Below the pieces are notes generated by a model, which did no database searches, was not told where the DNA came from, and worked only from the letters and a program-made list of their open reading frames with translations. The position numbers were made by a program, and so were the translations under genes. From contig CAZINI010000010.1 of assembly GCA_964540575.1 (NCBI GenBank), positions 42-64,041 on the forward strand: DNA of 64,000 nucleotides, in the 5' to 3' direction. Positions 1 to 64,000 of the stretch are shown one piece after another (position 1 is the first letter of the stretch; each line of letters starts with the position of its first letter). This DNA comes from an uncultured Ruminococcus sp. Its GTDB lineage: Bacteria; Bacillota; Clostridia; Oscillospirales; Ruminococcaceae.

Positions 1-100
1 AGTACGCACTAATTTATATTATAGCACATTATCTGAATATTCGGCACAAATAATGTGAAGATTTGTTAAAATTTCAGTTAATTTCAAGGGAGGGATAGCA

Positions 101-1609
101 GTGAAGCTTCATTTTACAAAATATTTCTCCCTCTTTTCGGGCATAGCCCTTGCGGCTTCCTTTACATTCAGCGGCTGGAACCTGCTTTGCTTTGCTGCAC
201 TTATCCCGATGATGCTGCGGATATACGGCTGCGGCTCGTCACGGGAGCTTCGGCGGGAAACGCTGCTGTTCTCATACGGCTACTATATGCCGCTGCTTTC
301 GTGGATATACGGCATTTATGGTATGCTGCCCTTTTCGGACGGGATAAACGCTTTTCTGCTGGTGCTGCTGACGGCGATACTGCCTGCGTTGTTCGGACTG
401 ATTATGTTTGCGGCAACGGCGGTGTTTATCCGAGTGAAACAGTCCGATTTATGGGACAGTGCCAGATATGCACTGCTTTTTTGTTTCGGGGAATTTCTTA
501 TGGAGATAGTCCCCGGGTTTTCCTTTCCGTGGGGGCGTGTCGGGACGATAACTGCGGTGTTTACGCCGTTTATACAGTCGGCGTCGCTGTTCGGGGGATT
601 GTTTTTGAGCTTTCTTGTTCTGCTGATAAACGGTGCGGCGGCTTATCTCATCGCCAACAGAAAGCGTATAAACAGGGAAATGATAAGCGGTACAGTCCTC
701 ATTATATGCGGTATTTCACTGAATATTTCCTATGGATATTTGCGGATAAATCGTTATGACTATGCCGCCGAGAAGAAAACGGAGGTCATTCTAGTTCAGG
801 GGAATTTTTCGGGACGGCAGAAGTGGTCATCACCGCCCGACAAAATGACCGAAAAATATATCGGCTTATCCGAGTGTGCTTATACCGATAATACACGGCT
901 TATCGTTTTTCCCGAAACAGCTGTGGCAGGCTTTCTTGACTATGACGAATATCTCACCGTGGGACTGAAAAAACTCGCCCGAAACAGCGGCTCTGTGCTT
1001 GTCACGGGGATAAACTGTCGGGTCGGGGGCGATCGTTACAATTCAGCGGCGGCGTTCGAGCCTGACGGGAATATCTCAAAGCCGTATTTCAAGCAGCGGC
1101 TGGTACCCTTCGGTGAATATCTTCCGCTGGTGCCCGATTCGGCTGTTAAGGGCTACAGCGGCTATTCGGCGGGAATGGTTTCGCTGCCTCTGGAAACCTC
1201 CGCAGGCAGCGTGGGGACGGTCATCTGCTATGAATCGGTATACCCGGGAATATCCCGAAAAACCGTCAGGAACGGTGCAGAGCTTATTGCCGTCATCACC
1301 AACGACTCCTGGTTTGACAACACCCGTGCCTTAGATCAGCACCTTGCACATGCCGTTCTGAGGGCGGTGGAGAATGACCGCTGGGTGGTCAGGGCGGCGA
1401 ATACGGCGGTAACGGCGGTCATATCTCCCACAGGCGAGATAACAGCAGAAGCCCCGCCTTACATTCCCTGTGCACTTCGGTCGCAGGCGGGAATGAAAAG
1501 GGGGCTTTCGGTTTACGGCATATTCGGGGACATTATCATTATCCCCGCACTTTGGCTGACAGCTTCGGGGCTGGGGGAGAAAAAACGGTCAGAAAACGTT
1601 GTACCATAA
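101..1609 (+). CDS. lnt: apolipoprotein N-acyltransferase (CN-hydrolase family)
   Basis: 502-aa ORF with a GTG start behind AAGGGAGGG. Multi-TM N-terminal half, then a CN-hydrolase domain with the E/K/C triad contexts VFPETAV, KQRLVPFGEY, VICYESVY and NDSWF. Confidence 0.85.
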   Translation: MKLHFTKYFSLFSGIALAASFTFSGWNLLCFAALIPMMLRIYGCGSSRELRRETLLFSYGYYMPLLSWIYGIYGMLPFSDGINAFLLVLLTAILPALFGLIMFAATAVFIRVKQSDLWDSARYALLFCFGEFLMEIVPGFSFPWGRVGTITAVFTPFIQSASLFGGLFLSFLVLLINGAAAYLIANRKRINREMISGTVLIICGISLNISYGYLRINRYDYAAEKKTEVILVQGNFSGRQKWSSPPDKMTEKYIGLSECAYTDNTRLIVFPETAVAGFLDYDEYLTVGLKKLARNSGSVLVTGINCRVGGDRYNSAAAFEPDGNISKPYFKQRLVPFGEYLPLVPDSAVKGYSGYSAGMVSLPLETSAGSVGTVICYESVYPGISRKTVRNGAELIAVITNDSWFDNTRALDQHLAHAVLRAVENDRWVVRAANTAVTAVISPTGEITAEAPPYIPCALRSQAGMKRGLSVYGIFGDIIIIPALWLTASGLGEKKRSENVVP

Positions 1610-1966
1610 TGGTATCTCCGCTCCGTAAAGCCTGTCGATACGCTTTGAAAGGCTTTTTATCTCCGACTCGGTTTCCTCCGCTTGTATTTTTATCAGCGGG
1701 AGAAGCTTTGCAAAGGAGCTGTTTATCTCTTCAAGCCTGTCCAGATCAACAATGACGGAAGCGGTGCGGCAGAATTTGTTCCAGTCGGCATATATCATAT
1801 CCGCCTTTCGGTATGCTTCGTCGTATCTTTCAAGCTCATACAGCCGTGAAATATCCTCCAGATTATCCGTGAAATATGCAGTGCGGTTTTTCAGCATATT
1901 CAGCGTAAGAAATGACGAAATGCAGATGCAGAGCAGCAGTCCCGCACAGAGAATTATCCGTTTCAT
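1589..1966 (-). CDS. DUF4363-like small secreted/membrane-anchored protein
   Basis: 125-aa ORF with an N-terminal signal/anchor (MKRIILCAGLLLCICISS). Its start overlaps the stop of the upstream DUF421 gene, a pairing I recall from Clostridia. Convergent 21-nt overlap with the lnt 3' end. Confidence 0.5.
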   Translation of the reverse strand: MKRIILCAGLLLCICISSFLTLNMLKNRTAYFTDNLEDISRLYELERYDEAYRKADMIYADWNKFCRTASVIVDLDRLEEINSSFAKLLPLIKIQAEETESEIKSLSKRIDRLYGAEIPLWYNVF

Positions 1967-2640
1967 ACAGCACGCTCCTTTTTAACTATCCTGAATGTTC
2001 CGTCCGATTTAACGGACATAAGAAAAATATCGGAGATTTTCAGCCGTTTGCCCGACAATATTTCTGAAAACCGCTTTTCCGTGATCGAGGAGCGGTTCAG
2101 GGCTTCGGGGATAAGGATACCGTCCTGAACGATTATCACGGGGGGATCTTCGGGATTTGCATTTGCACCCACATCTCCTTTTTCTGCCGCCTGATACTTG
2201 GTTTTCTCATATACGGACAATGCACCGGTAGTTTCCACCACCGCAAACTGCACCTCCGATATGTCGAATATGCCGTAGGAACGCAGAGCCTCCATCAGGT
2301 CGTCTATGGTATATCGAAGCTCCTTCAGCTTCTTTTGGTCGATAACTCCGCCGCTTATGACGATAACAGGCTTTCCGCACAGTATTCGGCGGACACGCCA
2401 GCTGTGCAGCGACCAGAAGCCCACTAGCACGTCCATGGCGGCAAGGGTGAATATGGGGACAAGCCCCGTTATCAGCGGGATAGATGGATCCTCAACGGGC
2501 AGTGTTGCTATATTCGATATGAGGATAGTTATGGCAAGCTCCGAGGGCTGCAGCTCGCCTATCTGACGCTTTCCCATAAGCCGCACCGCCGCAATCACCG
2601 CAGCGTACAGAATTGCTGCCCTGATAAATACTATGGACAT
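1963..2640 (-). CDS. DUF421 (YetF-family) membrane protein
   Basis: 225-aa ORF. N-terminal TM helices (AAILYAAVIAAVRLMGKRQIGELQPSELA) then a soluble C-terminal domain, the typical YetF/DUF421 layout. Confidence 0.7.
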   Translation of the reverse strand: MSIVFIRAAILYAAVIAAVRLMGKRQIGELQPSELAITILISNIATLPVEDPSIPLITGLVPIFTLAAMDVLVGFWSLHSWRVRRILCGKPVIVISGGVIDQKKLKELRYTIDDLMEALRSYGIFDISEVQFAVVETTGALSVYEKTKYQAAEKGDVGANANPEDPPVIIVQDGILIPEALNRSSITEKRFSEILSGKRLKISDIFLMSVKSDGTFRIVKKERAV

Positions 2641-2782
2641 TTGCTTTCATCTCCGTTTTTTGGAGATATTATCTGCATTTTTTCGGGAAATATTCAATAA
2701 GTGTTTAATGTTGAGTGTTGAGTTATGAATTTAATGTGGAGAGAGAAAAGTGGAATTATAGCAATCCATAAAAATAGCATTA

Positions 2783-2874
2783 TTGTAGGGGCGGGGTTTC
2801 CCCGCCCGCAGATTTCAAAAGTTCTTTCGGTAACTGCGGGACGGGAAACCAAAGCTATGCTTTTTCCCCTACAA
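2783..2874. repeat. long imperfect GC-rich hairpin (REP-like intergenic element)
   Basis: TTGTAGGGG (2783-2791) pairs with CCCCTACAA (2866-2874). Inside are the GCGGGGTTTCCCCGC mini-palindrome and CCGCCCGCAG / CTGCGGGACGG arms. The 60-aa ORF 2725-2907 is probably just a read-through of this structure. Confidence 0.4.
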
Positions 2875-2950
2875 GCCCTGTCAGGATATTTTTATGTACC
2901 GCTATAGTATTTCAATTAACTGCCGCAGTCGTATTAATCAGCGGCTCCTT

Positions 2951-2992
2951 CAAAATAAAAAATAGCCGTACGGCTGATGCCGAACGGCTTGA
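2951..2992 (-). terminator. rho-independent terminator downstream of tcdA
   Basis: On the minus strand, GC hairpins (GCCGTTCGGC and AGCCGTACGGCT) are followed by ATTTTTTATTTT immediately after the tcdA stop. Confidence 0.5.
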
Positions 2993-2998
2993 AAAATG

Positions 2999-3712
2999 TC
3001 AATTTATTCCCGAAATATCCCTGATAACTTCGCCTGCTATCATAAGCCCCGCACAGGAGGGGACAAAGCTTACCGAGCCGACGTGTCTGCCCTTGCCGCT
3101 TTCGTCCTCACATTCGCCCATATGGGGGACTGCTTTTTCTTCGGAAAACAGCACCTTGAGATGATCGATCCCACGTTTGCGAAGCTCATATCGCATGACC
3201 TTTGCAAGGGGACAGGTGTGCGTTTTGGAAATGTCGGTTATTTTCAGCTTATCGGGATAAAGCTTGTTTCCCGTTCCCATTGATGAAATGATAGGTATGT
3301 CCAGCCGAACCGCCTCCGATGCAAGAAACAGCTTAGAGGGGACGGAATCTATGGCGTCAACGATATAGTCATATTCCGAAAGGTCAATTTCGGCGGCGTT
3401 TTCCTCCGAATAAAACATTGTGTACAGCTTCACCTGACAGTCGGGATTTATATCCCCGATACGTTCGGCACAGACCTCTGTTTTGTATCTGCCGACGGTG
3501 CTGTGCAGGGCAATAAGCTGGCGGTTTATATTGGTGACGGAAACGGTGTCATTATCCGCAATGCCTATTTTTCCGATGCCGCCCCGTGCAAGGGCTTCAA
3601 TAACATACGAGCCGACGCCGCCCGCTCCGAATACCATTACAGCGGAGTCGGACAGCTTTTTTTGCTTGTCGCTGCCTATCAGCATTCTCATTCTTGAAAA
3701 TTCATCAGCCAT
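2999..3712 (-). CDS. tcdA: tRNA threonylcarbamoyladenosine dehydratase (ThiF/E1-like family)
   Basis: 237-aa ORF with the Rossmann motif VFGAGGVGS and NRQ, plus TcdA/CsdL-like length and layout. Confidence 0.75.
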   Translation of the reverse strand: MADEFSRMRMLIGSDKQKKLSDSAVMVFGAGGVGSYVIEALARGGIGKIGIADNDTVSVTNINRQLIALHSTVGRYKTEVCAERIGDINPDCQVKLYTMFYSEENAAEIDLSEYDYIVDAIDSVPSKLFLASEAVRLDIPIISSMGTGNKLYPDKLKITDISKTHTCPLAKVMRYELRKRGIDHLKVLFSEEKAVPHMGECEDESGKGRHVGSVSFVPSCAGLMIAGEVIRDISGIN

Positions 3713-3722
3713 TTATCAGACC

Positions 3723-4829
3723 TCACAAAATAATATAGTATGCAAATAATCCGAGGATTATCAGCATTGAAAAGTTCAGCAGGGAAAATTTCAGCAGATA
3801 GGAAAACGGCTTTGCACCCTCCGTTCTGCAATAAAATTTATAGGAAATAAGGCTTGCAAGGGACGCAATGATAGTTCCCAGACCGCCTATGTTCGTGCCG
3901 AGGATAAGTGCGTCGCCCCTGTCCGTAAAGCCCGACAGCATCATCGCTGCGGGGACGTTTGAGATGACCTGCGAAAGCAGCAGCGAGGAGAGAAACTCTC
4001 TGTCCCTGATAAACTCGGACATAAAGCTGCTCACTTCGTCTATCCGCTTGATATTTCCCACAAAAACGAAGAAAAAAGCAAAGGTAAGCAGCAGCGAATA
4101 ATCCGCTTTTGTAAACAGCTCAGTTTCCGTTATGAAGATGACTATACACACCGACATAAAGGTGGTGAACGTGTCCAGAATGCCGAAAACAGACAGTATG
4201 CACAGGACAAAAAGTATGCCGTAAAGTACAAGATAGGGCTTATGTTTAAGTGAAGCAGGCTCTCTGCCCGACGGTTCAAAATCCTCATTTTCCAAGAGAA
4301 AAACGGGGATTATTGTTAGAAAAAGTCCCAGCAGGGAAATGGGGAGCGTCAGTCGGAAAAATTCTCCCGCAGCCATATCAAATGCCGAAAACAGAAACAA
4401 ATTCTGCGGATTTCCGAAGGGTGTCGCCATACTTCCGATATTCGCCGCAGCGGTCTGCAATATCAGCACGAACGGTATATAATGGGGCATTGAGGCAAGT
4501 GTCATTATGGTAAACGGCACGATGGTTATCAGTGCAACATCGTTGGTTATCAGCATTGACATAAAGAACGCCGCAGCAACCAGCACAGCCGAAAGCGTTC
4601 TCGCACTGTGCACCTTTGACACCAGCTTTTCCGAAACAAGCTGAAGAAGCCCATTCTCGGCAAAGCCCGAAATTATCAGCATAAAGCAGAAAAGCACTGC
4701 CATCATATCCGTGTCCAGCATTTCAAGAAGATTGCCGCCTTTTGGGGCGATGATGCAGGATATGAAGGCGAGTATTCCCGAGATCCACAGAACAGGCTCG
4801 GCTTTGAATGATTCTATCAGCTTTTTCAT
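3723..4829 (-). CDS. anion permease, ArsB/NhaD (citrate-transporter-like) superfamily
   Basis: 368-aa polytopic membrane ORF with about 10 TM segments and GNPQN-type motif (ATPFGNPQNLF). Confidence 0.6.
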   Translation of the reverse strand: MKKLIESFKAEPVLWISGILAFISCIIAPKGGNLLEMLDTDMMAVLFCFMLIISGFAENGLLQLVSEKLVSKVHSARTLSAVLVAAAFFMSMLITNDVALITIVPFTIMTLASMPHYIPFVLILQTAAANIGSMATPFGNPQNLFLFSAFDMAAGEFFRLTLPISLLGLFLTIIPVFLLENEDFEPSGREPASLKHKPYLVLYGILFVLCILSVFGILDTFTTFMSVCIVIFITETELFTKADYSLLLTFAFFFVFVGNIKRIDEVSSFMSEFIRDREFLSSLLLSQVISNVPAAMMLSGFTDRGDALILGTNIGGLGTIIASLASLISYKFYCRTEGAKPFSYLLKFSLLNFSMLIILGLFAYYIIL

Positions 4830-5734
4830 AAAACAGTTATCCCCAGAAGGTCGATGAGAAGTCCCGAAAATGTTCCCACAAGGTACAGCACGGCGGTGAT
4901 GAAAATGTTCTCACCAACGCTTTTATTGGACCTGTAAAGCACGGCAAGTCCCACGCCCGCACCCGTAGACAGCCCCGCAACAGCAGAGCCTGTGGTTATT
5001 CCTCCCTGAACGAAAAGCTCGGTAATTACCACCGATGCGGCACAATTGGGTATCATTCCCACCAATCCCGCAACAAAGGGCTGGAACACACGTATTCCCG
5101 AAAGAAATTCAGAGAAGCGTTCTTCGCCCACAAAGGAAATTATTCCATTCAGAAGGATATTCACCAGAAGTATGAATATAAAAATATTCAGCGTATGACG
5201 GAAGGCACTGTAAAAAATGCCGTGCTCGCCGCAGCCGCAGTCGGAGCAGAATTCCTCAAAGGGTTCATCACGGCGTTTTCGCTTGAAAAGCTTAAGGCAG
5301 AGGTCTAACAGAAGCCCTGCAATGATGGCGATTATCACCTTTATAAGCAGCAGCTTCCAAATTGCCCCCACCTTGTCGGGGTGGGCGAGCAGAACGGGAA
5401 CAGCTTCGTCCGAGGTGGAGAGAAACACCGCAAGCAGCGTTCCTGCGGTGATAAGCTCGCCTGCATAGAGGTTTGACGCCGCAACCGAAAATCCGCACTG
5501 CGGTATACAGCCGATAAGTGCACCGCCGACAGAGCCGAAGCCGCCCATTTTTTTCAGGGCGTTTGCCAGCTTATCTCCTGCCTTATGCTCGAAATATTCC
5601 ATAAACAGGAATGCCGCAAACAGAAAGGGCAGCATTTTCAGAGAATCAAGCAGAGCATCTGTCAGTATTTCCAAAATTTCAAATGATTGCTCTGCATGAC
5701 CATGAAAGGTGCCTGTATATCCAATAAATTCCAT
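4826..5734 (-). CDS. putative 10-TM metal exporter (ArsP_2 / putative Mn transporter family)
   Basis: 302-aa membrane ORF with two GxIPxCG-type motifs (GCIPQCGFS, GMIPNCAAS) and a Cys/His-rich loop (CSDCGCGEHG). 4-nt overlap with the downstream permease gene. Confidence 0.5.
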   Translation of the reverse strand: MEFIGYTGTFHGHAEQSFEILEILTDALLDSLKMLPFLFAAFLFMEYFEHKAGDKLANALKKMGGFGSVGGALIGCIPQCGFSVAASNLYAGELITAGTLLAVFLSTSDEAVPVLLAHPDKVGAIWKLLLIKVIIAIIAGLLLDLCLKLFKRKRRDEPFEEFCSDCGCGEHGIFYSAFRHTLNIFIFILLVNILLNGIISFVGEERFSEFLSGIRVFQPFVAGLVGMIPNCAASVVITELFVQGGITTGSAVAGLSTGAGVGLAVLYRSNKSVGENIFITAVLYLVGTFSGLLIDLLGITVL

Positions 5735-5979
5735 ATGTTACTCCTTAAAAACGTGTGTGATTGGCGGATTTTTTACCGCATTAAAATATTATAGCATATA
5801 TCCACATTTTTTTCAAGGATTTATTCAAAATTTTCTGCTTGCTTTTTTGGTCGAAATGTGGCATAATATACTGTGAACTATTTTCAATTAAATGGAAAAA
5901 TTCATAAAAATATTGACATTACTAAACGGCAGATACAATGTGGCATTTATCGAAATATTTAAAGGAATGGGGAAAGAGA

Positions 5980-7512
5980 ATGGCTCATCAGTTAGTTATA
6001 GTTCTTGACTTCGGCGGACAGTACAATCAGCTTATCGCACGGCGTGTCAGAGAGTGCGGCGTTTACTGCGAGGTGCATTCGTACAAGACACCTATCAGCA
6101 AGCTTCGTGAAATGAATCCTGTGGGAATCATCTTTACGGGCGGTCCCAACAGTGCTTATCTGGAAACTTCACCTACGGTTTCCAAGGAAATTTTTGAGCT
6201 GGGAGTGCCTGTTCTGGGACTTTGCTATGGCTGCCAGCTTATTGCTCATCTTTGCGGCGGAAAGGTTTCCACTGCTATTACAAGCGAATACGGAAAGACG
6301 GAAACTGTTTATGATACTTCGTCTTTGCTTTTCAAGGGACTTCCCGAGAAAAATATCTCCTGGATGAGTCATACGGATTATATTGAAAAAATACCCGAGG
6401 GCTTCAAAAATGTTGCTTACACGGAAAATTGTCCCACGGCGGCAATGGAATGTCCCGAGCGTAAGCTTTACGGCATTCAGTTCCACCCCGAGGTAAATCA
6501 CACCGTTGACGGAACAAAAATGCTCCATAATTTCCTTTATGAAATATGCGGCTGCAAGGGCGACTGGTCTATGGGCGAGTACGCTCAGACGGCGATAAAG
6601 TCTATCCGTGAAAAAGTCGGCGACGGAAAGGTGCTGCTGGCACTTTCGGGCGGCGTGGATTCTTCCGTTGCGGCGGCTTTGCTGTCCAAGGCGGTGGGAG
6701 ATAAGCTTACCTGCATTTTCGTTGACCACGGATTTATGCGGAAAAACGAGGGCGACGAGGTCGAGGCAGCATTCAAGGACTGGGACATTAACTTTGTCAG
6801 GGTAAATGCCAAGGAGCAGTTTATGTCCAAACTGAGAGGCGTTTCCGACCCCGAAACAAAGAGGAAAACTATCGGCGAGGAGTTTATCCGAGTATTTGAA
6901 CAGGAAGCTAAGAAGATAGGAAAGGTTGATTTCCTTGTTCAGGGAACTATTTATCCCGACATTATCGAAAGCGGAGCAGGGGACGCTGCTGTTATCAAGT
7001 CCCACCACAACGTTGGCGGTCTGCCCGATTATGTGGATTTCAAGGAGATAATCGAGCCGCTCAGACTGCTGTTCAAGGACGAGGTGAGAAAGTTGGGCGA
7101 GGAGCTGGGACTGTCCCCCGTGCTGGTATGGCGTCAGCCGTTCCCCGGACCGGGACTTGCTATCAGAATTATCGGCGAGATAACCGATGAAAAGCTGGAA
7201 ATTCTCCAGGACGCTGACTGGATTTTCCGTGAGGAAATTGCAAAGGCAGGGCTGGACAAGTCCGTTAATCAGTATTTTGCAGTCCTCACCAACAACCGTT
7301 CCGTCGGCGTTATGGGCGACGGCAGAACTTACGATTACACCCTTGCACTGAGAGCTGTTACCACCACCGACTTTATGACTGCCGATTTTGCCCGCATTCC
7401 TTATGACGTTCTTGAAACTGCGTCAAGCCGTATCGTCAACGAGGTGAAGTCGATAAACAGAATTGTTTATGACGTTACTACTAAGCCGCCTGCTACTATT
7501 GAGTGGGAATAA
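5980..7512 (+). CDS. guaA: GMP synthase (glutamine-hydrolysing), full length
   Basis: GATase domain ([32 protein letters not shown]) plus ATP-PPase domain (SGGVDSS) plus a dimerisation C-terminus ending ATIEWE. ATG at 5980 behind GGAAAGAGA is preferred over the track start at 5938. Confidence 0.95.
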
Positions 7513-7537
7513 TTCTGTCCCCGAATAGAAAAAATAT

Positions 7538-7578
7538 ATCCCGAAAATCATGGAAAAAGATGATTTTCGGGATTTTTT
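7538..7578 (+). terminator. rho-independent terminator of guaA
   Basis: 13-bp stem ATCCCGAAAATCA / TGATTTTCGGGAT followed by TTTTT. Confidence 0.8.
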
Positions 7579-7589
7579 ATATTTAGCAC

Positions 7590-7618
7590 TTGAATAGTCT
7601 GTCGTATCATGCTATAAT
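7590..7618 (+). promoter_or_regulatory. sigma-A type promoter for the guaA-C paralog
   Basis: TTGAAT (7590-7595), 17-nt spacer, TATAAT (7613-7618). Confidence 0.55.
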
Positions 7619-7674
7619 ATAAATAGTTTTCAGGGAAACTACAATAATATGACATTCAAAAGGGAGAGGATCAA

Positions 7675-8652
7675 ATGAACAACACAAGACCCGATTCTAT
7701 GGAAAGAATCACCACCCCCGCACAGGCAGAAGCATTTATCGCCGAGCAGGTTGCGGAAATAAAAACACAGGTCGGCGACAAGAAGGTGCTGCTGGCACTT
7801 TCGGGCGGCGTTGACAGCTCAGTCGTTGCCGCACTTCTTATCAAGGCTATCGGAAAGCAGCTGGTTTGCGTTCACGTTAACCATGGTCTTATGAGAAAGG
7901 GCGAAAGCGAGCAGGTAATTGAAGTTTTCAAAAATCAGCTGGACGCAAATCTCATTTATATCGACGCAACCGACCGTTTTCTTGACCTGCTGGCAGGAGT
8001 TTCCGACCCCGAAACAAAACGTAAGATAATAGGCGGAGAGTTCATCAAGGTGTTTGACGAAGAAGCAAGAAAGCTGGAGGGCATTTCTTTCCTTGCACAG
8101 GGAACTATTTACCCCGATATTCTCGAAAGTGACGGCGTTAAGGCACACCATAATGTTGGCGGACTTCCCGAGGATATGCAGTTTGAGCTGGTAGAGCCTA
8201 TCCGTCTGCTGTTTAAGGACGAGGTAAGAGTTGTGGGACGTGCTCTGGGACTTCCCGCAAGCATGGTGGACAGACAGCCGTTCCCCGGTCCCGGACTTGG
8301 CGTAAGATGCCTTGGTGCTATCACCCGTGACAGGCTGAACGCTCTCCGTGAAGCTGACGCTATCCTCCGTGACGAGTTCGACAAGGCTGGGCTTACTCCC
8401 AAGGTTTGGCAGTTCTTCACAGTTGTTCCCGATTTCCGTTCAACGGGCGTTCGTGACGGCAAGCGTGCTTTTGACTGGCCTGTAATTATCCGTGCGGTAA
8501 ACACTGTTGATGCTATGACGGCAACCGTTCCCGAGATAGATTGGGCTGTTCTCAAGAAGATAACAGATAGGATTTTGGCGGAGGTTCCCGGAGTTTGCAG
8601 AGTTCTCTACGACCTCAGCCCCAAGCCCTCGGCTACTATTGAGTGGGAATAA
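7675..8652 (+). CDS. stand-alone GMP synthase ATP-pyrophosphatase/dimerisation domain (no GATase domain)
   Basis: 325-aa ORF that aligns by eye to the C-terminal two thirds of the adjacent guaA ([42 protein letters not shown]). It has its own promoter and RBS (GGGAGAGGA). Confidence 0.85.
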   Translation: MNNTRPDSMERITTPAQAEAFIAEQVAEIKTQVGDKKVLLALSGGVDSSVVAALLIKAIGKQLVCVHVNHGLMRKGESEQVIEVFKNQLDANLIYIDATDRFLDLLAGVSDPETKRKIIGGEFIKVFDEEARKLEGISFLAQGTIYPDILESDGVKAHHNVGGLPEDMQFELVEPIRLLFKDEVRVVGRALGLPASMVDRQPFPGPGLGVRCLGAITRDRLNALREADAILRDEFDKAGLTPKVWQFFTVVPDFRSTGVRDGKRAFDWPVIIRAVNTVDAMTATVPEIDWAVLKKITDRILAEVPGVCRVLYDLSPKPSATIEWE

Positions 8653-8676
8653 TTTTTATATTGATTTTGCTATAAA

Positions 8677-8716
8677 AAGAGAGCTGACCTTTTTGAATGG
8701 GTCAGCTCTTTTCGTT
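8677..8716. terminator. bidirectional terminator between convergent genes
   Basis: Stem AAGAGAGCTGACC / GGTCAGCTCTT flanked by A-run and T-run. Lies between the guaA-C paralog (+) and the GNAT gene (-). Confidence 0.7.
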
Positions 8717-9225
8717 TAAACAAGCTTCATCTCATACCCAAATTCTCTCAGCGTCAGCTCATCATCAATAATTTCATCATAAACCCCGTCTGCCTTCACA
8801 AAACCGTTCTTCTCATAAAGTCGTATTGCAGGCTTGTTTATGTCCACCACAAAAAGCCGCAGACTGTCCGCACCCTTTGATTTTGCGGTTTTCTCCGCTT
8901 TTTCAAGCATCAGACTGCCAATTCCATTCCGAAGATAGTTCACATTTACCCCGAAGCGGTCAAGGTACAGCGGACTTTTGGCGGGGAAGCTCCATTTCAC
9001 CGCATTTTCGCCCGAATTTGAGCCGCACAATGCAAATGCGGAAACTATCACGCCGTTTTCCGTCAGGAGATAAAGCTGCTCATTCTCTATATCCTCCTCG
9101 AAAAATTCACAGGGATATATATCGTCCCATATCGGAATATTATTACTGTTCATATTTTCGATAATTGCTTTAAATACCGACTTAAGCTGAGGCAGGTCGG
9201 TAAGCTTTGCTGTTCTGAATTCCAT
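8716..9225 (-). CDS. GNAT family N-acetyltransferase
   Basis: 169-aa ORF with the acetyl-CoA binding motif RNGIGSLMLEKAEKTAKSKG and a C-terminal YEKNGF. Confidence 0.8.
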   Translation of the reverse strand: MEFRTAKLTDLPQLKSVFKAIIENMNSNNIPIWDDIYPCEFFEEDIENEQLYLLTENGVIVSAFALCGSNSGENAVKWSFPAKSPLYLDRFGVNVNYLRNGIGSLMLEKAEKTAKSKGADSLRLFVVDINKPAIRLYEKNGFVKADGVYDEIIDDELTLREFGYEMKLV

Positions 9226-9250
9226 TTTTATCTCATTCCTTATAGGTATT

Positions 9251-9284
9251 CGGATAATAAAAAAGTGCCCAATAAAGGCACTTT
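9251..9284 (-). terminator. rho-independent terminator downstream of the tRNA 3' fragment
   Basis: Minus strand: stem AAAGTGCC / GGCACTTT followed by TTTTTTATT, 3 nt after the CCA end of the tRNA fragment. Confidence 0.6.
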
Positions 9285-9287
9285 AAC

Positions 9288-9318
9288 TGGTGGAGATAAG
9301 GGGATTCGAACCCGTGCC
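9288..9318 (-). other. 3'-terminal fragment of a tRNA gene (T-arm + acceptor + CCA); probable att repeat at the ICE left junction
   Basis: Reverse complement reads GGCACGGGTTCGAATCCCCTTATCTCCACCA, i.e. a GTTCGAATC T-loop, 7-nt acceptor strand, discriminator A and CCA. No D-arm or anticodon arm follows; the next bases are AT-rich element DNA. One T-stem mismatch suggests the crossover lies inside the fragment. Confidence 0.6.
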
Positions 9319-9453
9319 ATTCATTTTTTATAACCATATTCAATTTATAAATATAAAATCTACTTGATTTTATGCCATTTTGTAAATATAAAAATCAAGA
9401 GTATGATGCTTATAAAATAAATAAGTGGGTTAATAAACGGGTTATTTTTAGAA

Positions 9454-10566
9454 TTATTTATCGTTAATAATCTCCTCAAAAATGCCTTGGATCATTTTTG
9501 CGGCTTCATTCTTATCACTGCCCAATTCGTGTGAATATACTCCGTAAGTATCCATATCTTTACTGTGTCCTACAAGCTGTTTAAGGTATCCTTCGGGCAA
9601 TGATTTTGTAATAGAAACAAATGTGTGTCGCAGCTCATATAATGTTGTTTTGGCAGATAACTGATTATAATCACGGTATTTACGCCAATGCAGAGAATAT
9701 GTTCTTTCGGCAACATTTTCTCCATATTCATTTGGAAAGACAAATTTCGAAGTAATGCCGTTCCTTTTGAGCATTTCTTTTTGATCATCAAGGACTTGCT
9801 GTGAAAACTCTGTCAGTTGAAAACTGCGGCGAGCATTTTCATTTTTTCCACTTGTGACTTCGCCATATACGTTGATTGAACGCTTTAAATTAACGTCTTG
9901 TCCTTTTATGTCAGACCACTTTAAGCCAATGATCTCACCCGGACGCATTCCGGTTAATACTTGAAATCTATATGCGTTGATGTATATATCATATCTTTCG
10001 GCACCTTTTCTTAATGTAACATCTGAAAGAAAAAGCTTTTTTACGTCCTCGGGCTGTAAAATGGCTTTTTCTTTTGTTTTTGCTCCTTTGGGGATACTGA
10101 GATTTTCGGGATATAGCGTAGTATATTTATTCATACGGCAGAATTTAAGCCACGATGATATGCAATTCTTTATATTTTGCAGCGTTTTTTTAGCTAAGCC
10201 TTTATTGTAAGCGTTGTTGATGACGTTTTGTAAGTGCTGTTCGGTGAGAGCTTGTATTTTTAATGTGCCTATCTTGGGATTTATCCAATTGTTGATATAG
10301 CGTTCATATTGGATATAATGAGATTTTGAAGTAGTGAGCTTTAGCTGCTCAATATATTCTTCTGTTGTCTTTTTTACGTTCAGACGTGTATTGATTATGT
10401 TATCTTCAAGCCACGCATCGGCTTTTGCATTAGCTTCACGCTGTCCTGTTCTGCCGGGTGTGCTGCTGTAAAACGTTTTCCGTATTCCGTCCTTTTGGAC
10501 TTTTATCTGCCAGCGGTTGTATTTATCCATCCAAACGGCGGTGTTGGTGCGTTTCGTAGGTATCAC
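9454..10566 (-). CDS. int: tyrosine-type site-specific integrase
   Basis: 370-aa ORF with a GTG start behind AAAGGAAG. SAM-like N-terminal domain and catalytic C-terminus with R (TGMRPGE), HTFVS, HSKDMDTYGVYSH (H-x-x-R / Y context). Confidence 0.9.
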   Translation of the reverse strand: MIPTKRTNTAVWMDKYNRWQIKVQKDGIRKTFYSSTPGRTGQREANAKADAWLEDNIINTRLNVKKTTEEYIEQLKLTTSKSHYIQYERYINNWINPKIGTLKIQALTEQHLQNVINNAYNKGLAKKTLQNIKNCISSWLKFCRMNKYTTLYPENLSIPKGAKTKEKAILQPEDVKKLFLSDVTLRKGAERYDIYINAYRFQVLTGMRPGEIIGLKWSDIKGQDVNLKRSINVYGEVTSGKNENARRSFQLTEFSQQVLDDQKEMLKRNGITSKFVFPNEYGENVAERTYSLHWRKYRDYNQLSAKTTLYELRHTFVSITKSLPEGYLKQLVGHSKDMDTYGVYSHELGSDKNEAAKMIQGIFEEIINDK

Positions 10567-10572
10567 TTCCTT

Positions 10573-11145
10573 TTATTCCCCATTGGGGAATGTTTTTTTT
10601 CTTCTGTCATAGTTGATTTTATATGATAGTGCATCTTCTGAATATTCAATATCTTCTGGGCAAATTGATATGTAGTCAATTTTATTTAGCTTATAGAGAT
10701 TTTCTTTTTCTTTCCTATATTTTAAGTATTCTTCATCATTTAAACCCCAATACTCAATATATAAATTTCTGCTTGGTATGTAAAAATCGGGTATTTTATA
10801 CACTAATAATCCACTTTCAGTATAAAGCGGCAAAATTGGTTCATAAGCGTGCAAATACGAGTTGTGATAAAGCCAATTATCAATTTTCTGCTCCTTTTCC
10901 GATCTAACATAATGACCATCTTCACATCTGAATTTCAGAGGAGTCTTCATATTTTTACGATAAGCATTGTTAAAGTCAACCGGCTCTAACATACAAGAAC
11001 AGCCTTCTGCAACAATGTAAAATTTTTTGCAATATTCGCATTGCTTGATTTGACCTTCATTTTTTTTAGTATTACAATTTCTGCATAATTGATATTTGTC
11101 CCCACAAGTATCACCGCAGATTTGACATTTTTTTGTTATTTCCAT
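10573..11145 (-). CDS. zinc-ribbon protein with a PD-(D/E)xK-like nuclease-fold C-terminal domain (tentative)
   Basis: 190-aa ORF. N-terminal CxxC clusters (CQICGDTC, CRNC, CEYC), then ...SEKEQKIDNWL...YEP...IPDFYIP...LYIEYWG, which resembles the small nuclease-like domain seen at helicase IV-type N-termini. The C-terminal FPNGE is encoded by a palindrome copy. Confidence 0.4.
   Translation of the reverse strand: MEITKKCQICGDTCGDKYQLCRNCNTKKNEGQIKQCEYCKKFYIVAEGCSCMLEPVDFNNAYRKNMKTPLKFRCEDGHYVRSEKEQKIDNWLYHNSYLHAYEPILPLYTESGLLVYKIPDFYIPSRNLYIEYWGLNDEEYLKYRKEKENLYKLNKIDYISICPEDIEYSEDALSYKINYDRRKKTFPNGE
10575..10591. repeat. palindrome copy P1 (ATTCCCC-ATT-GGGGAAT)
   Basis: Read directly. Lies 8 nt upstream (minus-strand sense) of the int GTG/RBS and forms the last codons of ORF 10573-11145. 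Confidence 0.9.
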
Positions 11146-11210
11146 TTTTCTCTTCCCCTGTATGATAAATTTTAAATAATGAGTATTCTTGACTTAATGC
11201 GTTTTTGTCA

Positions 11211-11555
11211 TTATGATACATCTTCTTTTTCCTCTGGTGGATAGTTGTTGTATAGCATTTCCATTCGCTCTAGTATTCTGCCTTGATCCCTTGGTTTTAA
11301 TTTTGAGAATTTTTCCAAGCATTCTTGTTCATCAAGACTAAGGGATGTCGCACTTCTTTCTTTTCCTGTGCATAAGTATTCTATTGACACACCCAAAAAA
11401 TCCGCAATTACGGATAAATTTTCAGCAGCAGGGTTTGTTCCTTTTTTCTTCCAATCAGATACGGCAGATGAAGATATGCCAGTTTGTATAGCTAAATCTT
11501 TTTGCTTAAGACTCTTTTCTTTTAATAAAAGAAAAATTCGTTGTGAAATTGTCAT
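11211..11555 (-). CDS. XRE-family HTH repressor (cI-like)
   Basis: 114-aa ORF with an HTH_3 signature (LKEKSLKQKDLAIQTGISSSAVSDWKKKGTNP). Divergent from the BRO operon. Confidence 0.85.
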   Translation of the reverse strand: MTISQRIFLLLKEKSLKQKDLAIQTGISSSAVSDWKKKGTNPAAENLSVIADFLGVSIEYLCTGKERSATSLSLDEQECLEKFSKLKPRDQGRILERMEMLYNNYPPEEKEDVS

Positions 11556-11590
11556 ATAATCAGTCCTTTAAAATGGCAGAATTGCACAAT

Positions 11591-11683
11591 AATTAAGAAA
11601 TACGGATTTTCTTCTTGACAAATTAAGATATACGGATTATAATTAAGATAAATTAGTAATTCATTACATTTTGTGTAATGAAT
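11591..11683 (+). promoter_or_regulatory. divergent control region: direct-repeat operators, consensus promoter and leader hairpin
   Basis: AATTAAGAAATACGGATT (11591-11608), AATTAAGATATACGGATT (11621-11638) and a partial AATTAAGATA (11641-11650). TTGACA 11615-11620, 17 nt, TATAAT 11638-11643. Inverted repeat ATTCATTACA / TGTAATGAAT (11659-11668 / 11674-11683). Confidence 0.55.
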
Positions 11684-11746
11684 CATATACTCCTTTTTAT
11701 TATAAAACATATTCGATGAAAAGTCAACAAAAAATAAGAGGTAAAA

Positions 11747-12367
11747 ATGGTTAATGAAATAAAAATGTGGAACTACAATAATTCAAATATAAGAACCGTA
11801 GATATTGACAATGAGTATTGGTGGGTTCTTGCTGATGTCTGCAACGTTTTAGAATTGTCTAATCCCCGTGTTGTTGCGGATAGACTTGATGATGATGAAC
11901 GCCGTAAGCTTGACTTACCCCGTCAGGGTGAAACGTGGTTTATCAACGAAAGCGGCTTATACAGTGTAATTCTCCGTTCCGACAAACCACAGGCAAAGCC
12001 ATTCAAACGGTGGGTAACACACGAAGTACTTCCATCTATCAGAAGGACAGGCTCATACACCGCACCACAAGCCCATACAAGCGAGTTTGAAAGCTTGTCA
12101 AGGAGAATAGAGGTGCTTGAACAAAATGCTCTCCTGCGGCGTGTAGAAGCGTTAGAAAACACTTATGATATGACAGAGTGTGACAGTGTATATTATAAAT
12201 CGGTTGAACAGTTTCCGCCGCACATAAAGGCGGCTGTTGACTGTATGATCAACAAAAATTACTGTTTAGGAGCCGTTTTAGACTTCTTGGACGATAACAA
12301 TATCAGTATCCCATTTGGCACAATAAAAAAATATATCAAAAGAAAGGCGGATAGAAGTGGATATTAA
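11747..12367 (+). CDS. BRO-N domain antirepressor-like protein
   Basis: 206-aa ORF. The N-terminus (IRTVDIDNEYWWVLADVCNVLELSNP...) matches the Bro-N / prophage antirepressor pattern. Confidence 0.7.
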   Translation: MVNEIKMWNYNNSNIRTVDIDNEYWWVLADVCNVLELSNPRVVADRLDDDERRKLDLPRQGETWFINESGLYSVILRSDKPQAKPFKRWVTHEVLPSIRRTGSYTAPQAHTSEFESLSRRIEVLEQNALLRRVEALENTYDMTECDSVYYKSVEQFPPHIKAAVDCMINKNYCLGAVLDFLDDNNISIPFGTIKKYIKRKADRSGY

Positions 12368-12617
12368 CACAGGAAGAATTATCAAAGCAAGGTTAGCAGC
12401 TCTGGGCAAAAGTCAAAAAGATCTGTTTATGGAGCTGAATAACAGAGGAATACGACTCAGTACGGTACAGCAGCTTTATCAGTACATTAACGGCTACAAT
12501 ATTACATATAAGGCTCAGAATGTGCTGAGTGCATCGTTAAAAATACTCAGTTATTGGGAAAGCGAGGCTGAAAGGAATGGCAAAACCGTTTACGAAGTTA
12601 AGAGCAAGACTTCTTGA
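12357..12617 (+). CDS. small HTH-like protein
   Basis: 86-aa ORF (KARLAALGKSQKDLFMELNNRGIRLSTVQQ). 11-nt overlap with the upstream gene. Confidence 0.45.
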   Translation: MDINTGRIIKARLAALGKSQKDLFMELNNRGIRLSTVQQLYQYINGYNITYKAQNVLSASLKILSYWESEAERNGKTVYEVKSKTS

Positions 12618-12825
12618 GGAAGATATTGACCAAAAGACTGTTGCTGAACGCATACACATAGATCCAAGTACGCTTTCAAAAAAGCTTATGGGTTACAGTC
12701 CGTTCACCGCCGATGAAATGTATATGATATGCGATCTCCTACATATCGAGGATAATGAGCTGCACATATTTTTCCCAAGGCGGCAGGAACAATTAGCTCA
12801 AAGAGGAAAATGTGTTCGTAATTAG
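12577..12825 (+). CDS. small HTH protein (Cro/DUF739-like)
   Basis: 82-aa ORF (LRARLLEEDIDQKTVAERIHIDPSTLSKKLMG). Confidence 0.5.
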   Translation: MAKPFTKLRARLLEEDIDQKTVAERIHIDPSTLSKKLMGYSPFTADEMYMICDLLHIEDNELHIFFPRRQEQLAQRGKCVRN

Positions 12826-12972
12826 TCCTCACCTTTTAGGGGGGGAATTGCTCCTCACCTTTGGGGGAAATTACTCCTCACCTTTTTGGAAATTACTCCT
12901 CACCTTTAGAGGAAATTGCTCCTCACCTTTTCGGGATTAATCCTCACCTTTGAGAAATTGCTCCTCACCTTT
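12826..12972 (+). repeat. iteron array (7 direct repeats), probable oriV
   Basis: TCCTCACCTTT at 12826, 12852, 12875, 12897, 12920, 12941 and 12962 (spacing 21-26 bp), most preceded by ATT(G/A)C. An AT-rich stretch (12990-13070) follows, then the Rep gene. Confidence 0.8.
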
Positions 12973-13112
12973 AAGTCTGTAAAGCCTTATTCTATTAGGG
13001 TTCGCAGGCTCGGTAAACAAGCTTATAACAAGTATATAAATATGTTATATAAACAAGCAATCTAACATTTGACGGTTTGACTGTTGGTTTTCATCAGAAA
13101 AGAAGTGAAAAA

Positions 13113-14135
13113 ATGTCTGAAAAAAAGGAATACGTTATTGAGATGTCACACAGGCTCAATTTGATGCGGAGTGAAAAATTCTGTACTAATGAGCTGAAAG
13201 TATTGGATAAATACTTATCAAGAATAAATCCACGTGATAAGAGTACCCGGAAAGTAATCTTTACTCTCAAGGAGTTTCAGAAGGATCTGGGAATAACCGA
13301 TCTGAGATATAAAACTCTCAGAACTAATGTAGAAGCTCTTCTCGGAAGATGTGTGTTTCTTCCGAATGCTAATACGGGTGAATTTATTGGCTTCCAGCTT
13401 TTTAAGGAAGTTGAGTTGAAAAAAGATGATGTAAAGGGTTGGATCGTTACTCTTGATTGCCACGACAGAGCTGTCGATTTGTTTTTTGATATTGCAAAGG
13501 ACGGTTATTTCATCAGAAAGCTGAAATATAGTATGCGTCTTAACTCTGCAAATCAGATAAAGTTCTATATGCTGATGAAGGAATATGAAGGACTCGGCAA
13601 AAAGACGATAAAGCTTGCAGAGCTTATCGATTGGCTCAAGGTAAATCCTGATATGCCGTGGAAATATTTTAAGCGTGACGTAGTCGATATTTGTCAAAAA
13701 GCATTGTCTGAGCTTACGGACGTAACTTTCACATATGAGTGTAAACGATGTGGGCATTCATACGAATACATTACCTTTTTCATAAAGCCGAACCATCAGG
13801 AACAACTAATGTTTGATGATTATGAAGAAAACGAGGAATATCAAACAAAAGTCGAAAATGATGAACAGGAAAAAGAAAATACATACAGCAATGAAAAAAT
13901 TGAATTTCTTGCCGATGCCTGCGATAATTACTTTTCGGAAGATGAAATGCAAATCATTTACAGTATCATAGCTAGGAAGATACCAAGCCATAAAGATGAT
14001 TTAGCAAGATATGATTACCTGCTTCTTAAATACAAGGAGCTAAAACACAGAATTTCCCGAACAGATTTGCCGCCATTAAAATCAAAGTTCAATTACTTCA
14101 AATTTATGCTTGAAAATGATGTTAAGGAGGATTGA
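13113..14135 (+). CDS. rep: plasmid-type replication initiator (Rep_3/RepB-like, tentative family)
   Basis: About 340-aa ORF directly downstream of the iterons. The N-terminus resembles winged-helix initiators (IEMSHRLNLMRSEKFCTNELKVLDKYLSRI). ATG 13113 preferred over the track start 13077. Confidence 0.65.
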   Translation: MSEKKEYVIEMSHRLNLMRSEKFCTNELKVLDKYLSRINPRDKSTRKVIFTLKEFQKDLGITDLRYKTLRTNVEALLGRCVFLPNANTGEFIGFQLFKEVELKKDDVKGWIVTLDCHDRAVDLFFDIAKDGYFIRKLKYSMRLNSANQIKFYMLMKEYEGLGKKTIKLAELIDWLKVNPDMPWKYFKRDVVDICQKALSELTDVTFTYECKRCGHSYEYITFFIKPNHQEQLMFDDYEENEEYQTKVENDEQEKENTYSNEKIEFLADACDNYFSEDEMQIIYSIIARKIPSHKDDLARYDYLLLKYKELKHRISRTDLPPLKSKFNYFKFMLENDVKED

Positions 14136-14451
14136 AGCTTTGTAATGACTGCTACAATTTTTTACAAAGGTAGAAAAATGAAGATTTGAGGTGAATTTTT
14201 GTGGATATTATTCTTATAATATGTTGCGTCATTGGAATTAACATTGGCTGTCATCTTACGTTTTCAGATGATAAATGCAGTGTAACTGAAATTGTGGTTG
14301 CAATAATTACTTTTGACTACAAATTCTTAAATAGTCATTGCGATTTGAGAAAAGCACGTCTTCTTAGAAATATTCTTCTGGTCGAGTTAATGATAGTCTT
14401 AAGTATTATGAAATTATAATACTACCATAAATAAAGTAGAGGTGGAGCAAT

Positions 14452-14694
14452 ATGGCAAATTTAACGATTGAAGCGATTGAAGCATTACCGAAAGAATTCC
14501 TGAATGCCGAAGAAGCAGCAGCGGCTATCGGAATGTCACGGCGGCTTTTTTACAGATGCGTAGAAAGTATGCCTTTCCCTGTTCTTCGGATCGGCAGAAC
14601 TTACCGCATCCCTAAAAAACCGTTCATTGAGTATATGCGGACGGGTCGGTGGGATGACGGAAAGCAGGATAAACCGATTTTGCAGGATAAGTGA
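14452..14694 (+). CDS. xis: excisionase / MerR-like HTH_17 DNA-binding protein
   Basis: 80-aa ORF behind GAGGTGGAG. LNAEEAAAAIGMSRRLFYRCVESMPFPVLRIGRTYRIPKKPFIEYM is the classic excisionase-family motif. Confidence 0.75.
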   Translation: MANLTIEAIEALPKEFLNAEEAAAAIGMSRRLFYRCVESMPFPVLRIGRTYRIPKKPFIEYMRTGRWDDGKQDKPILQDK

Positions 14695-14779
14695 TTTTTT
14701 TCTTTTTCGATATTTCTTTATATGAAAAGAAAATGTACAGCGAAGAAAATAGTGAAAAAATTAAACAGGAGGGCGGATA

Positions 14780-15229
14780 ATGAAAGCGATACCGTTGGAA
14801 TTATGGCAGGCAAACGAATTTGTTGATAAGTATCATCGCCATCATAGTAGTGTTTACAGAGATAAGTTTAGGATAGGCTGTGTAGATGATGATGGTAATC
14901 TTATCGGAGTCGTACAATGTTCACGTCCTGTAAGTAGGATTTTAGACGATGGAAAAACAATAGAGGTTGTACGACTTTGTACAGATGGCAGTAGGAATGT
15001 ATGCTCTTTCCTTTATTCAAGAGCGGCTCGGATTGCTACCGAAATGGGATATAAGAAAATTATCACATACATACTTGAAGATGAAAACGGAAGGTCGCTT
15101 AAGTCTTGTGGTTGGCAAAAGGAATGTGACATAAAAGGACACGATTGGAGCTGTCCATCACGTCCAAGAAATACTAAAGCACCGACTTGTGACAAACAGC
15201 GATGGTGCAGAATACTCAATCAGAAATGA
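14780..15229 (+). CDS. GNAT-fold protein of a phage/ICE-associated family (XF1762-like, tentative)
   Basis: 149-aa ORF behind CAGGAGGGCGG. FVDKYHRHHSS...GVVQCSRPVSR...VRLCTDG...MGYKKIITYILEDENGRSLKSCGW. Confidence 0.4.
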   Translation: MKAIPLELWQANEFVDKYHRHHSSVYRDKFRIGCVDDDGNLIGVVQCSRPVSRILDDGKTIEVVRLCTDGSRNVCSFLYSRAARIATEMGYKKIITYILEDENGRSLKSCGWQKECDIKGHDWSCPSRPRNTKAPTCDKQRWCRILNQK

Positions 15230-15311
15230 TGGAAGCATGATAATCCAATTTGCACGACGAGTGAATTTTTTCTTTTTCGATATTCTTATTAAAAAGGAAA
15301 GGTGATATATT

Positions 15312-15593
15312 ATGGTTACTTGGGAAAAAGTACACGATAAAATAAACAGCGATTTGACAGCAATTGAAGATGAAAAGAAATATGGCGATTCGACCGAAAT
15401 GTATTGTGAGCTGTATAAGCGTTATTTCAATTATGCTGCAAATTTGAGTGAGAAAGATAATAAGGACGAACTTGAATTTGTCAGCGAGTGTGTAAGAATG
15501 GTATGTGAAATGGTTGTGTCGGGTGCTATGCACAAGTATGGTTATCGTTTATCCGAAGCGACAGGGAGTTGCTATTGGCAAAAGGAGGATTAG
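15312..15593 (+). CDS. hypothetical protein
   Basis: 93-aa ORF behind AAGGAAAGGTGA, co-oriented with its neighbours. Preferred over the antisense ORF 15216-15533. Confidence 0.4.
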   Translation: MVTWEKVHDKINSDLTAIEDEKKYGDSTEMYCELYKRYFNYAANLSEKDNKDELEFVSECVRMVCEMVVSGAMHKYGYRLSEATGSCYWQKED

Positions 15594-15828
15594 ACGGCGA
15601 AAGCGGAATTCTGACAGTCAGAGCGTAATTAGAGGAGATGAGAAAATTGATTGAAGTTTTTATTTTGGAAGCTGTACTTTTTCTTGCGGTTCACTGTGCT
15701 TTCGTATATGGAGAACGTATTCTTAATGCGATTTCCAAGGTGCGGCGAGAGAATATTGATGAAAATGCCGAAAAAAGCAGCTCCGACAGCGAAAAATGAA
15801 AGGGGTTTGCTTGTAGCATAGCAAGAGC

Positions 15829-15848
15829 AGAAAAGTAATATTACTTTT
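15829..15848. promoter_or_regulatory. perfect 20-bp palindrome, candidate oriT inverted repeat
   Basis: GAAAAGTAATATTACTTTTC, about 75 nt upstream of mobC. A second inverted repeat TTAGGGA-AA-TCCCTAA lies at about 15877-15892. Confidence 0.3.
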
Positions 15849-15924
15849 CCCATAAAATGCCAAATAGCCTTTTATGGTTAGGGAAATCCCTAAAACCTAT
15901 ATCACTCATAAGGAGATGATACTA

Positions 15925-16266
15925 ATGCCCACACAAAAAAGAAATAAACAAAAACTTATATATTTTTCTCCCGAAGAATGGAGAATTGTTTGCAAAAGAG
16001 CAGCTGACGTTCATATGAAACCCGGAACATTTATACAAACGATCGCTGTGCAAGGTGAAATCAAAAAATACGATATGGCAGCACTGAACAATCTGAGGAT
16101 GTCGTTCAATCGCATCGGAGTGGAGCTTAACCAGATCGCAAGAGTTGCAAACAGCACACAGTCTGTTTATCAAAAAGACATTGAGGATATGCAGAAACAG
16201 ATGGAATACTTCCGTAAGGTAATGGACAATTATCTTGTCGAATTGAAGCCAACTATTATTTTATGA
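15925..16266 (+). CDS. mobC: MobC-family relaxosome accessory protein
   Basis: RNKQKLIYFSPEEWRIVCKRAADVHMKPGTFIQ...LNQIARVANS is the MobC pattern. ATG 15925 is 9 nt after AAGGAG. Confidence 0.8.
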   Translation: MPTQKRNKQKLIYFSPEEWRIVCKRAADVHMKPGTFIQTIAVQGEIKKYDMAALNNLRMSFNRIGVELNQIARVANSTQSVYQKDIEDMQKQMEYFRKVMDNYLVELKPTIIL

Positions 16267-16275
16267 GGTAGGAAT

Positions 16276-17736
16276 ATGCCGATAATTAAACACGTTGCTG
16301 TCCGAAAGCACCCGCTGAAGCTTTTGCAGTATATTACAAGAGGGGATAAGACCGACCAAGCAAAATATGTGACGGGGCTGAATTGTACAGCCGAAGTGCA
16401 AAGTGCGTATCAGGAGCTTGCGGCAACCTTTGAATGTTTCTCACAGGAGCGGTTTTATAAAAAGTCGCTGAATGAACAAAGTGAGGAAAACAATGAGAAA
16501 GTTTCAAAAGAGAAAATTCGGCTGCACCATTATATCCAATCTTTCAAGCCCGGTGAGGTTACGCCCGAAGAAGCTCACGAGATAGGAATTGAATGGGCGA
16601 AGCGGGTGTTCGGCAATAATCATCAGGTGTTGGTGAGTACGCATATCGACAGGGGACACATACATAATCATTTCGCAGTTTCCGCTTATGATCTGGAAGG
16701 CAAGCATTGGATAGACAATAAAGCGACTCTCAGGCATTGTTGGAAGATTTCCAACGATATTGCTTTGGAACACGGACTTAGCATTGTAGAAAATGAGAAA
16801 TATAAAGCCAATCATAAATACGGAGAATGGCTTGCAAGAAAGAACGGCATATCGTGGAAGCAAAAGCTTTGTGACGATATTGACCGCTTGATTTTGCAAG
16901 ACGAAGTGAGGAGTGTTGATGATTTGGCTGAACAGCTTCGCAAGCTTGGATATGTCGTAAATCACGGAAAGCATATTTCTGTTAAAGCATCTAAAAACCG
17001 AAAAGCAGTCAGAACGCTTCGGCTGGGTGACGGCTATGGTATAGAGGAACTGCAATATCGCATAGAGCATAAAAATCAGGAAATGTCACTTGCAGCTGTA
17101 ATGAAGTATGATGGTATTCAGAGAGAGTACGCACTTTGCTTGCGGCAGTTGCAGATTATGGTTTTCAGGAAATCTGAAAATCATTTGAAGGCTTCTTTTT
17201 CGGATTTAAGAAAAAATTCGGAACTGCTCAGTTTCCTTACCGAAAGAAATATTCGGTCTGTAACGGAATTTGAAAATCTGGTAAATGAAACAGCCGAAAA
17301 ATCCGATGAACTTTCCAAAAAGAAGAAACAACTTGCTTCGGAAATTGAGAAAGAAGAACAATTTCTTGCGATTGCCGAAAAGTATGCCGAGATAAATTCA
17401 AAAGAAAAACCTTCGCCCTCCGATATAAAGGAATTGATGGAAATGAAGAAAAAGCTTCCGGCGGGATTTTCCGATTTATCCAATATTGAAGCACATAAGA
17501 AAAAGCTTACAGAGCTGAAATCTCAATTTGCTGTGACAGCGGAAAATTTTGAAATAGTAAATGCTGAGAAGAAAGAGTACGGCAGCTATTATCAAAATTA
17601 TCTGCGGCAGATGCAAAGCGATTATGACATCCTGCTGGAAAAAGCTCGGGCAGAACAGAAAGCACTTGAAGAACAAAGGGCGGAAAAAGCTGAACTGGAT
17701 ATGGAAGATGAAAATCGAAGGAAGCGGGATAGGTAA
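16276..17736 (+). CDS. relaxase/mobilisation nuclease
   Basis: 486-aa ORF with an HxDxxHxH histidine triad (THIDRGHIHNHF), an N-terminal relaxase fold and a coiled-coil C-terminus. Confidence 0.85.
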   Translation: MPIIKHVAVRKHPLKLLQYITRGDKTDQAKYVTGLNCTAEVQSAYQELAATFECFSQERFYKKSLNEQSEENNEKVSKEKIRLHHYIQSFKPGEVTPEEAHEIGIEWAKRVFGNNHQVLVSTHIDRGHIHNHFAVSAYDLEGKHWIDNKATLRHCWKISNDIALEHGLSIVENEKYKANHKYGEWLARKNGISWKQKLCDDIDRLILQDEVRSVDDLAEQLRKLGYVVNHGKHISVKASKNRKAVRTLRLGDGYGIEELQYRIEHKNQEMSLAAVMKYDGIQREYALCLRQLQIMVFRKSENHLKASFSDLRKNSELLSFLTERNIRSVTEFENLVNETAEKSDELSKKKKQLASEIEKEEQFLAIAEKYAEINSKEKPSPSDIKELMEMKKKLPAGFSDLSNIEAHKKKLTELKSQFAVTAENFEIVNAEKKEYGSYYQNYLRQMQSDYDILLEKARAEQKALEEQRAEKAELDMEDENRRKRDR

Positions 17737-17757
17737 TATAAAGAGAGGTGTGAAAAA

Positions 17758-18057
17758 ATGCAGAACACAGCAAATAATCTGACCGAAACCGATTGGATCA
17801 ACATAGCATTGAAGCTTATGCATAAATACAAAAAAGAGCAGCATACATTTCCGCACCCGGCAGAGGAAAACTTAAAGTCTTGGACGGGAGAGTCTTGCCG
17901 TGGAATTGCCGAACAGATAAAAACTCATAGTGCTTCGGATAATGACTTTGGTGTCCTGTCAATGGAATGTGCGATCCTTATTTTGAACAAGCTCGCAGAT
18001 AATATGAAAGCTGATGAAACGCTTGAAGAGTATTTTCAGAGAAATGCAGTGAATTGA
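17758..18057 (+). CDS. hypothetical protein
   Basis: 99-aa ORF behind AGAGAGGTG, co-directional. Confidence 0.5.
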   Translation: MQNTANNLTETDWINIALKLMHKYKKEQHTFPHPAEENLKSWTGESCRGIAEQIKTHSASDNDFGVLSMECAILILNKLADNMKADETLEEYFQRNAVN

Positions 18058-18081
18058 AAAATTCAGAAGGGAGAATAGTCT

Positions 18082-18798
18082 ATGGTAGATAATAAGATAG
18101 GTTTCCTTAATGCTGATGATATGGTTATTCTAAATGAATGTCTGACAGATGATAATTGTGATAACGCTATTGTCAGAGTATCTAATGATGAGTCTGATAA
18201 AGATTTAGACTTTTTGACAAAACAAATATTAATGCGTTCCGATCTTTTCCGCATTAATGATACAGAAAGGTTTATAAAGATTTTAAGAATACTAGAAGAA
18301 TGTTGGTACGATTATAAACTGCCATTTCAAGAGTTAATTATTATACCGATACTTAAAAAACAACTTGAAAAGGAAATCGGAATGGAACGTAATCAAGTAA
18401 TATACGAGGTTGATTATCGAACGGGTACCGTAAACGAAAGAGTTTTTCAGAAGATAAGCGACGTTAATAAATTTGACTTAACATTTAAATGTAAGGGCGG
18501 AATATATGTAAGCTTCGAAGCGGCTGCAAAAAATTATCAGGACGCAGAAAAACTACTTGCTATTCGGATGGAAAAAGAACATAAATTATTGGCACATATT
18601 TTAGGACAAGACATTGCCGACAAACTGATTAATACAAAAGAATATCATTGTGCCCGTTTGCAGATGGGCGTTCCTTATATCGAAGATGGAATGAAATTAA
18701 TTATAAAGAGAATCCTCCGCAATAAGAGGGAGGAAAAGGAGATTGAAGAAGAAAACGAACGTTATCGTTCAGAAATACAGCAGATAATAGAGTCGTGA
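18082..18798 (+). CDS. hypothetical protein
   Basis: 238-aa ORF behind AAGGGAGAA. No motif recognised. Confidence 0.6.
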   Translation: MVDNKIGFLNADDMVILNECLTDDNCDNAIVRVSNDESDKDLDFLTKQILMRSDLFRINDTERFIKILRILEECWYDYKLPFQELIIIPILKKQLEKEIGMERNQVIYEVDYRTGTVNERVFQKISDVNKFDLTFKCKGGIYVSFEAAAKNYQDAEKLLAIRMEKEHKLLAHILGQDIADKLINTKEYHCARLQMGVPYIEDGMKLIIKRILRNKREEKEIEEENERYRSEIQQIIES

Positions 18799-18813
18799 AT
18801 GGAAGGATATATT

Positions 18814-19356
18814 ATGGCAATTATGGATAATGAAAAAATGCGTGATTATAATCAGCAGTTGGTTATGGAAATAGTGGATTTGTTCCCTAAGAGCAAAAAA
18901 GTAACGGTAATTCAGAAGAGCAATAACGTTACCGTGAAGGTTAATGGCAGTAGTGCGACTGTCATATTATATGTCAATGAGAATATCAATATTTTCTGCA
19001 AAGTATTTACTGTTAATTTTCAAGGAGTAGCCTCATCGTACTGTTACTTTGACCATAAGGACTATCAAAACGGCAGAAAGCTTGATTTGCGGTCTTATCG
19101 CACCAGAACAGTTAAAGTAATCAGATACCTTATCAGCGAAGCTGTGAATATGACTTACTGTCCCGAATGGCGTAAAAGAATGACCCCGAGCAATGCTACC
19201 AAAACGGAGTTTGATACATACGGATTGTATGGCTGCTGGGAGGGCAGATTTTTGGAAGAGCATAATTACAACGATGAAGATAAAATAGCTGAGTGGATAG
19301 ATAGGTGTACAAATCCCAAAACGGAGCTTGAACGCCGTAAGCTTAGCGGGGAATAA
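18814..19356 (+). CDS. hypothetical protein
   Basis: About 180-aa ORF. ATG 18814 behind GGAAGGA is preferred to 18799. Confidence 0.55.
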   Translation: MAIMDNEKMRDYNQQLVMEIVDLFPKSKKVTVIQKSNNVTVKVNGSSATVILYVNENINIFCKVFTVNFQGVASSYCYFDHKDYQNGRKLDLRSYRTRTVKVIRYLISEAVNMTYCPEWRKRMTPSNATKTEFDTYGLYGCWEGRFLEEHNYNDEDKIAEWIDRCTNPKTELERRKLSGE

Positions 19357-19369
19357 GAAAGGAAATCAT

Positions 19370-19657
19370 ATGATATTAAATGAAGAAGTAATGGCAAGAG
19401 AAAAAATGAAAGCTTTTTTTCAGAAGCCGCAGGGAACTATGTTTTCCAGAATTGAAATTTGCAATTATGAGAATAAGCCTGCGATAGTGATTTCATTTTG
19501 GAATAATCGAAATCCGATCGCATTCCGAATGGAAGCAGCGGAGTATTTCACAGCTGATGAGCTTGTCGAAATATTCAAAATTCAAACATTCAGAGGTGGA
19601 GAAATACGGGACGATTGGTACGATATATTCAGTCAATGGATAGAGCGGATACCATAA
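19370..19657 (+). CDS. hypothetical protein
   Basis: 95-aa ORF behind AAAGGAAA. Confidence 0.5.
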   Translation: MILNEEVMAREKMKAFFQKPQGTMFSRIEICNYENKPAIVISFWNNRNPIAFRMEAAEYFTADELVEIFKIQTFRGGEIRDDWYDIFSQWIERIP

Positions 19658-19678
19658 TGAACTTGAAAGGAGCAGAAA

Positions 19679-20593
19679 ATGAGAAGTGAAAATTGGAATA
19701 ACTGCACATCGACTGTAAGGACAAACTTCCATACTGACTTGAAGTGCCAAACAGAAAGACAATGGGCGAAACAGGGCTATCTGAAAAATGATGCGGATTG
19801 TGGCAAGAAACTGTGGGTAAATCAATATTGCCGAACACAATCACTCTATCTGTTTGCCGACGAGGTGCATAAGGCATCTGATGAAGAAGTCAGAGCCTAC
19901 TTTGCCCCGGAACGTGAACGCAGGAACGCTATTCGGAGAAAACGCCGAGCAGAAGCAAAACAGCAGCGTATCTTTGAAGAGAACCGAAAGAAAGTGTTCC
20001 GGAAAAGAGAACAGGCGGCAGCCGAAACTGTGCTGCAACGCACACCGGATGGTAAACGCACCATAGTCATAGATACAGAAACAACAGGACTTGATAGCAG
20101 CTCAGACGAGATTTTACAGTTATCTATCATTGACGAACAGGGAAGCACCCTTTTCAATGCTTATTTCAAGCCTATCACTGCTACCGAGTGGAAAGCTGCG
20201 GAACGTGTAAACGGCATTTCTCCGCAAATGGTGGCTGATTGTGAGGACATTTATGATTATTTCGGCGAGATACAGCAGATTTTGTACGATGCAGATATAA
20301 TCGTCGGATATAATACGGAGTTTGACCTTAATTTCCTTGTAAATTGTGGCTTTGAGCTGAGTGAGGACACGATAACAGTTGATGTTATGCGGGAATTTGC
20401 ACCGATATATGGAGAATGGAGCGAGGATAGGCAGGATTACAAGTGGCAGAAGCTCACCACCTGTGCGGAATATTATGGATATGATTGGAAAAAGTCAGAA
20501 AAAGCACACAATTCTCTTGGTGACTGCTTTGCAACTCTTTTCTGCTATACAAAAATAAGAGAGCAAGAACAAGCAAATAAAAAAGAAATCTGA
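19679..20593 (+). CDS. DEDDh 3'-5' exonuclease (DnaQ/epsilon-like) with an N-terminal extension
   Basis: Exo I IVIDTETTGLD, Exo II GYNTEFDLNFL, Exo III AHNSLGDCFAT. About 120 aa of basic N-terminal extension. Confidence 0.75.
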   Translation: MRSENWNNCTSTVRTNFHTDLKCQTERQWAKQGYLKNDADCGKKLWVNQYCRTQSLYLFADEVHKASDEEVRAYFAPERERRNAIRRKRRAEAKQQRIFEENRKKVFRKREQAAAETVLQRTPDGKRTIVIDTETTGLDSSSDEILQLSIIDEQGSTLFNAYFKPITATEWKAAERVNGISPQMVADCEDIYDYFGEIQQILYDADIIVGYNTEFDLNFLVNCGFELSEDTITVDVMREFAPIYGEWSEDRQDYKWQKLTTCAEYYGYDWKKSEKAHNSLGDCFATLFCYTKIREQEQANKKEI

Positions 20594-20607
20594 AGGGAAC
20601 CTATATT

Positions 20608-20862
20608 ATGAAACAGAAGTATATTGATAGGCTTATTAGCGGCAGGACAGCAGGCGAGGACTTTATGTATTTTCTTCGCAAGCTCCCCGATGAGCTTGAT
20701 GTTTATTTGGCTTTGCAGGATATATTTGATAATACGGAGGAAAATGGAGCGGATTGGGCAACTAGGCAGTTCCAGCAGATCGCTAAACAGTATCTGAGTG
20801 ATGATGCGGAATTTATGAGGTTGATTAATGAAGATGAAAAGAATAGCTCTGCACGACAGTGA
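20608..20862 (+). CDS. hypothetical protein
   Basis: 84-aa ORF behind GAAGGGAA. Confidence 0.45.
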   Translation: MKQKYIDRLISGRTAGEDFMYFLRKLPDELDVYLALQDIFDNTEENGADWATRQFQQIAKQYLSDDAEFMRLINEDEKNSSARQ

Positions 20863-21799
20863 ACAGGAATACATATCACATAAAACTTTTCCGAATTATG
20901 CGTTGATGAAAATATCCGCATATCATAAATCGCAAGGAGATACCGTTGAATGGTGGCTGCCGTTATTGCAATATGACATAGTGTATTCCAGCAAGATATT
21001 CGATTTCACTCCCGAAAATCCCTATTTGCCGCCTGATACTATAAAAGGCGGGACGGGCTATGATGTACACTCTGTTCTCCCGCCGGAAATAGATGATATG
21101 TTTCCCGATTACAGCATTTATCCCGAATGTGATTATGCGATAGGATTTATAACAAGAGGTTGTCCGAACAAATGCCGATGGTGTGTCGTTCCCGAAAAAG
21201 AGGGTAATATAAAGCCTTATAGGGAATGGCGGCAGCTTATACGATCCGACAGCGACAAGCTGGTACTTATGGATAACAATATTCTTGCAAGCGACTTCGG
21301 CATAGCACAGCTTGAGAATATGATTGGCAGCGGATATAAAATCGACCTGAATCAGGGAATGGACGCACGTCTTGTGACCGATGAAATAGCGGAGATACTG
21401 TCAAAGCTTTCTTGGATAAGGCATATTCGCTTTAGCTGTGACAGTATTCCTCAGATAGATGCTATTATTTCGGCAGCGGAAAAGCTTATGAAATATGGAG
21501 TCCGTCCTTACAGGCTGTTTGTTTATCTGCTTGTCACAAAGGATATTGATAATGCTGCATATCGTGTTGAGCAATTAAAAAGGCTTACGGGCATTAATAT
21601 CTATGCTCAGGCGGAGCGGAACACAAGAATGAATATCATTCCAAATGCAGAACAGCTTGAATTTGCTCAAAGATATGTTTACAGCGGGCGTTTCAGGCAG
21701 GAAACTTGGTATGAATACCGGGAAAGGATTTTTATAAAGAAATTCCCCAGTGGGGAAATCATAAGGAGTGGTCAGTATGACAATAAAAGAATTCTGTGA
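20828..21799 (+). CDS. radical SAM enzyme (unassigned subfamily)
   Basis: 323-aa ORF with a CxxxCxxC cluster (GCPNKCRWCVVPE). The last 20 aa (KKFPSGEIIRSGQYDNKRIL) read through palindrome P2 and overlap the next gene. Confidence 0.7.
   Translation: MKMKRIALHDSEQEYISHKTFPNYALMKISAYHKSQGDTVEWWLPLLQYDIVYSSKIFDFTPENPYLPPDTIKGGTGYDVHSVLPPEIDDMFPDYSIYPECDYAIGFITRGCPNKCRWCVVPEKEGNIKPYREWRQLIRSDSDKLVLMDNNILASDFGIAQLENMIGSGYKIDLNQGMDARLVTDEIAEILSKLSWIRHIRFSCDSIPQIDAIISAAEKLMKYGVRPYRLFVYLLVTKDIDNAAYRVEQLKRLTGINIYAQAERNTRMNIIPNAEQLEFAQRYVYSGRFRQETWYEYRERIFIKKFPSGEIIRSGQYDNKRIL
21741..21759. repeat. palindrome copy P2 (AATTCCCC-AGT-GGGGAAAT)
   Basis: Read directly. 17-nt gap to ATG 21777; lies inside the 3' tail of the radical SAM ORF. 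Confidence 0.9.
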
Positions 21800-23081
21800 G
21801 AAATACAATAAGGACGAGAAGAATGTTCGTGCAAAGGTTTTTCGCTATAAGAACGAGCTGAAAGACCACATAAGCAAAACGCCGTACACAAAAACATTGA
21901 ACCTTGATGATTATGCGGTGGAGTTTTTGCTTGAAGATCGGAGAGGTCGGTATAATCAAGATATTCCCGAACAGCCGACAGAGGAAGATACAACTGTGCG
22001 TCCGAACGATGTGGATATGTTTCCTCATTGGAGTGCGGAGAAGAAGCGGAGAGTAATGGATATATGCTTTCGAGAGGTAAAAAAATATTGGTACAGCTTG
22101 CGGTACATACCCGATGAATTTAAAACATATGAGCTATGCAAATATGCGGTTGAGAATCAGGGTCTTGCTTTGGAATATGTGCCTAAGTGGTTTGTTACGC
22201 AAGAAATATGCGATATAGCGGTGAAGGAAAACGGTATTGCATTGGCGTATGTTCCCGAAAAATATATGACCAAAGAAATGGTTAAAATTGCTTTTGATAA
22301 CTGTGCGAGTATGCAAAAGCGAGTAAAAAGGTATATGATGACTATTGATGAAATGGACGCAGACGACCATCTGCTCAAATATGTACCCGACAGATTTATT
22401 GATAAAGATATATGTCTGAAAGCACTTGTTTACTGTGCAAGCAATGCACAATACATTCCGCCAAAATATATGGAAGATGAAGCAATGATTTCCGAAGCAA
22501 ATAAGGATATTGTAAGCAGGAAATATATACCTAAATGGTATTGGACAAAGGAGCACGTTATCGAAACCATAAAGAAATACACTGACGATAAAAGATTTAA
22601 CGGGCTGGTAGGAATTCCGAGAGAAGCTTTTGATTATGATTTCTATCTGGAGCTGATAGAATCCAAGCTGATAAATCCCGAAGATGTATATCAGAGTGAA
22701 TATTATTCGGAAATATTGAGTGCTTCGGAAAAGAACAGTATTCGTCAGATCGACATTGATAGGTATAATCGTTCCGAGGAATTATATGGTCTTGTTCAGA
22801 AGGACTCGAACAATATCAGACTTATCCCGCTTGATGATGAAAGATATGAAACATATGCTACATTGGCAGTATGCAAATGCGGAGAAACTCTGAAATACAT
22901 ACCCGTTGAAAGGCGTGACTTTGATTTGTGTAGAGCTGCTATAGAAGATGATCCGAATGCGATGCGGTATGTTCCCGATGAATTTAAGGAACAGATAGTG
23001 GAGGAAATCAAGCATCGTACAAATTGGCTCAGATATTTGTTTGACGATGGGTATTTCTCGGATATTTTATCTGAGATGTAA
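21777..23081 (+). CDS. DUF4116 repeat protein
   Basis: Repeated (L/A)xYVP(D/E)x(F/Y)xTxE(I/M)Cxx(A/V) units (ALEYVPKWFVTQEICDIAV, LAYVPEKYMTKEMVKIAF, LKYVPDRFIDKDICLKAL, MRYVPDEFKEQ). ATG 21777 is 8 nt after AAGGAG. Confidence 0.7.
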   Translation: MTIKEFCEKYNKDEKNVRAKVFRYKNELKDHISKTPYTKTLNLDDYAVEFLLEDRRGRYNQDIPEQPTEEDTTVRPNDVDMFPHWSAEKKRRVMDICFREVKKYWYSLRYIPDEFKTYELCKYAVENQGLALEYVPKWFVTQEICDIAVKENGIALAYVPEKYMTKEMVKIAFDNCASMQKRVKRYMMTIDEMDADDHLLKYVPDRFIDKDICLKALVYCASNAQYIPPKYMEDEAMISEANKDIVSRKYIPKWYWTKEHVIETIKKYTDDKRFNGLVGIPREAFDYDFYLELIESKLINPEDVYQSEYYSEILSASEKNSIRQIDIDRYNRSEELYGLVQKDSNNIRLIPLDDERYETYATLAVCKCGETLKYIPVERRDFDLCRAAIEDDPNAMRYVPDEFKEQIVEEIKHRTNWLRYLFDDGYFSDILSEM

Positions 23082-23086
23082 TGAAA

Positions 23087-23105
23087 AATTCCCCACCGGG
23101 GAATT
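23087..23105. repeat. palindrome copy P3 (AATTCCCC-ACC-GGGGAATT)
   Basis: Read directly. 5 nt after the stop at 23081 and a 16-nt gap to ATG 23122. Confidence 0.95.
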
Positions 23106-23121
23106 GGAGAGGAAGGTCATT

Positions 23122-23568
23122 ATGAATAACATTGAAGAACTGTACAAATTTCATAAAAATGTGGTATTATGGGTAGAGGAGATGATACTGAGAAATGAAC
23201 TTCGGCTGCGTGATGTTCCCGGTGAAATACGGCGAACATCAAAGCTGATTTACATAGCGGCATTTAGGGCAAGCAGAAGTGTATCCTGCTTTAGGTTTAT
23301 TTCTGATTTGCAGGTGCTCTGTGAAGATATTGCTCTTCTGCCCGATACCGATAAAAAAAGAAAATCGGAACTGATAGCTCTTCTCAGTGATACTCTCCAA
23401 TTAAGTGATTATAAGGGTGATGAACGCTTTGAAGCTTTTAAAAAGGATATGGACGAAGATGTTTTGCGAGAATTGCACAGCTATGAATATGCTCACGGAA
23501 AGCAATTGCAAGCTATGCTCAGAGAATACCGAACTAAAAATGGAATTAAGGGAATTTCAAAAGGTTGA
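23122..23568 (+). CDS. hypothetical protein
   Basis: 148-aa ORF behind GGAGAGGAAGG. Confidence 0.5.
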   Translation: MNNIEELYKFHKNVVLWVEEMILRNELRLRDVPGEIRRTSKLIYIAAFRASRSVSCFRFISDLQVLCEDIALLPDTDKKRKSELIALLSDTLQLSDYKGDERFEAFKKDMDEDVLRELHSYEYAHGKQLQAMLREYRTKNGIKGISKG

Positions 23569-23995
23569 AGGTCTTAACGAAACTTCTGAACAGATATTAT
23601 GTATTCGGACACATTGCAATAATCACATTTGTATAACCGCAGCGGCGAAATATGATTATAAAAATGCTGTTTCGGCGATAGATTTCAAGCTTTACAAATT
23701 GGACAATTTCGGTGATATTTCACAGGCTTGCATTGGAAGGTCATTCTGCAAAATTAACGGAAGTGTTTTCTGCATTGCCGATATTGGCATTGAGGAGCAA
23801 TATCGTAATAACGGTTACGGTTCATTGCTTCTGTCGGAAATCATTAAATATGCAGAGCAACTTAATGTGACGAAAATAAAGGGAAGAGTCTATTATGGTG
23901 ATGTTAAAGAAAATGAAGCTAAAGATCGGCTTTATCATTTTTATGAAGAGCACGGCTTTGTTATAGATGAAGGAAGGCTGACCTTATGTCTGTGA
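23540..23995 (+). CDS. GNAT-family acetyltransferase (start uncertain)
   Basis: The C-terminal half has the acetyl-CoA motif IEEQYRNNGYGSLLLSEIIKYAEQ and YEEHGF. The track ORF starts at 23405; Met at 23540 minimises overlap with the upstream gene. Confidence 0.55.
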   Translation: MELREFQKVEGLNETSEQILCIRTHCNNHICITAAAKYDYKNAVSAIDFKLYKLDNFGDISQACIGRSFCKINGSVFCIADIGIEEQYRNNGYGSLLLSEIIKYAEQLNVTKIKGRVYYGDVKENEAKDRLYHFYEEHGFVIDEGRLTLCL

Positions 23996-24004
23996 CAAAA
24001 TAAA

Positions 24005-24021
24005 AATTCCCCACCGGGGAA
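24005..24021. repeat. palindrome copy P4 (AATTCCCC-ACC-GGGGAA)
   Basis: Read directly. 9 nt after the stop at 23995 and a 19-nt gap to ATG 24041. Confidence 0.95.
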
Positions 24022-24040
24022 CAGAAAGGAAACTGTGAAA

Positions 24041-25078
24041 ATGGAAAACCTTGATAAAATCTACGAAATCTGTATAAAACATCTGGAGGAATATCCAAGT
24101 GCGATAGAGTATGTCCCAGAACAGTATCTGACCGAGGAGCTGTGCATAGCAGCGTTAAATAGTAAACGGATGCGTTGGGGTTACGAAGCAAAGGAAATAT
24201 GGGAGCATATACCGATGGACAAGCTTACTCCGAAAGTATGTGAAGCTGCTGCTTGCAATAACAAGTATACGCTGGAGCATATTCCCGACAGCTGCAAAAC
24301 ATCAAAGGTGTTCTTTGAAGCGGTAAGAAGCTTTGGATATTTGCTGAAGGTCGTTCCGATAGCTTTTCACAGCAAGGAAATGTACATAAATTCCGTTTCG
24401 CAGAACGGCGGCAATCTTGAATATGTACCCGCAGAGAAACGTTCGGAGGAGATTTGCAAGGCTGCTTTCAATGCCAAGTATAACGGAGGAGCGGCGGTTG
24501 AATTTATCCCGGATAAGTATCTGACAGAAGATATGTGCCTTTCGGCTGTTTGCTCCGACGGAAAGCTGCTTGATGTTATCCCTACACATTACAAAACAGC
24601 CGAGATGTGTTTATCCGCATTGAAGCACAGCAGTTGGGTGACAATATGTGGGAACAGCAAATCAGCTGATAAGGCATTTTCTGATTATGTCAAGAAACAT
24701 ATCCCCGCAAAGGTGTCCGAGGAAGTATGTGAACGCTTTAATGAATACTTATCTTGGATCAACAAAGATAAAAATCAGGAAAACGAATGGAGAAGGCTTG
24801 TATCGGAAAATCCTCTTTACATAAAGAACATTCCCGAAGAAAAGAGGAGCAGCAATATATGCGAAATAGCAATAAAGCAGGAAGGACTTACGTTGAAATA
24901 CGTTCCCGAAAGGTATAGGAGCTTGCTTTATTGCCAATGGGCAGTGCTGAATAATCCCGATGCTCTTTTATATGTTCCCGAAGAAATGCGAAAAGAGGTG
25001 ATAACTTATGTTAAGGAAAGCTGTCAGTATGTAGGCGTTCTGTTTGGAAACAGCCCTTACAAAGAATACTTTTTATGA
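24041..25078 (+). CDS. DUF4116 repeat protein (second copy)
   Basis: Repeats AIEYVPEQYLTEELCIAAL, LEHIPDSCKTSKVFFEAV, LEYVPAEKRSEEICKAAF, VEFIPDKYLTEDMCLSAV, LKYVPERYRSLLYCQWAV. Confidence 0.7.
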   Translation: MENLDKIYEICIKHLEEYPSAIEYVPEQYLTEELCIAALNSKRMRWGYEAKEIWEHIPMDKLTPKVCEAAACNNKYTLEHIPDSCKTSKVFFEAVRSFGYLLKVVPIAFHSKEMYINSVSQNGGNLEYVPAEKRSEEICKAAFNAKYNGGAAVEFIPDKYLTEDMCLSAVCSDGKLLDVIPTHYKTAEMCLSALKHSSWVTICGNSKSADKAFSDYVKKHIPAKVSEEVCERFNEYLSWINKDKNQENEWRRLVSENPLYIKNIPEEKRSSNICEIAIKQEGLTLKYVPERYRSLLYCQWAVLNNPDALLYVPEEMRKEVITYVKESCQYVGVLFGNSPYKEYFL

Positions 25079-25096
25079 TAATGGAAGGTGAATGAT

Positions 25097-25858
25097 ATGG
25101 CTTTTTTGGAAAAGTTTGACTTGCTTGACGATGATTTGAAATTACAGTATAATTCCCCGGTGGGGAATTGCAATGCCGAGAATGGAGGTACGAAAAAGAT
25201 GAAAGAACACAATGATTATTTTACGGAAGAAAAGTACAAAGAGATGTATGAATTGGCAAACAAGAGGGTAGATGGGCTTCGTGCTATGGCTGAGAATATT
25301 ATCTCGGGTGATAAAAAAATAATAGTTGATATAAAGACTACAAATTGGATGTTTAGCGGGACAGTTGCACCTAAAGCCGAGCTCCTGTGGCTGACGATAA
25401 TTGATACCGACGGAAATGTGCTGTATGACAGTGCATTGGCACCACATGAATATGAATTTAATCAGGATTTCAGGAGATTATCCAAAAGAACAGGAATAGA
25501 TTTTGACCGGCTGTCAAGTGCTCCGACGTTGAGAAATCAGCTCTATAAGATAAATGAGATACTACTTTCTGCAAAAGCTATTATAGGATACTCTGTTGGG
25601 AAGATTATGGGGTATCTCAGACAGTCGGGCTGTGTGTGGCGTTCCGATTGTGAGCTTGGTAGTCTGGATAAAGCGTTTGAGGATACTATCGCCGAAATTA
25701 CAGATAAAAGAAATGCCACACTTGAAGAATGTGCGGCATTTTGGGAATATGAATGGCAGAATGAAGGAACCGAACACAGTACACTTGATAACTGCCGTGC
25801 GATCCTGCATTGCTATAACAGAATGATCGAGGAGAGATTTGAACTTGACGACTATTGA
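25097..25858 (+). CDS. DEDD-exonuclease-like protein with degenerate catalytic motifs (start uncertain)
   Basis: Same fold pattern as 19679-20593, but Exo I reads VDIKTTNW (E replaced by K), Exo II reads GYSVGKIMGYL (no Asp), and Exo III reads EHSTLDNCRAI. An alternative start at ATG 25199 behind GGAGGT would put palindrome P5 in the 5' UTR. Confidence 0.5.
   Translation: MAFLEKFDLLDDDLKLQYNSPVGNCNAENGGTKKMKEHNDYFTEEKYKEMYELANKRVDGLRAMAENIISGDKKIIVDIKTTNWMFSGTVAPKAELLWLTIIDTDGNVLYDSALAPHEYEFNQDFRRLSKRTGIDFDRLSSAPTLRNQLYKINEILLSAKAIIGYSVGKIMGYLRQSGCVWRSDCELGSLDKAFEDTIAEITDKRNATLEECAAFWEYEWQNEGTEHSTLDNCRAILHCYNRMIEERFELDDY
25151..25169. repeat. palindrome copy P5 (AATTCCCC-GGT-GGGGAATT)
   Basis: Read directly. 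Translated as NSPVGN if the CDS starts at 25097. Confidence 0.95.
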
Positions 25859-25887
25859 CTGTTTCTTATCGAAAGAAAAAATCCACC

Positions 25888-26103
25888 TTATTCGCCCTTA
25901 TCTTGTTTTTCGAGATATTGGTAGTATTCTTCCAAGCATTTCCATACATAGTTTTTGAGGACGGCTCCCGGGGTGGTCTTGTTGATGGCACACCACTTCT
26001 TGAAATCGTCCGCTTCCTCCGTCCTCATACGGCAGCTGACCGAACGCATATTTTCCTTGTCCCATTTGCGGGCGTATTGCTTTTGTTTTTCCGATACAGG
26101 CAT
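25888..26103 (-). CDS. small ribbon-helix-helix-like DNA-binding protein (tentative)
   Basis: 71-aa basic ORF behind AGGAGG, divergent from the 26299 operon. Its promoter region carries inverted repeats. Confidence 0.45.
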   Translation of the reverse strand: MPVSEKQKQYARKWDKENMRSVSCRMRTEEADDFKKWCAINKTTPGAVLKNYVWKCLEEYYQYLEKQDKGE

Positions 26104-26116
26104 ATTATCAATCCTC

Positions 26117-26230
26117 CTATCAACAGTATATCACATATTTTATACTGTTGATAGTGACATTGTGTACAAACTTGCTGTTAAAAGTTTGTTTATATTTACT
26201 ATTGCAAAATACTGTTGACAGTAGTATAAT
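26117..26230. promoter_or_regulatory. operator inverted repeat plus consensus promoter
   Basis: CTATCAACAGTATA (26117-26130) and TATACTGTTGATAG (26141-26154) are perfect inverted repeats. A third half-site ATACTGTTGACAG (26209-26221) lies between TTGCAA (26202-26207) and TATAAT (26225-26230), which have a 17-nt spacer. Confidence 0.6.
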
Positions 26231-26254
26231 GTTATTGTAAGGAAAAAACAAAAC

Positions 26255-26272
26255 ATTCCCCGATGGGGAATT
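26255..26272. repeat. palindrome copy P6 (ATTCCCC-GAT-GGGGAATT)
   Basis: Read directly. Sits in the 5' leader between the promoter at 26202-26230 and ATG 26299. Confidence 0.95.
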
Positions 26273-26298
26273 GAAATCATTCAGATGGAGGGGTAAAT

Positions 26299-26625
26299 AT
26301 GGCAGCAGTTATCTTGTTATTGCCAATCAAGCTTTTGGGAAAGGCTATGTGTCACATAGCCGCAGCGGTTTTCGGAGCGGCGGGTTTTCTGATAGCATTG
26401 GCGGGAGCACTAACTCAGCGTGTGGGAGCGTTTATCGGAGGATTATGTTTGCTGTCTGTGATAGCCGCACTCATATTCCAAGCAGGGACGTCATTTATGC
26501 TTGCTGCCGCTGCTGCCGGAGTTGCGTTGATTTTATCTCCCTTTATTGTTATTGCAATAGCGGGAGTTATGTATGCGATTAGAGAAGCACTGCTCAATAT
26601 ATCGGAAGAAATCGACTTATACTAA
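26299..26625 (+). CDS. small membrane protein (3 TM)
   Basis: 108-aa hydrophobic ORF behind GGAGGGG. Confidence 0.55.
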   Translation: MAAVILLLPIKLLGKAMCHIAAAVFGAAGFLIALAGALTQRVGAFIGGLCLLSVIAALIFQAGTSFMLAAAAAGVALILSPFIVIAIAGVMYAIREALLNISEEIDLY

Positions 26626-26745
26626 ACACCATTAGAATTATGGAGAAGAAATCGCTGCAAAATCTTGCATATATGGATTTTGTGGCGAGAGATTCCCATA
26701 ATTCAATGAGTGTTTGGTATTATACCGTAACAGGAGGTAAATGTT

Positions 26746-27021
26746 ATGTCAGAAACACCGGAAGAAAAGCTCAAAGTGCTGCAAGCTTTTATGAATGCAA
26801 AGGCTGATTACGCTGCTCAGGAAGAGGAACGCAAACGGAGAAGGTCGGAGAATTTCAGGAAGGCAAGAGAGGAGCGGCAGAGAGAAGAAGCCCGTAAGGC
26901 AGCCGAGGAAGAATACCGCAGAACACACCCGTTGACCGAGGAAGAACGTGAGGAACGCCGACGGCAATACAAGGAGCTTCTTAAGTCGGTCAGCGGAAAG
27001 AATAAGAAAGGAGAAAACTGA
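26746..27021 (+). CDS. highly charged coiled-coil protein
   Basis: 91-aa ORF behind AGGAGG. E/R/K-rich. Confidence 0.5.
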   Translation: MSETPEEKLKVLQAFMNAKADYAAQEEERKRRRSENFRKAREERQREEARKAAEEEYRRTHPLTEEEREERRRQYKELLKSVSGKNKKGEN

Positions 27022-27022
27022 T

Positions 27023-27427
27023 ATGTTAAGAATTTCTGATGAAGCTTATGAGAGAGTAAGCGATATTATGGAGGATATTGGCTATTGCTGTGATACCGAG
27101 GACGATTATAACGAGTGGGAGGATATTGCAGCTTCTTCCATCGGCAGTTTTATGGACGACCTTGACACGGAACAGTTCAAGATGACCTGTGAAGCTCTGA
27201 GGGAATACGTTGAGGATAAGTGCTATGCCGACAAGAATATGGCTATGGGCGTTAAGACGGCATTTGAGCGTTATCTCAGAGAACGTATTGACTATCTGGA
27301 CGGTTATGTTATCCCCAATGTAAATATGCAACTTGGCGATGACGAGGATTTTGAGGATACAAACACGGCAAGCTACAGAAAAGCTGTTGAAAAGCAGCTG
27401 GAGATAACACAGAATATGGATATGTGA
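27023..27427 (+). CDS. strongly acidic hypothetical protein
   Basis: 134-aa ORF behind AAAGGAGAA. D/E-rich, with a composition like DNA-mimic anti-restriction proteins, but no ArdA motif recognised. Confidence 0.5.
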   Translation: MLRISDEAYERVSDIMEDIGYCCDTEDDYNEWEDIAASSIGSFMDDLDTEQFKMTCEALREYVEDKCYADKNMAMGVKTAFERYLRERIDYLDGYVIPNVNMQLGDDEDFEDTNTASYRKAVEKQLEITQNMDM

Positions 27428-27455
27428 GCTGATTGAATGAAGGGAGATAATTAAA

Positions 27456-28257
27456 ATGTCAAAAATAATCGCAATAGCAAATCAGAAGGGCGGAGTAGGA
27501 AAGACAACCACCGCCGTAAATCTCGGCACAGCTCTGGAGCTTTCCGGCAGCAAGGTTCTGCTTATCGACCTTGACCCGCAGGCGAATATGTCTGCATATC
27601 TCGGATACGAGGACGATGGGAAGGCTACTATGAGCGACCTTGTAATGACCACAGCAAATAATTTTACTATGGGTGCTCAGAAGCGGACTATGCCCGCTAT
27701 GGACGAATGTATCCGTTACAGCGAAACAAACAAGGTGCATTTTATCCCATCGGACATAGGGCTTGCATATGCAGATGCTTGTATGATGCAGGCAGCAACA
27801 CGGGAGAGTGTACTGAAATTCATCCTGTCAGACAAGGCTGTGCAGGAATATGATTATATAATCATCGATTGTCTGCCATCTCTCGGAATACTGCTCATCA
27901 ATGCCCTAACTGCCGCAGACGGCGTTATCATTCCCGTTCAAACGCAGAAGTTTGCTCTTGACGGATTGGATATGCTCAGTGAGATATATTCACAGGTCAA
28001 GAATACAATAAACAGCAGGATTGATATTGTGGGTGTGCTCGCTACAATGGCGGATAATACAAATATCAGCAGGACAGTCATTGAAAAGCTCACTGACCGT
28101 TACGGCGAGAAAATGTTCGGGACATGCATACATACATAAGTCGGTGGAAGCTGCCAACAGCTCGGAGCGTATGAAATCGCTGTGCCTTAATAAGACAAAG
28201 CTGGGAGAGGAATACAAGGCTCTTGCCGCAGAGGTTAGCAAACGAATGAAGAAATAA
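27456..28257 (+). pseudogene. parA: ParA/Soj-family partition ATPase interrupted by a 1-nt frameshift
   Basis: Deviant Walker A (IANQKGGVGKTTTAVNLG) and DLDPQ. The frame ends FGTCIHT* at 28139, while the missing conserved C-terminus (KSVEAANSSERMKSL...YKALAAEV) continues in the +1 frame to 28257. Deleting one base near 28137 restores a normal ParA. Confidence 0.75.
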
Positions 28258-28274
28258 TTCCCCGGTGGGGAATT
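28256..28274. repeat. palindrome copy P7 (AATTCCCC-GGT-GGGGAATT)
   Basis: Read directly. Overlaps the stop of the parA C-terminal frame, with a 17-nt gap to ATG 28292. Confidence 0.95.
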
Positions 28275-28291
28275 CAAATGGAGGAAAAACA

Positions 28292-29257
28292 ATGAATTTC
28301 GATATAAACAGTATGCTCTCTGCTGCTCCGGCAGCATCGGGAACAACGGCGGTACAGGAACTTCCCGTTGATATGCTTGTACCTTACGGCAGTCACCCGT
28401 TTACGCTTTACACAGGCGAACGTCTGGACGATATGGTGCAGAGCGTCAAGCAGAACGGCATCCTTACGCCTATTCTCGTCCGTGAGCTGGACGGCAGATA
28501 TGAGATTTTGGCGGGACACAACCGTACAAATGCTGCCAAGCTTGCAGGGCTTACAACTGTCCCTGCTATCGTGAAATCAAATCTCAGCGATGAAGAAGCC
28601 GATATGTATGTTATTGAAACCAATCTTATGCAGAGAGGTCTTAAAGAACTGAAAATATCCGAACAGGCAGCGGTAGTTGCTCTCCGTCATTCCAAAATGT
28701 TCGACGAGGATAAGCTTAATGCGATCCGTGAGGAGTTGTCCTCCATTGAAATGGGTACGGAAGAAGTCAAGCAGGACAGCAAGCTTGCAAGGGTAGGTGA
28801 GGAGTATGGGCTGTCGAAGAATACCATAGCACGGCTTATCCGTGTGAATAAGCTACTCACCGCCTGCGATAAATACCGAACAGCGGTAGACACAACGAAG
28901 TTGTCTGTCAGAGCAGCAGTTGAACTGTCATATATCCCATCATCTGCACTTGAAGTGATATTTGAGAGATATAAGGACAGTATTGTCGTTGATGATCTCT
29001 GGGTTGACTCGGTAAAGATCGACCTGAAGCTTGCAGAGCAGCTGAGAGAGCTTTTCAAGAATTTCAGCGGTGGAAAAATGTCTGCGGAGCTTGTCCTTGA
29101 TACTATGCAGAAATGCAGTGCACCGAGAAAGCCCAAAGCCAGAAAACTCAATTCCGATATTTACAGCAAATATTTCGATGAAGATGAAAGCGATGATTAT
29201 GTCAATAGCATAATCGATGAAGCTCTTAAACTGTATTTTCAGAACGAAAAAGATTAA
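28292..29257 (+). CDS. parB: ParB N-terminal-domain (ParB/Srx) protein
   Basis: ILTPILVRELDGRYEILAGHNRTNAAKLAGLTTVPAIV is the ParB-N fold, with GHNR in place of the GERR box. ATG 28292 behind GGAGGAAAA is preferred to the GTG at 28265, which lies inside the palindrome. Confidence 0.7.
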   Translation: MNFDINSMLSAAPAASGTTAVQELPVDMLVPYGSHPFTLYTGERLDDMVQSVKQNGILTPILVRELDGRYEILAGHNRTNAAKLAGLTTVPAIVKSNLSDEEADMYVIETNLMQRGLKELKISEQAAVVALRHSKMFDEDKLNAIREELSSIEMGTEEVKQDSKLARVGEEYGLSKNTIARLIRVNKLLTACDKYRTAVDTTKLSVRAAVELSYIPSSALEVIFERYKDSIVVDDLWVDSVKIDLKLAEQLRELFKNFSGGKMSAELVLDTMQKCSAPRKPKARKLNSDIYSKYFDEDESDDYVNSIIDEALKLYFQNEKD

Positions 29258-29270
29258 TTCCAATAAATAA

Positions 29271-29299
29271 TTGACATTTTCGTACTTATATGATATAAT
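29271..29299 (+). promoter_or_regulatory. consensus sigma-A promoter
   Basis: TTGACA (29271-29276), 17 nt, TATAAT (29294-29299). Confidence 0.6.
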
Positions 29300-29332
29300 T
29301 ATGTCAAATTCAAAGTGAAAGGACTTGAAAAG

Positions 29333-30526
29333 ATGAAAATTCAAAAGATTTTAGCTCTTGTTTCGGCAGCGGGACTCTGCATAGCAATGACTTCCTGCGG
29401 CAAAAAAATCGTAAGCTATACCTGCGATGACTATATTGACGTTGAGGTAAGCGGCGTAAGCGGCAAGGCAACGGCTAGTGTTCGGTTTGACCGAGAGCTT
29501 ATCGATAAGGTAAATATGGACGTGTTTCAAGGCAAGGCTGACGATATGCAGCTGGCACAGATTGAAGTTTATCTTAACTCTGCTGTGGATTATGATGTTG
29601 TCGGAGAAAAGGAGAAGCTTTCCAACGGAGATGTTATCAAGGTCGTTCTTTCGCCCGACAATGAACGTCTAAAGGACATTGGGATAAGCTTTTCCGAAAC
29701 AGAGTACACCTATACAGTAAGCGGACTTACCGAGCCTGTTACTCTGGATCTGTTCAAGGACGTTGAGGTTACATTTGAAGGTATTTCTCCTCATTTGAAA
29801 CCAATTGTAGAATATACCGGTTCAGATGAGTTCATCAAGGATAATGTTTCATACAGTACAGATGCGTATGGATACAAAAATGGTGATACTCTCAAATTGA
29901 AAGCACGATATAATAAGCGTACATTCGATGAAAACAATTATATTGCCGCTGCTGATGAAAAAGAAATGCCTGTTGAGGGTAATCGTGAATATGCCCCTGC
30001 CGATTCGGATTTTGCGGAAGTAAGGAAATATCTTGATGATTATGCACACGGTCTGATGGAGAAGTCGGACAATCCATATGTGGTAGGCTATGAAAAGGAC
30101 GCAAGGGCATTTCTTAAAGACGGATCTGCTTTTGAAAAGTGGAAGGTCACAAAATCAGAAATAACTCCGTTGAAGGCTGTTGTGTATAATTCAAAGCTCG
30201 GTGTTATTTACGGCGATGAAGCTGGTTGTTCATACAATCTTTTCTGGAAAATCAGTATGGAAATTGAGAAAACCGGTACCAGTCTTGGATATAGCGATAC
30301 CGGATATGAAGTCGGGGATAAGGAAACGTCCGAAATATATTTCTGTACATATGTTAAAGAAATAATCCGTGAACCTGACGGTACACTTACTTTCGATGAA
30401 AAAGATGTAGGTATAATAACCTATTCCACCAGCTTCTGGCATAATTATGTAGGCTGCGACCTTGACGAGGTAGTAGCGGCTAGAGATAAAGATATGAACA
30501 ATTATGTAAAGACTGATTTGGGATAA
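29333..30526 (+). CDS. lipoprotein, unknown function
   Basis: Signal peptide with a lipobox (LCIAMTSCGKK). Confidence 0.7.
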   Translation: MKIQKILALVSAAGLCIAMTSCGKKIVSYTCDDYIDVEVSGVSGKATASVRFDRELIDKVNMDVFQGKADDMQLAQIEVYLNSAVDYDVVGEKEKLSNGDVIKVVLSPDNERLKDIGISFSETEYTYTVSGLTEPVTLDLFKDVEVTFEGISPHLKPIVEYTGSDEFIKDNVSYSTDAYGYKNGDTLKLKARYNKRTFDENNYIAAADEKEMPVEGNREYAPADSDFAEVRKYLDDYAHGLMEKSDNPYVVGYEKDARAFLKDGSAFEKWKVTKSEITPLKAVVYNSKLGVIYGDEAGCSYNLFWKISMEIEKTGTSLGYSDTGYEVGDKETSEIYFCTYVKEIIREPDGTLTFDEKDVGIITYSTSFWHNYVGCDLDEVVAARDKDMNNYVKTDLG

Positions 30527-30551
30527 AATCCTAATGATAACAGAATAGTTT

Positions 30552-30590
30552 AAAGCCCCCAGAGTTTTCAGCTCCGGGGGCTTTTTGTTT
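30552..30590 (+). terminator. rho-independent terminator
   Basis: AAAGCCCCC ... GGGGGCTTT stem followed by TTGTTTT. Confidence 0.8.
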
Positions 30591-30730
30591 TACAGGTAAT
30601 GCTTTTTGCGGCATTAGTGTTTGATTATTTATCTCTGTAGTGTGAACTGCAATCATTATATATAATTCTTTTCAAAAAGTTAAGGTTTTATTAAAAAATG
30701 AACACGAAATGAATTTGAGTGTCGTTTTTA

Positions 30731-30785
30731 GTAACATTCAGATACATTCAGATACATTCAGTAACATTCAGTAACATTCAGATAT
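30731..30785 (+). repeat. 10-bp tandem repeat array (5.5 units)
   Basis: GTAACATTCA GATACATTCA GATACATTCA GTAACATTCA GTAACATTCA GATAT. Exact helical-turn periodicity, about 40-100 bp upstream of the T4SS operon -10 element. Confidence 0.9.
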
Positions 30786-30798
30786 ACCTAGCCGAAAT

Positions 30799-30834
30799 TT
30801 GACGAATTTTAGCATAAATCGAATATGGTATAAT
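30799..30834 (+). promoter_or_regulatory. candidate extended -10 promoter of the T4SS operon
   Basis: TGGTATAAT (30826-30834). The TTGACG at 30799-30804 is too far away (24 nt) for a standard -35. Confidence 0.35.
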
Positions 30835-30863
30835 ATAGTTATCAAATATAAGGAGCGGATAAC

Positions 30864-31724
30864 TTGAAAATGCGTATATTATTGCCTGCATTAGCAGCTG
30901 TGTTAATGTCTGGATGTTTGGCTCAGAACAGTTACGAGAGTGAGCTATCACAGGAAGAAAAGGAGTTGAATGCAGTCAGCAAATGGTTCGAAAGTATGAC
31001 CGATGAAGAAGAATTTTCCGATACAAAGGAATATCAGTATTATGCAAGAACGCTGGGACTTGAAAAGGACGCATTTCTCACGGCGGATATGTGGGAAGTC
31101 TTTTACAGTCCCGAAATAAATATCAATCGGGATATTGATGAGAAAGCATACTATCTCATACGTCTTGATCCGAAAAAGCTTATTGATATTTATGCGGCGA
31201 ATAACGAATGCACGGCAGATGAAATATGCAAGCGTTTGTCCCTTACTGCCGACCAGATCTACTATAATTTTGGATATACGGTATCTTCGTCGGATTATGC
31301 GAATAATCACGAGGACGGGAAAGCAACTTATTCACAGACAGAAGCGGAAATTTTCGGAGCTGATAACGGCGAGGATAGAAAGGTAGTTATGAGTACTCAT
31401 CTCCTGACTGTTGATATTTCAGACGGGAATAGCGTTACATATTCCACCGAAGCAAAGGAACTGAAAATACGGCAAAGAGATATGCTTCGAAGCACCACAA
31501 AGGAAACATATGATTACAGCAGTTATACCGATGAAGAGAAAAATCCCGCCTTTAAGGTAAACGGAATAGGTATCCGGCGAGTGCTGCCGCTATCCGTACC
31601 CAATGCCTTTAATGGTGCAGCAGATACGGATATAACGGTAATGATAAATCAATCTCCTTTTTCATACGGCTGCACAGATGCAGATAAAATAATATTTAAG
31701 ACTGAAAGCGAGGTATCCGAATAA
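30864..31724 (+). CDS. lipoprotein, unknown function
   Basis: Signal peptide with a lipobox (AAVLMSGCLAQ). TTG 30864 is 8 nt after AAGGAG; ATG 30870 is the alternative. Confidence 0.65.
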   Translation: MKMRILLPALAAVLMSGCLAQNSYESELSQEEKELNAVSKWFESMTDEEEFSDTKEYQYYARTLGLEKDAFLTADMWEVFYSPEININRDIDEKAYYLIRLDPKKLIDIYAANNECTADEICKRLSLTADQIYYNFGYTVSSSDYANNHEDGKATYSQTEAEIFGADNGEDRKVVMSTHLLTVDISDGNSVTYSTEAKELKIRQRDMLRSTTKETYDYSSYTDEEKNPAFKVNGIGIRRVLPLSVPNAFNGAADTDITVMINQSPFSYGCTDADKIIFKTESEVSE

Positions 31725-33925
31725 TGATCGGTGAAGATGCAAGCAAGGCTACTCTGGATCTTATAATGAAATTACTTGATATTCTGAAATCATTTATTGA
31801 ACTGTTCAATAGAGGATCTTCAAAAAGTCAAGAACCCAAAAAGCCCAAAATAAAGGTAGGCAAGCTATCCAAAAAAGATTTTAAAAAGCTTATAAACGCC
31901 GGAACGAATTTCGGCTATCTGACCTTTCCGAAAGAAAAGCTTGCAGAGCTTGAAAAAGCAGTCAAGGAGCTGGGCGGTTCATTTTTCGCAACGAAGATGG
32001 AGAACGGAAATAATGCTGTGATAGCTGTCCCGCAGCAGTACGTTGACCTTGTGAACGCTGCAATGCAGCACGTTGTTGCCGACGTTATGAAATCAGACCC
32101 CAATGCACTTAAAATCAAGGGTGGTGCAGATAAAATTGACGAAGCCGATATGAAGCTTACTGCTGATATTCTCCGCAGTCACGATATTCCTGTATATTCT
32201 TTCAAATCAGCAGACGGGAAATATATGAATGTTGTCCCCGATGAGTTTGACGGGCAATATGAAGCTGCTATAAAAGAAGCAAAGGGAATATCCGAGCAGC
32301 TTAAAAATATCGAAATAACACGATATGAGCAGACCTCTCCGCTGGACAGCCTTGATGTGTTTGCCTGCAAAATGTCCCCCGAAGCGGCAAGAGCTTTGTA
32401 TGCAGCTGCCAAGTACAATAATCTTGACGTGCAGTTTGCAAAAGTAGGTGATGATATTGTTGCAAAGTATCCTGCGGCTATTGCAAAGGACGTTGCAAAG
32501 CTACAGCAGGAATATTCCGCAGGGCTTGAGGAAAGCGAGAAATATATCATAGACATTAAAGACAACACGATCACAATGGACAGAGATAAGCTGCTTATAA
32601 GCGAGGACGATGCAACGTATTTCGTGCGTGTACCAAATACGGCGGGACTTGATTATCTGCGGCTGGACAAATCGGACGTTGAGCTTGTAAACAACGGAAA
32701 AAGCTTGTCGGTAAAGCTGGATATGGATAAGAGCTATACGATATTTGACGAATCGGGACAAGTCAAATCAGAACGTATAGGAGCGGAGCTGGCAAAGTCA
32801 TACAACACCAAAAGTCTTAGGGCAAATAAAAATACTGTCGTAACAAAATACGGGGACGGGATAGAGCGTATAGACCTCTATAATTCAGAGAAGAACAGAC
32901 TTATCAGTCTAAGTATTGACAATGCGGACAAAATCCGCACCGAGCTGTTGGAGCAGGGCTTATCATTAAAGGCAGCAGAAATGCTGCTGAAAGAAATCAA
33001 TGGTATGCTGCCCGATAAATACAAGAGCATATTCAATTATTCAGCTGAGAAAACCGAGATAGTGTATGCGGATATTCCAAACATTGGAGAATATCTTGCA
33101 CAGGCACAATTATCACAGCAGCTCATCGGCAAGGCTGAATGCTATGGAGAGATACCAAAGGACAGCGGCAGCAAATGCTGTGTGTTTGACAAGTCGGAAA
33201 ACAAATTTACCGTACTGCCGATACTTCCGAAAGCAGAGATCACGGCAAAGCTTGCGGAGATGGGATACAGTGAGGTATCCGCAAAAGAAATTGCAGACCG
33301 TGTTGTGGGAAGCTATCGGGAAACGGATAATGTCAAGGACATTCAAATAAAAGAGGAGAAATCAATTACTCCGAAGTATTTTGAAACCAATAATCCCGAG
33401 CTTGCCAATATGATGTATCATCAATCAACATATGGAATGCTTATTGTGCAGGAAAGTGCCGAGCAGTATAAATATATGGATATTGACAAGGGTACGCCGA
33501 TGGCTGACGTGGAAAATGCACTGCTGAAAAACTTTGATATTAAAGATGAGCTTTCAGCGGCGGTCATTATGAAGCAGCTGGCAAAGGACGGTATTATTGA
33601 GCTGCCTGCTGCTCAGAGTATCAATGATGTTACTATAAGCCGTTTATCGTCAAATATGGTGGAAATTTCAAAGGGTGATAACTCCATTATTATGCCCAAG
33701 AACAGATTAGATGTGCAGAAGCTGGAGCAGATGGGGATTGATCCAAAGACCATAACTGCTATTGATAAATCTCTTAAAGCAGCGGAGAAATCTGCCGATA
33801 GCCCGGGAAAACAGACCTTGCAGCAGCTTAAAAGCTTTGCTTCGGAAGCTGTTAAGATCGGAAACGGTGTCAAGGATAAGGTTATGGATATTGCGGATAA
33901 GGTCAAATCGGGACAGGGCAGGTGA
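31724..33925 (+). CDS. PcfB-like (DUF3801) protein with a long C-terminal extension
   Basis: Residues about 45-125 (KLSKKDFKKLINAGTNFGYLTFPKEKLAELEKAVKELGGSFFATK...) resemble the PcfB/DUF3801 module that precedes T4CP genes. About 600 further aa are unassigned. Confidence 0.55.
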   Translation: MIGEDASKATLDLIMKLLDILKSFIELFNRGSSKSQEPKKPKIKVGKLSKKDFKKLINAGTNFGYLTFPKEKLAELEKAVKELGGSFFATKMENGNNAVIAVPQQYVDLVNAAMQHVVADVMKSDPNALKIKGGADKIDEADMKLTADILRSHDIPVYSFKSADGKYMNVVPDEFDGQYEAAIKEAKGISEQLKNIEITRYEQTSPLDSLDVFACKMSPEAARALYAAAKYNNLDVQFAKVGDDIVAKYPAAIAKDVAKLQQEYSAGLEESEKYIIDIKDNTITMDRDKLLISEDDATYFVRVPNTAGLDYLRLDKSDVELVNNGKSLSVKLDMDKSYTIFDESGQVKSERIGAELAKSYNTKSLRANKNTVVTKYGDGIERIDLYNSEKNRLISLSIDNADKIRTELLEQGLSLKAAEMLLKEINGMLPDKYKSIFNYSAEKTEIVYADIPNIGEYLAQAQLSQQLIGKAECYGEIPKDSGSKCCVFDKSENKFTVLPILPKAEITAKLAEMGYSEVSAKEIADRVVGSYRETDNVKDIQIKEEKSITPKYFETNNPELANMMYHQSTYGMLIVQESAEQYKYMDIDKGTPMADVENALLKNFDIKDELSAAVIMKQLAKDGIIELPAAQSINDVTISRLSSNMVEISKGDNSIIMPKNRLDVQKLEQMGIDPKTITAIDKSLKAAEKSADSPGKQTLQQLKSFASEAVKIGNGVKDKVMDIADKVKSGQGR

Positions 33926-33931
33926 ATTTGA

Positions 33932-36094
33932 ATGGCAAGCAATATGGGTGTGCCAAAGAAAAAAACCGATACCGAGCTTATTATTTTCATCTGTGCCGCC
34001 GTTATCATAGTTATACTCTGCACTTGGGCAGGCTATGTGCTTGAAATGACGGCATCTCCAAAACACGGAATACAGTGGCTGAAAGCACTTAACAGTCTGA
34101 GTGAATATGCTAATCCTGTATCGTTTATTAATGCTGTCAAGGCTGTATTTGTTGGAAACGGAATAACGGAAAAGGGCTTGCTTGTGGGATTTATGGGCGG
34201 TATGCTCCTGATACTGTACAAGCTTTCATCGGGCGGTAAACGTTATCACCGCAAAGGTTCCGAACACGGTTCTGCCCGATGGGGTAACAAGCAGGAAAAG
34301 GATATTATTGCAGATACAAACGATTTTTACAATAATGTCATAGCTGCTTCCGATGTTTTTCTTGTCCTCGATCGCAAAAAACGTGAGCAGAACGAAGCGG
34401 AAAAGGGCAAGCAGAAATCTAAGGGTAAAAAATCGGAAAAACCGACAGCAGCGGAGAAACAGGAAGAAATGCTGCCCGATATTCCCGAAGAAGCAGCTGA
34501 GGAGCAAGAAATTCCCGAAAATGAAAAGCTGACGCTGAAAAATGTTGCGGATATGAGAAAAGCGGCGGCAAAAATAAAGCCTATGCTTAATCTGAATATG
34601 ATAATCCTCGGCGGTTCGGGTACGGGTAAATCCCGTTTCTTCGTAAAACCCAATCTGCTCCAATGCAACACTTCCTTTGTTGTTACCGATCCATCGGGCG
34701 AGCTGGTACAATCCTGCGGAATGATGCTGCTGCGTAGGGGCTACAAAATTAAGGTATTCAACATCAATGATATGAAGCACTCGTCAAACTACAATCCGTT
34801 CCACTATTTGAGGGACAGCAACGGCGAGATAAACAGCAATAACGTCATAAAGATGATAAATGTTTTTATGATGAATACAAAAGTGGAGGGAGCTTCCGGC
34901 GGCGATCAGTTCTGGGACGATGCAACAAGGCTGTTGTTGTCGGCGTTATGTTTTCTTTTGGTAGAAACGGGTAAGGAGGAAGAGCAGAATTTTGCGAATG
35001 TACTCGACCTGATACATAAAGCAAAGGTCATAGAGGGCAAAGAGGAAGAAAAATCAGAGCTTGACCTTATGTTTGATAAACGAAAGGAAGCAGCTCCCAA
35101 AGCATTGTCGGTGCAGTATTATGAGGAATTTAAGCAGGCTGCGGGAAAAACAATGCAGTCTATCCTTATCAGCACCACCACAAAGCTTCAGCATTTTAAG
35201 CTGGAGGACGTGCGAAATCTGACTTACACGGACAATATCCATTTGGAAACTATGGGCGATGAAAAGACGGCGTTGTTTATCATAATACCGTCGACAGATA
35301 CAACGTACAATTTTCTTGCGGCGATGATGTACACACAGCTTTTCGATACGCTGTATGACAGGGCTATAACTTACTATCACGGCAGACTGCCCGTTCACGT
35401 CCGTTTTCTCCTTGATGAGTTTGCTAACGTCGGCAAGATACCCGAATTTGAAAAGATACTTGCCACTTGCCGAAAGTTTGAAATATCGGCGGTCGTAATT
35501 CTCCAAAATCTTTCACAGCTTAAGCGGCTTTATGAAAAATCTTGGGAAGAGCTGCCCGGTAACTGTGATACTATGATATATCTCGGAGGTAAAGACCAAT
35601 TTACCAATGAGTATCTATCAAAGGAACTTGGCAAGGAAACCATTGACCAGCAGAGTATAAATCAGACTAAGGGCAAACAGGGAAGCAGCTCATACAACAA
35701 CGCTATTCTCGGACGTGAGCTTGCCACCATTGACGAGCTTGCAACTATGGATAACAATGACTGCATTGTAATGGTGAGAGGATTGCACCCGTTTCTGACG
35801 GCGAAATTTGATATTACCAATCACCCTAGATACGATATGCTGGACGAAGCCGACAAAGCACATAACACATATTACCTTGAAGATAATATCAAAACGGATG
35901 AGGAAACAGAAATAATCGATTTTGCGGAGTTTTTCGGTGATGGTGATTATAATGATGATACCGAAGTAGTTGAGATAGGTCTTGTTACAAGTGATAATGA
36001 GCTTGTTACGCCGCTGCCCGACCTTATGGAGGATATTCCCGATGAGATAAGGGAGCAGCTTAAGGAGATCGTTGGAGTATATATGGCGGCATAA
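33932..36094 (+). CDS. virD4: type IV secretion coupling protein (VirD4/TraG family)
   Basis: N-terminal TM helices, Walker A (ILGGSGTGKSRF), Walker B (FLLDEFANVGKIP), acidic C-terminal tail. Confidence 0.9.
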   Translation: MASNMGVPKKKTDTELIIFICAAVIIVILCTWAGYVLEMTASPKHGIQWLKALNSLSEYANPVSFINAVKAVFVGNGITEKGLLVGFMGGMLLILYKLSSGGKRYHRKGSEHGSARWGNKQEKDIIADTNDFYNNVIAASDVFLVLDRKKREQNEAEKGKQKSKGKKSEKPTAAEKQEEMLPDIPEEAAEEQEIPENEKLTLKNVADMRKAAAKIKPMLNLNMIILGGSGTGKSRFFVKPNLLQCNTSFVVTDPSGELVQSCGMMLLRRGYKIKVFNINDMKHSSNYNPFHYLRDSNGEINSNNVIKMINVFMMNTKVEGASGGDQFWDDATRLLLSALCFLLVETGKEEEQNFANVLDLIHKAKVIEGKEEEKSELDLMFDKRKEAAPKALSVQYYEEFKQAAGKTMQSILISTTTKLQHFKLEDVRNLTYTDNIHLETMGDEKTALFIIIPSTDTTYNFLAAMMYTQLFDTLYDRAITYYHGRLPVHVRFLLDEFANVGKIPEFEKILATCRKFEISAVVILQNLSQLKRLYEKSWEELPGNCDTMIYLGGKDQFTNEYLSKELGKETIDQQSINQTKGKQGSSSYNNAILGRELATIDELATMDNNDCIVMVRGLHPFLTAKFDITNHPRYDMLDEADKAHNTYYLEDNIKTDEETEIIDFAEFFGDGDYNDDTEVVEIGLVTSDNELVTPLPDLMEDIPDEIREQLKEIVGVYMAA

Positions 36095-36108
36095 AAGGAG
36101 GTGTGTTT

Positions 36109-36258
36109 ATGCTTACTGACAGAGAACTTAATATTATAGAAAAATCCTTGCAAAAAGGCAGTGATGTATTAATCAAAGTCAAAAAAGACGAGATTATAAT
36201 TATCGAAAGCAAACCGAAAATTATCGGACGTGTTGAAAAGCCGATACATACAAATTAA
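36109..36258 (+). CDS. small hypothetical protein (49 aa)
   Basis: Not in the ORF track because it is under 60 aa. Strong RBS AAGGAGG 8 nt upstream of the ATG. Confidence 0.4.
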   Translation: MLTDRELNIIEKSLQKGSDVLIKVKKDEIIIIESKPKIIGRVEKPIHTN

Positions 36259-36296
36259 TTAAGGTGTACCGAAGTGGCGGTACAGAACAGCTAATG

Positions 36297-36338
36297 GAGC
36301 TAAAAGTACAGAAATGTATTTTTAGCTCCTTATTTTTT
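36297..36338 (+). terminator. rho-independent terminator
   Basis: GGAGCTAAAA ... TTTTAGCTCC stem followed by TTATTTTTT. Confidence 0.75.
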
Positions 36339-36402
36339 AGGTATCATTCAGGCTTTAAGCTTGAGTAGATATAAATATTTATTTTATAGGAGGTTCATTT
36401 CA

Positions 36403-36798
36403 ATGAACAGAATTGAAAAAGTACAGTATGCGATCGCAGAAACAGAAGCAAAGGTAATGCTCAAGGCTATTAACGTAACAGGAAAGCTGATGAGTACAAA
36501 GGCAGGCAAGGCAATGCTTGCAGTACCTATCGCAGTTGCAGTATGCTCAGTTACGGCTGCTGCGGAGGGTGAAGGTGCAGACGCACAGGCAATGATGGAC
36601 GGAATCCTCCAAGTACTTAAACCCGGAGTTATCGGACTCGGTTCACTTGTCGCCGTTGTCGGCGGCATTCAGACAGGCGTTGGCTTCAAGGACGACAATG
36701 CCGACGGTAAGACCAGAGGTTTCCAGACTATGGTCGGTGGAGCAATTATTGCTGCAGTAGGTGGACTTGTTCCCGATTCTATCTCTATTACCGGCTGA
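36403..36798 (+). CDS. Maff2-like small membrane protein (VirB2/pilin-like candidate)
   Basis: Signal-like N-terminus, then two Gly-rich TM helices joined by a charged loop (GGIQTGVGFKDDNADGKTRGFQTMVGGAII). ATG 36403 behind TAGGAGG. Confidence 0.6.
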   Translation: MNRIEKVQYAIAETEAKVMLKAINVTGKLMSTKAGKAMLAVPIAVAVCSVTAAAEGEGADAQAMMDGILQVLKPGVIGLGSLVAVVGGIQTGVGFKDDNADGKTRGFQTMVGGAIIAAVGGLVPDSISITG

Positions 36799-36884
36799 TA
36801 TTCTTTGCCGATATTTAAAAGGACAGTCGGCATAGAACAAGCTAATTGTCGGCTGTCCGATAGCAAAATAGAAAGGGGATAATT

Positions 36885-37718
36885 ATGGCGGAACCTAGTT
36901 TTTGGAAAACAGCTTTTAACGAAGCACAGGATCTTTTACAAAAAGAAGTCGATGGATTTGCTGTTGTACTGCAAAGCATTGCAGATTTCAATGTTGTAGA
37001 TAGTGCAGATGTGGCTATTGATGTTTTTCAGGGTGCAGGCACGGCATTACTGACCTTGTTTTTTTGCATGGAGGTTTTCACATACTGTGCATCGATCGAT
37101 TTCAATGGCGGCATTGAGGGTGCTTTAAAAATTGCTATGAAACTCATTGTAAGTGCATTAATAGTGCAGAATATTGATAATATTGTTGGATTGATTTCGG
37201 GAATGATGAAGAAAACAGTTGATTTTGCCGGTGCGTTCGATAACATCGGTGCTGCGTTTGGTAAAGCGATGACTGATGGCGTCGATATTGACGGAGGTAT
37301 GTTTGAGCTTAATCTCATTGTGCTTACTGTGCTGTATGCGTTCATAATAATCATTATGTTCGTAATGTTTTCGATGATAGTTGTATCTGTTCTTGGCGTA
37401 GTAATGGAAACAGCAATTCTTACCGCTATATCTCCTGTTGCACTGTCAACGCTGGTAAACTCACAGGCACGGTCAACGGGAATTTCTTTCATCAGGAATT
37501 TTACTGCCGTATCAATGCAATGGGGCGTGCTGGCAATATGCTTCAAGGCATATACATTGCTGACAGATAAATTGGTATTGAATTTTTCGGAAGGACTTGA
37601 CGGTGCGGGATTGCTTATGCACATATTTAAATATGCTACCCCTGTACTAATGATAGTGGTGCTTACAACAACCGTATCTAAGGCAAGCGAAATCACCAAG
37701 AGAGCATTGGGAGGTTAA
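36885..37718 (+). CDS. VirB6/TrbL-like polytopic T4SS membrane protein (CD0415/CD1112-type)
   Basis: 277-aa ORF with 5-6 TM segments, in the position between the Maff2 and PrgI genes. Confidence 0.65.
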   Translation: MAEPSFWKTAFNEAQDLLQKEVDGFAVVLQSIADFNVVDSADVAIDVFQGAGTALLTLFFCMEVFTYCASIDFNGGIEGALKIAMKLIVSALIVQNIDNIVGLISGMMKKTVDFAGAFDNIGAAFGKAMTDGVDIDGGMFELNLIVLTVLYAFIIIIMFVMFSMIVVSVLGVVMETAILTAISPVALSTLVNSQARSTGISFIRNFTAVSMQWGVLAICFKAYTLLTDKLVLNFSEGLDGAGLLMHIFKYATPVLMIVVLTTTVSKASEITKRALGG

Positions 37719-37722
37719 GACG

Positions 37723-38181
37723 ATGATAAAAGCAGACGTCCCACAGGACGTTACCGATTACAAAGAGCAAATATTCTTTGGAATGACAGGCAGACAGATA
37801 GTATGTGCAGTGCTGATGATAGCACTTGCGGTTGGAACATTTCTAGTTGGCAAGGATTTTGTTACAACAGACATACTTACTTACCTTGTTGTTCTGGAGG
37901 TTGCTCCGTTGGCGGCGGTAGGGTTTTTAAAATACAATGGAATGGGCTTCGAAAAAATAATTGTAAAAGTGATTGATTTCTATTTTGGAAATCAGCACAG
38001 GAAAATATCCTATCTGCCCGAGGAAACCGAAATACTCGATACAGTAAGGGCAATCCGACTCTCAATTGAAGAAAAAGAGAGAGCAGCTGAACTTAAAGAA
38101 CTGAAAATGAATCAGAAAGCCGAGCGTAAGGAAAAGAAAAAGCAGGCAAAAGCTGAAAAACGAAAGAGATGTGAAAAATAA
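37723..38181 (+). CDS. PrgI-family (VirB3-like) protein
   Basis: VPQDVTDYKEQIFFGMTGRQIVCAVLMIALAV is the PrgI pattern. Lysine-rich tail. Confidence 0.7.
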   Translation: MIKADVPQDVTDYKEQIFFGMTGRQIVCAVLMIALAVGTFLVGKDFVTTDILTYLVVLEVAPLAAVGFLKYNGMGFEKIIVKVIDFYFGNQHRKISYLPEETEILDTVRAIRLSIEEKERAAELKELKMNQKAERKEKKKQAKAEKRKRCEK

Positions 38182-41100
38182 TGCCGGAAACAACAATTGA
38201 AGCCGTAACAACAACGGCGGTATCAGAGGGAACAACAGCCCGAAATTCAACCACTGAGGTATCCGAAGAAACAACGGTCAGAACCGAAACAAGTGAAGCA
38301 GCGACAGAAATAAGCTTTTCTGAAACGGTGTCAGTACCCGAAAGCAGTGAGATAACAACCGAAAGCATAGAAACAGATGAAACAACTATCGAAACGTCAA
38401 CCGCAGCTTATTCCGAAAGTGCGATGACAAGCGAGGACGTTAATGAAAATGCAACCGAACCAACAGAGAACACTGAGTATATATCATCTTTACCTCCCGA
38501 AACTGCACTTACTTCGGTTTCTGTAACCACAGTTTCCTCAGAGGAGATAATATCATCCGAACAGGTTGTTACAACCTCGGAAGTCGGGAGTGTCCCTGTT
38601 CCGGCTTATACAATGGATCCTCAGCAGATAGTTTTGCCTGCATTGCTTGTCGGGCTTGGCTGTACGGCACTTGCTATGAGCAAACATAACAAAAAGAGCA
38701 AGGGCAACAAGAATACGTCCGAAAATGCAAGAGAAAAAGATGCCATAAGACTTGCTGAAAAAAACAACAGCAAGAAGCAGAAAAAAGAAAAGAAAGAAAA
38801 GCAGGAGAAAACAAATCTTTCCAAAAAGGTGCTTGACACCATTCCGTATAAGAAGATACTTGCGGATAATATATGGTTTCTCGGCAAGAAAATGTATTCA
38901 AAGGCTTACACCTTTGATGACATTAACTTCAATCTTTCAGATGAAGAACAGCAGTATATGTATCTGGAACGTTACATTGAGTTTATGAATGTCCTTGATG
39001 ATACCGTTGACTGTCAGATCTGCCTTTGGAACAGCAAGATAAATATGGAGGAGTTCAGACGCAGAACGCTTATGCCGCAGCAATCGGACGATTTCTTTAA
39101 TCTCCGCTTTGAGTACAATACAAGAGTGCTTGAGGAGAATATAAAGAAAGGTCAGAACGCCATTCAGAAGCATATGTATATAACGCTGACGATAAAAGCT
39201 CCCGATGAGGAAACAGCGGCAAGAAAGTTCAAGTCGCTGGATATTGCTGCTATAAATTCATTCAACCGTATCGGCAACACAAATATGCGGGAGCTTACAT
39301 CGCAGGAACGTGTTGAAATGCTCAAGGATTTCTTCATCGGAACAGATGAACGCCCCGTGCCTGTTCTTACGTCCGAGGATTATTCCAAGGGCAGAGAAAA
39401 GCTCTATTGTGCTCCCGATTATTTCGATTTCAAAAAAGATTACTTCATGTATAACAATACTTACGCAAAGACTATTTTTATCCGGGAATATCCTGCAACA
39501 GCAACATCGGAAATATTTACGGAGCTGCTTGCAACGGGCATTGAAATAATGATTACCACCAATATCGAAGCATACGATACTGCTGCTGCAAGGAAGTTAG
39601 TACAGCACCAAATCACGGCGATCGACACCGATATGGCAAAGCGTGAGGTAGCCGCCGCACAACACGGAAATTTCAGCTCGCAGATGCCACAGCGTATCAA
39701 AAACCAGCGTGACAGTATGGTATCGGTATTCGACAAGATCACTACCAAAGACCAGAAACTATTCCTTACAAACATTCAGATCCTTATCAAGGCAAAGTCT
39801 TATGAGGAGCTGATGAACAATACGGAGGTTATCGAAAGCACATTGAAGCGTTCGGGCTGTGTAAAGGGTGAAATGGCTTGGGAACAGGAGGACGGAATGT
39901 GTGACTGTCTGCCTATCGGTTATCAGCGTAAATTCGGCTGGCAGAGAACAATGCCGTCCGAGTCGGTTGCAATTTTTATGCCGTTCAACGTTAAGGAAAT
40001 GCAGATGAAAAATGCGGTGTATTACGGTCTGAATGTATTGTCACATAACATTATAACCTTTGACCGTATGACAGGACTTATCAATCCTTCGGGATTTGTC
40101 CTTGCCTGCCCCGGTTCGGGAAAGTCATTCCTTGTTAAAAGAGAAATCGTTGATGTGTTCCTAAGAAATCCCAATGCGGATATTCTTATTATCGACCCCG
40201 AGCGGGAATATTGGAAGCTTGCGGAAGCCTTTAACGGTTCGGTAGTAAGGTTTTCCAATGGTTCAAAATCATATATCAATCCCTTTGATTTTGACCTTGC
40301 ATTACTTAACGAAAAAAGCGATGATGACGATGAGGAAGAGATAGACGTTATTGCCGACAAGTGCCAGCTCATTACTTCGTTTATCAGCTGTATGGATACG
40401 AAGCACCCGTTGAACGTTCAGGAAAAAGCCTTTGTTGACCGCTGTGTAAGTAAGGCATACATAAAATCTGGGGTACTTGATACTCTTGATCCAAAAGATA
40501 TGCCAACACTTGGAACCTTCCTCGAATGTATGAAAGAGGAAACGGAAAACGTAAACAAGGAAATGAAGGATAAGCTCATAATGACCATTGATATGTATGT
40601 AACCGGTTCGGCAAAGTATTTCAATAATCAGACCAATATCGACACCGACAACCGTTTCATTTCATACGATATTCGTGATCTTAACGGACAGCTGAAAACA
40701 CAGTCAATGCTGCTTATCCTCGATTATATCTGGAACAGGCTGTCCCGCAACAGAGATTTGGGACGTGCAACATATGTCTACATCGATGAAGCTCATTTGT
40801 TGTTTGCAGATGAATATGCTCTTGATTATCTTCGTATGCTTTGGAAACGAGCAAGAAAGTATGGCGGCGTTCTTACGGGAATTACACAGAATGTTGAGGA
40901 CTTGCTGAAAGATGATAAATCCCGTTCGATGCTGTCCAACTCGGAATATCTTGCCTTGCTTAAGCAAAATCCCACAGACGCAGCAAAGCTTCAGGACATT
41001 CTGCATTTCACAGACAGCGAGATACAGTATGTGAACGATACACCTCCCGGACACGGTATTCTTGTTCTCGGCGGCAAGGATAAAATTCCTTTCTATGACG

Positions 41101-41186
41101 AGTTCCCCAAGGATACCAAGTTGTATAGTATGATGACCACTAATTTCAGCGAAACTGCAAAAATGCTTGAAAACAAGCAGGAATAA
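38181..41186 (+). CDS. virB4: VirB4-family conjugal transfer ATPase with an about 200-aa Thr/Ser/Glu-rich + TM N-terminal extension
   Basis: Walker A (LACPGSGKSFLVKRE), Walker B (TYVYIDEAHLLF), and a CD1110-type N-terminal core starting near KKVLDTIPYKKIL. TAATG start overlap with the prgI-like gene. Confidence 0.9.
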   Translation: MPETTIEAVTTTAVSEGTTARNSTTEVSEETTVRTETSEAATEISFSETVSVPESSEITTESIETDETTIETSTAAYSESAMTSEDVNENATEPTENTEYISSLPPETALTSVSVTTVSSEEIISSEQVVTTSEVGSVPVPAYTMDPQQIVLPALLVGLGCTALAMSKHNKKSKGNKNTSENAREKDAIRLAEKNNSKKQKKEKKEKQEKTNLSKKVLDTIPYKKILADNIWFLGKKMYSKAYTFDDINFNLSDEEQQYMYLERYIEFMNVLDDTVDCQICLWNSKINMEEFRRRTLMPQQSDDFFNLRFEYNTRVLEENIKKGQNAIQKHMYITLTIKAPDEETAARKFKSLDIAAINSFNRIGNTNMRELTSQERVEMLKDFFIGTDERPVPVLTSEDYSKGREKLYCAPDYFDFKKDYFMYNNTYAKTIFIREYPATATSEIFTELLATGIEIMITTNIEAYDTAAARKLVQHQITAIDTDMAKREVAAAQHGNFSSQMPQRIKNQRDSMVSVFDKITTKDQKLFLTNIQILIKAKSYEELMNNTEVIESTLKRSGCVKGEMAWEQEDGMCDCLPIGYQRKFGWQRTMPSESVAIFMPFNVKEMQMKNAVYYGLNVLSHNIITFDRMTGLINPSGFVLACPGSGKSFLVKREIVDVFLRNPNADILIIDPEREYWKLAEAFNGSVVRFSNGSKSYINPFDFDLALLNEKSDDDDEEEIDVIADKCQLITSFISCMDTKHPLNVQEKAFVDRCVSKAYIKSGVLDTLDPKDMPTLGTFLECMKEETENVNKEMKDKLIMTIDMYVTGSAKYFNNQTNIDTDNRFISYDIRDLNGQLKTQSMLLILDYIWNRLSRNRDLGRATYVYIDEAHLLFADEYALDYLRMLWKRARKYGGVLTGITQNVEDLLKDDKSRSMLSNSEYLALLKQNPTDAAKLQDILHFTDSEIQYVNDTPPGHGILVLGGKDKIPFYDEFPKDTKLYSMMTTNFSETAKMLENKQE

Positions 41187-41207
41187 AAAGCAAAGGAGCA
41201 CATATCT

Positions 41208-43742
41208 ATGGCTCATCCTGATAAGAAGAAATATGTTTTGCAAACCGACAGAGCGGCTTACACTCAGAAAAAATATACCGTTAAGCGGACAAAAACACAA
41301 AATTCCCCACCGGGGAATTTTACGAAAGGCACGATAGGCGGAGATATTCCCAAAGGGCAGGGCGATACGAAAAAAAGCGGTACATTACTTAAGAAGATAT
41401 TTAAGGAAAACAGCGATAAGAAAGAAGCTTCGGAACAGACTCAGCATAAAAAAGCCGCATATATCCAAGATAATATTCAGAATGATGCGGCTGCTTCATA
41501 TGCGGAGCAGTATAGTGATACCGCTTTGGAAGAGTCTGTTTCACCGAAAGAAGAGCAGGATCTCTCCACGGGAAAGACGGAAGAAAAGCCGATACATAAT
41601 GCAAAATCGGACAGCATTGTTCCCAATAAAAATGACATATCCTCCGATAAAGCGGAGCAGATGAAAAGGGCGGCATTTATCAAAGCAAAGCTGCAAAAGA
41701 ACATTGCAGCAGCACAGATGAAAAGCACATATTACGAACAAAACGAAGAAGCTTGCGACAGGGTACATTCAGCTTCAAAGAGTAAGGACAATACTCCTTC
41801 ATATGTTGCGTCAAAAATGGAGGGCGTAACAAATGAGAATGCAGCTTCCACCGAAAGACGTTATCTCGGAAACAGCGAAAGCATTTCCGAAAACAAGCAT
41901 AAAAACAGCCTTGATAATGCCGAGGTAAAAAAAGCATATAAGACAAAAATACTCGGAGAACAGCTGAACAGGCGGAGAGCCGCTGCGGATATGTACAGTC
42001 AGGCTAAGACCAATGCTGCCCTTATTTCAGCCGAAAAGGCAAAAGCAGCTGCAATGAAAAATGCGGAAGCAGATGCCAATGTGAGAGATAATGTTATTCC
42101 CGGTGTTGAAAAGGCGGCAGAATATATGTCTGCTGCCAAAGACGGTGATACAGCTAAAATCTTGTCCAAGTCTGCAAAGGATATTCTTAGAAAGCATTTG
42201 AGTGATGGTACAAACCAATTTCTTGATAAAGCCGGTATAGTATCGGGTGCAGTAAAAGAAAGCGATTCTGTCGGCGGAGCAGTGGCAAATGTAGGTGTTT
42301 CGCTGGCAGCAAACGCTATAAAGCAATCTGTAAGCTCTGCATTGAAAAAACCGCTTACAGATAAAAAAATAGAGGAACGGCTTGAAAAAAAGTTCCACTA
42401 TATAGACCGCAAAACCGATAAGCAAATGAGTCGCATCCAAGCTGAAAAACGTGAAGCTATGAACGGGAATATCAGCAAAAGCCTTGAAAAGAAGCTTGAC
42501 AAGATAGAGCGTAATCAAGAAAGATACAAGGAGAAACTCGCAAAACAGCAACAAGAATTACAGCGTAGGCAGCAGAAAAACATTTACATAAAGCACAACA
42601 GAAAAAATCCTGTTTTTGTCGGTGGGAGAGAAAAAGGCGGGACTTTAAGAAAGCTTGTAGGTAAAAAGAGCAGCCTATTGCTTATGGGAGGGGTTGCACC
42701 GATAATAATCATTATTGTGGTCATTGTATTGTTTTTGGCAGTGATTGGATCTGTGTTTGCTCCGATTGGATGGCTAAAAGGATTTCATCATTCCGATGAT
42801 GCACTTAATGACAGCGAAGAACACGAAGTAATGTGCGTTGAATATATGAAATTCAAAAAGCTTGTTACCGATAAAATCAGGGAAATAAACACAGAGATAA
42901 CCTTAGCCTGCGAAAAGGAAATGCAGTTTTATGAAAGTTCCAACGGAAGTGTTAGTGTTACAGCCAGCCCGTTTATTGTTGCGACCGAAAAATTCTGGGA
43001 ATATGATGATGATGATCGCAAACATATAACCGGAGCGTACATTCCATACAAAGGTTCGCATCCAAGCGAATGGAGCAGGAGTGCATATGAAACAATTGAA
43101 TATACAGACGTGAATGGTAACGAAAGAATTATTCCTCTTAAGCTTGCGATCGATGATTTTGATTTTGCCGAATTTTGTGTAAATTTCCAAGTGTGGTCGA
43201 TAAAATCAAAGTATCCCGATGACGATGTGCAGAACCATTCGGGTGAAATTTTCACCTTGAAAGTCGGCAAAATGACAGAGTTTTTCAACCGCACTATAGT
43301 ATGGAATAAGGGTATGTATCCCTTGTATACATATGCAAGAGATATTACGGCAGATGACTATAAAGGTGATGATGAAGCGGCTGAAAATGCTGTTATTGAT
43401 ACATTTAGGGACGTCGGTTATCACGCTTTAACACTCAACTGCCGCTGCATGAATTATCATTACGATAATTGCAAAGGTCATCAGGTCAAATTTTATAATC
43501 TCAATGTAGTACCGTTCGAGGATATATTGGAGGAGGACGGGCTTGAATTGAGCGAAAATGACAGGAAGTTTATAGAGGAGCTTACAAAATCAATGCAAAT
43601 ACTTGACAGTGAGATAGTTCCCGAAGTTATGGCAACCTATACGGGGACGTACTTCGATGAGCCTGAAGAAACGGAGGAGTCGGAAGAGTCGGAAACAACG
43701 GTTAGTTCAGCGGATACAGAGCCAACAGAAACAGGAGGATAA
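41208..43742 (+). CDS. large membrane-anchored T4SS-associated protein (CD1108-like position; no hydrolase motif seen)
   Basis: 844-aa ORF. K/A-rich low-complexity N-terminal half, one TM (VAPIIIIIVVIVLFLAVIGSVF), Cys-containing C-terminal domain, acidic tail. Contains palindrome P8 in frame. Confidence 0.5.
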   Translation: MAHPDKKKYVLQTDRAAYTQKKYTVKRTKTQNSPPGNFTKGTIGGDIPKGQGDTKKSGTLLKKIFKENSDKKEASEQTQHKKAAYIQDNIQNDAAASYAEQYSDTALEESVSPKEEQDLSTGKTEEKPIHNAKSDSIVPNKNDISSDKAEQMKRAAFIKAKLQKNIAAAQMKSTYYEQNEEACDRVHSASKSKDNTPSYVASKMEGVTNENAASTERRYLGNSESISENKHKNSLDNAEVKKAYKTKILGEQLNRRRAAADMYSQAKTNAALISAEKAKAAAMKNAEADANVRDNVIPGVEKAAEYMSAAKDGDTAKILSKSAKDILRKHLSDGTNQFLDKAGIVSGAVKESDSVGGAVANVGVSLAANAIKQSVSSALKKPLTDKKIEERLEKKFHYIDRKTDKQMSRIQAEKREAMNGNISKSLEKKLDKIERNQERYKEKLAKQQQELQRRQQKNIYIKHNRKNPVFVGGREKGGTLRKLVGKKSSLLLMGGVAPIIIIIVVIVLFLAVIGSVFAPIGWLKGFHHSDDALNDSEEHEVMCVEYMKFKKLVTDKIREINTEITLACEKEMQFYESSNGSVSVTASPFIVATEKFWEYDDDDRKHITGAYIPYKGSHPSEWSRSAYETIEYTDVNGNERIIPLKLAIDDFDFAEFCVNFQVWSIKSKYPDDDVQNHSGEIFTLKVGKMTEFFNRTIVWNKGMYPLYTYARDITADDYKGDDEAAENAVIDTFRDVGYHALTLNCRCMNYHYDNCKGHQVKFYNLNVVPFEDILEEDGLELSENDRKFIEELTKSMQILDSEIVPEVMATYTGTYFDEPEETEESEESETTVSSADTEPTETGG
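41301..41319. repeat. palindrome copy P8 (AATTCCCC-ACC-GGGGAATT)
   Basis: Read directly. Translated as NSPPGN at residues about 32-37 of ORF 41208-43742. Confidence 0.95.
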
Positions 43743-43746
43743 TATT

Positions 43747-44055
43747 ATGAACCTGATAAAAAAATGGATAACGGATAATAAAAACGAGTATTGGTGTAAG
43801 TATGTTGTGATAGCAGCAGTGCTGATAGTGTTTGCGTTTGCAATCAATCAGTATAACAAATATAAGGACAAGCCCGATGAAGCTGCCGCTGCGGAAACGT
43901 CTGAGGAAACTGTCATCAGCGAGGACGAAGCTCCAAGCCCTGTTGTGGAATTCCTTAAAGATAACAAGGCACATTTCATCGCATTTTCGGCACTTGCTGT
44001 CGGGCTTGCCGTTGTTGAACATAAGAAGAAACGAAGTATCAAGGAAAGCAGATAA
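43747..44055 (+). CDS. small two-TM membrane protein
   Basis: 102-aa ORF behind AGGAGGA. Confidence 0.5.
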   Translation: MNLIKKWITDNKNEYWCKYVVIAAVLIVFAFAINQYNKYKDKPDEAAAAETSEETVISEDEAPSPVVEFLKDNKAHFIAFSALAVGLAVVEHKKKRSIKESR

Positions 44056-44057
44056 AG

Positions 44058-44318
44058 TCAATCGTAGTGATAACGGCAGGAAACGATACATATTTCATCG
44101 TTCTCAATCTTATAAACAAGACGGTTGACCTCATCAATGCGTCTGCTCCATAAGCCTTGAAGGTTATGTTTCAAAGCTTCAGGTTTTCCAATGCCATCAA
44201 AGGGATCACGGTCAATATCTTTAATAAGAGCGTTGATGCGTTTGACAGTTTTCTTGTCCTGATTATGCCAATACATATAATCGTCCCAAGCTTCATCGGT
44301 AAAGACTTTATTCATCAT
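44058..44318 (-). CDS. yoeB: YoeB/Txe-family type II toxin
   Basis: FTDEAWDDYMYWHNQDKKTVKRINALIKDIDRDPFDGIGKPEALKHNLQGLWSRRIDEVNRLVY...CRYHY is a near-textbook YoeB. Confidence 0.85.
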   Translation of the reverse strand: MMNKVFTDEAWDDYMYWHNQDKKTVKRINALIKDIDRDPFDGIGKPEALKHNLQGLWSRRIDEVNRLVYKIENDEICIVSCRYHYD

Positions 44319-44604
44319 CGTCCTCCTCAATAAGATCGTGGACTTTTGCCTGACCAGAACGGAGCTGTGCGATGGAACGTTCAAGGTGTGCGAGGTTTGA
44401 TTTGCTGTAAAAATAATCATCGGAAGAACTTTCGTAGGAATTGTGTAGTGATACCGAAAAGGGAAGTCCTTCGCACATAAGTGACTGCTTTATAAACATT
44501 GTAAAAGCAGTAGTCATATTAAGACCGAGTGAATTGAAAAGCTGTTCAGCTCTGCGTTTATCATCTGAGTCAAGACGCATTGTAACACTTGTAGTTTCTG
44601 ACAT
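44308..44604 (-). CDS. type II antitoxin with a RelB/DinJ-like RHH N-terminus
   Basis: VTMRLDSDDKRRAEQLFNSLGLNMTTAFTMFIKQSLMCEGLPF is a DinJ/RelB-like RHH. Acidic C-terminus. 11-nt overlap with the toxin start. Confidence 0.7.
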   Translation of the reverse strand: MSETTSVTMRLDSDDKRRAEQLFNSLGLNMTTAFTMFIKQSLMCEGLPFSVSLHNSYESSSDDYFYSKSNLAHLERSIAQLRSGQAKVHDLIEEDDDE

Positions 44605-44710
44605 AAAATCATCTCCAATCAAAAATAAGAAGAATTTGCTTATATATACATTGTACATTAAAATGCTTGCGTTGTCAATACTTTGCAAGCTAATAAGAGA
44701 GGAAAATTTT

Positions 44711-47080
44711 ATGAAACTTATAATCAGTGAAAAGCCGTCCACCGCAAGAACGATAGCTCACGCAGTGGGTGCAAGAGAAAAGATTTACGGTGAGGGAAAA
44801 GAGTATTGCTATAAAGGCAATGACTTTTTCGTTGTAAATGCGAGGGGACACCTTTACGGGCTGGGAATGCCGCAGGACTATGGGTACAGCAAGACTTACA
44901 AAATGGACGAGCTGCCTATGTTCCCCGAATTTGAGCTTTACCCCGAAGGCGAAGATACGGAAAATCTCCGTAATCTCATTGCATCGCTTATAAACCGTCC
45001 CGATGTGGACGAGCTTATCTGTGCGACCGATGCGGGACGTGAGGGAGAGCTTATTTTCCGTCATATTTATAACGCCAACAAATGCACAAAGCCCGTAAAA
45101 CGTCTTTGGACAAACTCAATGACGGACGAAGCTATTACAAAATGTATGGCAAATCTCCCGCCCGACAGCGATTTTGACGGAGAATATTATGCCGCACTTG
45201 CAAGGGAAAAATCCGATTGGATAATCGGAATGAACCTGTCCCGTCTTTATGGTATAAAGGATAACTACACTCACCGTATCGGACGTGTAAAAACTCCCGT
45301 TCTTGCCCTTATCGTTGACCGTGACAACGAGATAGACAGATTTGAAAAGGTGACTACATATCGCCTTGAAATGGAAAACGGTGCGGTATCGGAACAGATA
45401 TATACCTCAAAGGAAGAAGCCGAAAATGCAAGGGATAAATGCAGCGGAAAAGCTGTAAGTGTGCTGTCGGCAGTAATCGATGAGAAGCATATAAACAGAC
45501 CGCTGCTTCACAGCTTGACAACTCTCCAACAGGAAGCAAATAAGGTGTATGGCTTGACTGCAAAGCAGACACTTGAAGCTGCTCAGAGCCTTTATGAGAA
45601 CAAGCTGACGACCTATCCCCGTACCGATTGCAATTACGTTTCCGAGGATATGAGAGAACAACTTATCCGTGTGGTAAGCTGCATCGGAGAACGTTCCGAA
45701 TATGCGGACAGAGTAAACGGGCTGAACGCTGTGGGGCTTAATCTTGACGGCAGAGTTATAAACGACAAGGCAATGAGCGGTCACGATCATCACGCCATTA
45801 TCCCCGAAGCAAGCACAGCAAGCCTTGACAGCCTTTCCGACACGGAACGCAAGGTATACGGTCTTATCGTAAACCGACTGCTTTGTATTGCAGATAAACA
45901 GTATAGCTTCACCGAAACCAACTATACATTCTTTTGCGAAGATATTACATTCAATCTGAAAAAAGAAGTAACAAAAGAAATGGGCTGGAAGCAGTATGAT
46001 ACCGAACTTAAAAAATCGGAAAATTCCCCGGTGGGGAAAAATTCCCCGATGGGGAATTATGTAGAAGGAGAAACTTTCACAGCGGATAACATTTCCGTCA
46101 AGGAATGTGTTACCAAACCGCCCAAGCATTACACAGACGCAAGTTTGCTGTCGGTTATGAACAATATCGACAACAGAATAGACGATAAAGAACTGAAAGC
46201 AGCTGTAAGCGGCAAAGGCATTGGTACCGAAGCTACCAGAGCTGACATTATTGAGCAGCTAATTGCCGCAAAATATGCAGAGCGTAAGGATAAAAACATT
46301 ATTGCCACGGAATTTGGCAGAACCTTTATCGCTTCTATCCCCGATAACGTAAAATCTGTTGAGCGTACTGCGGAATGGGAACAGGTTTTTACCAACATAA
46401 AGGAAAAGGGCATTTCAGCCGAGCCTTTTATGGAAGATATAAAGGAATTTGTCCGTTCTGTCATTTGCTTTGAAAACAGCCCCACACGGCAGAGAACACC
46501 CGTTAATGTTCCCGAAGGCGGCAGTCAGCAGAGAACGGCAATAGGTATTTGCCCCCGATGCGGAAAGAATATTTACGAGGGTAAAATGAATTTCTACTGT
46601 GAAAGCGGCAAGGACGGCTGTGGCTTTACCTTGTGGAAGGAACCTAAATTTTTCAAGGACGTTATTTCTCCCGAAAAGGCTGAAAAGCTCATTGAGGGAA
46701 AAACGGTATCTTTAAAGGCTGAGAGCAAGGACGGAAAAATATATTCTGCCGACTACAAATTGAATGATACGGGAAAGTATGTAAATCTTGAACGTATCAA
46801 GACGGAAAAAGAAGTCATCGGAAAATGTCCGAGGTGCGGAAAGAATGTTTACGAGGGCAAGTTGAATTTCTACTGTGAAAGCGGAAAGGACGGCTGCGGT
46901 TTTGCGATTTGGAAGGAGGACAAGTACAACGGTATAACCGTTACCGCACAGAACGCAAAGGAACTGCTTGAGGGCAAGAGTATTGTCAAGACAAAAAAGA
47001 AATTATCGGGAGAAAACGTTCGTGAGCGTTACAAACTGAAGGATACGGGTAAATATATAAATCTTGAAAAGGAGCAGTAA
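44711..47080 (+). CDS. topB: DNA topoisomerase III with two C-terminal zinc-ribbon repeats
   Basis: Toprim N-terminus (MKLIISEKPS...), DAGREGELIFRH, TTYPRTDC active-site Tyr context, and two copies of CPRCGKN(I/V)YEGK(M/L)NFYCESGKDGCGF. Carries the tandem palindrome in frame. Confidence 0.9.
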   Translation: MKLIISEKPSTARTIAHAVGAREKIYGEGKEYCYKGNDFFVVNARGHLYGLGMPQDYGYSKTYKMDELPMFPEFELYPEGEDTENLRNLIASLINRPDVDELICATDAGREGELIFRHIYNANKCTKPVKRLWTNSMTDEAITKCMANLPPDSDFDGEYYAALAREKSDWIIGMNLSRLYGIKDNYTHRIGRVKTPVLALIVDRDNEIDRFEKVTTYRLEMENGAVSEQIYTSKEEAENARDKCSGKAVSVLSAVIDEKHINRPLLHSLTTLQQEANKVYGLTAKQTLEAAQSLYENKLTTYPRTDCNYVSEDMREQLIRVVSCIGERSEYADRVNGLNAVGLNLDGRVINDKAMSGHDHHAIIPEASTASLDSLSDTERKVYGLIVNRLLCIADKQYSFTETNYTFFCEDITFNLKKEVTKEMGWKQYDTELKKSENSPVGKNSPMGNYVEGETFTADNISVKECVTKPPKHYTDASLLSVMNNIDNRIDDKELKAAVSGKGIGTEATRADIIEQLIAAKYAERKDKNIIATEFGRTFIASIPDNVKSVERTAEWEQVFTNIKEKGISAEPFMEDIKEFVRSVICFENSPTRQRTPVNVPEGGSQQRTAIGICPRCGKNIYEGKMNFYCESGKDGCGFTLWKEPKFFKDVISPEKAEKLIEGKTVSLKAESKDGKIYSADYKLNDTGKYVNLERIKTEKEVIGKCPRCGKNVYEGKLNFYCESGKDGCGFAIWKEDKYNGITVTAQNAKELLEGKSIVKTKKKLSGENVRERYKLKDTGKYINLEKEQ
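46022..46058. repeat. palindrome copy P9 (tandem: AATTCCCC-GGT-GGGGAA + AATTCCCC-GAT-GGGGAATT)
   Basis: Read directly. In frame in topB as NSPVGKNSPMGN. The 43-nt block 46019-46061 is identical to 59494-59536. Confidence 0.95.
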
Positions 47081-47081
47081 T

Positions 47082-48488
47082 ATGACTCTCTATGAAAAAA
47101 TCGGAAACGATGAAAGCATATTGACAACTCTTTATCGGTATATGATCGCCGCAAAAGTATTTGGCATTGAGGACGATGACATACAGGTCAACAGACTGCC
47201 CGATAACATTATTAATGACATACGCCTTGACGATTACAATCACGGGCTTAACGGTCTTGTGATGCTTTACGGTGCGGGCTTTTTGGACGATGAAGCTTTT
47301 TGTATGATAGTCAAGAGCAATCTTGATATGTCAGCTGATATTTCCGAAGCGGAGAACAGAGTTATTGAAGATAATGAAAAATCCCCCGAAGAAAGATTAA
47401 GCGGCGGGCAAGTCAAAAACGCTTTGCTCTGTGCCGCATATTCAAAGAAATATCCTGCTTTTCAGACGATCGGCTTCGAGGGTGCATTGACTGCCCTTGC
47501 TCTCCCGCACATAGCAATGAAGAACGGTTTGCTTAGAGCAAAGGACAAAGAGTTTTTCAAATTTATTGCGGAGCTTGAAAAACCAATGGGATATATTGAT
47601 GAATGCGGAGAGCTGTATATTGAATCGTCTGAAAATCTGCTGCGGCTGTCGGATGAGGAAGATTTCGACCCGTGTTCCGACAATTCTCCGATACTTATAA
47701 GCATTTGCGACATTATCGGAATATCAAAGGTATACGATCTGCCTTACGGCAAGGACTATATATGTTGGGCAAACGCCAATGAAATGCAGTTGAATGCAGA
47801 CACTGACGGATATGATGCATACCTGAAAAAGACCAAGCTGCATTTTAATATCAGAAGCTATACAAGAAAACGAAATATTTGCGGTGAAGCTGTCAATTGG
47901 TTTGATTACACGGCGTTTTTGGACGGGAGCATTTCGGAAGAACTGCAAAGCGATCACGAAAAGTCTATCGACTTGCAGCTGTCGGACAATTACAGCGATG
48001 AAGAGCTTGTGCTAAAGGCAGCGGCAAAATTCAGAGGAATATATACGCTGGAGGATAGAACGATTATCGAAGTTTATCAGAACGAAAAAGAATACCTGTT
48101 TATGCTTAGCGGTTCCGAAATACAGCCTGTGGATAAGGTCGAATTTCATAAGCAGCTTTTTGATTTCGACAAGCTTTGGAGCATTATACAGATGTGTTCC
48201 CGGAACGGACAGCTGAGAAAGGTAAATGACCGCATTGTTATCCCCGAAGAAGTATGGAACGAGATACAGCCCGATGACCGTGAGTATGCTCTGAGGATCA
48301 TCAGAGAGCAGTATCGCATAATGACGGCAAGGCGGAAAAACAACAAGCTGCTGCAATCTCTTGGAGATCTGAAATCAGCGGCAGCAGCCGAACGGCGGAG
48401 AAAGGAGGAAATCGAAACCGCACGAAATACCAGATTGGAAGAATTGGAAGCAAAGAAACGCAACAGAAAATCAAGTACGGAGGATTGA
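47082..48488 (+). CDS. hypothetical protein (468 aa)
   Basis: ATG 47082 behind AAGGAG. No motif recognised. Basic coiled-coil tail. Confidence 0.6.
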   Translation: MTLYEKIGNDESILTTLYRYMIAAKVFGIEDDDIQVNRLPDNIINDIRLDDYNHGLNGLVMLYGAGFLDDEAFCMIVKSNLDMSADISEAENRVIEDNEKSPEERLSGGQVKNALLCAAYSKKYPAFQTIGFEGALTALALPHIAMKNGLLRAKDKEFFKFIAELEKPMGYIDECGELYIESSENLLRLSDEEDFDPCSDNSPILISICDIIGISKVYDLPYGKDYICWANANEMQLNADTDGYDAYLKKTKLHFNIRSYTRKRNICGEAVNWFDYTAFLDGSISEELQSDHEKSIDLQLSDNYSDEELVLKAAAKFRGIYTLEDRTIIEVYQNEKEYLFMLSGSEIQPVDKVEFHKQLFDFDKLWSIIQMCSRNGQLRKVNDRIVIPEEVWNEIQPDDREYALRIIREQYRIMTARRKNNKLLQSLGDLKSAAAAERRRKEEIETARNTRLEELEAKKRNRKSSTED

Positions 48489-48492
48489 GTAT

Positions 48493-48804
48493 ATGAAAGT
48501 TTTTATTAAGGAATACTGCCGTGACGTTGCTATAAGGATATACGGCACAGATGGAGATGAACGGACACAGGAGTTTTTCGAGCGTTATTTTAAGAACGTT
48601 GAGGGCGTTTACGAAACGACAGAGGAAGAACACACGGAGTACCATTCGGACGCATTGTACACAATAACAAAGGCAGATTACTATAATTTTTTGGCACAGC
48701 AGCTTGAAAATATCCAGAGGGGCATTGATGAGGTTGCCGAAGCTCTTGCAAGAGGAGCAACAATTGAGCAGTATATTTTCAATGGCTGCTGCTATGTGAT
48801 ATAA
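48493..48804 (+). CDS. hypothetical protein
   Basis: 103-aa ORF behind ACGGAGGA. Confidence 0.55.
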   Translation: MKVFIKEYCRDVAIRIYGTDGDERTQEFFERYFKNVEGVYETTEEEHTEYHSDALYTITKADYYNFLAQQLENIQRGIDEVAEALARGATIEQYIFNGCCYVI

Positions 48805-48823
48805 AATTCCCCGGTGGGGAATT
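48805..48823. repeat. palindrome copy P10 (AATTCCCC-GGT-GGGGAATT)
   Basis: Read directly. Begins immediately after the stop at 48804, with an 18-nt gap to ATG 48842. Confidence 0.95.
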
Positions 48824-48841
48824 TAAGAGGGAGGAATAAGT

Positions 48842-50728
48842 ATGACCGAACAGGAAATGATCGCACAAATTGAGGAACGTCTGAGAAGTGAGTTTCAGGC
48901 GAAGCTTTCCGAGATGGAAAACAAGCTGAACAGCTTAAATGAAAAAGTACAGACCATAGAGCATTTTGTTGCGGCTATGAGTGCCGCACAGGATTTTGAA
49001 CAGACGATGGCTGAAATAGAAAGTGTAACAAAGCAGCTTACCGACTGTGAAAAAGCAACATTCTATTGCTATGACAGTTCCAATGATAAGTTTTTCTCTA
49101 ACGGAGATTATCGCAATTGGGCGGAGGAGCAGTCGGCAGATGACATAAAAAAAGCATTTGAAAGCAAGGAAATATTATCCGACAGCAAGGAAGCGGTGAT
49201 ACCGCTTGTGTCTGCAAGCGGCAGTTCGTTGGGAGTTATTGTCGCTGAAAAGGAAAACGGATTTACTTCTAAGGATTATGATAATTTCAGTCAGGGTTGT
49301 CAGATAGTGAATACTGTGGAGCTTGCTTTGAAAAAAGAGTTTGAGCATCAAGGTAAAATTACAGATGAGCTTACTCACCTTAAAAACAGGCAGGGACTTA
49401 ACGATTATTTGCATCATACTCTTTGCGGCAATATAAATAACGGCAAGGAAATAAGTATCCTTATGTGTGATATTGACCATTTCAAAAACGTCAACGATAC
49501 ATACGGACACGATGCAGGCGATATTATCCTCAAGGGCGTTGCGGAAGTATTGCAGGAAGGAACAAGGTCGGGAGCTGACTGTGCTTTCCGAATGGGCGGC
49601 GAAGAAATGGTGTGTATCCTGAACTGTCCTCCCGAAAAGGCGATGGACATTGCAGAGCGGCTGCGGGAAAAGGTAGAGAACACAGTACATCATATTGCCG
49701 TGAATAATGAACCTGTTGATGTCAAGGTAACAGTATCAATGGGCGTCCACAATATGCAGAAGCCTGATGTCGAGATGACTCCCGAAAATGCAAGACAGTT
49801 TTTTGATGAGCAATTCAAAAATGCGGATAAGGCGGTCTATGAAGCAAAAGAAACAGGCAGAAACAAGGTGATTTCAGCCGATGAGAACGTCTATATTGCG
49901 TACCTTGCAATGAAAGCTGCGGAAATTTTATGCAGCGATGATCGAACCAATGCTGATGATGTTAGGCAGCAGACAGTGAATTTGCTTACTGTCGGTGATC
50001 TTGAAACGATTACGGAAGCATTGCAGGCACATATTGAGGAACACCCGGATATGTCAGCGGCGGCAGAGAGCTTAATTACAAAGCTGGTAGATCTGTCGCA
50101 GACTTATGTGAAGGAAGAACAGGGAATAGAAACGGAGGAGAATACAATGAATGAGCAGGAAAGCAAGGCACCGACTTATTTCAATAAGGACGCATTTCGG
50201 AATATTCGGAATAAGGAATATATCAATACCGATTCAAAGACGGCATATACGATTTCCTTAAAAGCTCAGGAACAGGGCATTGAACATTCCGTAAAATATG
50301 ACGGCAAGCAGTCGGCAGTTACGTTTGACGGCGTTAGGGATAAGGCGTTTGTCGAAGCTGTCAGAAAGGAATTCAATATCTCCGAAAAGACTGCCGAGAA
50401 GCCTGCTCCCGAACAAAGCAAGAGTGAAGCTCCAAAAGAAAAAGCCCCGACTTTTTTCAATAAAGAGGGCTATAAGGACATTCAGAACAAGACATTTATT
50501 CAGACCGACTCAAAGACAGCCTATGCGATCTCCAAAGAAGCTGCAAAGCAAGGTGTAGAACATTCCGTGAAATATTACGGCAAGCAGTCGGCAGTTACGT
50601 TTGACGGCGTTAGGGATAAGGCGTTTATTGATACAGTAAAAAGTATGTCCGATTGGGCTGATAAGGTACAGGTCAAGGCTATCCGTGAGAAAGCACAGAC
50701 CGCACAGACGAAAAACGATGCAAGGTGA
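48842..50728 (+). CDS. GAF-like + GGDEF diguanylate-cyclase-type protein with two C-terminal about 70-aa repeats
   Basis: GGDEF domain (LTHLKNRQGL, CDIDHFKNVNDTYGHDAGD, RMGGEEM at 49595-49609). Preceded by a coiled coil and a GAF-like region. Followed by duplicated APT(Y/F)FNK...DSKTAY(T/A)IS...G(I/V)EHSVKY.GKQSAVTFDGVRDKAF modules. Confidence 0.8.
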   Translation: MTEQEMIAQIEERLRSEFQAKLSEMENKLNSLNEKVQTIEHFVAAMSAAQDFEQTMAEIESVTKQLTDCEKATFYCYDSSNDKFFSNGDYRNWAEEQSADDIKKAFESKEILSDSKEAVIPLVSASGSSLGVIVAEKENGFTSKDYDNFSQGCQIVNTVELALKKEFEHQGKITDELTHLKNRQGLNDYLHHTLCGNINNGKEISILMCDIDHFKNVNDTYGHDAGDIILKGVAEVLQEGTRSGADCAFRMGGEEMVCILNCPPEKAMDIAERLREKVENTVHHIAVNNEPVDVKVTVSMGVHNMQKPDVEMTPENARQFFDEQFKNADKAVYEAKETGRNKVISADENVYIAYLAMKAAEILCSDDRTNADDVRQQTVNLLTVGDLETITEALQAHIEEHPDMSAAAESLITKLVDLSQTYVKEEQGIETEENTMNEQESKAPTYFNKDAFRNIRNKEYINTDSKTAYTISLKAQEQGIEHSVKYDGKQSAVTFDGVRDKAFVEAVRKEFNISEKTAEKPAPEQSKSEAPKEKAPTFFNKEGYKDIQNKTFIQTDSKTAYAISKEAAKQGVEHSVKYYGKQSAVTFDGVRDKAFIDTVKSMSDWADKVQVKAIREKAQTAQTKNDAR

Positions 50729-50732
50729 GAAT

Positions 50733-50768
50733 AATTCCCCGGTGGGGAATTTTTCCCCGTTGGAAATT
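50733..50768. repeat. palindrome copy P11 (perfect AATTCCCC-GGT-GGGGAATT plus a degenerate second unit TTCCCC-GTT-GGAAATT)
   Basis: Read directly. 4 nt after the stop at 50728; the degenerate unit ends 16 nt before TTG 50785. Confidence 0.9.
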
Positions 50769-50784
50769 GAAAGGACTGATTGTT

Positions 50785-51996
50785 TTGGAAATAAGCAAGA
50801 GGGATAGGTATCTGGCAAGTCAAGTAAGTATTATGGAATATTTGCAGTCGCACGGCTATACTTGCAAACGTGCCGGCAGTCAGTTCATTTTTCCCGAAAT
50901 CGGGGACAGTTTCACTGTCAGTCCCGAGAAAAACAGCTTCTATTGGTTTTCTCATTCCATAGGCGGCGGTCCCGTGCAGTGTTTGCAGGCTGCTTTCGGA
51001 ATGGACGAGGAAACGGCAATAAAGGAATTGGCAGGGGATACACAGCTTATAAAACCAAAGTCGGTTGGAACAGCCGTTGCAGACGAAAAGAAAGAATTTG
51101 TTATGCCCGAAAGGGCAGATAACTGCAAAAAGGTGTATGCTTATCTCATTAATCAGCGGCAATTATCGCCAAAGATCGTAAGTGATTTCATAAAACAAGG
51201 TGTTTTATATCAGGGCTTTACTCAGGCTTCGGGAGGGAAGCGTGAAAATGCTGTATTTCTGCACCTGAACGAGAGCGGGAAGCCTTGCGGAGCTGACGTG
51301 CAGGGATTGTATTCTTCGGTGAAATTTAAAGGAGTAATTCCCCACGATGACACTGATAAAGGCTTTGTGTACAACAAGGGAAATCCGAAAAAAGCGGACA
51401 CGGTTTATCTGTTTGAAGCTCCGATAGACTTAATGTCATTCGTTGAGCTGCACCCTGAGATAAAGAATGCGAAGTTTGTTGCAATGGGCGGTTTGAAGCC
51501 GTCCATTGCCGCACACTACATTGATGACCCAGAGCTTAAAGTCGTTTCCTGCGTTGATAATGACACGGCGGGAATGGCGTTTAACAACCGTATTCTAAAA
51601 TCTAAGATGAAACAGAGTCTTTCATTGGATGGCGAGGGCATAAAGTCAACCACCTGTCGGGACAGAGAACCGCCTATTGAATATCTGGAAGCGGAAGTCA
51701 ATGGCAGACACTGCTCCTTTTTTCTCAGTGCCGAGGACTATCGGGACGCTAATAAGACAGCCGATATTCCAATATCTTCGGCTTTTCTGTGGTGTAACCG
51801 AAGCAATTATACGGTCAACAAGGAGTGTGCGGAAGCAGGCGTTAAGGATTTTAACGAGCTGCTATGTTTGAGAAAATCACCGTCTGCAAGGGATTTTGTG
51901 ACCGAAGTCAGGAAAATGTCCGATTGGGCAAATAATGTACATAATTATGTCAAGGAGAAAAACGATGCCAATAGAGAGCAACCCATTAAAACGTAA
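50785..51996 (+). CDS. DUF3991 + Toprim domain protein (conjugative primase-like)
   Basis: N-terminus IMEYLQSHGYTCKRAGSQFIF...DSFTVSPEKNSFYWFSHSIGGGPVQ; Toprim VYLFEAPIDLMSF ... VSCVDNDTAG. The start is uncertain (TTG 50785 behind GAAAGGA). The track start at 50725 would translate the palindrome. Confidence 0.7.
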   Translation: MEISKRDRYLASQVSIMEYLQSHGYTCKRAGSQFIFPEIGDSFTVSPEKNSFYWFSHSIGGGPVQCLQAAFGMDEETAIKELAGDTQLIKPKSVGTAVADEKKEFVMPERADNCKKVYAYLINQRQLSPKIVSDFIKQGVLYQGFTQASGGKRENAVFLHLNESGKPCGADVQGLYSSVKFKGVIPHDDTDKGFVYNKGNPKKADTVYLFEAPIDLMSFVELHPEIKNAKFVAMGGLKPSIAAHYIDDPELKVVSCVDNDTAGMAFNNRILKSKMKQSLSLDGEGIKSTTCRDREPPIEYLEAEVNGRHCSFFLSAEDYRDANKTADIPISSAFLWCNRSNYTVNKECAEAGVKDFNELLCLRKSPSARDFVTEVRKMSDWANNVHNYVKEKNDANREQPIKT

Positions 51997-52171
51997 TATT
52001 TCCGTATCAAGGCAGATACAGGCACTTACCGAGGAAAAGGAAAAATATCAGCAATATTGGCAGGAAAAAAAGATAGAGCTGGAGCGGATAGAGTCTGACA
52101 TATCACAGATAGATGCTCAGATAGCCAATATTCTTGCGAGAAACAGGTCAAGGAGGAAAAATATAAAATGA
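51965..52171 (+). CDS. small coiled-coil protein
   Basis: 68-aa ORF. ATG is 7 nt after AAGGAG. Confidence 0.45.
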   Translation: MPIESNPLKRNISVSRQIQALTEEKEKYQQYWQEKKIELERIESDISQIDAQIANILARNRSRRKNIK

Positions 52172-52482
52172 ATACAGATAATGCAGCAGTAAAGACCGAT
52201 AAAAGAGCCGAAAAGCTTAAAGCTCTTCGTGAAAAACGGGAAAAGGCAGTAAACGCACAGAGTGCTGCCGAAAAGAAAACAAAAGAAATAAATGCACAGA
52301 TAGCCAAAATCGAAAAGGAGATACACAACGATGAGATACGTTCCCTTGATGATTTCTGTTCGGGAAAGGGAATAAGCTATGCCGAATTAATGTGCTTTCT
52401 TTCCGGCTTATGCGAAAAAATGACATTGAGTGATGCGGCAGCCCTGCTTGAAATTGAGGGCTTTGGAAAGGAGAAGCAGTGA
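52168..52482 (+). CDS. coiled-coil hypothetical protein
   Basis: 104-aa ORF with an ATGA overlap with the upstream gene. Confidence 0.5.
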   Translation: MNTDNAAVKTDKRAEKLKALREKREKAVNAQSAAEKKTKEINAQIAKIEKEIHNDEIRSLDDFCSGKGISYAELMCFLSGLCEKMTLSDAAALLEIEGFGKEKQ

Positions 52483-52483
52483 T

Positions 52484-52771
52484 ATGAATAAATGCTTTTT
52501 ACAGGGAGTGATCTCAAAAGCTCCCGTACAAACAGGCGATAATGTATTTGGCAGATTTGTTTTCACCATCATTCCGAATGGCAAAACTGAGGAAATCGAA
52601 GCTGTCGCTTGGACTTACAGAGGTTTCGGCAAACGCTACAAGTCTGGGGATAAGGTCGTTGTTATAGGCGAGAAACGCACCCGAAAAATACCCACCGACA
52701 ACGGCGTAAAATGTGTGCCGATAGTAGTTGTGGACAGCATTACGGCAAACAAGGAGGAGCATAACGTATGA
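52484..52771 (+). CDS. OB-fold, SSB-like small protein (tentative)
   Basis: 95-aa ORF behind AAAGGAGAA. The pattern CFLQGVISKAPV...FGRFVFTI...EIEAVAWTYRGFGKRYKSGDKVVVIGEKR resembles an SSB OB-fold. Confidence 0.4.
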   Translation: MNKCFLQGVISKAPVQTGDNVFGRFVFTIIPNGKTEEIEAVAWTYRGFGKRYKSGDKVVVIGEKRTRKIPTDNGVKCVPIVVVDSITANKEEHNV

Positions 52772-55700
52772 CCGAATATATAAACAAGGAATTTTACAAG
52801 GAAATACCCGCTGATGAACGTCACTACATTAACCTTTCCGCAAGCAATATAAGTGCGGTTATGGACAGGCTGAACGCCGAGGGTATTCCTTTTTCGGCTA
52901 CTCTTAATAACTACAAAAATGTTATCACCGTAAGAAAATCCGACAGTGAGAGGGCTAATGCTATTGTAAGCGAGCTTACTCCAAAGAAAAGCTCCGACAT
53001 TCGCATTATCGGGAACACAGACTATCGTTACATTTCCGACAAGCGGTATATAAATATGGACTCAGACACGGCGTTAAAGGTTGCAGCTATACTGTCGGGA
53101 GATAGCAACAGCCGTTTTTCGGGACGTATTGTCGGCGATAAGGCTACTATTACCGTAAGCGGTGACAAAAATGCCGTAAATGTTCGCAGAATTGCTGACA
53201 ATATAAAGAATGCCGACCTGCTTTCCGAGCTTGACAAAGCGGGCTTTGAACGTGTGAACATTGATAACGGTTTTGTTAATTTCCGCAACAGATATACGGG
53301 AAATATTGAGGGCTTTGATAGCCTTGATATGGTACGGGAAATGTTTGAGGATAAAGACAATGAATTTTTCCACCCGACCGCATACCGTATCGCACTGTCC
53401 TCAGATGCATATGAGGACGAATACTATATTTCCTGTTATGACAATACCACAGGAGAGGAAAAAGAGCCGTATTTTGACAACAATGGTGCGGTTACATATA
53501 TGCCTACATTCAGAACTGTTGATGCAGCTCTTGATTATGCTGTATCGGAGAATATAACACTCAGCAATTCAAATGATGAGCTTGAAAAGTGGAGAGCAGC
53601 GGAAGCCGAACGTGACAACGAGCAGATAGCCGAAGAAAACAGAAGTCTTATTGCCGATTTTCCTATGCAAGACGGACTTTATCCCGACCAGTTCAGATAT
53701 AATCCCGATGATAACAGCTTTATGTGGACATATTTCAATCCCGATGGTGACAACGGTCGGGGAATATTTGTCGAGAAGCATATTTCCGAGCAGGATATAT
53801 ATGCTGCACATACTGCTATGATTTCAGCGGAAAATGAAGCCGAGGGGCAAAGTGCTTTTATCAATTACATTTTGGAAAACTGCCGTGAAGCAGTTATTGA
53901 TACTTACAGCGGATATTTTGAGGGGTATGCGAACGACTATATCAACAAACCCGAAGCTGTTGTTGAGTATTACGGTATCGGTGCAAACAACAGTCATATC
54001 GAGGACATAACTGCACTTATTTCCCGTATGGAGGACTGCTGTGCCAAGATAAAAAAAGAACAGCTTGAAGCAGCTGCTCTAACCGATGAAACGGAAAAAT
54101 TATCCGATCAGCTTGTTGAAATAACGGACGGTATTGTAAAAAGTCAGGAAGAATTTACTGAGTGCATAAGTACGGGAAACTATGAGGGTGCATCGGCTGC
54201 CGCTTCCAAGCTTGCCGAACTGAGCCGCAGGGCAGAGCAGATAAAGGCGATGATACAGGCAGAAGCTATTACAACAGATGATGTCGATGTGCTGCGGAAT
54301 ATAAAGCCCGAAAGGAAATCCGTGCAGAATATGCTTGAAACCGAGGTTGCTCAGACACCAAAGTTTGAAAAGCTTCTTGGCGAGGAATTCGGGGAGAAGT
54401 CTGCCTATGTGATGAGAAACAGTGATAATGAGTGGAGAAATGACGAGTCAAAAACGGCGGTCGTTGTTGAGGTTCAGAAGCGGGATATTCCCGTTCACCC
54501 GGCGGAGCTTCAAAGGAAAGGCAACGATATTCCCAGAGGAATTTTTGTTAATCGAGATACCGGTATTGAAATACAATTTAGCAGACGTTCCATTGAGGAA
54601 ATAGTTGCAAAAGCTATACATGATGACAAGAGAGATACTCCTGTTGAAGCACGAATGGCTGCTCTTTATCAGATGCAGGATTTAATTGAAAATGCAATTT
54701 GTTTTGATAGTCAGCTATCCGAACCAAGTAATTCAAAAAAATCGGACAGTACTTTGTTTATCCATAGAATGTACGGATTAATAATCTACGATAATGAACA
54801 ATACCTGGCGAATTTGGCTATTGAGGAAACATATTCGACTGATAGAGAGAACCGATTTAGGGATACCAATAATCGACTGTATTCTTTTAGAGATATAAAA
54901 ATAACACCAACGAAGCTATTGGGCGGTCAAGCCCACGCAGACTTGCAAAATGCAAGCGAGGATACTTCGTTAGGTGTTACTACAATAAGTATACCACAGC
55001 TTTATGATATTGTCAAGACCAATGACCAAAGATTTTTTGAAAATCCATCAGCCCCGGGACGTGCCGACAGAGAAGCCGAGATAAAGGCACAGTCTGAGTA
55101 TCGGAATGCTGTTGAGAAATATAACGCATATATTCTGACCGCCGACAGCGAAGAAATAGAAATTGACGGTCAGGAAGGTACTTGGTATGTTATCGATACG
55201 CAGACCATAGGCGGCAAAGAACTTTTTCTTTTGGAAAGCGAGATATACGGTGATGAAGCTGCCTGCCTTATCGTTGACGGAAACAGAAATATCGTTATGG
55301 ATAATGTTTATAACGGCTTTGAGGATTATATTGAAGAAAATGCCGTTCCCGACGAGCAGATTATAATATCCGGCGAAGTCGCTTCGGAAATGTGGTATTA
55401 CGGCTTTGACGTTTATGTAAATGGGGAAAAACTTGATAAATTTGATGATGTTTCCGATAAAAGCGGGATGTTCGGGAGGCTGGAGGATAAGGAAAATAGC
55501 ATATCCGCAGCTGTTAATGACGTTACCCTTTACCACAATGCCGAAGCTATTGCAAGTGCTGTTTTTGATATATCCAAAAAGTATTATAATGCTCCGAAAA
55601 GTGCAGGAACGCCGTATTATCTCAATCTTGAAAAATATCACGAGGATAATGATTGGGAGAATTGGCGTAAAGATGAAAACGAGTATGCCAACACAATGTT

Positions 55701-58700
55701 TGCACTTCTGGAGAGAAGCTATCCTTCGGTTGAAAATTACCTGATAAATGTAGTAAGTGACAGCAAGAACAGGGAAGATATGGCAGAGGACAGAGAAGCT
55801 GCACTAAAGGCTTTGCAGACCATTGAAGTGTTTAAGATTGGAATGGAAGAATTTCGTCCTATACATTTTGAACCTGTTGAGGAAACAAGCTATGCAGAGC
55901 AGCTTTATACAAGAGTAAATGACGAATACAGCTATTTTATCGGTCAGATAAAAAATGAAAGCCCTGATGTGCTTGTTCGTTCGGCTGCGGAAATAGCGGA
56001 TAAGGAAAAGATTACACAGTATATTATGGAGGGGACTGTTTCTCTTTTAGATAAACAGTATGAAGCTTTGCTGTCAAGACCAAATCCGCTTGATGAAATT
56101 TATGAGCAGTGGGTGCAAAACGGCGAACTGAGCAGCTTTGAAGATGTTGGTATCGCACTTGAAGAAGCAGCCGACCGTATTCTTGTTTCCCTTGACCGTG
56201 AAAACTCACGTTCCGAGGAAAAGGTCAATGCCGTACTTGCAGTTTCGCAGAATGATACTAGCAGATATTATGCTGCAAATAATGTTTCCGTTGATGATGT
56301 GAGAGAAGTTATTAAACACTCAGATATGCTGTTTATCGACCTTTGTGCACTTGGTGAAAAGCAGATAACGGAAGCTCAGTTTGCGGAGTATTCACAGAGA
56401 AACGGTGTTACTGCTGTTGATGTGGATATTGACGAGCAGACTATGCACGTTTACGGTGCGGATAAGCCTATTATTTCATTTGATGAAATAAAGGTGGATT
56501 TTGATGAAATAGCAAAGGCACTTGACCTTAAAAACAACACTATTACATTTTCTGTTGTTGCCATTGAAGGAGAAAAGCCCTTTATTATTGGCAGTTATAT
56601 CGACAAGGACGATATTACCGCACTCGAAGAATATCAGGATTATATCTATGATACGGGAAGAAAGAATATTGATGTTACCGTTGATTATTATACGATAGGT
56701 ATGGGAGATAATGAGTCGTATGGTGCCGATACCGATGAAAGGGACTATATTTTCGAACACCTTGATGAAGTGCTGAAATATAAATATACCGATCACCTTG
56801 AATCGGAAACATATTTTATTGCGACTCCCGCAGAACTGCTGGAAGAAATCAGCGGCGAAGCAGAAGAAAAGAACTATTTATTCACTGTTGCAGAATTTGA
56901 GGACGGCAGCAGATATGTTATCCCCGGTAAAATCGATGATAATAACATTAAGGAAACGGCAGCTTGGACGGAAGTTAAGAACAACAATTTTGACGTTGAC
57001 CGTATTACAGATCTTGACGAAGATATACGGGTGACATATACGGTATATCAGACAGGCAGCGGAGAAACCGTTTTGCCGACAGACGAGGAAACAGCAAGGA
57101 TCGAAGCTGCTCTTGATGAAATCTTATCCGATGCGGTTATGGTGACTTCTTTTGATTCATCTGTACGTCCTTGGGAAGATGTTGATGATGTCATTTTCAA
57201 AATGGAAGAAGTATGGAAAGAACGTCACGCAAAGGAAATGAATGTTTCCGATGGTTTTGACAACAGTAATTTCCTTTATCCCAATAATCTGATGAAAATC
57301 GCACACGACAGCGAGGGAAAAGACCATTATAATTTCGACGACGATGCTATCTTGCAGATAAAGCTTGCAGGAAGTGAATGGCTGCACCCTGTTGACGCTG
57401 CTGTTGAAATGAACCGCAGAGGTGTTGACATTAATGACATTGAAATGCTAAATGTGCGATATGTTTCCTCCGATGGTACTGTCGGAGAAAAGGATGTAAC
57501 TCCCGAACAATATATAGTTTACCTTGCTCACAGCGAAGAACGAACAAATGCTTTTCTGGCTGCGGTCGATGCAGCAGAGGAGCGGAAAAAGGTTCCCGAA
57601 GCAATGATGAATATCATTTATGATGATATGCCGTCATTTGTCAAGAGTGCTGTTGCTTGGGACGAGCTTATGGAATATGACGGTATATCGGAACAATTTG
57701 ATAAGGGTGAAGATCCCGTTGCGGTGGTAAAGCCTTATCTTGCAAATAATGGCACATTCTCTTGGAACGCAGATGAGCTGAAAAACGGATATTTTGATTG
57801 GTCTGTAAAGGATAATGGTGATACGGCAGATATTTCAATTTCCGTAAATGACAGCGACACGTTCAGAGAGAAGTATAATTCTCATTTTGAAGTGCCTTGG
57901 ACTGAACTTGCAGACGCATTTAAAAAGCGAATAGATCAGGAGATAAACTACAATAAAATCTCTGACGGAACGATTACTGTAACTGCCGTAGGTGAGGATA
58001 GGTTCAGATTTGTTGACAGAAGCAGAAATACGGAAGCGATTGAAAGCCGTGAACAGTTGATTGAACGTTTTACAGAAATGTTCAATAAAGCTGATTTGAA
58101 CGGTATCATTAGGTCTGTTATTGAGGAAGCTAAATTTGAAAAGATTGAAGTTGATAATAATTCCCCGGTGGGGAATTTGGACGGCGATGAGGAAAAGCAG
58201 ATAATTGACCTTTCCAAACTTTCAAAAATCACTCTTAATGATGAATATGAACGTGGAACGGATCAGCCCGATGATTTCCAATACATAAAAAATACTATCA
58301 CATTCAGCGACCTTAATTCGTCATTTCTTATACGCAGAAACAAGGAATTTACATATGACTATGATGTTCTGCCCGACCTTGACGAGGGTGATACATTCAT
58401 CACAAGACAGGGTATGCTAAAAGAAGTGCGGGATTTTCTGGAAGCAGCAAAAAGCGATTCGGATAAATCCATTTCCATTACCGATATGAACGGTAATACT
58501 ACTGTTCTGAAAGGCAGTCAATACGTCTTTGAAGCAACAGAGGACAGGCTTGCATTTATGATACCCGAGGTTGGCTATGCGGAAATGTTTGAACGTGATG
58601 ATGACAGCTATGATTACACGATTTATGACAGCGATTTCAAAGTTACAGACAGCGGAGTTTACGATGACGTAAGCATTACTCTACGTCAGGCATTTACTAT

Positions 58701-61700
58701 TATTTTAGAAGATGCAGGGTATGATATTGACAGATGCGAGCCTATGGATTTTGAAGAACTGCACAGCCGAATAGATGAAAAGTCTGAAAAGGCTATCAAA
58801 AACGGAACGCACATTAGTCCCAAAGAAAGAGCCGAGCAGGATAATACGCCAAAATATGAGATATACCAGATACCCGCAGGCGAACGCTATCACGATATTC
58901 GCTTTACAAGCTATGACCTTTTGGAAAAATGGGGACAGCTGCCCGATCGTCTTAATTATGAAAAGGTGTACAGCGGCAGGCTTGATGATATTGAATATGA
59001 TAATAAGCCGGAGGGCATATTCATCAAATTCAATACCGAACGTCCCGAAGATTTTGCGGGGCATTCTCTGAGCACTTCCGACGTTATTGTTATCGAGGAC
59101 GAAAAGGGTAAATCTGCGTATTTCGTTGACGATGTTGGATTTAGGGACATTACAGATATTTTCCTTGAACTTGACCGTGCACAGAACAAACCTCTTGAGG
59201 AGGAAAATTCCATAGAAAATGAAGCGGAGTACTTAAATACTGTCGAATTAGAATGGAAGGCATTGCCCGAATCTATTGACGAAGAAACAGGCAAGCCATC
59301 AATTTGGTCAACTGAGATAAATTCCGAAAGATATGGGAGATATTTATGGATAAGTAAGAATGAAAATAATACATATGATGTCGAGTATGATGCAGGCGAC
59401 AGAATTATTCCCGTATCATCGGAAAGTATCGGATTTTATTCATTGTCTGCTGCCAAAGATTGGGTTGATTATGAATTAGCTGACCCCGAAAAAGAAAATT
59501 CCCCGGTGGGGAAAAATTCCCCGATGGGGAATTATGAAAACGCCAATAGCTATGAACCGAAAATCGGTGACTTTATCGAGTATCAGGATAAACTTTTTAA
59601 AGTTGCAGACGTTGGCAGCGGAACTGTTACCTTGCAGACCGCAGACACTCTTATCCCCGAAACAACGGTGGTATCTGTTACCGACCTTATTACAAGCGAC
59701 AGTCTGACCGTTATCGAGGAAAACGGAAAGCCTGCTCACATTACGCAAACAGTAGCCGAGCAGCCTGCCGAGAATAATCCAAAATCACGGAATTTTGTTA
59801 TCACAGACGAGAATTTTGGTGTTTCGGGCGGTGCAAAAACGAGATATGCGGACAATGTTGCAGCTATTAAAACGTTGAAAGCGATCGAAGCGGAAAACCG
59901 CACGGCTACCCCCGAAGAACAGCAGATATTGTCAAAATACACGGGCTGGGGAGCAATACCGCAGGCATTTGACATTAACAATGACAAGTGGCGTACAGAG
60001 TATGCGGAACTCCGCACTTTGCTCACACCCGAAGAATACGCTGCTGCCAGAAGGTCAACGATGAACGCACACTACACCTCTCCCACAGTTATTTCGGCAA
60101 TTTATGAGGGACTGAAAAATCTCGGATTTGAAGGTGGAAAAATCCTTGAGCCTGCTGTCGGAATAGGAAACTTTTTTGGAGCAATGCCCGAGGAAATGCG
60201 TAACAGCAAGCTGTTCGGCGTTGAGCTGGACAGTCTTACGGGACGTATTGCACAGCAGCTTTATCCCGAAGCTGATATTCAGATAAAGGGCTTTGAGCAG
60301 ACAGCATTTGCGGACAACAGCTTTGATGTTGCTATCGGCAATGTGCCTTTTGGCGATTACAAGCTGAATGACCGCCGATACAATGAAAACAATTTCCTGA
60401 TTCACGACTACTTTTTCGCAAAGGCTTTGGACAAAGTTCACCCCGGCGGCGTTGTTGCATTTGTGACTTCAAAGGGTACGCTTGACAAGGAAAATCCCGA
60501 AGTCAGAAAGTACATTGCACAGAGAGCGGAACTGCTGGGTGCAATACGTCTGCCTAACAATGCTTTCAAGGCAAATGCAGGCACGGAAGTTACTTCCGAC
60601 ATAATCTTTTTGCAGAAGAGAGAACGTCCGATTGAAATCAATCCCGATGAGGTGGAATGGCTGAAAAAGGCTGAAACTCCCGATGGTTTTTCCGTGAATA
60701 ATTACTTTGTGCAGCACCCTGAAATGGTGCTTGGCACAATTGCAGAAGCGAAGCATATTTACGAACCGACCGAAAACACTCAGGTACTTCCAATTGAGGG
60801 AGCAGACCTTAAACAGCAGCTTTCGGAAGCAATGAGGAATATTCAAGGAAAGTATAGAGCTTCGGAAAAAGAAACAGCTCTTCAGAATGTGGACGAAATC
60901 CCAGCTCCGGCTAATTCCCGAAAGTACAGTTTTTATGCTGTTGACGGAAATCTCTATTACAGAGAAGCCGGGGACACTATGAAAAAGGTGAACGTGTCGA
61001 AAGATACACTTAGCCGTGCGATAGGTATGATAGAGCTTCGTGATAATGTTCGTGAACTGCTTGATTTACAGCTGAATAATGCGGACGGCAGTCTTGACTT
61101 TGATATTTCCGAAAGCAGAAAAAAGCTGAATAATGCCTATGACAGCTTTGTTGCTAAGTATGGCAATGTAAGCGATAAGAAAAATGCAAAGGCAATGCAG
61201 GGCGATGACGGCTACAATATCGTTTCTGCTCTTGAAGTTAAGGACGAAAAGGGCAATGTTACGGGCAAAGCGGACATTTTTACTCAGAACACCGTAAAGC
61301 CTAAAATCATTGCGACACACGTTGATACTGCCGAGGAAGCACTTATTCTATCTGTTGCCGAAAAAGCAAAGGTGGATTTTGAGTATATGACAGAACTTTG
61401 CGGTATGGATAAAAATACTCTTATTTCCGAATTGTCGGGACAGATATACCGTCTGCCGCAGGAAAAAGAAAAATATGTGACCGCAGACGAGTATCTTACG
61501 GGAAATATCCGCAAGAAGCTCCGTGAGCTGGAGAATGTACCCGAGGGTATGGACGTTTCCGAGAACAGAAAGGCACTTGAAGCGGCTATGCCACCGAGAG
61601 TTGAAGCAAAGGATATTTCCGTAAAGCTGGGTGCACATTGGATAGACCCTAAATATATCGAGGATTTCATAAAAGAAAAATTCAATCCCGATTATGATAC

Positions 61701-62949
61701 AAGGAGAAATATGAGTGTGCAGTACAGTGCAGTTGCGGGAACGTGGAAAATCGAAGATGTAAAGCCATCTGCGAAGAAAAACTATTATTGTACACATACA
61801 TACGGAACTCAAAGAATGCACGCATATGCGATACTCGAAGCTATCCTTAACAACGGCGATATACAAGTAAAAGACCGTGTTAAGGACGAATACGGCAATG
61901 ATATGCGGGATATGAACGGCAAGTATATCCTTGTAGTCAATGACGAGGAAACAAAAGCAGCCCGCCGATGTGCTAATGTGATTAAGGCGGAATTTGAGGA
62001 TTGGATATTCAGAGATCCCGACCGCCGTGAAGCATTGGTGCAGAAGTACAATGAGGTGTACAATTCTATCCGTCACAGAGAATATGACGGTTCTCATTTG
62101 AGTTTTGTGGGTATGAACACGGGTATTACTCTTAAGGAACACCAGAAAAACGCTGTTGCAAGAGGACTTTACGGAGGAAATTGCTTGCTTGCTCACGCCG
62201 TTGGTGCAGGAAAGACGTATGAGATGATAGCGATCGCAATGGAGGGCAAGAGGCTTGGTTTGCATAACAAGTGCTTGTTTGCTGTTCCCAATGCGTTGAC
62301 CGAGCAGATCGGCAATGATTTCCGCAAGCTGTATCCAAATGCACATATCCTTGTGGCAACACAGAAGGATTTTGAAAGAGAAAATAGGTTGCAGCTTTTG
62401 GGAAAAATAGCAGCAAACGATTGGGATGCGGTTATTGTGGGACATTCGCAGTTTGACCGTATGGGCTTATCTCCCGAAAGAGAAAGAGCTTACCTTGTTG
62501 CAGAGGTCAACAAACTGCGACGTGAACTTGAAATGGCTGCTGCCGAGAGCGGCGGAAAAAAGAGCTTTACCGTTAAGCAGATAGAAAAATCTCTTGCAAG
62601 CTATGAGGACAAGCTGGCGAAGTTGAGTGATGCACAGGTCAAGGACGGTTTTATCGACTTTGAGCAGCTGGGCTTTGACAAGATTTTCGTGGACGAAAGT
62701 CATATGTACAAAAATCTCGCAACGGCAACGAAAATGCACAATGTGTCGGGTCTTGGAAGTCAGGGTTCGGCTAGAGCATTTAATCTGTTGATGAAATCAA
62801 GGTATCTTGATGAGCTTACCGGGGGAAGGGGCTTAACTTTCGCCAGTGGAACGCCCATAATCACAGGGTATCTACGGTCAGAAATGCCGATTTTACGTTG
62901 TTTAAAGCAAATGAGCATCACGGACGAAAGTGATGCTCATTTTTTATAA
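52768..62949 (+). CDS. giant polyvalent protein (at least 3393 aa): N-terminal modules + N6-adenine DNA methyltransferase + SNF2/DEAD helicase N-lobe; 3' part replaced
   Basis: One uninterrupted ORF with an ATGA start overlap. MTase motif I ILEPAVGIGNFFG (about 60143) and motif IV GNVPFGDY (about 60338). Helicase Walker A AHAVGAGKTYEM (about 62190) and DEAH-type VDESHMYKN (about 62689). Family-like sequence stops after FASGTPI (about 62859). The last about 30 codons are unrelated and end in a terminator hairpin, and no helicase C-lobe is present. Confidence 0.85.
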   Translation: MTEYINKEFYKEIPADERHYINLSASNISAVMDRLNAEGIPFSATLNNYKNVITVRKSDSERANAIVSELTPKKSSDIRIIGNTDYRYISDKRYINMDSDTALKVAAILSGDSNSRFSGRIVGDKATITVSGDKNAVNVRRIADNIKNADLLSELDKAGFERVNIDNGFVNFRNRYTGNIEGFDSLDMVREMFEDKDNEFFHPTAYRIALSSDAYEDEYYISCYDNTTGEEKEPYFDNNGAVTYMPTFRTVDAALDYAVSENITLSNSNDELEKWRAAEAERDNEQIAEENRSLIADFPMQDGLYPDQFRYNPDDNSFMWTYFNPDGDNGRGIFVEKHISEQDIYAAHTAMISAENEAEGQSAFINYILENCREAVIDTYSGYFEGYANDYINKPEAVVEYYGIGANNSHIEDITALISRMEDCCAKIKKEQLEAAALTDETEKLSDQLVEITDGIVKSQEEFTECISTGNYEGASAAASKLAELSRRAEQIKAMIQAEAITTDDVDVLRNIKPERKSVQNMLETEVAQTPKFEKLLGEEFGEKSAYVMRNSDNEWRNDESKTAVVVEVQKRDIPVHPAELQRKGNDIPRGIFVNRDTGIEIQFSRRSIEEIVAKAIHDDKRDTPVEARMAALYQMQDLIENAICFDSQLSEPSNSKKSDSTLFIHRMYGLIIYDNEQYLANLAIEETYSTDRENRFRDTNNRLYSFRDIKITPTKLLGGQAHADLQNASEDTSLGVTTISIPQLYDIVKTNDQRFFENPSAPGRADREAEIKAQSEYRNAVEKYNAYILTADSEEIEIDGQEGTWYVIDTQTIGGKELFLLESEIYGDEAACLIVDGNRNIVMDNVYNGFEDYIEENAVPDEQIIISGEVASEMWYYGFDVYVNGEKLDKFDDVSDKSGMFGRLEDKENSISAAVNDVTLYHNAEAIASAVFDISKKYYNAPKSAGTPYYLNLEKYHEDNDWENWRKDENEYANTMFALLERSYPSVENYLINVVSDSKNREDMAEDREAALKALQTIEVFKIGMEEFRPIHFEPVEETSYAEQLYTRVNDEYSYFIGQIKNESPDVLVRSAAEIADKEKITQYIMEGTVSLLDKQYEALLSRPNPLDEIYEQWVQNGELSSFEDVGIALEEAADRILVSLDRENSRSEEKVNAVLAVSQNDTSRYYAANNVSVDDVREVIKHSDMLFIDLCALGEKQITEAQFAEYSQRNGVTAVDVDIDEQTMHVYGADKPIISFDEIKVDFDEIAKALDLKNNTITFSVVAIEGEKPFIIGSYIDKDDITALEEYQDYIYDTGRKNIDVTVDYYTIGMGDNESYGADTDERDYIFEHLDEVLKYKYTDHLESETYFIATPAELLEEISGEAEEKNYLFTVAEFEDGSRYVIPGKIDDNNIKETAAWTEVKNNNFDVDRITDLDEDIRVTYTVYQTGSGETVLPTDEETARIEAALDEILSDAVMVTSFDSSVRPWEDVDDVIFKMEEVWKERHAKEMNVSDGFDNSNFLYPNNLMKIAHDSEGKDHYNFDDDAILQIKLAGSEWLHPVDAAVEMNRRGVDINDIEMLNVRYVSSDGTVGEKDVTPEQYIVYLAHSEERTNAFLAAVDAAEERKKVPEAMMNIIYDDMPSFVKSAVAWDELMEYDGISEQFDKGEDPVAVVKPYLANNGTFSWNADELKNGYFDWSVKDNGDTADISISVNDSDTFREKYNSHFEVPWTELADAFKKRIDQEINYNKISDGTITVTAVGEDRFRFVDRSRNTEAIESREQLIERFTEMFNKADLNGIIRSVIEEAKFEKIEVDNNSPVGNLDGDEEKQIIDLSKLSKITLNDEYERGTDQPDDFQYIKNTITFSDLNSSFLIRRNKEFTYDYDVLPDLDEGDTFITRQGMLKEVRDFLEAAKSDSDKSISITDMNGNTTVLKGSQYVFEATEDRLAFMIPEVGYAEMFERDDDSYDYTIYDSDFKVTDSGVYDDVSITLRQAFTIILEDAGYDIDRCEPMDFEELHSRIDEKSEKAIKNGTHISPKERAEQDNTPKYEIYQIPAGERYHDIRFTSYDLLEKWGQLPDRLNYEKVYSGRLDDIEYDNKPEGIFIKFNTERPEDFAGHSLSTSDVIVIEDEKGKSAYFVDDVGFRDITDIFLELDRAQNKPLEEENSIENEAEYLNTVELEWKALPESIDEETGKPSIWSTEINSERYGRYLWISKNENNTYDVEYDAGDRIIPVSSESIGFYSLSAAKDWVDYELADPEKENSPVGKNSPMGNYENANSYEPKIGDFIEYQDKLFKVADVGSGTVTLQTADTLIPETTVVSVTDLITSDSLTVIEENGKPAHITQTVAEQPAENNPKSRNFVITDENFGVSGGAKTRYADNVAAIKTLKAIEAENRTATPEEQQILSKYTGWGAIPQAFDINNDKWRTEYAELRTLLTPEEYAAARRSTMNAHYTSPTVISAIYEGLKNLGFEGGKILEPAVGIGNFFGAMPEEMRNSKLFGVELDSLTGRIAQQLYPEADIQIKGFEQTAFADNSFDVAIGNVPFGDYKLNDRRYNENNFLIHDYFFAKALDKVHPGGVVAFVTSKGTLDKENPEVRKYIAQRAELLGAIRLPNNAFKANAGTEVTSDIIFLQKRERPIEINPDEVEWLKKAETPDGFSVNNYFVQHPEMVLGTIAEAKHIYEPTENTQVLPIEGADLKQQLSEAMRNIQGKYRASEKETALQNVDEIPAPANSRKYSFYAVDGNLYYREAGDTMKKVNVSKDTLSRAIGMIELRDNVRELLDLQLNNADGSLDFDISESRKKLNNAYDSFVAKYGNVSDKKNAKAMQGDDGYNIVSALEVKDEKGNVTGKADIFTQNTVKPKIIATHVDTAEEALILSVAEKAKVDFEYMTELCGMDKNTLISELSGQIYRLPQEKEKYVTADEYLTGNIRKKLRELENVPEGMDVSENRKALEAAMPPRVEAKDISVKLGAHWIDPKYIEDFIKEKFNPDYDTRRNMSVQYSAVAGTWKIEDVKPSAKKNYYCTHTYGTQRMHAYAILEAILNNGDIQVKDRVKDEYGNDMRDMNGKYILVVNDEETKAARRCANVIKAEFEDWIFRDPDRREALVQKYNEVYNSIRHREYDGSHLSFVGMNTGITLKEHQKNAVARGLYGGNCLLAHAVGAGKTYEMIAIAMEGKRLGLHNKCLFAVPNALTEQIGNDFRKLYPNAHILVATQKDFERENRLQLLGKIAANDWDAVIVGHSQFDRMGLSPERERAYLVAEVNKLRRELEMAAAESGGKKSFTVKQIEKSLASYEDKLAKLSDAQVKDGFIDFEQLGFDKIFVDESHMYKNLATATKMHNVSGLGSQGSARAFNLLMKSRYLDELTGGRGLTFASGTPIITGYLRSEMPILRCLKQMSITDESDAHFL
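58159..58177. repeat. palindrome copy P12 (AATTCCCC-GGT-GGGGAATT)
   Basis: Read directly. In frame in the giant ORF as NSPVGN. Confidence 0.95.
59497..59533. repeat. palindrome copy P13 (tandem, identical to P9)
   Basis: Read directly. In frame as NSPVGKNSPMGN, about 260 nt upstream of the start of the methyltransferase module. Confidence 0.95.
59791..60630 (+). other. N6-adenine DNA methyltransferase module of the giant ORF
   Basis: NFVITDENFGVSGGAKTRY ... ILEPAVGIGNFF ... FDVAIGNVPFGDYKL ... DIIFLQKRERP. Confidence 0.8.
62095..62859 (+). other. SNF2/DEAD helicase N-terminal lobe of the giant ORF (C-lobe missing)
   Basis: LKEHQKNAV ... GAGKTYEM ... VDESHMYKN ... FASGTPI, then loss of family-like sequence. 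Confidence 0.75.
62911..62945 (+). terminator. hairpin + T-run at the end of the truncated giant ORF
   Basis: ATGAGCATCAC / GTGATGCTCAT stem followed by TTTTT. Confidence 0.65.
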
Positions 62950-62987
62950 TTATCCAAAGCTGTTGCTTGTGTTTGTAAAAGCCTAAA

Positions 62988-63308
62988 TCATTTCATTTCT
63001 TTAGCAAGAGCTATCAATAATTCAAGCTGTTTTGGGGAAAGCGACTTGAATGTTGTCATAGCTTCATTCAGCGTACCCGGACTTGTTACATCTTCCTCAA
63101 AGAAGTCTTTAGGCTCAATTCCGAGAAATTCGCAAATGTAAAGGAACATCTGCATAGAGGGCAGAGCTTTCTTGTTCTCAATATTGTTGATATAGCTTTG
63201 ACTTTGCCCTAAGCTCAGGCTCATATCCCGTGCAGAGATATTTTTATCCGTTCTTAACTTTGCAATCCTGCTTGAGATGAATTCGGCATCAATCATTCGT
63301 ATCACCAC
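62988..63308 (-). CDS. XRE-family HTH regulator
   Basis: 106-aa ORF with HTH_3 (RIAKLRTDKNISARDMSLSLGQSQSYINNIENKKALPSMQ). Confidence 0.8.
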   Translation of the reverse strand: MVIRMIDAEFISSRIAKLRTDKNISARDMSLSLGQSQSYINNIENKKALPSMQMFLYICEFLGIEPKDFFEEDVTSPGTLNEAMTTFKSLSPKQLELLIALAKEMK

Positions 63309-63367
63309 CTATATATAATTATAATATATGTAAGTAAGATTTTACCTATACATTGTTTCAATTTGTA

Positions 63368-63396
63368 TTGACATAACAACAATATTTAGGTATAAT
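63368..63396 (+). promoter_or_regulatory. consensus sigma-A promoter
   Basis: TTGACA (63368-63373), 17 nt, TATAAT (63391-63396). Confidence 0.6.
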
Positions 63397-63447
63397 TAGT
63401 ATGGATACCATTTTCAAATCGACACAGACCGTTTGGGGGAGGGTGTG

Positions 63448-63924
63448 ATGATAAATGTATATACTGTCAGCTTATTCGGACACAGAGAGCTGTCCGATGC
63501 TTTTGAAGCGGAAAGGCGGCTTGAAAAGCTTGTTGGGGAGCTGATCCGTACAAAGGAATACGTTGAATTTCTTGTAGGACATAATGGGGATTTTGACACG
63601 CTTGCTTCATCTGTGATACGCAGTGAAATGAGCGCCAATGATTACGGCAATTCTTCTCTTATCCTTGTTTTACCGTATCTGACAGCGGAATATCTGAATA
63701 ATGAGGAAAGCTTTAAGGCGTATTACAATGAAATTGAGATATGCGAAAAGTCTGCCGATGCTCATTTTCGGGCTGCATTACAGATAAGGAACAGATATAT
63801 GATAGACCGTTCGGATTTGGTAGTCTGCTATGTGGAACGAAAAGTCGGCGGTGCATATAACGCCTTACGGTATGCCGAAAAGAACAAAATACCCTTTATC
63901 AACCTTGCTTTGTCAGATTTGTGA
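63448..63924 (+). CDS. DUF1273 / YpsA-like SLOG-family protein
   Basis: About 158-aa ORF with the YpsA-like pattern (SLFGHRELS ... FLVGHNGDFDTLA ... LVLPY ... RNRYMIDRSDLVVCY). ATG 63448 behind GGGGGAGGG. Confidence 0.5.
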   Translation: MINVYTVSLFGHRELSDAFEAERRLEKLVGELIRTKEYVEFLVGHNGDFDTLASSVIRSEMSANDYGNSSLILVLPYLTAEYLNNEESFKAYYNEIEICEKSADAHFRAALQIRNRYMIDRSDLVVCYVERKVGGAYNALRYAEKNKIPFINLALSDL

Positions 63925-64000
63925 GCCGATATGTACCAATTGTACATTTTGGTATCAAATCTCACAAAAAAATCCAAATCTGTCACAAAAAGCAAATTAT

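Follow-up and report, generated by a model that had tools for sequence, protein, structure and literature searches.

Distribution and symmetry of the site

The window, by which we mean the whole 64-kb stretch of DNA that was analysed, contains a chromosomal flank (1-9300) and a conjugative element of 53 kb. Over this element a short palindromic site with the core TTCCCC-N3-GGGGAA is dispersed in 15 copies at 13 loci, all of them exact, from 10576 to 59531. The copies are listed below by core coordinates, without strand and with the central triplet in brackets.

10576..10590, copy 1 (ATT): last five codons (FPNGE, then stop) of the minus-strand ORF 10573-11145; the integrase gene (9454-10566) starts with GTG 9 nt downstream, and the RBS AAGGAAG lies in the interval
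21743..21757, copy 2 (AGT): C-terminal tail of the radical-SAM-like ORF 20828-21799, read in frame as FPSGE; the ATG of a DUF4116 gene follows after about 19 nt
23089..23103, copy 3 (ACC): between a stop codon on one side and the RBS GGAGAGGAAGG on the other; next ATG 18 nt on
24007..24021, copy 4 (ACC): between the stop of a GNAT gene and the RBS and start of a second DUF4116 gene
25153..25167, copy 5 (GGT): flank (TATAATTCCCC) entered by the -10 box of the promoter-like site 25125-25153
26256..26270, copy 6 (GAT): leader of the par operon, 28 nt before the ATG at 26299
28258..28272, copy 7 (GGT): immediately 3' of a stop codon and 19 nt ahead of the parB ATG (28292)
41303..41317, copy 8 (ACC): codons 32-37 of ORF 41208-43742, close to its N-terminus, read in frame as QNSPPGNF
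46024..46056, copies 9 and 10 (GGT, GAT), tandem with core starts 46024 and 46042: in frame (NSPVGKNSPMGN) in a variable loop of the TopB topoisomerase domain
48807..48821, copy 11 (GGT): after the stop of ORF 48493-48804 and ahead of the RBS and ATG (48842) of a GGDEF gene
50735..50766, copy 12 (GGT) with a degenerate neighbour at 50752 (3 mismatches): interval between the GGDEF gene and the primase gene
58161..58175, copy 13 (GGT): interdomain linker of the polyvalent giant protein, read in frame as NNSPVGNL at about aa 1798
59499..59531, copies 14 and 15, tandem with core starts 59499 and 59517: in frame (NSPVGKNSPMGN, about aa 2244-2256) in the stretch of the giant protein that separates its YodL and methylase domains

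A search of the window for TTCCCCNNNGGGGAA gives exactly these 15 matches, and allowing one mismatch adds none. In 100 dinucleotide-preserving shuffles the chance expectation for the core is 0.16 with a maximum of 2, compared with the 15 copies found. The density within the element is about 1 per 3.6 kb. The core is absent from the chromosomal flank 1-9300 and from the region after 59531, where only matches with three mismatches occur. This agrees with the first-pass annotation, which had confined the motif to the mobile element; its coordinates denote the same sites, counted from the AATT flank. Its triplet counts (GGT or ACC 10, GAT 3, ATT 1, AGT 1) are reproduced by the exact matches (GGT 7 and ACC 3, GAT 3, ATT 1, AGT 1), and the tandem copies and the degenerate neighbour it described are real, both tandems having a period of 18 nt. 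Its description of a perfect 19-bp palindrome at 13 loci holds for the number of loci but not for the length or the symmetry, as the complete AATT...AATT 19-mer is present in only 9 of the 15 copies and the unit is strictly palindromic only with an A-N-T centre. The half-sites resembling GGGGAATT that it had placed in the iteron spacers at 12841-12873 belong to the iteron consensus repeat GGAAATTRCTCCTCACCTTT; we rejected them as relatives of the site, to which they are probably unrelated.

The consensus is two-fold symmetric, AATTCCCC-A-N-T-GGGGAATT, with the broader form AATTCCCC-R-N-Y-GGGGAATT. Among 104 non-redundant copies of the TTCCCC class, 87% have A at position 6 and 93% have T at position 8, with a single free central base between them. 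The conserved A and T are unable to pair across a one-nucleotide loop, which points to half-sites that are read on duplex DNA. The central base shows a sense-strand bias (AAT 48 vs ATT 10) that a symmetric dimer would not impose, and the non-independence of copies can account for this excess. The preferred central triplet differs from element to element.

This symmetry bears on the possibility that the site acts as a single-stranded hairpin in conjugation, as a priming or loading site for the primase (50725-51996), SSB or the relaxosome. Such a signal would suit an element that transfers as ssDNA and encodes primase, relaxase and TopB, and six copies are grouped at 21.7-28.3 kb, in the accessory array that lies downstream of the relaxase gene. 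However, the conservation of the central A and T speaks against a loop, no copy is present at 11-21 kb around the relaxase gene, where oriT is expected, and the ties to parB and to promoters described below would go unexplained. We regard this explanation as highly improbable.

Conservation of the site as DNA and its lineage variants

The site is found between genes and in two reading frames inside genes, the second of which gives EFPxGE. In the first frame, all 21 of 21 N-S-P-x-G-[NK] peptides of long ORFs use TCC for Ser and GGG for Gly, codons with a background usage of 17% and 10%. The site is selected at the DNA level, as the first-pass annotation had considered, and a peptide-level NSPxGN motif is rejected on codon usage. 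The DNA site strongly constrains the coding sequence, with rare codons fixed in TopB and in the polyvalent protein.

The same site in the same contexts is present in divergent relatives of the conjugative element from gut Clostridia, and orthologous positions hold copies even where the element proteins are only 50-75% identical. The position of copy 8 is also occupied in orthologues of ORF 41208-43742 from two related loci (L031, L087), and that of copy 13 is shared with giant-protein orthologues in three (L091, L034, L041). A TopB orthologue with 87% identity (L057) has a tandem at the same place as copies 9 and 10; in more distant TopB orthologues the tandem is missing or copies lie at other places. 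Giant-protein orthologues have only one copy where the window has the tandem 14/15. Over 43 nt this tandem is identical to that of TopB.

The tandems with their 18-nt period and the identical 43-nt block in TopB and the giant gene could be taken as traces of a selfish or recombinogenic mini-palindrome, either a tiny insertion tolerated in frame, similar to RPE or REP, or a junction for cassette exchange and gene fusion. The element-specific central triplet fits this as well, and an out-of-frame TAA often precedes the in-frame copies, reminiscent of former gene junctions. In addition, several homology breakpoints between close relatives lie 1-4 nt from the 5' edge of a copy, with the copy going with the downstream gene. 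The orthologue alignments argue against it. For TopB, where we followed the suggestion to look for the repeat as a clean indel, no clean 18-nt indel is seen, and two copies appear with an alignment gap of 0 or +1 aa. Target duplications were not seen at the copies, and among the proteins scanned there is no RAYT or integron-type integrase. Furthermore, copies persist at the diverged orthologous positions described above, and the matches listed outside the element family in the scans detailed below are chance-level singletons. The in-frame insertion element that the first-pass annotation had proposed by comparison with RPEs does not fit these observations, and we consider a mini-palindrome of either kind very unlikely. 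The cassette-junction idea is likewise weakened: at most breakpoints only one flank, or neither, carries a copy, and copy-edge breakpoints appear in some comparisons only and probably derive from one shared event. Integron attC sites were rejected too, since these are imperfect sites of 57-141 bp with R and L boxes compared with a perfect palindrome of 15-19 bp here; the sole integrase is an end-located tyrosine recombinase, and differences in gene content are not bounded by copies on both sides.

REP/BIME and RPE elements share with the site that they are short palindromes located between genes (REP) or in frame within genes (RPE). They differ in being genome-wide, longer (about 100-150 bp for RPE) and cleanly inserted, whereas the site described here has 15-19 bp, covaries with a DNA-binding protein, is borne by a single family of conjugative elements and is not seen as a clean indel.

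In other lineages the site is replaced by mirror-symmetric variants, namely TTCGCC/GGCGAA, TGCCCC/GGGGCA and 27-bp forms of the type AACTT..CC-ANT-GG..AAGTT. Every change between variants is mirror-symmetric, and no variant is shared between lineages. TTCCCC was counted 62 times in the 250 kb of loci of its own class and not once in 769 kb of other loci; TTCGCC (n=34) and TGCCCC (n=6) are found in their own class only, and GAAYCC (n=43) in the remaining loci only. Within one element the arms are identical in all copies, and variation exists only between lineages. A scan of viral contigs gave 14 singletons, which is the chance level, and among the matches listed in the genome-contig scan those outside the element family are likewise chance-level singletons. 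A megablast search of PLSDB plasmids with 24 kb of the element gave no match, a tRNA scan was negative, and a literature search on the motif strings found no paper.

Promoters, start codons and transcript-based explanations

Three promoter-like sites lie in or next to the par region.

25125..25153, plus strand: promoter-like site, TTGACG-17-TATAAT (11/12), with its -10 box reaching into the flank of copy 5
26202..26230, plus strand: promoter-like site of the par operon, whose spacer contains a separate palindrome, TACTGTTGACAGTA
29271..29299, plus strand: perfect promoter-like site, TTGACA-17-TATAAT, just 3' of parB

With the -10 box of the first site running into its flank, copy 5 covers the predicted transcription start. 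Copy 6 is located 25 nt downstream of the -10 box of the par promoter, and this arrangement, in which the par promoter is followed after 16-39 nt by a site, recurs in all three site classes. The par promoter spacers hold lineage-specific palindromes, for which Pfam, NCBIfam and PHROG profiles did not reveal a partner protein. The window is without a copy at the third promoter, and three related loci (L048, L101, L065) carry one 4 nt upstream of the matching -35 box; in relatives overall, copies lie 4-15 nt upstream of -35 boxes. Adjacencies between strong sigma-70-like promoters and copies amount to 35 pairs, counted before removal of near-identical elements, compared with about 11 expected as estimated from density. 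Similar to the operators of KorB, copies are located at or near several promoters of the element, in the window as well as in its relatives.

Of 140 copies, about 83 are followed by an RBS and a start codon, the distance being most often 17-21 nt, and an upstream stop codon is found 0-6 nt before the copy. The regular distance from site to start and the breakpoints hint at a role tied to expression, and lack of space may not fully explain them.

This spacing suits an RNA hairpin between cistrons, with a stem of 8-9 bp and a loop of 3 nt placed 5' of each RBS, that would protect against exonucleases or insulate translation. The stem of the 25-mer is stable (-11.2 kcal/mol), the breakpoints group the copy with the downstream gene, and the sense-strand bias of the central base fits as well. 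Different stems would however be allowed for such a hairpin, yet the arms are identical within an element, and the A and T kept around one central base are unable to pair. Copies upstream of -35 boxes or under the -10/+1 region would not be transcribed as a full hairpin, 25 copies of the 140-copy set are located within coding regions, and Rfam gave no match. The RNA stem-loop signal considered in the first-pass annotation leaves the identical arms, the A and T pair and the copy under the -10 box unexplained, and we judge it improbable. Support is poor for a generic RNA hairpin, for an RPE-like insertion and for a host-wide REP.

A sense-strand intrinsic terminator was rejected with only TT following the stem, in line with the missing U-tract noted earlier. 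On the minus strand a U-rich stretch, the complement of an upstream A-run, comes after the stem, and the site could serve as an antisense-only intrinsic terminator that stops transcripts running counter to the operons. Indeed, 6 of 6 copies in 20.5-30 kb are terminator-like, on the minus strand only, and on average 4.6 of 8 upstream bases are A compared with 2.4 of 8 downstream bases being T. The A-run, however, is mostly made up of TAA stops and Asn and Lys codons, and a terminator does not need identical, lineage-exclusive stems. Antisense termination is extremely unlikely as the function and could be a secondary effect at most.

A ParB-family protein and a putative operator array

The proposed binder is encoded by the element itself, next to its partner ATPase.

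27456..28139, plus strand: parA, Walker-type partition ATPase and partner of ParB (AAA_31, E 4e-52)
28292..29257, plus strand: parB-family gene; ParB N-terminal domain, disordered linker and HTH with the recognition helix KNTIARLIRVNKL

The ParB protein matches PF02195 (ParB_N, E 1.2e-19), TIGR00180 above its cut-off and phrog_4715 (1e-39, residues 20-231). Its sequence hits in the PDB include Noc, Spo0J and ParB, with ParB and Noc the best by both sequence and structure, while KorB is marginal (E 7e-6, N-terminal domain only). The AlphaFold2 model (pLDDT 81.8) has helices at 170-172 and 176-191, and in Foldseek about 250 columns of it, which span the N-terminal and the DNA-binding domain, align with chains of ParB, Noc and KorB. 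Judged from this model, the protein has a ParB fold. Box II reads GHNR and is invariant in 54 homologues; the canonical GERRxRA motif is absent except for its last arginine. With GHNR instead of GERR, nucleotide binding and hydrolysis cannot be assumed and CTP-clamp behaviour is uncertain.

ParA and ParB co-occur in 54 of 54 classified related loci, and within the +/-10 kb around parB that were compared nothing else is common to all classes. In the loci examined parB has a cognate copy either within the gene, at its 3' end or immediately upstream. Many lineages have a palindrome of 25-27 bp about 485-500 nt into parB, in the part coding for the linker, that undergoes compensatory changes while the encoded peptide drifts. 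The site variant tracks position 2 of the predicted recognition helix (176-191), which is the discriminating residue. An SKN[TS] helix pairs with TTCCCC, including three loci (L198, L200, L201) whose ParB is only 44% identical overall; K-D-[ST] pairs with TTCGCC and TTCGCA, SKGS pairs with GAAYCC, and other pairings follow. The covariation of ParB and site is confounded by shared ancestry, and proteins encoded more than 10 kb from parB could covary too.

The symmetry, the lineage-exclusive variants and the adjacency to promoters would suit any dimeric DNA-binding protein, and the binder of a duplex operator array could be another regulator of the element. Candidates are the XRE protein 11211-11555 and the small par-operon proteins 26299-26625, 26746-27021 and 27023-27427, and the comparison spanned only +/-10 kb around parB. 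Near parB, no candidate is detectably common to the site classes, many lineages have the site within the parB coding sequence, the site tracks the recognition helix of ParB, and the small proteins are without a recognisable DNA-binding domain and without a match in Pfam, NCBIfam or PHROG. We judge a binder other than ParB improbable.

We conclude that the sites probably constitute a parS/operator array for the ParB-family protein, resembling the KorB-OB system of RK2. Among the roles listed in the first-pass annotation, the dispersed protein-binding site, for which ParB had been named, fits best with the symmetry, the variants, the tie to parB, the promoters and the helix covariation. A dimer of the element's own ParB would bind each duplex site through its HTH, and the 13 loci would form an array over the 53-kb element. 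By analogy with ParB, Noc and KorB, ParB may be loaded onto DNA at the site, possibly in the form of a clamp that depends on nucleotide and spreads to the adjacent DNA. Copies beside promoters, such as those at 25153 (-10/+1) and 26256 (par leader), would repress or tune transcription, and the copy that relatives carry 4 nt upstream of the -35 box of the transfer operon would have the same role. Together with ParA the array may provide the centromeres of the excised, Rep3-replicating form. The genes of the element are tightly packed, so that copies would survive only where 15-19 fixed bases are tolerated, presumably in gaps between stop codon and RBS, in disordered loops and in linkers between the domains of large proteins. 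Selection for the cognate protein and occasional gene conversion may keep the copies within one element alike.

The start-codon spacing, the copy-edge breakpoints, gene conversion and the in-frame copies preceded by TAA are also compatible with two further functions: element-wide silencing or insulation, with ParB 5' of nearly every RBS and gating similar to stoperators, or a junction for gene swaps and fusions that makes polyvalent giants. We consider these functions unlikely. Stoperators of cluster A mycobacteriophages, bound by the L5 gp71 repressor, occur in dozens of copies in short intergenic gaps all over a mobile genome and are thought to silence by blocking transcription. They are asymmetric 13-bp sites of fixed orientation served by a phage repressor, whereas the site described here is symmetric and tied to ParB.

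The parS/operator array for ParB is most likely a Gram-positive counterpart of a known plasmid system and not a new type of mobile repeat. RK2 carries about a dozen OB copies over an element of roughly 60 kb. Similar to KorB-OB of the IncP-1 plasmid RK2/RP4, a ParB-family protein is encoded beside its ParA partner on a conjugative replicon, and the palindrome is of odd length with one central base (OB core TTTAGC-G-GCTAAA). KorB operators are located 4-10 bp or 45 to >1000 bp upstream of promoters (PMC11790492), and in both systems a few bp separate some copies from a downstream -35 box and others are distant from any promoter (PMC11790492). KorB combines partition with global repression, and by analogy we propose the same dual role for the element ParB. 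In contrast to KorB-OB, the present system is integrative and Gram-positive (Clostridia), its box II is GHNR, its identity to KorB is marginal and it is known from sequence. Many of its copies are located between stop codon and RBS or in frame inside genes, and a KorA homologue was not found, with the palindrome in the par spacer as the only hint at a partner.

The chromosomal systems of Bacillota, ParB (Spo0J)-parS and Noc-NBS, share the fold, the domain order and scattered palindromes that are often located in coding sequences. One parS lies inside spo0J itself, which compares with the site inside parB of the relatives, and the Noc site ATTTCCCGGGAAAT is similar to the TTCCCC/GGGGAA arms. 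Unlike the even-length parS and NBS (8+8, 7+7), the present sites are built as 9-1-9 up to 13-1-13. They are also much denser, borne by a mobile element and divided into several mutually exclusive classes.

If ParB binding is confirmed, the array would represent a Gram-positive, integrative counterpart of the KorB-OB network of RK2. To our knowledge, no other well-studied ParB is a long-range silencer of a conjugative element. The sites would also provide a simple signature to find and classify abundant conjugative elements of gut Clostridia in metagenomes. TTCCCC, TTCGCC, TGCCCC, GAAYCC, AGACCC and others, each with its helix variant, would form a natural series of ParB/site specificity pairs, which makes the evolution of ParB specificity directly testable.

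Copies of the palindrome within the conjugative element

By its Pfam and NCBIfam matches, the part of the window from ~9.4 to 63 kb is an integrative conjugative element with the features listed here. The iterons and the Rep3 initiator gene indicate that the element, though integrated, has retained a replicon of plasmid type, and the GGGGAATT-like strings that the first-pass annotation had placed in the iteron spacers are part of the iterons themselves.

Predicted features of the element
Tyrosine integrase, XRE regulator and MobA/VirD2-type relaxase genes
12830-12975: seven iterons of ~22 bp (GGAAATTRCTCCTCACCTTT), upstream of and beside the Rep3 gene
13077-14135: Rep3 initiator gene
Accessory array: exonuclease, radical-SAM-like, two DUF4116 and GNAT genes
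par operon, ending in ParA (27456-28139) and the ParB-family protein (28292-29257)
VirD4, VirB4, TopB, GGDEF protein and primase genes
52768-62949: polyvalent protein of 3393 aa with LPD3, LPD18, DUF3848, LPD16, YodL, Eco57I-like methylase and ResIII/DEAD helicase domains

Searching the window with TTCCCCNNNGGGGAA returned 15 exact matches, a density of 1 per 3.6 kb of the element, against 0.16 matches expected from dinucleotide-preserving shuffles, and no matches with one mismatch. The 13 loci reported earlier from the sequence alone were all recovered, two of them being 18-nt tandems. The earlier counts of central triplets are correct, and the motif is indeed absent from the 9.3-kb chromosomal flank and after 59531, where the best matches carry three mismatches. 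Rfam and tRNA scans of the window gave no match.

Copies in the window, by core start
Gap between stop codon and ribosome-binding site (seven): 23089, 24007, 25153, 26256, 28258, 48807, 50735
End of an ORF, 9-19 nt before the next start: 10576 (minus-strand ORF, precedes the integrase gene); 21743
In frame within a gene (six copies at four loci): 41303 (codons 32-37 of ORF 41208-43742); 46024/46042 (tandem, loop of the TopB topoisomerase domain); 58161 (interdomain linker of the polyvalent protein); 59499/59517 (tandem, interdomain linker of the polyvalent protein)

A 43-nt block, gaaaaTTCCCCGGTGGGGAAaaaTTCCCCGATGGGGAAttatg, is identical at 46019-46061 in TopB and at 59494-59536 in the polyvalent gene, 13 kb apart. 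Because this tandem block is the same in two genes while orthologues of the polyvalent gene hold a single copy in place of the 59499 tandem, the sequences suggest ectopic gene conversion between the two. In the giant ORF 52768-62949, in-frame copies stand between domains with an out-of-frame TAA just before them, resembling former gene junctions.

Conservation of the site in related elements

In long ORFs of the window and its relatives, 21 of 21 N-S-P-x-G-[NK] peptides are encoded by the exact motif, with Ser as TCC and Gly as GGG, codons whose background usage in the element is 17% and 10%. An NSPVGN-type peptide encoded by divergent nucleotides, which the first-pass annotation had named as the sign of protein-level conservation, was thus not found. 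Some copies are translated in another frame, as EFPxGE, and some lie outside genes. Together, the rare codons, the second frame and the extragenic copies indicate that selection acts on the nucleotides.

In 104 non-redundant copies the core is flanked by AA on the left (79-92%) and TT on the right (62-76%), and the centre reads A (87%, else G), a free base, and T (93%, else C). The site is therefore a 9-1-9 palindrome about one free base. Pairing of bases 6 and 8 over a one-nucleotide loop would be impossible, yet they are conserved as a complementary pair, which fits two identical half-sites on duplex DNA and not a hairpin loop. Among 92-95% identical elements (L131, L132, L133, L135, L137 and L138; ~7626, par leader), the central base changes between A and T; either the centre evolves freely or the palindrome inverts.

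A scan of 596 Gb of genomes with the 16-base pattern AATTCCCCNNNGGGGAATT gave at least 115 blocks, and the same pattern in IMG/VR gave 14 singleton matches, which is chance level. Among the genome matches listed, most are singletons from unrelated phyla with unrelated central triplets, and 24 blocks from gut and rumen Clostridia MAGs are homologous to the window element. Amino-acid identity of their relaxase, ParA, ParB, VirD4, VirB4, TopB and polyvalent protein is 30-87%. Together these 24 blocks span 156 kb and include 52 copies with no more than one mismatch, placed in the two contexts seen in the window. In multi-hit MAGs among the matches listed, nearly all matches fall inside element-homologous blocks, which argues, indirectly, against a host-wide repeat. 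Between elements with just 50-77% protein identity, copy positions are kept, for example between parA and parB, in the par leader, at the N-terminal end of the gene that follows virB4, and in two linkers of the polyvalent protein. A block from another contig, L115 (JAEWWT010000002.1, 40001-48000), is an accessory array with seven copies in 8 kb, of which six are exact and the seventh has one mismatch. The genes that they separate code for an SSB, a Macro-domain protein and a protein with a weak TnpB/Cas12f-like match, and resemble leading-region or anti-defence cargo.

Less probably, the copies are RPE- or REP-like insertion elements or cassette junctions. For an insertion element, clean 18-nt indels were looked for in TopB orthologues; these bear copies at differing places without such indels, which speaks against this proposal of the first-pass annotation. 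As for cassette junctions, homology breakpoints meet copies on one side only, and in some comparisons only. A single-stranded DNA signal for conjugation would leave the ties to parB and to promoters, described below, unexplained.

Lineage-exclusive site classes and the link to ParB

Metagenome contigs were scanned with an alignment of ParB homologues, and 80 loci with ParB identity of 37-71% were kept. Site classes, defined by de novo palindrome counts in these loci and named by the left arm, are mutually exclusive.

Palindrome counts by class of locus
TTCCCC-N3-GGGGAA, 18 loci, 250 kb: TTCCCC 62, TTCGCC 0, TGCCCC 0, GAAYCC 0
TTCGCC-N3-GGCGAA, 7 loci, 79 kb: TTCCCC 0, TTCGCC 34, TGCCCC 0, GAAYCC 0
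TGCCCC-N3-GGGGCA, 3 loci, 48 kb: TTCCCC 0, TTCGCC 0, TGCCCC 6, GAAYCC 0
Remaining loci, 52 loci, 641 kb: TTCCCC 0, TTCGCC 0, TGCCCC 0, GAAYCC 43

The TGCCCC-class site extends to ACTTCTGCCCC-AGT-GGGGCAGAAGT, and the remaining loci searched hold 25-27-bp palindromes, AACTT-xxxxxCC-ANT-GGxxxxx-AAGTT, at 1-3 copies per 21 kb. Changes between classes are mirrored on both arms in every case, and the arms are identical among copies within an element. This is expected of a cognate trans-acting factor and is unnecessary for a generic structural hairpin. In a locus with a more distant ParB relative (L208), AGGAATT-N-AATTCCT occurs four times (3876, 4949, 8438, 13804), each right after TAA, and the word CTTTGATACAAG is repeated inside paralogous genes.

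Of the window proteins, just two, ParA and ParB, have a homologue in every class within ±10 kb. Relative to parB, the cognate copy is found immediately upstream, at the 3' end (L146: ...YFANGE-stop) or within the gene. In many lineages a long palindrome sits ~485-500 nt into parB, in the segment coding for the disordered linker between N-terminal domain and HTH; its peptide drifts (TLNPVGSKL, SDPVGMKS, TSGPLVQKY, TSVPMETKL) while the symmetry is kept (10-13 of 13 pairs). This recalls Bacillus subtilis, where a parS site lies inside spo0J. Moreover, the ParB HTH covaries with the site.

HTH sequence and site
[LI]S[KR]N[TS]xARL: TTCCCC (includes L198, L200 and L201, ParB only 44% identical overall)
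[KG]KDSVARL and SKDTVARY: TTCGCC and TTCGCA
VSKGSVVRL: GAAYCC
LGR[ST]TVVRL: AGACCC
MSGRNVARL: CGGACC
ISASSVARL: TGTTCC

What distinguishes the pairings is the residue (Asn, Asp, Gly and others) at position 2 of predicted helix 176-191 (AlphaFold2, pLDDT 81.8), which is Asn177 in the numbering of the 321-aa window protein. Over ~250 columns, covering the N-terminal and DNA-binding domains, the AlphaFold2 model aligns with crystal structures of ParB, Noc and KorB; sequence searches agree on a ParB N-terminal domain, and phrog_4715 spans residues 20-231. One defining ParB feature is missing, as box II is GHNR, invariant in 54 homologues, and not GERR, so CTP-clamp behaviour cannot be assumed and any nucleotide dependence would be a presumption. 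ParB homologues (P0001, P0004, P0014, P0049; L048, L059) have extra domains absent from the window ParB: in many, a Cys-rich N-terminal domain of ~190 aa (MQTYICKCG...), either part of the ParB protein or the product of a gene immediately before it; in others, a domain at the C-terminus that resembles the RNA polymerase alpha-CTD (PF03118).

The copies most likely form a site array of the ParB/KorB/Noc type, carried by a family of conjugative elements of Clostridia and distinguished by an unusually high copy number in the window's lineage and by several natural specificity classes. No description of this array was found in the searchable literature. Of the roles offered earlier, a ParB-like binding site gains from class exclusivity, HTH covariation and parB-linked copies. 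The element's ParB-family protein is probably the binder, with AATTCCCCGGTGGGGAATT as its cognate site, we infer. Another dimeric regulator is possible, as the comparison spanned only ±10 kb around parB.

Promoters and the proposed role of the array

In TTGACG-17-TATAAT (25125-25153) the -10 box extends into the flank of copy 25153, so the predicted transcription start falls within this copy and that transcript could not include the whole hairpin. The par operon has a promoter-like site at 26202-26230, and copy 26256 follows its -10 box at a distance of 25 nt; a par promoter followed after 16-39 nt by a site recurs in the TTCCCC, TTCGCC and TGCCCC classes. Family-wide, 35 strong promoter-like sites, near-identical elements included, adjoin copies, against ~11 by chance as estimated from density. 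A perfect TTGACA-17-TATAAT with extended -10 TG (29271-29299) stands 14 nt past the parB stop, ahead of the transfer genes; the window has no copy there. The equivalent -35 box in L048, L101 and L065 is preceded, 4 nt away, by a copy (11-15 nt away in L149). In the KorB system, operators stand 4-10 bp or 45 to >1000 bp upstream of promoters (PMC11790492).

An RNA hairpin would account for the regular 17-21-nt spacing from copy to start codon, for copies that go with the downstream gene at homology breakpoints and for the central base bias on the sense strand. It does not explain why arms are identical within an element, why the central A..T pair is conserved, or why some copies lie within genes or at promoters. 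On the minus strand, each copy in 20500-30000 scores terminator-like: its stem runs into a U-rich stretch complementary to the A-run on its upstream side. Antisense transcripts might thus be stopped at copies, and an antisense-only intrinsic terminator could be a side effect, leaving the sequence specificity unaccounted for.

If the copies are parS/operator sites for the ParB-family protein, ParB dimers would occupy the symmetric site, and promoter-proximal sites would repress or adjust transcription of the par, accessory and transfer operons. Dispersed sites would spread ParB occupancy across the whole element, which with ParA could act in partitioning the excised form that replicates through Rep3. 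Dense packing of the genes would confine copies to stop-to-RBS gaps and disordered protein segments, where selection for the cognate protein and gene conversion would keep them alike.

The par-promoter spacer holds a separate palindrome, TACTGTTGACAGTA (26210-26223; near-copy 26144-26155), and relatives hold differing, lineage-specific palindromes in the equivalent spacer. By analogy, this palindrome may be a second, promoter-specific operator for a KorA-like partner repressor.

Follow-up and report, generated by a model that had tools for sequence, protein, structure and literature searches.

Do twelve co-directional genes packed behind the relaxase gene of a conjugative element form a single, undescribed defence or anti-defence system, as was proposed in a sequence-only reading of the window (the whole 64,000-nt stretch of DNA that was analysed)? 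The twelve plus-strand ORFs at 17758-25858 are all present where that reading placed them, either overlapping or separated by spacers of 14-24 nt, and its domain calls (a DEDDh exonuclease, a radical SAM enzyme, two DUF4116 proteins, a GNAT acetyltransferase and a degenerate exonuclease paralog) were all reproduced. Comparison with relatives indicates that the block is a patchwork of one recurring five-gene set and independently mobile genes, and not one machine. Its three layers are the recurrent set, a layer of independent cassettes (the radical SAM gene; the u150-GNAT pair) and lineage-specific small ORFs. Genes named below are on the plus strand unless stated otherwise.

The Element and Its Insertion Hotspot

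The block is carried by an integrated conjugative element (ICE) of the Ruminococcus/Oscillospiraceae type of gut Clostridia, which encodes a tyrosine integrase, a Rep_3 initiator, ParAB, T4CP and VirB4 as backbone proteins, a NikA/MobC-like accessory protein and a MobA/VirD2-type relaxase for mobilisation, and also a 3393-aa polyvalent methylase-helicase protein. The balance tips towards the 8.1-kb block being the variable accessory region of this ICE, occupying an insertion hotspot that extends from the relaxase gene to a divergent 71-aa repressor gene, beyond which lies the parAB operon. This repressor-like gene, rep71 (25888..26103, minus strand; phrog_876, transcriptional repressor, 1e-03), forms the right edge of the hotspot, and its homologs (54-90%) border the hotspot in G309, L120, L132, L133, L142, and L143. 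The promoter-like site TTGCAA-17-TATAAT (26202..26230, plus strand) marks the start of the tm108-u91-u159-parA-parB operon.

That the block is accessory cargo 3' of the relaxase, as first supposed, is borne out by relatives in which the hotspot is near-empty or otherwise filled. In six near-empty relatives (L081, L087, L089-L092) the relaxase and the u159 homolog are only 1.5-2.3 kb apart, vs. 9.2 kb in the window, and the hotspots of these six hold none of the twelve block genes. In G309 the filling consists of a radical SAM gene, then ~9 kb of other genes and then u150-GNAT; other relatives carry HicAB, PIN-Phd and YoeB-Phd pairs, and SSB genes also occur there. These toxin-antitoxin pairs are encoded on the other strand and have signals of their own. 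Variable hotspots with defence or accessory cargo are also a feature of SXT/R391-type ICEs, where, as here, a fixed backbone site is empty or variously filled among relatives; unlike in those elements, which belong to another ICE family and phylum, the present cargo is in sense orientation within the mob operon and includes no recognised defence system.

A Recurrent Set of Five Genes

Five of the block genes (exo, u84, DUF4116a, DUF4116b, and exoL) recur at the same position in nine ICE lineages, those besides the window being L131, L133, L136, L139, L140, L142, L143, and L144. Relaxase identity is 39-84% in the eight of the nine for which it was measured, and the order u84-DUF4116a-...-DUF4116b-exoL is kept down to 39%. 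Since the set was found via DUF4116 homology, independent evidence comes only from the joint occurrence of exoL, u84 and exo. The set-carrying lineages are related ICEs. The set is rare: the DUF4116a profile finds one of the 401 family genomes and two loci among 185,579 species representatives.

The exo gene (19679..20593) encodes a DEDDh (DnaQ/RNase T-like) 3'-5' exonuclease (RNase_T 6e-13; phrog_192 1e-41) of predicted active type, since its catalytic motifs DxE / D / H-x4-D are intact. Its N-terminal region of 125 aa is basic and has no recognised fold, and an Atlas search with it returned nothing. Its paralog exoL (25097..25858; long ORF 25088-25858, alternative internal start 25199) is only 24% identical to exo and has lost the motif I Glu and the motif II Asp, consistently in six lineages, so that this DEDDh-fold protein is catalytically dead. 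Both genes are constrained, with dN/dS of 0.14-0.17 (exo) and 0.17-0.25 (exoL). In the window, a 153-nt in-frame deletion took out of exoL an XRE-type HTH that relatives have; it is found in the orthologs of L131 and L133 (HTH_3 1.6e-05 in the latter), and the undeleted form occurs in metagenomes X3 and X4.

DUF4116a (21777..23081; ORF 21768-23081; Pfam 3.6e-23) comprises a 55-aa winged-helix-like N-terminal domain, near-invariant in an alignment of eight lineages, a disordered linker and an alpha-solenoid of DUF4116 repeats; a fold search with its AF2 model (pLDDT 82.7) matched solely other DUF4116 proteins and generic solenoids. The second alpha-solenoid repeat protein, DUF4116b (24041..25078; ORF 24035-25078; Pfam 1.2e-18), has homologs (40-97% identity) that all lie between the relaxase gene and parAB, and complex prediction gave no support for its interaction with exoL. 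The 84-aa protein u84 (20608..20862) recurs immediately 5' of DUF4116 genes: homologs (47-78%) precede DUF4116a or DUF4116b in L131, L133, L136, L139, L140, L143, and L144, and in L142 u84 is fused onto the end of DUF4116b.

Such features may suggest that DUF4116a and exoL bind DNA to regulate or maintain the element itself, for example in transfer control or in reading of the palindrome described below, and not conflict genes. The winged-helix-like domain and the HTH of the exoL orthologs would fit this role, the set adjoins the repressor gene and the parAB operon promoter, and the palindrome type covaries with the set, TTCCCC-N3-GGGGAA being shared by the ICEs that carry it and ATGTTCC-N3-GGAACAT being found in relatives without it. 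Yet this covariation comprises two states only and also follows ParB divergence, the window has lost the exoL HTH by deletion, L136, L140, and L143 have none, and the six related ICEs without the set indicate that it is not essential to the backbone. We regard such a regulatory role as unlikely, albeit as the least unlikely of the alternatives considered here.

Two Independent Cassettes

The radical SAM enzyme (20828..21799) has a Rossmann-like N-terminal domain followed by a CX3CX2C core, whose motif CPNKCRWC is invariant across 26 homologs. It matches phrog_9298 (8e-77), while Pfam Radical_SAM stays under its cut-off, and its AF2 model (pLDDT 90.5) resembles QueE, BlsE, SuiB, and MiaB. The native stop is lost and the last ~20 codons read through a palindrome, the C-terminal 20 residues of the ORF being the leader of the next gene. 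The gene is an independent cassette. It behaves as a 923-nt presence/absence indel, metagenomes X3 and X9 containing the joint 20817>21741, is missing from L133, and at least 91 other loci have it without DUF4116. The five genes of the set co-occur in diverged ICEs; the radical SAM gene does not follow them. None of the 80 radical SAM loci examined had DUF4116 or block-type GNAT neighbours; no neighbour cluster was present in more than 16 of the 80.

The suggested link to modification enzymes gains substance from the company that this gene keeps elsewhere, where it is often next to genes for orphan DNA methylases or to PAPS-reductase-like or Mom-like genes. Of 60 well-flanked loci, 23 have a gene of the Mom-like, PAPS-reductase-like, N6/N4, Dam or C5 methylase type no more than 300 nt away, and 32 have one no more than 2.5 kb away. 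The ICE itself has a Mom-like DNA-modification gene (14780..15229; phrog_1384 1.2e-30, with PF25680 Mom at 5.7e-06 in a homolog), recalling Mom of phage Mu and other DNA-hypermodification genes of phages and mobile elements (PMC7261163, PMC13219725), and in ~8 other elements its homologs are found immediately 5' of radical SAM homologs. Unlike in those pairs, the Mom-like gene of this ICE is outside the block, 5' of the candidate oriT. Among the 401 family genomes the radical SAM gene occurs in 21 and the Mom-like gene in 15, and the overlap of only two genomes means that they are not obligate partners.

The other cassette consists of u150 (23122..23568, 148 aa), a conserved GNAT partner, and the GNAT acetyltransferase (23540..23995, ~151 aa; Acetyltransf_7 3e-07). 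The ORF of the latter spans 23405-23995, with the start probably at 23540, and homologs are called at 151-155 aa. The pair is present in four lineages, u150 being 61-97% identical in L131, G309, and L132 and always overlapping and directly 5' of GNAT. By hhalign u150 has no relationship to DUF4116, and the PDB matches of the GNAT are generic GNATs, with no tRNA-acetylating toxins among them. The pair comes and goes independently: G309 and L132 have it without DUF4116 or exo, and L133 has at the empty site a single palindrome copy.

These distributions bear directly on the reading of all twelve genes as one hitherto undescribed system of defence or anti-defence. In its favour, the twelve run in one direction with little space between them, and eight are in the same order in L131; however, L131 is closely related to the window (84-93% nt identity), so that the common order reflects ancestry, and the full combination of exonuclease, radical SAM, acetyltransferase and repeat proteins is found only in the window and L131. 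Already in L133 (relaxase 84%) the radical SAM gene, u150-GNAT and u238 are lacking, u150-GNAT occurs apart from the set, the radical SAM gene keeps other company, and metagenomes contain forms both with and without it. The comparative data thus largely refute the single system, which we consider very improbable.

Palindromes, Small ORFs and Selection

The 19-bp palindrome (motif TTCCCC-N3-GGGGAA) has 15 copies in the window vs. 0.16 expected, and as some are inside long ORFs, it is element-wide and not block-specific. The earlier statement that five copies partition the distal half needs correction, since four are inside the block and the fifth is beyond it. They lie ~20 nt 5' of the DUF4116a start (21743..21757), at the left (23089..23103) and right (24007..24021) boundaries of the u150-GNAT cassette, inside the long exoL ORF 5' of the internal start (25153..25167), and just outside the block near the promoter-like site (26256). 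The impression of a cassette-like distal half stood: rearrangements between relatives occur at the palindrome, further indels adjoin copies, and identical 20-mers at 23084-23103 and 24002-24021 bracket u150-GNAT.

A short conserved repeat before each of several co-directional accessory genes is also known from the leading region of the IncN plasmid pKM101, whose CUP repeats, described by Delver and Belogurov in 1997, reportedly help genes to accumulate through recombination. CUP elements span ~100 bp and contain promoters as well as a site for a repressor; unlike them, the present repeat is a perfect palindrome, typically just 5' of a ribosome-binding site, and ICE-wide. Integron cassette arrays likewise have promoterless, co-oriented genes between hairpin-forming repeats, and the identical copies flanking u150-GNAT, with one copy at the empty site, add to the likeness. 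Unlike integrons, the array has no adjacent IntI-type integrase; its repeats are perfect 19-bp palindromes 5' of genes and not imperfect attC sites of 57-141 bp at 3' ends, and other indels rely on microhomology or lack a repeat on one side.

The third layer lies proximally. u99 (17758..18057, 99 aa) starts 21 nt past the relaxase stop and has no family match in profile searches; homologs follow the relaxase in L133 (87%), L144 (47%) and L136/L139 (27%), and one in G018 (52%) adjoins a radical SAM gene. u238 (18082..18798, 238 aa) is a variable insert in the lowest-GC stretch (0.33), with no homolog among all compared loci; homology to L133 breaks at 18072/18795, and among four metagenomes it was found only in X9. 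u185 (18799..19356, 185 aa), with neither family nor Atlas match, has a homolog only in L133 (65%), and u109 (19328..19657; ATG probably at 19370) is 85-95% identical to its L133 homolog. The last three are lineage-specific.

All comparable genes, the dead exonuclease included, are under purifying selection (dN/dS 0.06-0.33; u99 0.33, u185 0.17, u109 0.09), and dS vs. L131 differs gene by gene (0.14-0.91), indicating mosaic histories. The content is mosaic and genes are often gained or lost, relatives have been invaded by IS or TnpB elements, a transposase splits exoL in L139 and the radical SAM gene is truncated in L136, all of which could mean that the block is a pile of selfish or neutral passengers, benefiting neither element nor host. 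Constraint on every comparable gene and the long-conserved order of the set argue against it, and we consider it improbable.

Expression, Position and Proposed Role

The genes are tightly spaced with no convincing plus-strand terminator, and there is no space for promoters of their own; they would thus be read through from the mobC-relaxase operon, and their proteins would be made upon induction of element transfer. The sequencing runs that contain block sequence are DNA runs only.

Whether the recurrent set is anti-phage cargo like that in the defence hotspots of SXT-type ICEs, in which the solenoids would be the sensors and the exonuclease the effector, has to be weighed against this arrangement. 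An active nuclease with an inactive paralog and repeat proteins would make a plausible sensor-effector layout, the set is optional among related ICEs, and the hotspot also gathers HicAB, PIN-Phd and YoeB-Phd in relatives. Against this, promoterless genes in sense right behind the relaxase fit induction-linked over constitutive expression, exo is found relocated upstream of mobC in L136 and L144, and the set has neither an ATPase or NTPase nor any other of the signalling components usual in defence. No block protein matches known anti-restriction, anti-CRISPR or defence families, and the PADLOC profile search gives a generic DEDDh alone, in agreement with the first impression that no named system is present. 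An anti-phage function of the set is therefore judged unlikely.

Position speaks to the anti-defence variant. Like the leading-region anti-defence islands of conjugative plasmids (Samuel et al., 2024; PMC11541004), the block consists of co-oriented, packed accessory genes near oriT and relaxase, its hotspot in relatives holds SSB and toxin-antitoxin genes, and at other loci its radical SAM gene is found near genes for orphan DNA methylases, a class enriched in those islands. Unlike them, it has no ArdA, Acr, PsiB or methylase genes and no ssDNA promoter was identified in it. Relative to the candidate oriT, it also sits on the same side as the relaxase, with the Mom-like gene on the opposite side, and the relaxase is usually in the lagging region, the last to enter (PMC11541004). 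If the usual direction applies, the block is lagging and its position does not favour a role early in establishment. The computed evidence does not show the defence or anti-defence role first proposed.

We lean, by a modest margin over doubt, towards the block being a set of separable functions that serve transfer or establishment. The active-type 3'-5' exonuclease and the radical SAM enzyme would be the candidate activities, the solenoid (putatively DNA-binding) and dead-nuclease proteins may act as binders or decoys, and the likeliest role, as a best guess, would be nucleic-acid processing or modification that helps the element in transfer or establishment.

The conjugative element and its hotspot

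Conjugative elements of gut Clostridia transfer genes among commensals of animals and people, and to our knowledge their accessory regions bear almost no annotation. The window is occupied from ~9.3 kb on by an integrated conjugative element (ICE), at the entrance of which the GC content falls from ~0.48 to ~0.40. The genes that come after its tyrosine integrase gene (9454-10566, minus strand) lie nearly all on the plus strand. The element has plasmid-type replication potential, because a Rep_3-type initiator of 352 aa is present (13077-14135; Rep3_N, 1e-12), and it carries a MobA/VirD2-type relaxase gene (16276-17736) together with a NikA/MobC-like gene, ParA and ParB genes and genes of T4CP, VirB4, a topoisomerase and a DUF3991-Toprim primase, as well as a GGDEF diguanylate cyclase gene (48842-50728) embedded amid the transfer genes. 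The polyvalent protein of 3393 aa (52768-62949), which combines LPD3, LPD16, LPD18, DUF3848 and YodL with an Eco57I-type methylase and a ResIII/DEAD helicase, is probably the main anti-restriction device of the ICE.

The block under study (17758-25858) lies downstream of the relaxase gene. Its twelve ORFs are as first described, co-directional and tight, either 14-24 nt apart or overlapping, and all of the domain calls made in the sequence-only reading were reproduced. In six ICEs related to it, which come from genomes of species representatives and have relaxase identities of 46-55%, mobC and the relaxase gene are followed after 1.5-2.3 kb by u159, parA and parB; the relaxase-u159 interval spans 9.2 kb in the window, and none of the twelve block genes was found in these six ICEs. 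The view of the block as accessory cargo holds. The same interval is near-empty in six relatives and otherwise filled elsewhere: as judged by comparison of the loci, the block is the filling of an ICE accessory hotspot. At the right edge of this hotspot stands a 71-aa repressor-like gene (25888-26103, minus strand; phrog_876), faced by a promoter-like site (TTGCAA-17-TATAAT, 26202-26230) at the start of the tm108-u91-u159-parAB operon. The stretch 25888-26230 forms a divergent control region, in which there are also two direct repeats, ATACTGTTGA(T/C)AGT.

Other fillings were found in the same place. In another genome (G309) the hotspot holds a radical SAM homolog, then ~9 kb of unrelated genes (an ORF of TnpB size and a PIN protein gene are among them), followed by a u150-GNAT pair adjoining the repressor gene. 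Toxin-antitoxin pairs that occupy this hotspot are placed on the opposite strand. The cultured Huintestinicola butyrica Sanger_06 has two related ICEs (L090 and L144) on one contig; the hotspot is empty in one of them and contains DUF4116a-u84-exoL in the other, where exo lies 5′ of mobC. As one ICE of this cultured strain is with the set and one is without it, experiments are feasible.

An imperfect hairpin of 103 nt is located between tm108 and u91 (26619-26720). As ssDNA its plus strand folds at -26.7 kcal/mol (z = -7.4) and the minus strand folds less well. At least 12 genomes, from several genera, share the 85-nt core at 89-96% identity, often more than once per genome, and the source genome has a second copy (G000:C33:24158-24241). 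The hairpin matched no Rfam family, and the Rfam search over 12-31 kb of the window returned zero families. Candidate roles for the hairpin are those of a single-strand origin, of an ssDNA promoter and of an RNA leader.

A recurrent five-gene set

Five of the block genes recur together, namely exo (19679-20593), u84, DUF4116a (21777-23081), DUF4116b (24041-25078) and exoL (25097-25858), a dead paralog of the exonuclease. Metagenomic contigs with Pfam-annotated neighbours were reached via homologs of DUF4116b and of the GNAT gene, and Huintestinicola butyrica via a profile scan. In every locus found, DUF4116 genes are placed between the relaxase gene and the repressor/parAB operon, and in set-bearing loci the relaxase is 39-84% identical to that of the window. 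Because the loci were retrieved through DUF4116, independent co-occurrence concerns exoL, u84 and exo only: exoL is directly 3′ of DUF4116b in six lineages (the window and the related ICEs L131, L133, L136, L140 and L143), a DUF4116 gene is preceded by u84 or a paralog in eight, and the active exonuclease gene adjoins in the window and in L131 and L133, and is found 5′ of mobC in L136 and L144. Among the remaining arrangements, L144 is without DUF4116b and has exoL after a u84-like gene, exoL of L139 is split by a transposase, and L142 has YoeB-Phd in place of exoL. The set is rare: of 401 genomes from the host's family, one was positive with the DUF4116a profile, and 185,579 species representatives yielded two loci in a pattern scan.

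The exo product belongs to the DEDDh (DnaQ/RNase T) family (RNase_T, 50 bits; cut-off 24) and has all of its motifs: DxE of motif I, the Asp of motif II and H-x4-D of motif III (IDTETT, GYNTEFD and HNSLGD). The look-up of its exact sequence gave zero matches, and a pattern scan one close relative and no others. In exoL, which has no Pfam match, the catalytic residues of DEDDh enzymes are not retained: the Glu of motif I is replaced and the Asp of motif II is absent in all six aligned lineages, and the His of motif III is gone in two of them. Its kinship to the DEDDh fold is based on 24-29% identity to the active copies. Despite the catalytic losses, the family retains its own set of conserved residues across six lineages. 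The L131 and L133 copies contain an XRE-type HTH, which the window copy lost via an in-frame deletion of 153 nt.

Both DUF4116 proteins match PF13475 (81.3 bits for DUF4116a and 66.8 for DUF4116b, cut-off 24.9), and the structure is predicted to be an alpha-solenoid. In DUF4116a a near-invariant winged-helix-like N-terminal domain is followed by a disordered linker and the solenoid; fold searches with its model matched DUF4116 proteins and generic solenoids only. The putative DNA-binding members of the set may be regulators. A complex prediction for DUF4116b and exoL scored 0.00, which counts neither for nor against their pairing. Nothing was assigned to u99, u238, u185, u109, u84 and u150 by Pfam, NCBIfam, PHROGs and PADLOC, and ESM Atlas gave no usable match to the exonuclease N-terminus, u238 or u185.

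Palindromes, junctions and the u150-GNAT cassette

The palindrome TTCCCC-N3-GGGGAA has 15 sites in the window (10576-59531) vs. 0.16 expected by chance, with tandem pairs within the topoisomerase gene (46024, 46042) and the giant gene of the polyvalent protein (59499, 59517). Several copies score as intrinsic terminators when read on the minus strand. It is common to related ICEs with the DUF4116 set, whereas more distant ICEs have ATGTTCC-N3-GGAACAT. The block was said to hold five copies; four are inside it (21743, 23089, 24007 and 25153), and the fifth, at 26256, is beyond its end.

When the window was compared with L133 and L131, u150 (23122-23568) and GNAT (23540-23995) were seen to lie between identical 20-nt copies, at 23084-23103 and 24002-24021, in place of which L133 has a lone copy, and the block was in this respect rightly called cassette-like. 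The radical SAM indel ends on its right at the first base of a palindrome (21741), a HicAB insertion of L131 is a few bases 5′ of a copy, and a 269-aa gene of L131 is lost from the window by a deletion that ends in the A-run preceding a copy. Of these junctions, that of u150-GNAT alone points directly to recombination at the repeat; the other contacts could be a mere effect of the intergenic space being almost all palindrome. A joint between palindromes 25167 and 26250 in the metagenome X3, seen in one contig with 15 unmatched letters, was not relied upon. Against L131 and L133, dN/dS is 0.06-0.33 for every comparable gene (exoL 0.17-0.25), and dS varies several-fold between neighbouring block genes, as would be expected of a mosaic. 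Integron arrays differ from this arrangement in having an adjacent IntI, whereas the sole integrase is here 7 kb upstream, at the element end, and in having attC at the 3′ ends of cassettes, whereas 19-bp perfect palindromes are here 5′ of genes.

The GNAT protein, whose start is most likely at 23540, falls into its family by Acetyltransf_7 (31.1 bits, cut-off 27) and Acetyltransf_1 (28.4 bits, cut-off 20.7). The u150-GNAT pair is present in G309 and in the related ICE L132, at 54-65% identity, without DUF4116 and beside the repressor gene. A toxin-antitoxin module of the TacAT/AtaRT GNAT-RHH type was considered and rejected, as u150 has no Pfam, PHROG or PADLOC match and no RHH/DUF1778 antitoxin was found; the overlapping two-gene layout is the sole likeness to such pairs, and GNAT matches in the PDB were generic, with the tRNA-acetylating toxins TacT and AtaT not among them. 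A DUF4116 repeat inside u150 was likewise dismissed (hhalign against DUF4116b, probability 0.2).

The radical SAM gene and its neighbours

The radical SAM ORF (20828-21799) proved to be real, with the correction that its tail is the leader of the next gene. All of 26 sequences share the CX3CX2C cysteines (C112, C116 and C119); the protein scores 19.3 bits against PF04055, under the 29.5 cut-off, and is assigned to phrog_9298, 'radical SAM domain protein', at 8e-77. Its AF2 model (pLDDT 90.5) predicts a Rossmann-like N-terminal domain followed by a radical SAM core. Foldseek gave a probability of 1.0 to QueE, BlsE, SuiB and MiaB, yet TM-scores of 0.36-0.55, so the fold matches are weak but consistent, MiaB being the best full-length one. 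The protein was not accepted as a MiaB-like methylthiotransferase, since residues 1-100 are without a conserved cysteine (no auxiliary-cluster trio) and the C-terminal TRAM domain is absent.

At least 91 stretches, from Clostridial genomes and a few others, contain homologs of 36-75% identity. DUF4116 and this GNAT were found in none of the 80 radical SAM loci kept and an exonuclease homolog in 5 of them, and in these loci the co-occurrence of radical SAM, exonuclease and DUF4116 genes was not borne out. The most frequent neighbour cluster reaches at most 16 of the 80 loci. Directly beside the radical SAM gene, the most frequent genes code for a Mom-like protein, for members of two PAPS-reductase-like clusters and for DNA methylases of the N6/N4, Dam and C5 types. 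Among 60 well-flanked loci, 23 have a gene of one of these kinds no more than 300 nt from the radical SAM gene and 32 have one no more than 2.5 kb from it. In the window a Mom-like gene of 149 aa (14780-15229; phrog_1384, 1.2e-30) lies immediately 5′ of the candidate oriT, toward which it is directed; its phrog_1384 match runs beyond an in-frame TGA, to 15282. An obligate partnership was rejected, as among 401 genomes the radical SAM gene is in 21, the Mom-like gene in 15 and both in 2, where ~0.8 would be expected: the two genes have a type of surroundings in common without being tied to each other.

L133 lacks the radical SAM gene, and in two animal-gut metagenomes its presence or absence is polymorphic, as an indel of 923 nt. 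A fragment in L136 with 91% identity was considered as a recent transfer, but dS of ~1.06 indicates strong constraint instead. The source genome has two more homologs (G000:C100:2785-3678 and G000:C108:1867-2757), each broken by one or two stop codons.

Possible functions of the block

The block had been proposed as one candidate defence or anti-defence module. The idea of one single system does not stand, because the radical SAM gene and u150-GNAT occur independently of the DUF4116 set. As had been stated, no named system is recognised, since PADLOC-DB 2.0 gives generic DEDDh for the exonuclease alone and nothing for the other proteins, and searches of the block with Pfam, NCBIfam, PHROGs and PADLOC detected no anti-defence gene. 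In this it differs from leading-region anti-defence islands, which contain recognised anti-defence genes. Such islands lie on the side of oriT that is first to enter the recipient. By the usual rule (PMC11541004) the block, being on the relaxase side, would belong to the lagging region, which, along with the block being without known anti-defence genes, disfavours a role in early establishment.

The reading that we prefer on the strength of gene content and placement is that the block provides separable nucleic-acid processing or modification functions that would serve the element around transfer. It is favoured by the sense orientation of the apparently promoterless genes directly behind the relaxase gene, while toxin-antitoxin pairs there have the opposite one, by the DNA-modification company of the radical SAM gene elsewhere, and by the predicted DNA-binding and nuclease-fold features of the conserved proteins. 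No RNA run was found to contain the sequence, and the operon layout is a predicted one. Alternatively, the five-gene set may be defence. It seems unlikely that exo, u84, the winged-helix DUF4116a, DUF4116b and the dead DEDDh protein constitute an undescribed conflict system of gut-Clostridial ICEs on an operon-embedded, hairpin-jointed cassette platform. Such a system would act in counter-defence, by binding or decoying host immunity that targets nucleic acids, or else in defence, and the 19-bp hairpins of the element would be the joints for gene swaps between related ICEs.

The block is an ICE accessory hotspot, of a known kind, that holds one uncharacterised recurrent gene set. It is now resolved into testable units: the five-gene set, built around DUF4116 solenoids and a dead exonuclease, which are protein types of no known function; a hairpin-punctuated exchange hotspot; and the radical SAM gene, which is widespread and stand-alone, in the company of DNA-modification genes.

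Follow-up and report, generated by a model that had tools for sequence, protein, structure and literature searches.

A recurrent 19-bp palindrome in a conjugative element of gut Clostridia and its candidate ParB-family binder

The palindrome and its copies

The window, a stretch of 64,000 nt from an uncultured Ruminococcus sp. (assembly GCA_964540575.1, contig CAZINI010000010.1, positions 42 to 64,041 of the forward strand), holds a conjugative element (ICE) of a gut Clostridia bacterium in which one exact 19-bp palindrome recurs in about 15 copies. The copies are listed below together with the gene of their candidate binder; all those cited by a first-pass annotation, whose P numbers are used here, are present where it had placed them.

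10575..10591, no strand assigned: P1, ATTCCCCATTGGGGAAT, overlapping the final codons (FPNGE*) of a minus-strand ORF (10573-11145), just upstream of the integrase ORF
21741..21759, plus strand: P2, with a 6-bp perfect stem, within the 3' end of a radical-SAM-like ORF and 17 nt 5' of ATG 21777 (DUF4116 gene)
23087..23105, plus strand: P3, beginning 5 nt past the stop at 23081 and ending 16 nt 5' of ATG 23122
24005..24023 (core 24007-24021), plus strand: P4, beginning 9-11 nt past stop 23995 and ending 19 nt 5' of ATG 24041 (DUF4116 gene)
25151..25169, plus strand: P5, in-frame NSPVGN in ORF 25097-25858, 29 nt 5' of the internal ATG 25199
26254..26272, plus strand: P6, in a 5' UTR behind a predicted promoter (26202-26230), 26 nt 5' of ATG 26299
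28256..28274, plus strand: P7, overlapping the parA stop codon, 17 nt 5' of the parB ATG 28292
28292..29257, plus strand: ParB-family protein, N-terminal domain plus HTH, recognition helix starting S175-K176-N177; candidate palindrome binder
41301..41319, plus strand: in-frame NSPPGN, aa 32-37 of the 844-aa ORF that follows VirB4
46022..46058, plus strand: doublet of 18-nt period that reads in-frame as NSPVGKNSPMGN (aa 438-449), within a variable topoisomerase III loop
48805..48823, plus strand: P10, beginning 0-2 nt past stop 48804 and ending 18 nt 5' of ATG 48842 (GGDEF gene)
50733..50772, plus strand: P11 and a degenerate second unit, after the GGDEF stop at 50728 and before TTG 50785, where the primase starts
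58159..58177, plus strand: in-frame NSPVGN, aa 1798 of a 3393-aa polyvalent protein
59497..59533, plus strand: in-frame doublet, aa 2244-2255 of the polyvalent protein, at the N-terminal edge of its conserved methylase-helicase module

The core, TTCCCC-N3-GGGGAA, starts at 10576, 21743, 23089, 24007, 25153, 26256, 28258, 41303, 46024, 46042, 48807, 50735, 58161, 59499 and 59517. Matches to AATTCCCC-RNY-GGGGAATT number 15 in the window against approximately none by chance, and a looser palindrome pattern gives 35 matches where 1.44 are expected, a count reached in none of 100 shuffles. The half-site AATTCCCC occurs 27 times in the window (2.5 expected), four of these outside full palindromes, and solitary half-sites are not enriched there. 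Along the element one palindrome is found every 1-7 kb, with density peaking past the relaxase, in the cassette region, and the interval from 28.3 to 41.3 kb palindrome-free. Host flanks (of the window and of the related locus L163) contain no palindromes and viral contigs only singletons; the palindromes are confined to one ICE family, not spread across the host genome.

It is sequence, rather than structure, that is conserved in the palindromes. Among 100 non-redundant copies TTCCCC/GGGGAA is invariant, flanking AA/TT is present in about 70-90%, and complementarity beyond these flanks is at chance level. The centre of these copies reads A-N-T in 74, G-N-T in 18 and A-N-C in 6, all four copies of L168 have G-N-C, and at least 98% of copies combine a purine at position 9 with a pyrimidine at position 11. 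The symmetry therefore reaches the single central base, for which hairpin pairing with its 3-nt loop cannot account. Moreover, the stem is identical across elements whose proteins share only 40-50% identity, with no covariation among them beyond the fixed 8 bp. The motif is free of stop codons in every frame.

Start-codon spacing, in-frame copies and module joints

The first-pass annotation had read the palindromes as intercistronic punctuation at a fixed distance upstream of start codons. Its gaps of 17, 16, 19, 17, 18, 26 and 29 nt were re-derived from the sequence and are correct, every re-derived gap contains the ribosome-binding site it had claimed in the form of a Shine-Dalgarno (SD)-like motif, and its remark that copies sit close behind stop codons is borne out at P3, P4, P7, P10 and P11, where a stop lies 0-11 nt before the palindrome or overlaps it. 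The spacing check in homologous elements that had been named beforehand drew on the window and about 40 related loci, with 55 non-redundant copies in all, and the spacing persists in these relatives: from core end to start codon the median is 18 nt (interquartile range 17-23, mode 17 with 14 cases), and from upstream stop to core it is 3 nt, with a tail up to 372 nt. Anchoring to the start codon also holds where the free non-coding stretch upstream exceeds 100 nt, and in the eight cases where 74 nt or more lie free upstream the start codon still follows at 16-17 nt (five) or 31-34 nt (three). Many long intergenic gaps in the window, of 57-644 nt, have no palindrome.

The near-fixed distance to start codons thus stands, but punctuation is an incomplete description, because about one-third of the copies lie in-frame within ORFs. 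In the window these occupy five loci, all in one frame (25151, 41299, 46022/46040, 58159 and 59497/59515), and across the ICEs compared such copies encode NSPxGN, in the TopoIII loop, the T4CP linker and polyvalent-protein linkers. Palindromic codons are used by 35 of 36 NSPxGN-type peptides, which argues that the in-ORF copies are under nucleotide-level selection.

Homology blocks compared between near-identical elements end within 12 nt of a palindrome in 15 of 307 cases (3.3 expected), 11 of them exactly at the first or last palindrome base, suggesting that the sites are also module joints. The window has an uninterrupted T4CP linker; in L125 this linker carries a palindrome and an LRR fused in-frame, and in L136/L138 a palindrome followed by stop, RBS and ATG. 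Junctions between orthologous genes occur both filled and palindrome-free. The position of P6 is kept in L048, L136-149, L150 and L160, and that of P7, after parA, in L135, L136, L048, L059, L070 and L160; the junction orthologous to that of P10 has no palindrome in L130, L131 and L133.

A concerted variant and the ParB recognition helix

A sister subfamily carries a concerted C-to-G/G-to-C variant, TTCGCC-N3-GGCGAA, which is the sole form in L153-155 and L157 and stands in the same contexts as the CCCC sites. It goes together with an Asn-to-Asp exchange where the recognition helix in the HTH of the ParB-family protein begins: loci with a ...LSKN/SRN... helix have CCCC sites only (98 versus 0 CGCC), and those with ...SKD/KKD... 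have 18 CGCC sites and one CACC versus 0 CCCC. In a prospective test, P0203 and P0221 were picked beforehand on helix sequence alone, and both have CGCC sites. Asp-type ParBs fall into two clades in an NJ tree and, since all of the ICE is genetically linked, the correlation between helix and site draws on a small number of independent events (2-3 lineages). CCCC sites also accompany Thr-type helices (L167, L168); the helix residue is thus no simple one-to-one code.

Fold comparison pairs the protein with ParB, Noc and KorB across its N-terminal and DNA-binding domains, and Noc and ParB are its best sequence and fold matches. In the predicted recognition helix (H176-191, pLDDT about 90) N177 comes second, and motif alignment places it beside ParB specificity residue 173 (PMC7383237). 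In Noc-NBS and ParB-parS, specificity likewise switches through a handful of residues that begin the recognition helix or adjoin it (PMC7383237). Where canonical CTPase ParBs have GERR the ICE protein has GHNR, which makes a sliding-clamp mechanism doubtful. The copy beside parA/parB is the most conserved palindrome location across subfamilies, and in L156 a palindrome lies within parB itself.

Dispersed binding sites and competing explanations

The invariant sequence, the lack of stem covariation and the R-N-Y symmetry point to a sequence-specific, dyad-symmetric DNA site, and the in-frame copies, together with the tracking of a ParB-like residue, make a protein-binding site and module joint likelier than a simple RNA hairpin. 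We tentatively propose, at somewhat less than an even chance, that the palindromes are KorB/Noc-like binding sites for the ParB-family protein of the element, doubling as recombination joints. They would represent one 19-bp site, with half-site 5'-AATTC(C/G)CCR and one free central base, read sequence-specifically by an element-encoded dimeric DNA-binding protein; the likeliest binder would be the HTH protein encoded at 28292-29257, whose gene the best-conserved copy precedes. KorB-OB on RK2, and Noc-NBS and ParB-parS on chromosomes, suggest by analogy that many dispersed sites could let this protein mark the ICE, partition it and/or repress it globally. Sites on or just behind promoters (P5, whose 5' arm overlaps the -10 box of the predicted promoter TTGACG-17-TATAAT at 25125-25153, and P6) and at cistron heads might serve as operators or roadblocks. 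As the same 19 bp recur at cistron heads, the sites may double as portable homology for exchanging, inserting, fusing or splitting modules, which would account for their placement directly 5' of the SD, for in-frame NSPxGN relics at domain junctions and for solo sites gained between conserved genes. We know of no anchoring to ribosome-binding sites among parS, NBS or OB sites. Such anchoring despite free upstream DNA, together with the site-free long gaps, suggests that position matters beyond a plain binding-site model, and we would put it down to module inheritance and recombination.

The IncP plasmid RK2 has 12 OB sites. These operator palindromes are dispersed around the plasmid and belong to KorB, a ParB-family global repressor and partition protein (PMC11790492). 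In both systems a mobile element encodes a ParB-fold protein (N-terminal domain and HTH) with a ParA partner, and a short, odd palindrome recurs about a dozen times across 50-60 kb of conjugative element, at promoters as well as far from them; the fold matches of the ICE protein include KorB. However, the ICE site has 19 bp and OB 13 bp with unrelated sequence, the ICE host belongs to the Firmicutes, GHNR replaces GERR, and neither anchoring 15-20 nt upstream of start codons nor the in-frame location of one-third of the copies is known for OB. No KorA-like partner was identified. The NBS half-site ATTTCCC resembles AATTCCCC. Noc-NBS and ParB-parS (PMC7383237) also pair a ParB-family HTH with scattered dyad-symmetric sites, often within genes, but NBS and parS are even palindromes of 14-16 bp that lack a central base, are chromosomal and are unrelated to ribosome-binding sites or cassette boundaries.

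When transcribed, the palindrome could instead fold into a hairpin of 8 bp directly ahead of the SD that stabilises or defines processed 5' ends, insulates the RBS or couples stop and SD, or that is bound by a sequence-specific RNA-binding protein, possibly the HTH protein itself, governing translation of many cistrons; we consider this the strongest rival, though an unlikely one. An mRNA-processing, stabilising or insulating hairpin had been the preferred idea of the first-pass annotation, and the near-fixed spacing, tight even with free upstream DNA, the predicted folds (about -9 to -10 kcal/mol, with the SD unpaired) and an arrangement common to many related elements agree with it, as does the stop that often abuts the 5' arm and would place stop and SD at the stem base. 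Against it speak the roughly one-third of copies in essential or giant ORFs, where cleavage or translational control would be senseless, the fixed, non-covarying stem, the R-N-Y/G-N-C rule in the 'loop' and the subfamily-wide concerted variant. The protein operator over many cistrons, its stated alternative, fits the in-frame copies, invariance, dyad rule and concerted variant better. Some copies also lie past terminators or between convergent genes (L153 4557, L062 474, L071 1376), relatives do without a palindrome at the orthologous GGDEF junction, the palindrome has no match in Rfam, and fold z-scores of its contexts are unremarkable. RNase III requires a longer stem than this one. The intercistronic sites that the enzyme cuts in phage T7, which are larger, REP stabilisers and Bacillus 5' stem-loop stabilisers share the location between cistrons of long polycistronic transcripts and the regular position relative to downstream genes, but are structure-defined, sequence-variable and non-coding, whereas the ICE motif is short, sequence-invariant and partly coding. 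A precedent is Aca2/Aca1 (PMC13551039), in which an HTH dimer of a mobile element binds inverted repeats at the promoter and also a stem-loop in the RNA beside the RBS, a dual DNA/RNA action that would be possible for the palindrome too; these proteins, however, belong to another family and act at a single operon (PMC13551039).

Recombination could be the primary function rather than a second role, with palindrome-RBS-ORF modules and in-frame domains being swapped, either by a site-specific enzyme or through template switching at hairpins of the transferred single strand, much as at integron attC or T4 PeSLs. Homology-block ends exactly on palindrome edges suggest this, and so do differing cassettes past the palindrome of one upstream gene, differing preceding neighbours of one cassette, the palindrome at the 5' edge of the LRR module in T4CP whether fused or split, solo palindromes at otherwise conserved junctions, the stop-free motif with its 18-nt doublets, and the start of the polyvalent protein's conserved C-terminal module at the doublet. 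We nevertheless rate it as distinctly improbable: most of the 307 breakpoints lie away from palindromes, several indels have a single edge at one, apart from the ICE integrase the window encodes no dedicated recombinase, core sites of tyrosine or serine recombinases do not match a centre of 1-3 bp, the persistence of syntenic copies through 40-50% protein divergence speaks for a maintained physiological role, and mosaic junctions are also expected for any conserved motif between variable segments. Sites of attC also separate promoterless cassettes in co-directional arrays whose content differs between relatives, but are imperfect, 57-141 bp long, 3' of cassettes and recombined by IntI at attI, traits of which the ICE palindromes show none. 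Hairpins of the transferred strand might otherwise be sites for the DUF3991-Toprim primase, topoisomerase III or SSB-resistant structures, with complementary-strand synthesis being primed at many points. The element's own primase and TopoIII, the SSB next to parA in relatives, the dispersal every 1-7 kb, the density downstream of the relaxase and a possible co-evolution of the concerted change with the primase zinc-finger are compatible with such a conjugation signal, which we hold very unlikely given the unexplained start-codon anchoring and central dyad rule, the empty 28.3-41.3 kb, and few or no copies in same-primase relatives (L130-132). Known single-strand origins are also far larger than 19 bp and orientation-specific. 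T4-type PeSLs (PMC2839356) resemble the ICE motif in that a short conserved sequence with a stem-loop recurs ahead of small accessory genes in plastic regions and marks the junctions of insertions, deletions and replacements between close relatives (PMC2839356); they combine a sigma-70 promoter with a terminator, whereas the ICE palindromes have no general promoter or sense-strand U-tract, also lie in-frame within proteins and co-vary with a DNA-binding protein. Slimmer still is the chance of a selfish REP- or RPE-like miniature repeat that spreads and is tolerated without function for the element: gains and losses between close relatives, a motif free of stops and in-frame insertion into protein loops, reminiscent of Rickettsia palindromic elements, suit it, against syntenic copies kept across deep divergence behind an operon promoter and after parA, perfect sequence conservation, restriction to one ICE family, the absence of a RAYT/IS200-like gene, and a length far under that of known mobile repeats. 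Rickettsia palindromic elements likewise insert in-frame into coding genes, at tolerant surface positions, but are 100-150 bp long and genome-wide, with no link to start codons or a cognate binding protein, whereas the ICE motif has 19 bp, is start-codon-linked and comes with a candidate cognate protein.

Distribution of the palindrome and its anchoring to start codons

The palindrome has the core TTCCCC-N3-GGGGAA, mostly extended to 19 bp by AA and TT flanks (AATTCCCCGGTGGGGAATT), and its 15 copies in the window all lie inside an ICE that begins at about 9.4 kb, runs through to the end of the window and is inserted beside guaA.

Main features of the ICE and its host neighbor, by Pfam assignment
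5938-7512, guaA, host gene adjoining the ICE
9454-10566, minus strand, tyrosine integrase
11211-11555, CI-like HTH protein
13077-14135, Rep3 initiator, with putative iterons at 12813-12973
15874-16266, NikA/MobC-like protein
16276-17736, MobA/VirD2 relaxase
about 19.7-25.9 kb, accessory cassettes (RNase_T exonuclease, radical-SAM-like protein, two DUF4116 proteins, GNAT)
27456-28257, ParA
28292-29257, ParB-family protein
33932-36094, T4CP
38181-41186, VirB4
44058-44420, YoeB toxin
44711-47080, topoisomerase III (TopoIII)
48842-50728, GGDEF protein
50785-51996, DUF3991-Toprim primase
52768-62949, 3393-aa polyvalent protein (LPD, YodL, Eco57I-like methylase, ResIII helicase)

Seven direct repeats of 21-26 bp (…AATT(A/G)CTCCTCACCTTT…; 12813-12973) lie immediately 5' of the Rep3 initiator gene and are probably iterons of a plasmid-like replication origin within the ICE. 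The parA frame is broken at 28120-28140, where the window reads TGCATACATACATAAG and the relative L160 TGCATACATAAG, a 4-nt duplication that shifts the frame, so that the ParA C-terminus runs on in another frame to 28257; the break points to either a pseudogene or an error in the assembly. Relatives, though not the window, carry an SSB gene beside parA/parB (L160 3226-3651, L163 2030-2434, L165 7606-8028, L166 7039-7530), consistent with a leading-region-like block of early genes. The cassette region encodes two paralogous DUF4116 repeat proteins (21777-23081 and 24041-25078) with common internal repeats (…YVPE…), homologues of which follow palindromes in the human-gut elements L147, L148 and L151. 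A tandem array of a 10-bp unit (TTCAGATACA / TTCAGTAACA) occupies 30727-30794 in the 337-nt gap 5' of ORF 30864. The TopoIII frame is open for 90 codons (44441-44710) 5' of the likely start MKLIISEKP at 44711, so a mechanically called ORF over-extends across the opposite-strand YoeB toxin region.

The loose palindrome pattern matches the window 35 times against 1.4 expected, and the 8-mer half-site 27 times against 2.5, with just four half-sites outside full palindromes and no enrichment of isolated half-sites in the window. Across 185,579 species genomes, multi-copy matches to the 19-mer came from Ruminococcus, Oscillospiraceae and Clostridia MAG contigs only, all relatives of the window ICE by tblastn (protein identity 40-90%). 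Further relatives (L, loci or contigs; P, proteins) came from metagenome contigs retrieved with the ParB query and from contigs encoding TopoIII or T4CP homologues. A phage or plasmid origin of the motif was rejected, as PLSDB holds no near match and viral contigs contain the exact 19-mer only as chance singletons. Many long intergenic gaps of the window have no palindrome. An oriT-like hairpin identity was also discarded, the inverted repeats near mobC/relaxase (15830-15877) being unrelated in sequence to the palindrome.

The first-pass annotation had described the palindromes as intercistronic punctuation at a fixed distance 5' of start codons. The gaps it gave are arithmetically correct, each containing an SD-like motif, and the spacing recurs in a larger set of related elements: among 55 copies, chosen by a cleaner start-codon rule than the heuristic behind the 103-copy classification, the distance from core end to start has a median of 18 nt (IQR 17-23, mode 17). 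The distance from the upstream stop codon to the core has a median of 3 nt in these copies, with a tail up to 372 nt. In the eight copies with 74 nt or more of free non-coding DNA upstream, the palindrome stays 16-17 nt (five copies) or 31-34 nt (three copies) 5' of the ATG, so that its link to RBS and start codon is genuine and more than a packing effect. The first-pass annotation did not include the copies inside genes. When 103 non-redundant copies were classed by a simple ORF/SD heuristic, 48 lay directly 5' of a start codon, 37 across long ORFs (a few of these assignments being spurious) and 18 in other places, such as between convergent genes or 3' of terminators.

Several copies hold conserved positions. 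One lies 3' of parA in the window, L135, L136-149, L048, L059, L070 and L160, and the window and at least six relatives have a palindrome between parA and parB. Another follows the promoter of the operon starting at 26299 in the window, L048, L136-149, L150 and L160; in L136 this operon head reads TTGATA-17-TATAAT, then 14 nt, then the palindrome. L156 has a site inside parB; other copies are placed in linkers of T4CP and of polyvalent proteins and in the loop of TopoIII.

Two copies of the window lie close to promoter matches: P5 (25151-25169), whose 5' arm shares bases with the -10 box of an 11/12 match (25125-25153), and P6 (26254-26272), 25 nt behind a 10/12 match. That each palindrome is a promoter was rejected, since promoter-like sites are at background (27 against 24.9) and all copies but P5 and P6 lack one nearby. 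Terminator-like tails occur at palindromes on the antisense strand only, a consequence of the A-rich 5' flank, and most of the 16 terminator-like sites in 20.5-30 kb (6.6 expected) are palindromes read antisense. Directly 3' of parB and before ORF 29315, a TG-extended sigma-70 sequence that fits the consensus perfectly (TTGACA-17-TATAAT; 29271-29299) is the strongest of the promoters predicted in 20.5-30 kb, and it adjoins no palindrome. The divergent promoter region at 26104-26250, between ORF 26299 and a gene for a 71-aa RHH-like protein (25888-26103, minus strand), contains a repeated motif distinct from the palindrome (TACTGTTGA / TCAACAGTA), one copy of which covers the -35 box; it recurs in L048 (6480-6520) and probably serves the RHH protein as operator. 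With this different repeat in its own promoter region and in L048, the RHH protein was set aside as a candidate palindrome binder on inspection of the sequence alone.

Symmetry of the site and co-variation with the ParB-family protein

Motif anatomy was analyzed in 100 non-redundant copies, in which the search pattern itself fixes the 6+6 core. The two positions flanking the core are A/A and T/T in about 70-90% of copies, and complementarity of the outer positions is at chance level (30, 32, 22 and 25 observed against 30, 32, 26 and 29 expected), indicating neither selection for a longer stem nor covariation. Within the ‘loop’, position 9 is a purine in all copies and position 11 a pyrimidine in 98; the central triplets are A-N-T in 74, G-N-T in 18 and A-N-C in 6, and all four copies in L168 have G-N-C. 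Symmetry therefore extends to a single central base, which fits a homodimer on duplex DNA and cannot be produced by pairing in a 3-nt loop. The palindrome's anatomy argues for sequence-specific, dyad-symmetric recognition.

The first-pass annotation had preferred an RNA stem-loop, and RNA folds do predict a hairpin of about -9 to -10 kcal/mol that leaves the SD unpaired, with unremarkable context z-scores. A hairpin would be expected to keep its structure by compensatory changes, whereas the stem sequence is fixed and its sole change is concerted across a whole subfamily. Confinement to untranslated intercistronic RNA, also expected of such a device, does not hold for the 37 of 103 classified copies in long ORFs, which mostly encode NSPxGN. 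A known RNA family was dismissed, there being no Rfam match anywhere in the window.

The candidate binder is the ParB-family HTH protein of the window, hereafter ParB. Its fold is supported by Pfam (ParB_N, 1e-19), by PDB sequence matches to Noc, ParB and KorB, and by Foldseek matches to the same proteins across both domains (about 250 columns). In the AF2 model (mean pLDDT 78.5, about 90 around the HTH), N177 is the second residue of the recognition helix (176-191), which follows helix 164-172 and a G-L-S turn. Canonical CTP-binding ParBs, which act by a sliding-clamp mechanism, carry a GERRxRA arginine patch. The window protein differs in having AGHNRTNA in its place, with AGHNR invariant in 25 homologues, and is not classed as a canonical CTPase ParB because GHNR stands where those proteins have GERR. 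Caulobacter ParB contacts DNA through G170-K171-S172 and has R173 as a specificity residue (PMC7383237); by motif alignment, N177 would correspond to the residue next after R173. Many homologues reach 510-540 aa through a fused N-terminal Cys-rich domain (MQTYICKCG…) or have an RNA-polymerase alpha-CTD-like domain (PF03118).

The concerted change concerns four relatives (L153, L154, L155 and L157) that carry AATTCGCC-N3-GGCGAATT in place of the CCCC form, in at least 12 copies and in the same contexts (palindrome, aaggagg, ATG). Their ParBs are only 41-43% identical to that of the window, and the alignment contains a fixed HTH difference: G-L-S-K-N with CCCC-type against S-K-D with CGCC-type elements. 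The recognition helix was then tabulated in 120 homologues (the ParB family search gave 2224 matches), and proteins were picked prospectively by helix type alone, their contigs being fetched afterwards. The contigs of P0203 (KKD) and P0221 (SKD) had CGCC-type sites only, plus one CACC/GGTG site, and that of P0237 (SRA) had neither CCCC nor CGCC sites. Asn-type loci contain 98 CCCC and no CGCC sites, Asp-type loci no CCCC and 18 CGCC sites, and Asp-type ParBs are placed at two points in the NJ tree. Thr-type helices (L167, L168) retain CCCC sites, so the relation is no simple code. In these sequences the site co-varies with a residue of the predicted ParB recognition helix, a correlation from few independent events, since everything on an ICE is co-inherited.

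Other palindromes occur in more distant elements. L156 (10441-10467, 10951-10977) and L158 (79-105, 605-619), whose ParBs are 34-38% identical to the window's, have 27-bp palindromes inside and just 3' of parB (AACTTTTTCCCCAGTGGGGAAAAAGTT and AACTTCGTACCAATGTGGTACGAAGTT), the innermost pair changing from C:G to A:T on both arms between the two. A palindrome-poor subfamily (L130-132, L161, L162), whose retrieved contigs lack the parB region, has few sites, all variants with different CCCC-N3-GGGG forms (TCAGTCCCCGGTGGGGACTGA, GTGCCCCAGTGGGGCAC). TCAGTCCCCGGTGGGGACTGA is in-frame in the ORF 41208 homologue (L130 6704, L131 6611, L161 18001, L162 10825), and GTGCCCCAGTGGGGCAC occurs twice, 39 nt apart, within a 226-aa HTH_ParB-like gene (L161 1989-2044).

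Copies inside genes and at module joints

In-frame palindromes of the window and the peptides they encode
ORF 25097, NSPVGN
ORF 41208, NSPPGN
TopoIII, aa 438-449, NSPVGKNSPMGN
Polyvalent protein, aa 1798, NSPVGN
Polyvalent protein, aa 2244-2255, doublet NSPVGK + NSPMGN

The palindrome is free of stop codons in all six frames, and doublets have a period of 18 nt. Family-wide, about 75% of in-ORF copies use the NSPxG(N/K) frame and about 20% FPxGE. The palindromic codons are used exactly in 35 of 36 NSPxGN-type peptides of long ORFs; the peptide is thus a by-product of the DNA motif, and a selected peptide such as a protease site was rejected. The TopoIII copies lie in a hypervariable loop, and motif scanning of 120 topoisomerases found two sites in the window, P0002 and L057, one in P0009, P0010, P0013, P0090 and L160, and none in P0003-P0008 and most other homologues.

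Homology blocks were compared among eleven closely related human-gut elements. Block ends fall within 12 nt of a palindrome in 15 of 307 distinct cases against 3.3 expected, and 11 of the 15 coincide exactly with a palindrome edge, the block starting at its first base or ending at its last. At least three junction families underlie these cases. In one, the palindrome behind the same upstream gene leads into differing cassettes; in the others, a 279-aa gene and a 436-aa DUF4116 gene each stand behind a palindrome with varying upstream neighbors. The T4CP linker has neither site nor insert in the window, an in-frame palindrome followed by an LRR_5 module in L125, and a palindrome, stop, SD and ATG that split the gene in two in L136/L138. 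At the junction of two orthologous genes, for a 103-aa protein and the GGDEF protein, the window reads stop-palindrome-SD (37-nt gap) and L130, L131 and L133 read stop-SD directly (13-15 nt), implying gain or loss of about 24-27 nt holding just the palindrome. Many other breakpoints lie away from palindromes, and some indels have just one edge at a palindrome.

Candidate roles and comparison with known systems

These comparisons best support a reading of the palindromes as DNA sites recognized by a dimeric protein that the element encodes, most likely ParB; the system would then be akin to KorB-OB, Noc-NBS and ParB-parS. As expected of such a system, the element has a ParB-fold protein (N-terminal domain plus HTH), a dyad site and a copy at the par locus. 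Binding may serve to partition the excised form, which would replicate through Rep3, to repress the element globally or to set up roadblocks. SD-adjacent anchoring and in-frame copies are proposed to follow from tolerance and module inheritance: the stop-to-SD gap and loops or linkers in the Asn-Ser-Pro-x-Gly-Asn frame would be the sole harmless places for sites, which would be inherited as site + SD + ORF modules moved by recombination at identical sites. Recombination moving modules has been described for PeSLs in T4-type phages (PMC2839356), where indel and replacement junctions between close relatives likewise coincide with the motif; each PeSL, however, has a strong sigma-70 promoter and a terminator stem-loop, a pairing that the palindromes do not generally have. 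Since tolerance and module inheritance explain less firmly than the anatomy does, an RNA-level role of the RBS-adjacent copies is a serious rival, possibly through the same HTH protein, for which Aca2 sets a precedent of RNA-level action beside the RBS (PMC13551039).

A primary recombination site would account for the palindrome-edge junctions and less readily for the many breakpoints elsewhere, and is judged less likely. Integrons differ in having an IntI-type integrase with attI beside the array and 57-141-bp attC sites 3' of the cassettes; here the ICE integrase, at a distance of 11 kb, is the only tyrosine recombinase, and the 19-bp palindromes are linked to the downstream gene. A selfish repeat, to which the gain and loss of copies between close relatives might point, is also less likely: REP/RAYT systems combine an IS200-like transposase with genome-wide extragenic repeats, whereas the palindromes occur in this ICE family only and partly in ORFs, and Pfam scans of the window found no RAYT gene. 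Single-strand priming, in which the hairpin-forming sites would act on transferred DNA, is likewise less probable than duplex recognition, given the symmetry to one central base.

A bolder proposal, to which we give little credence, is that the palindrome is the joint of an undescribed module-exchange system of gut-Clostridia ICEs, in which the atypical GHNR ParB-like protein recognizes, and perhaps nicks or pairs, identical sites, through which whole cistrons (palindrome + RBS + ORF) and also in-frame domains could be exchanged. The sites would be harmless in any context, with no stops, an 18-nt period and a loop-friendly NSPxGN, and may double as DNA operators and RBS-adjacent RNA hairpins. 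Such a system would explain the assembly of giant polyvalent proteins and the split or fused T4CP genes.

Our literature search found no published description of this motif or arrangement; its unusual properties are the RBS-anchored placement, the in-frame coding copies and the coincidence with mosaic junctions. If ParB does bind the palindromes, they would represent a KorB-like global control or partition circuit with sites within intercistronic junctions and protein-coding loops, a natural change in ParB-family DNA specificity (Asn/Asp with C:G/G:C), a handle on silencing and maintenance of these ICEs, and a concrete mechanism for shuffling accessory (probably anti-defense) cassettes and polyvalent-protein domains. 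The palindrome also provides a simple sequence tag to find such elements and delimit cassettes in metagenomes. Gut Ruminococcaceae/Oscillospiraceae of humans and animals carry this ICE family in abundance: a single topoisomerase cluster occurs on 248 contigs.
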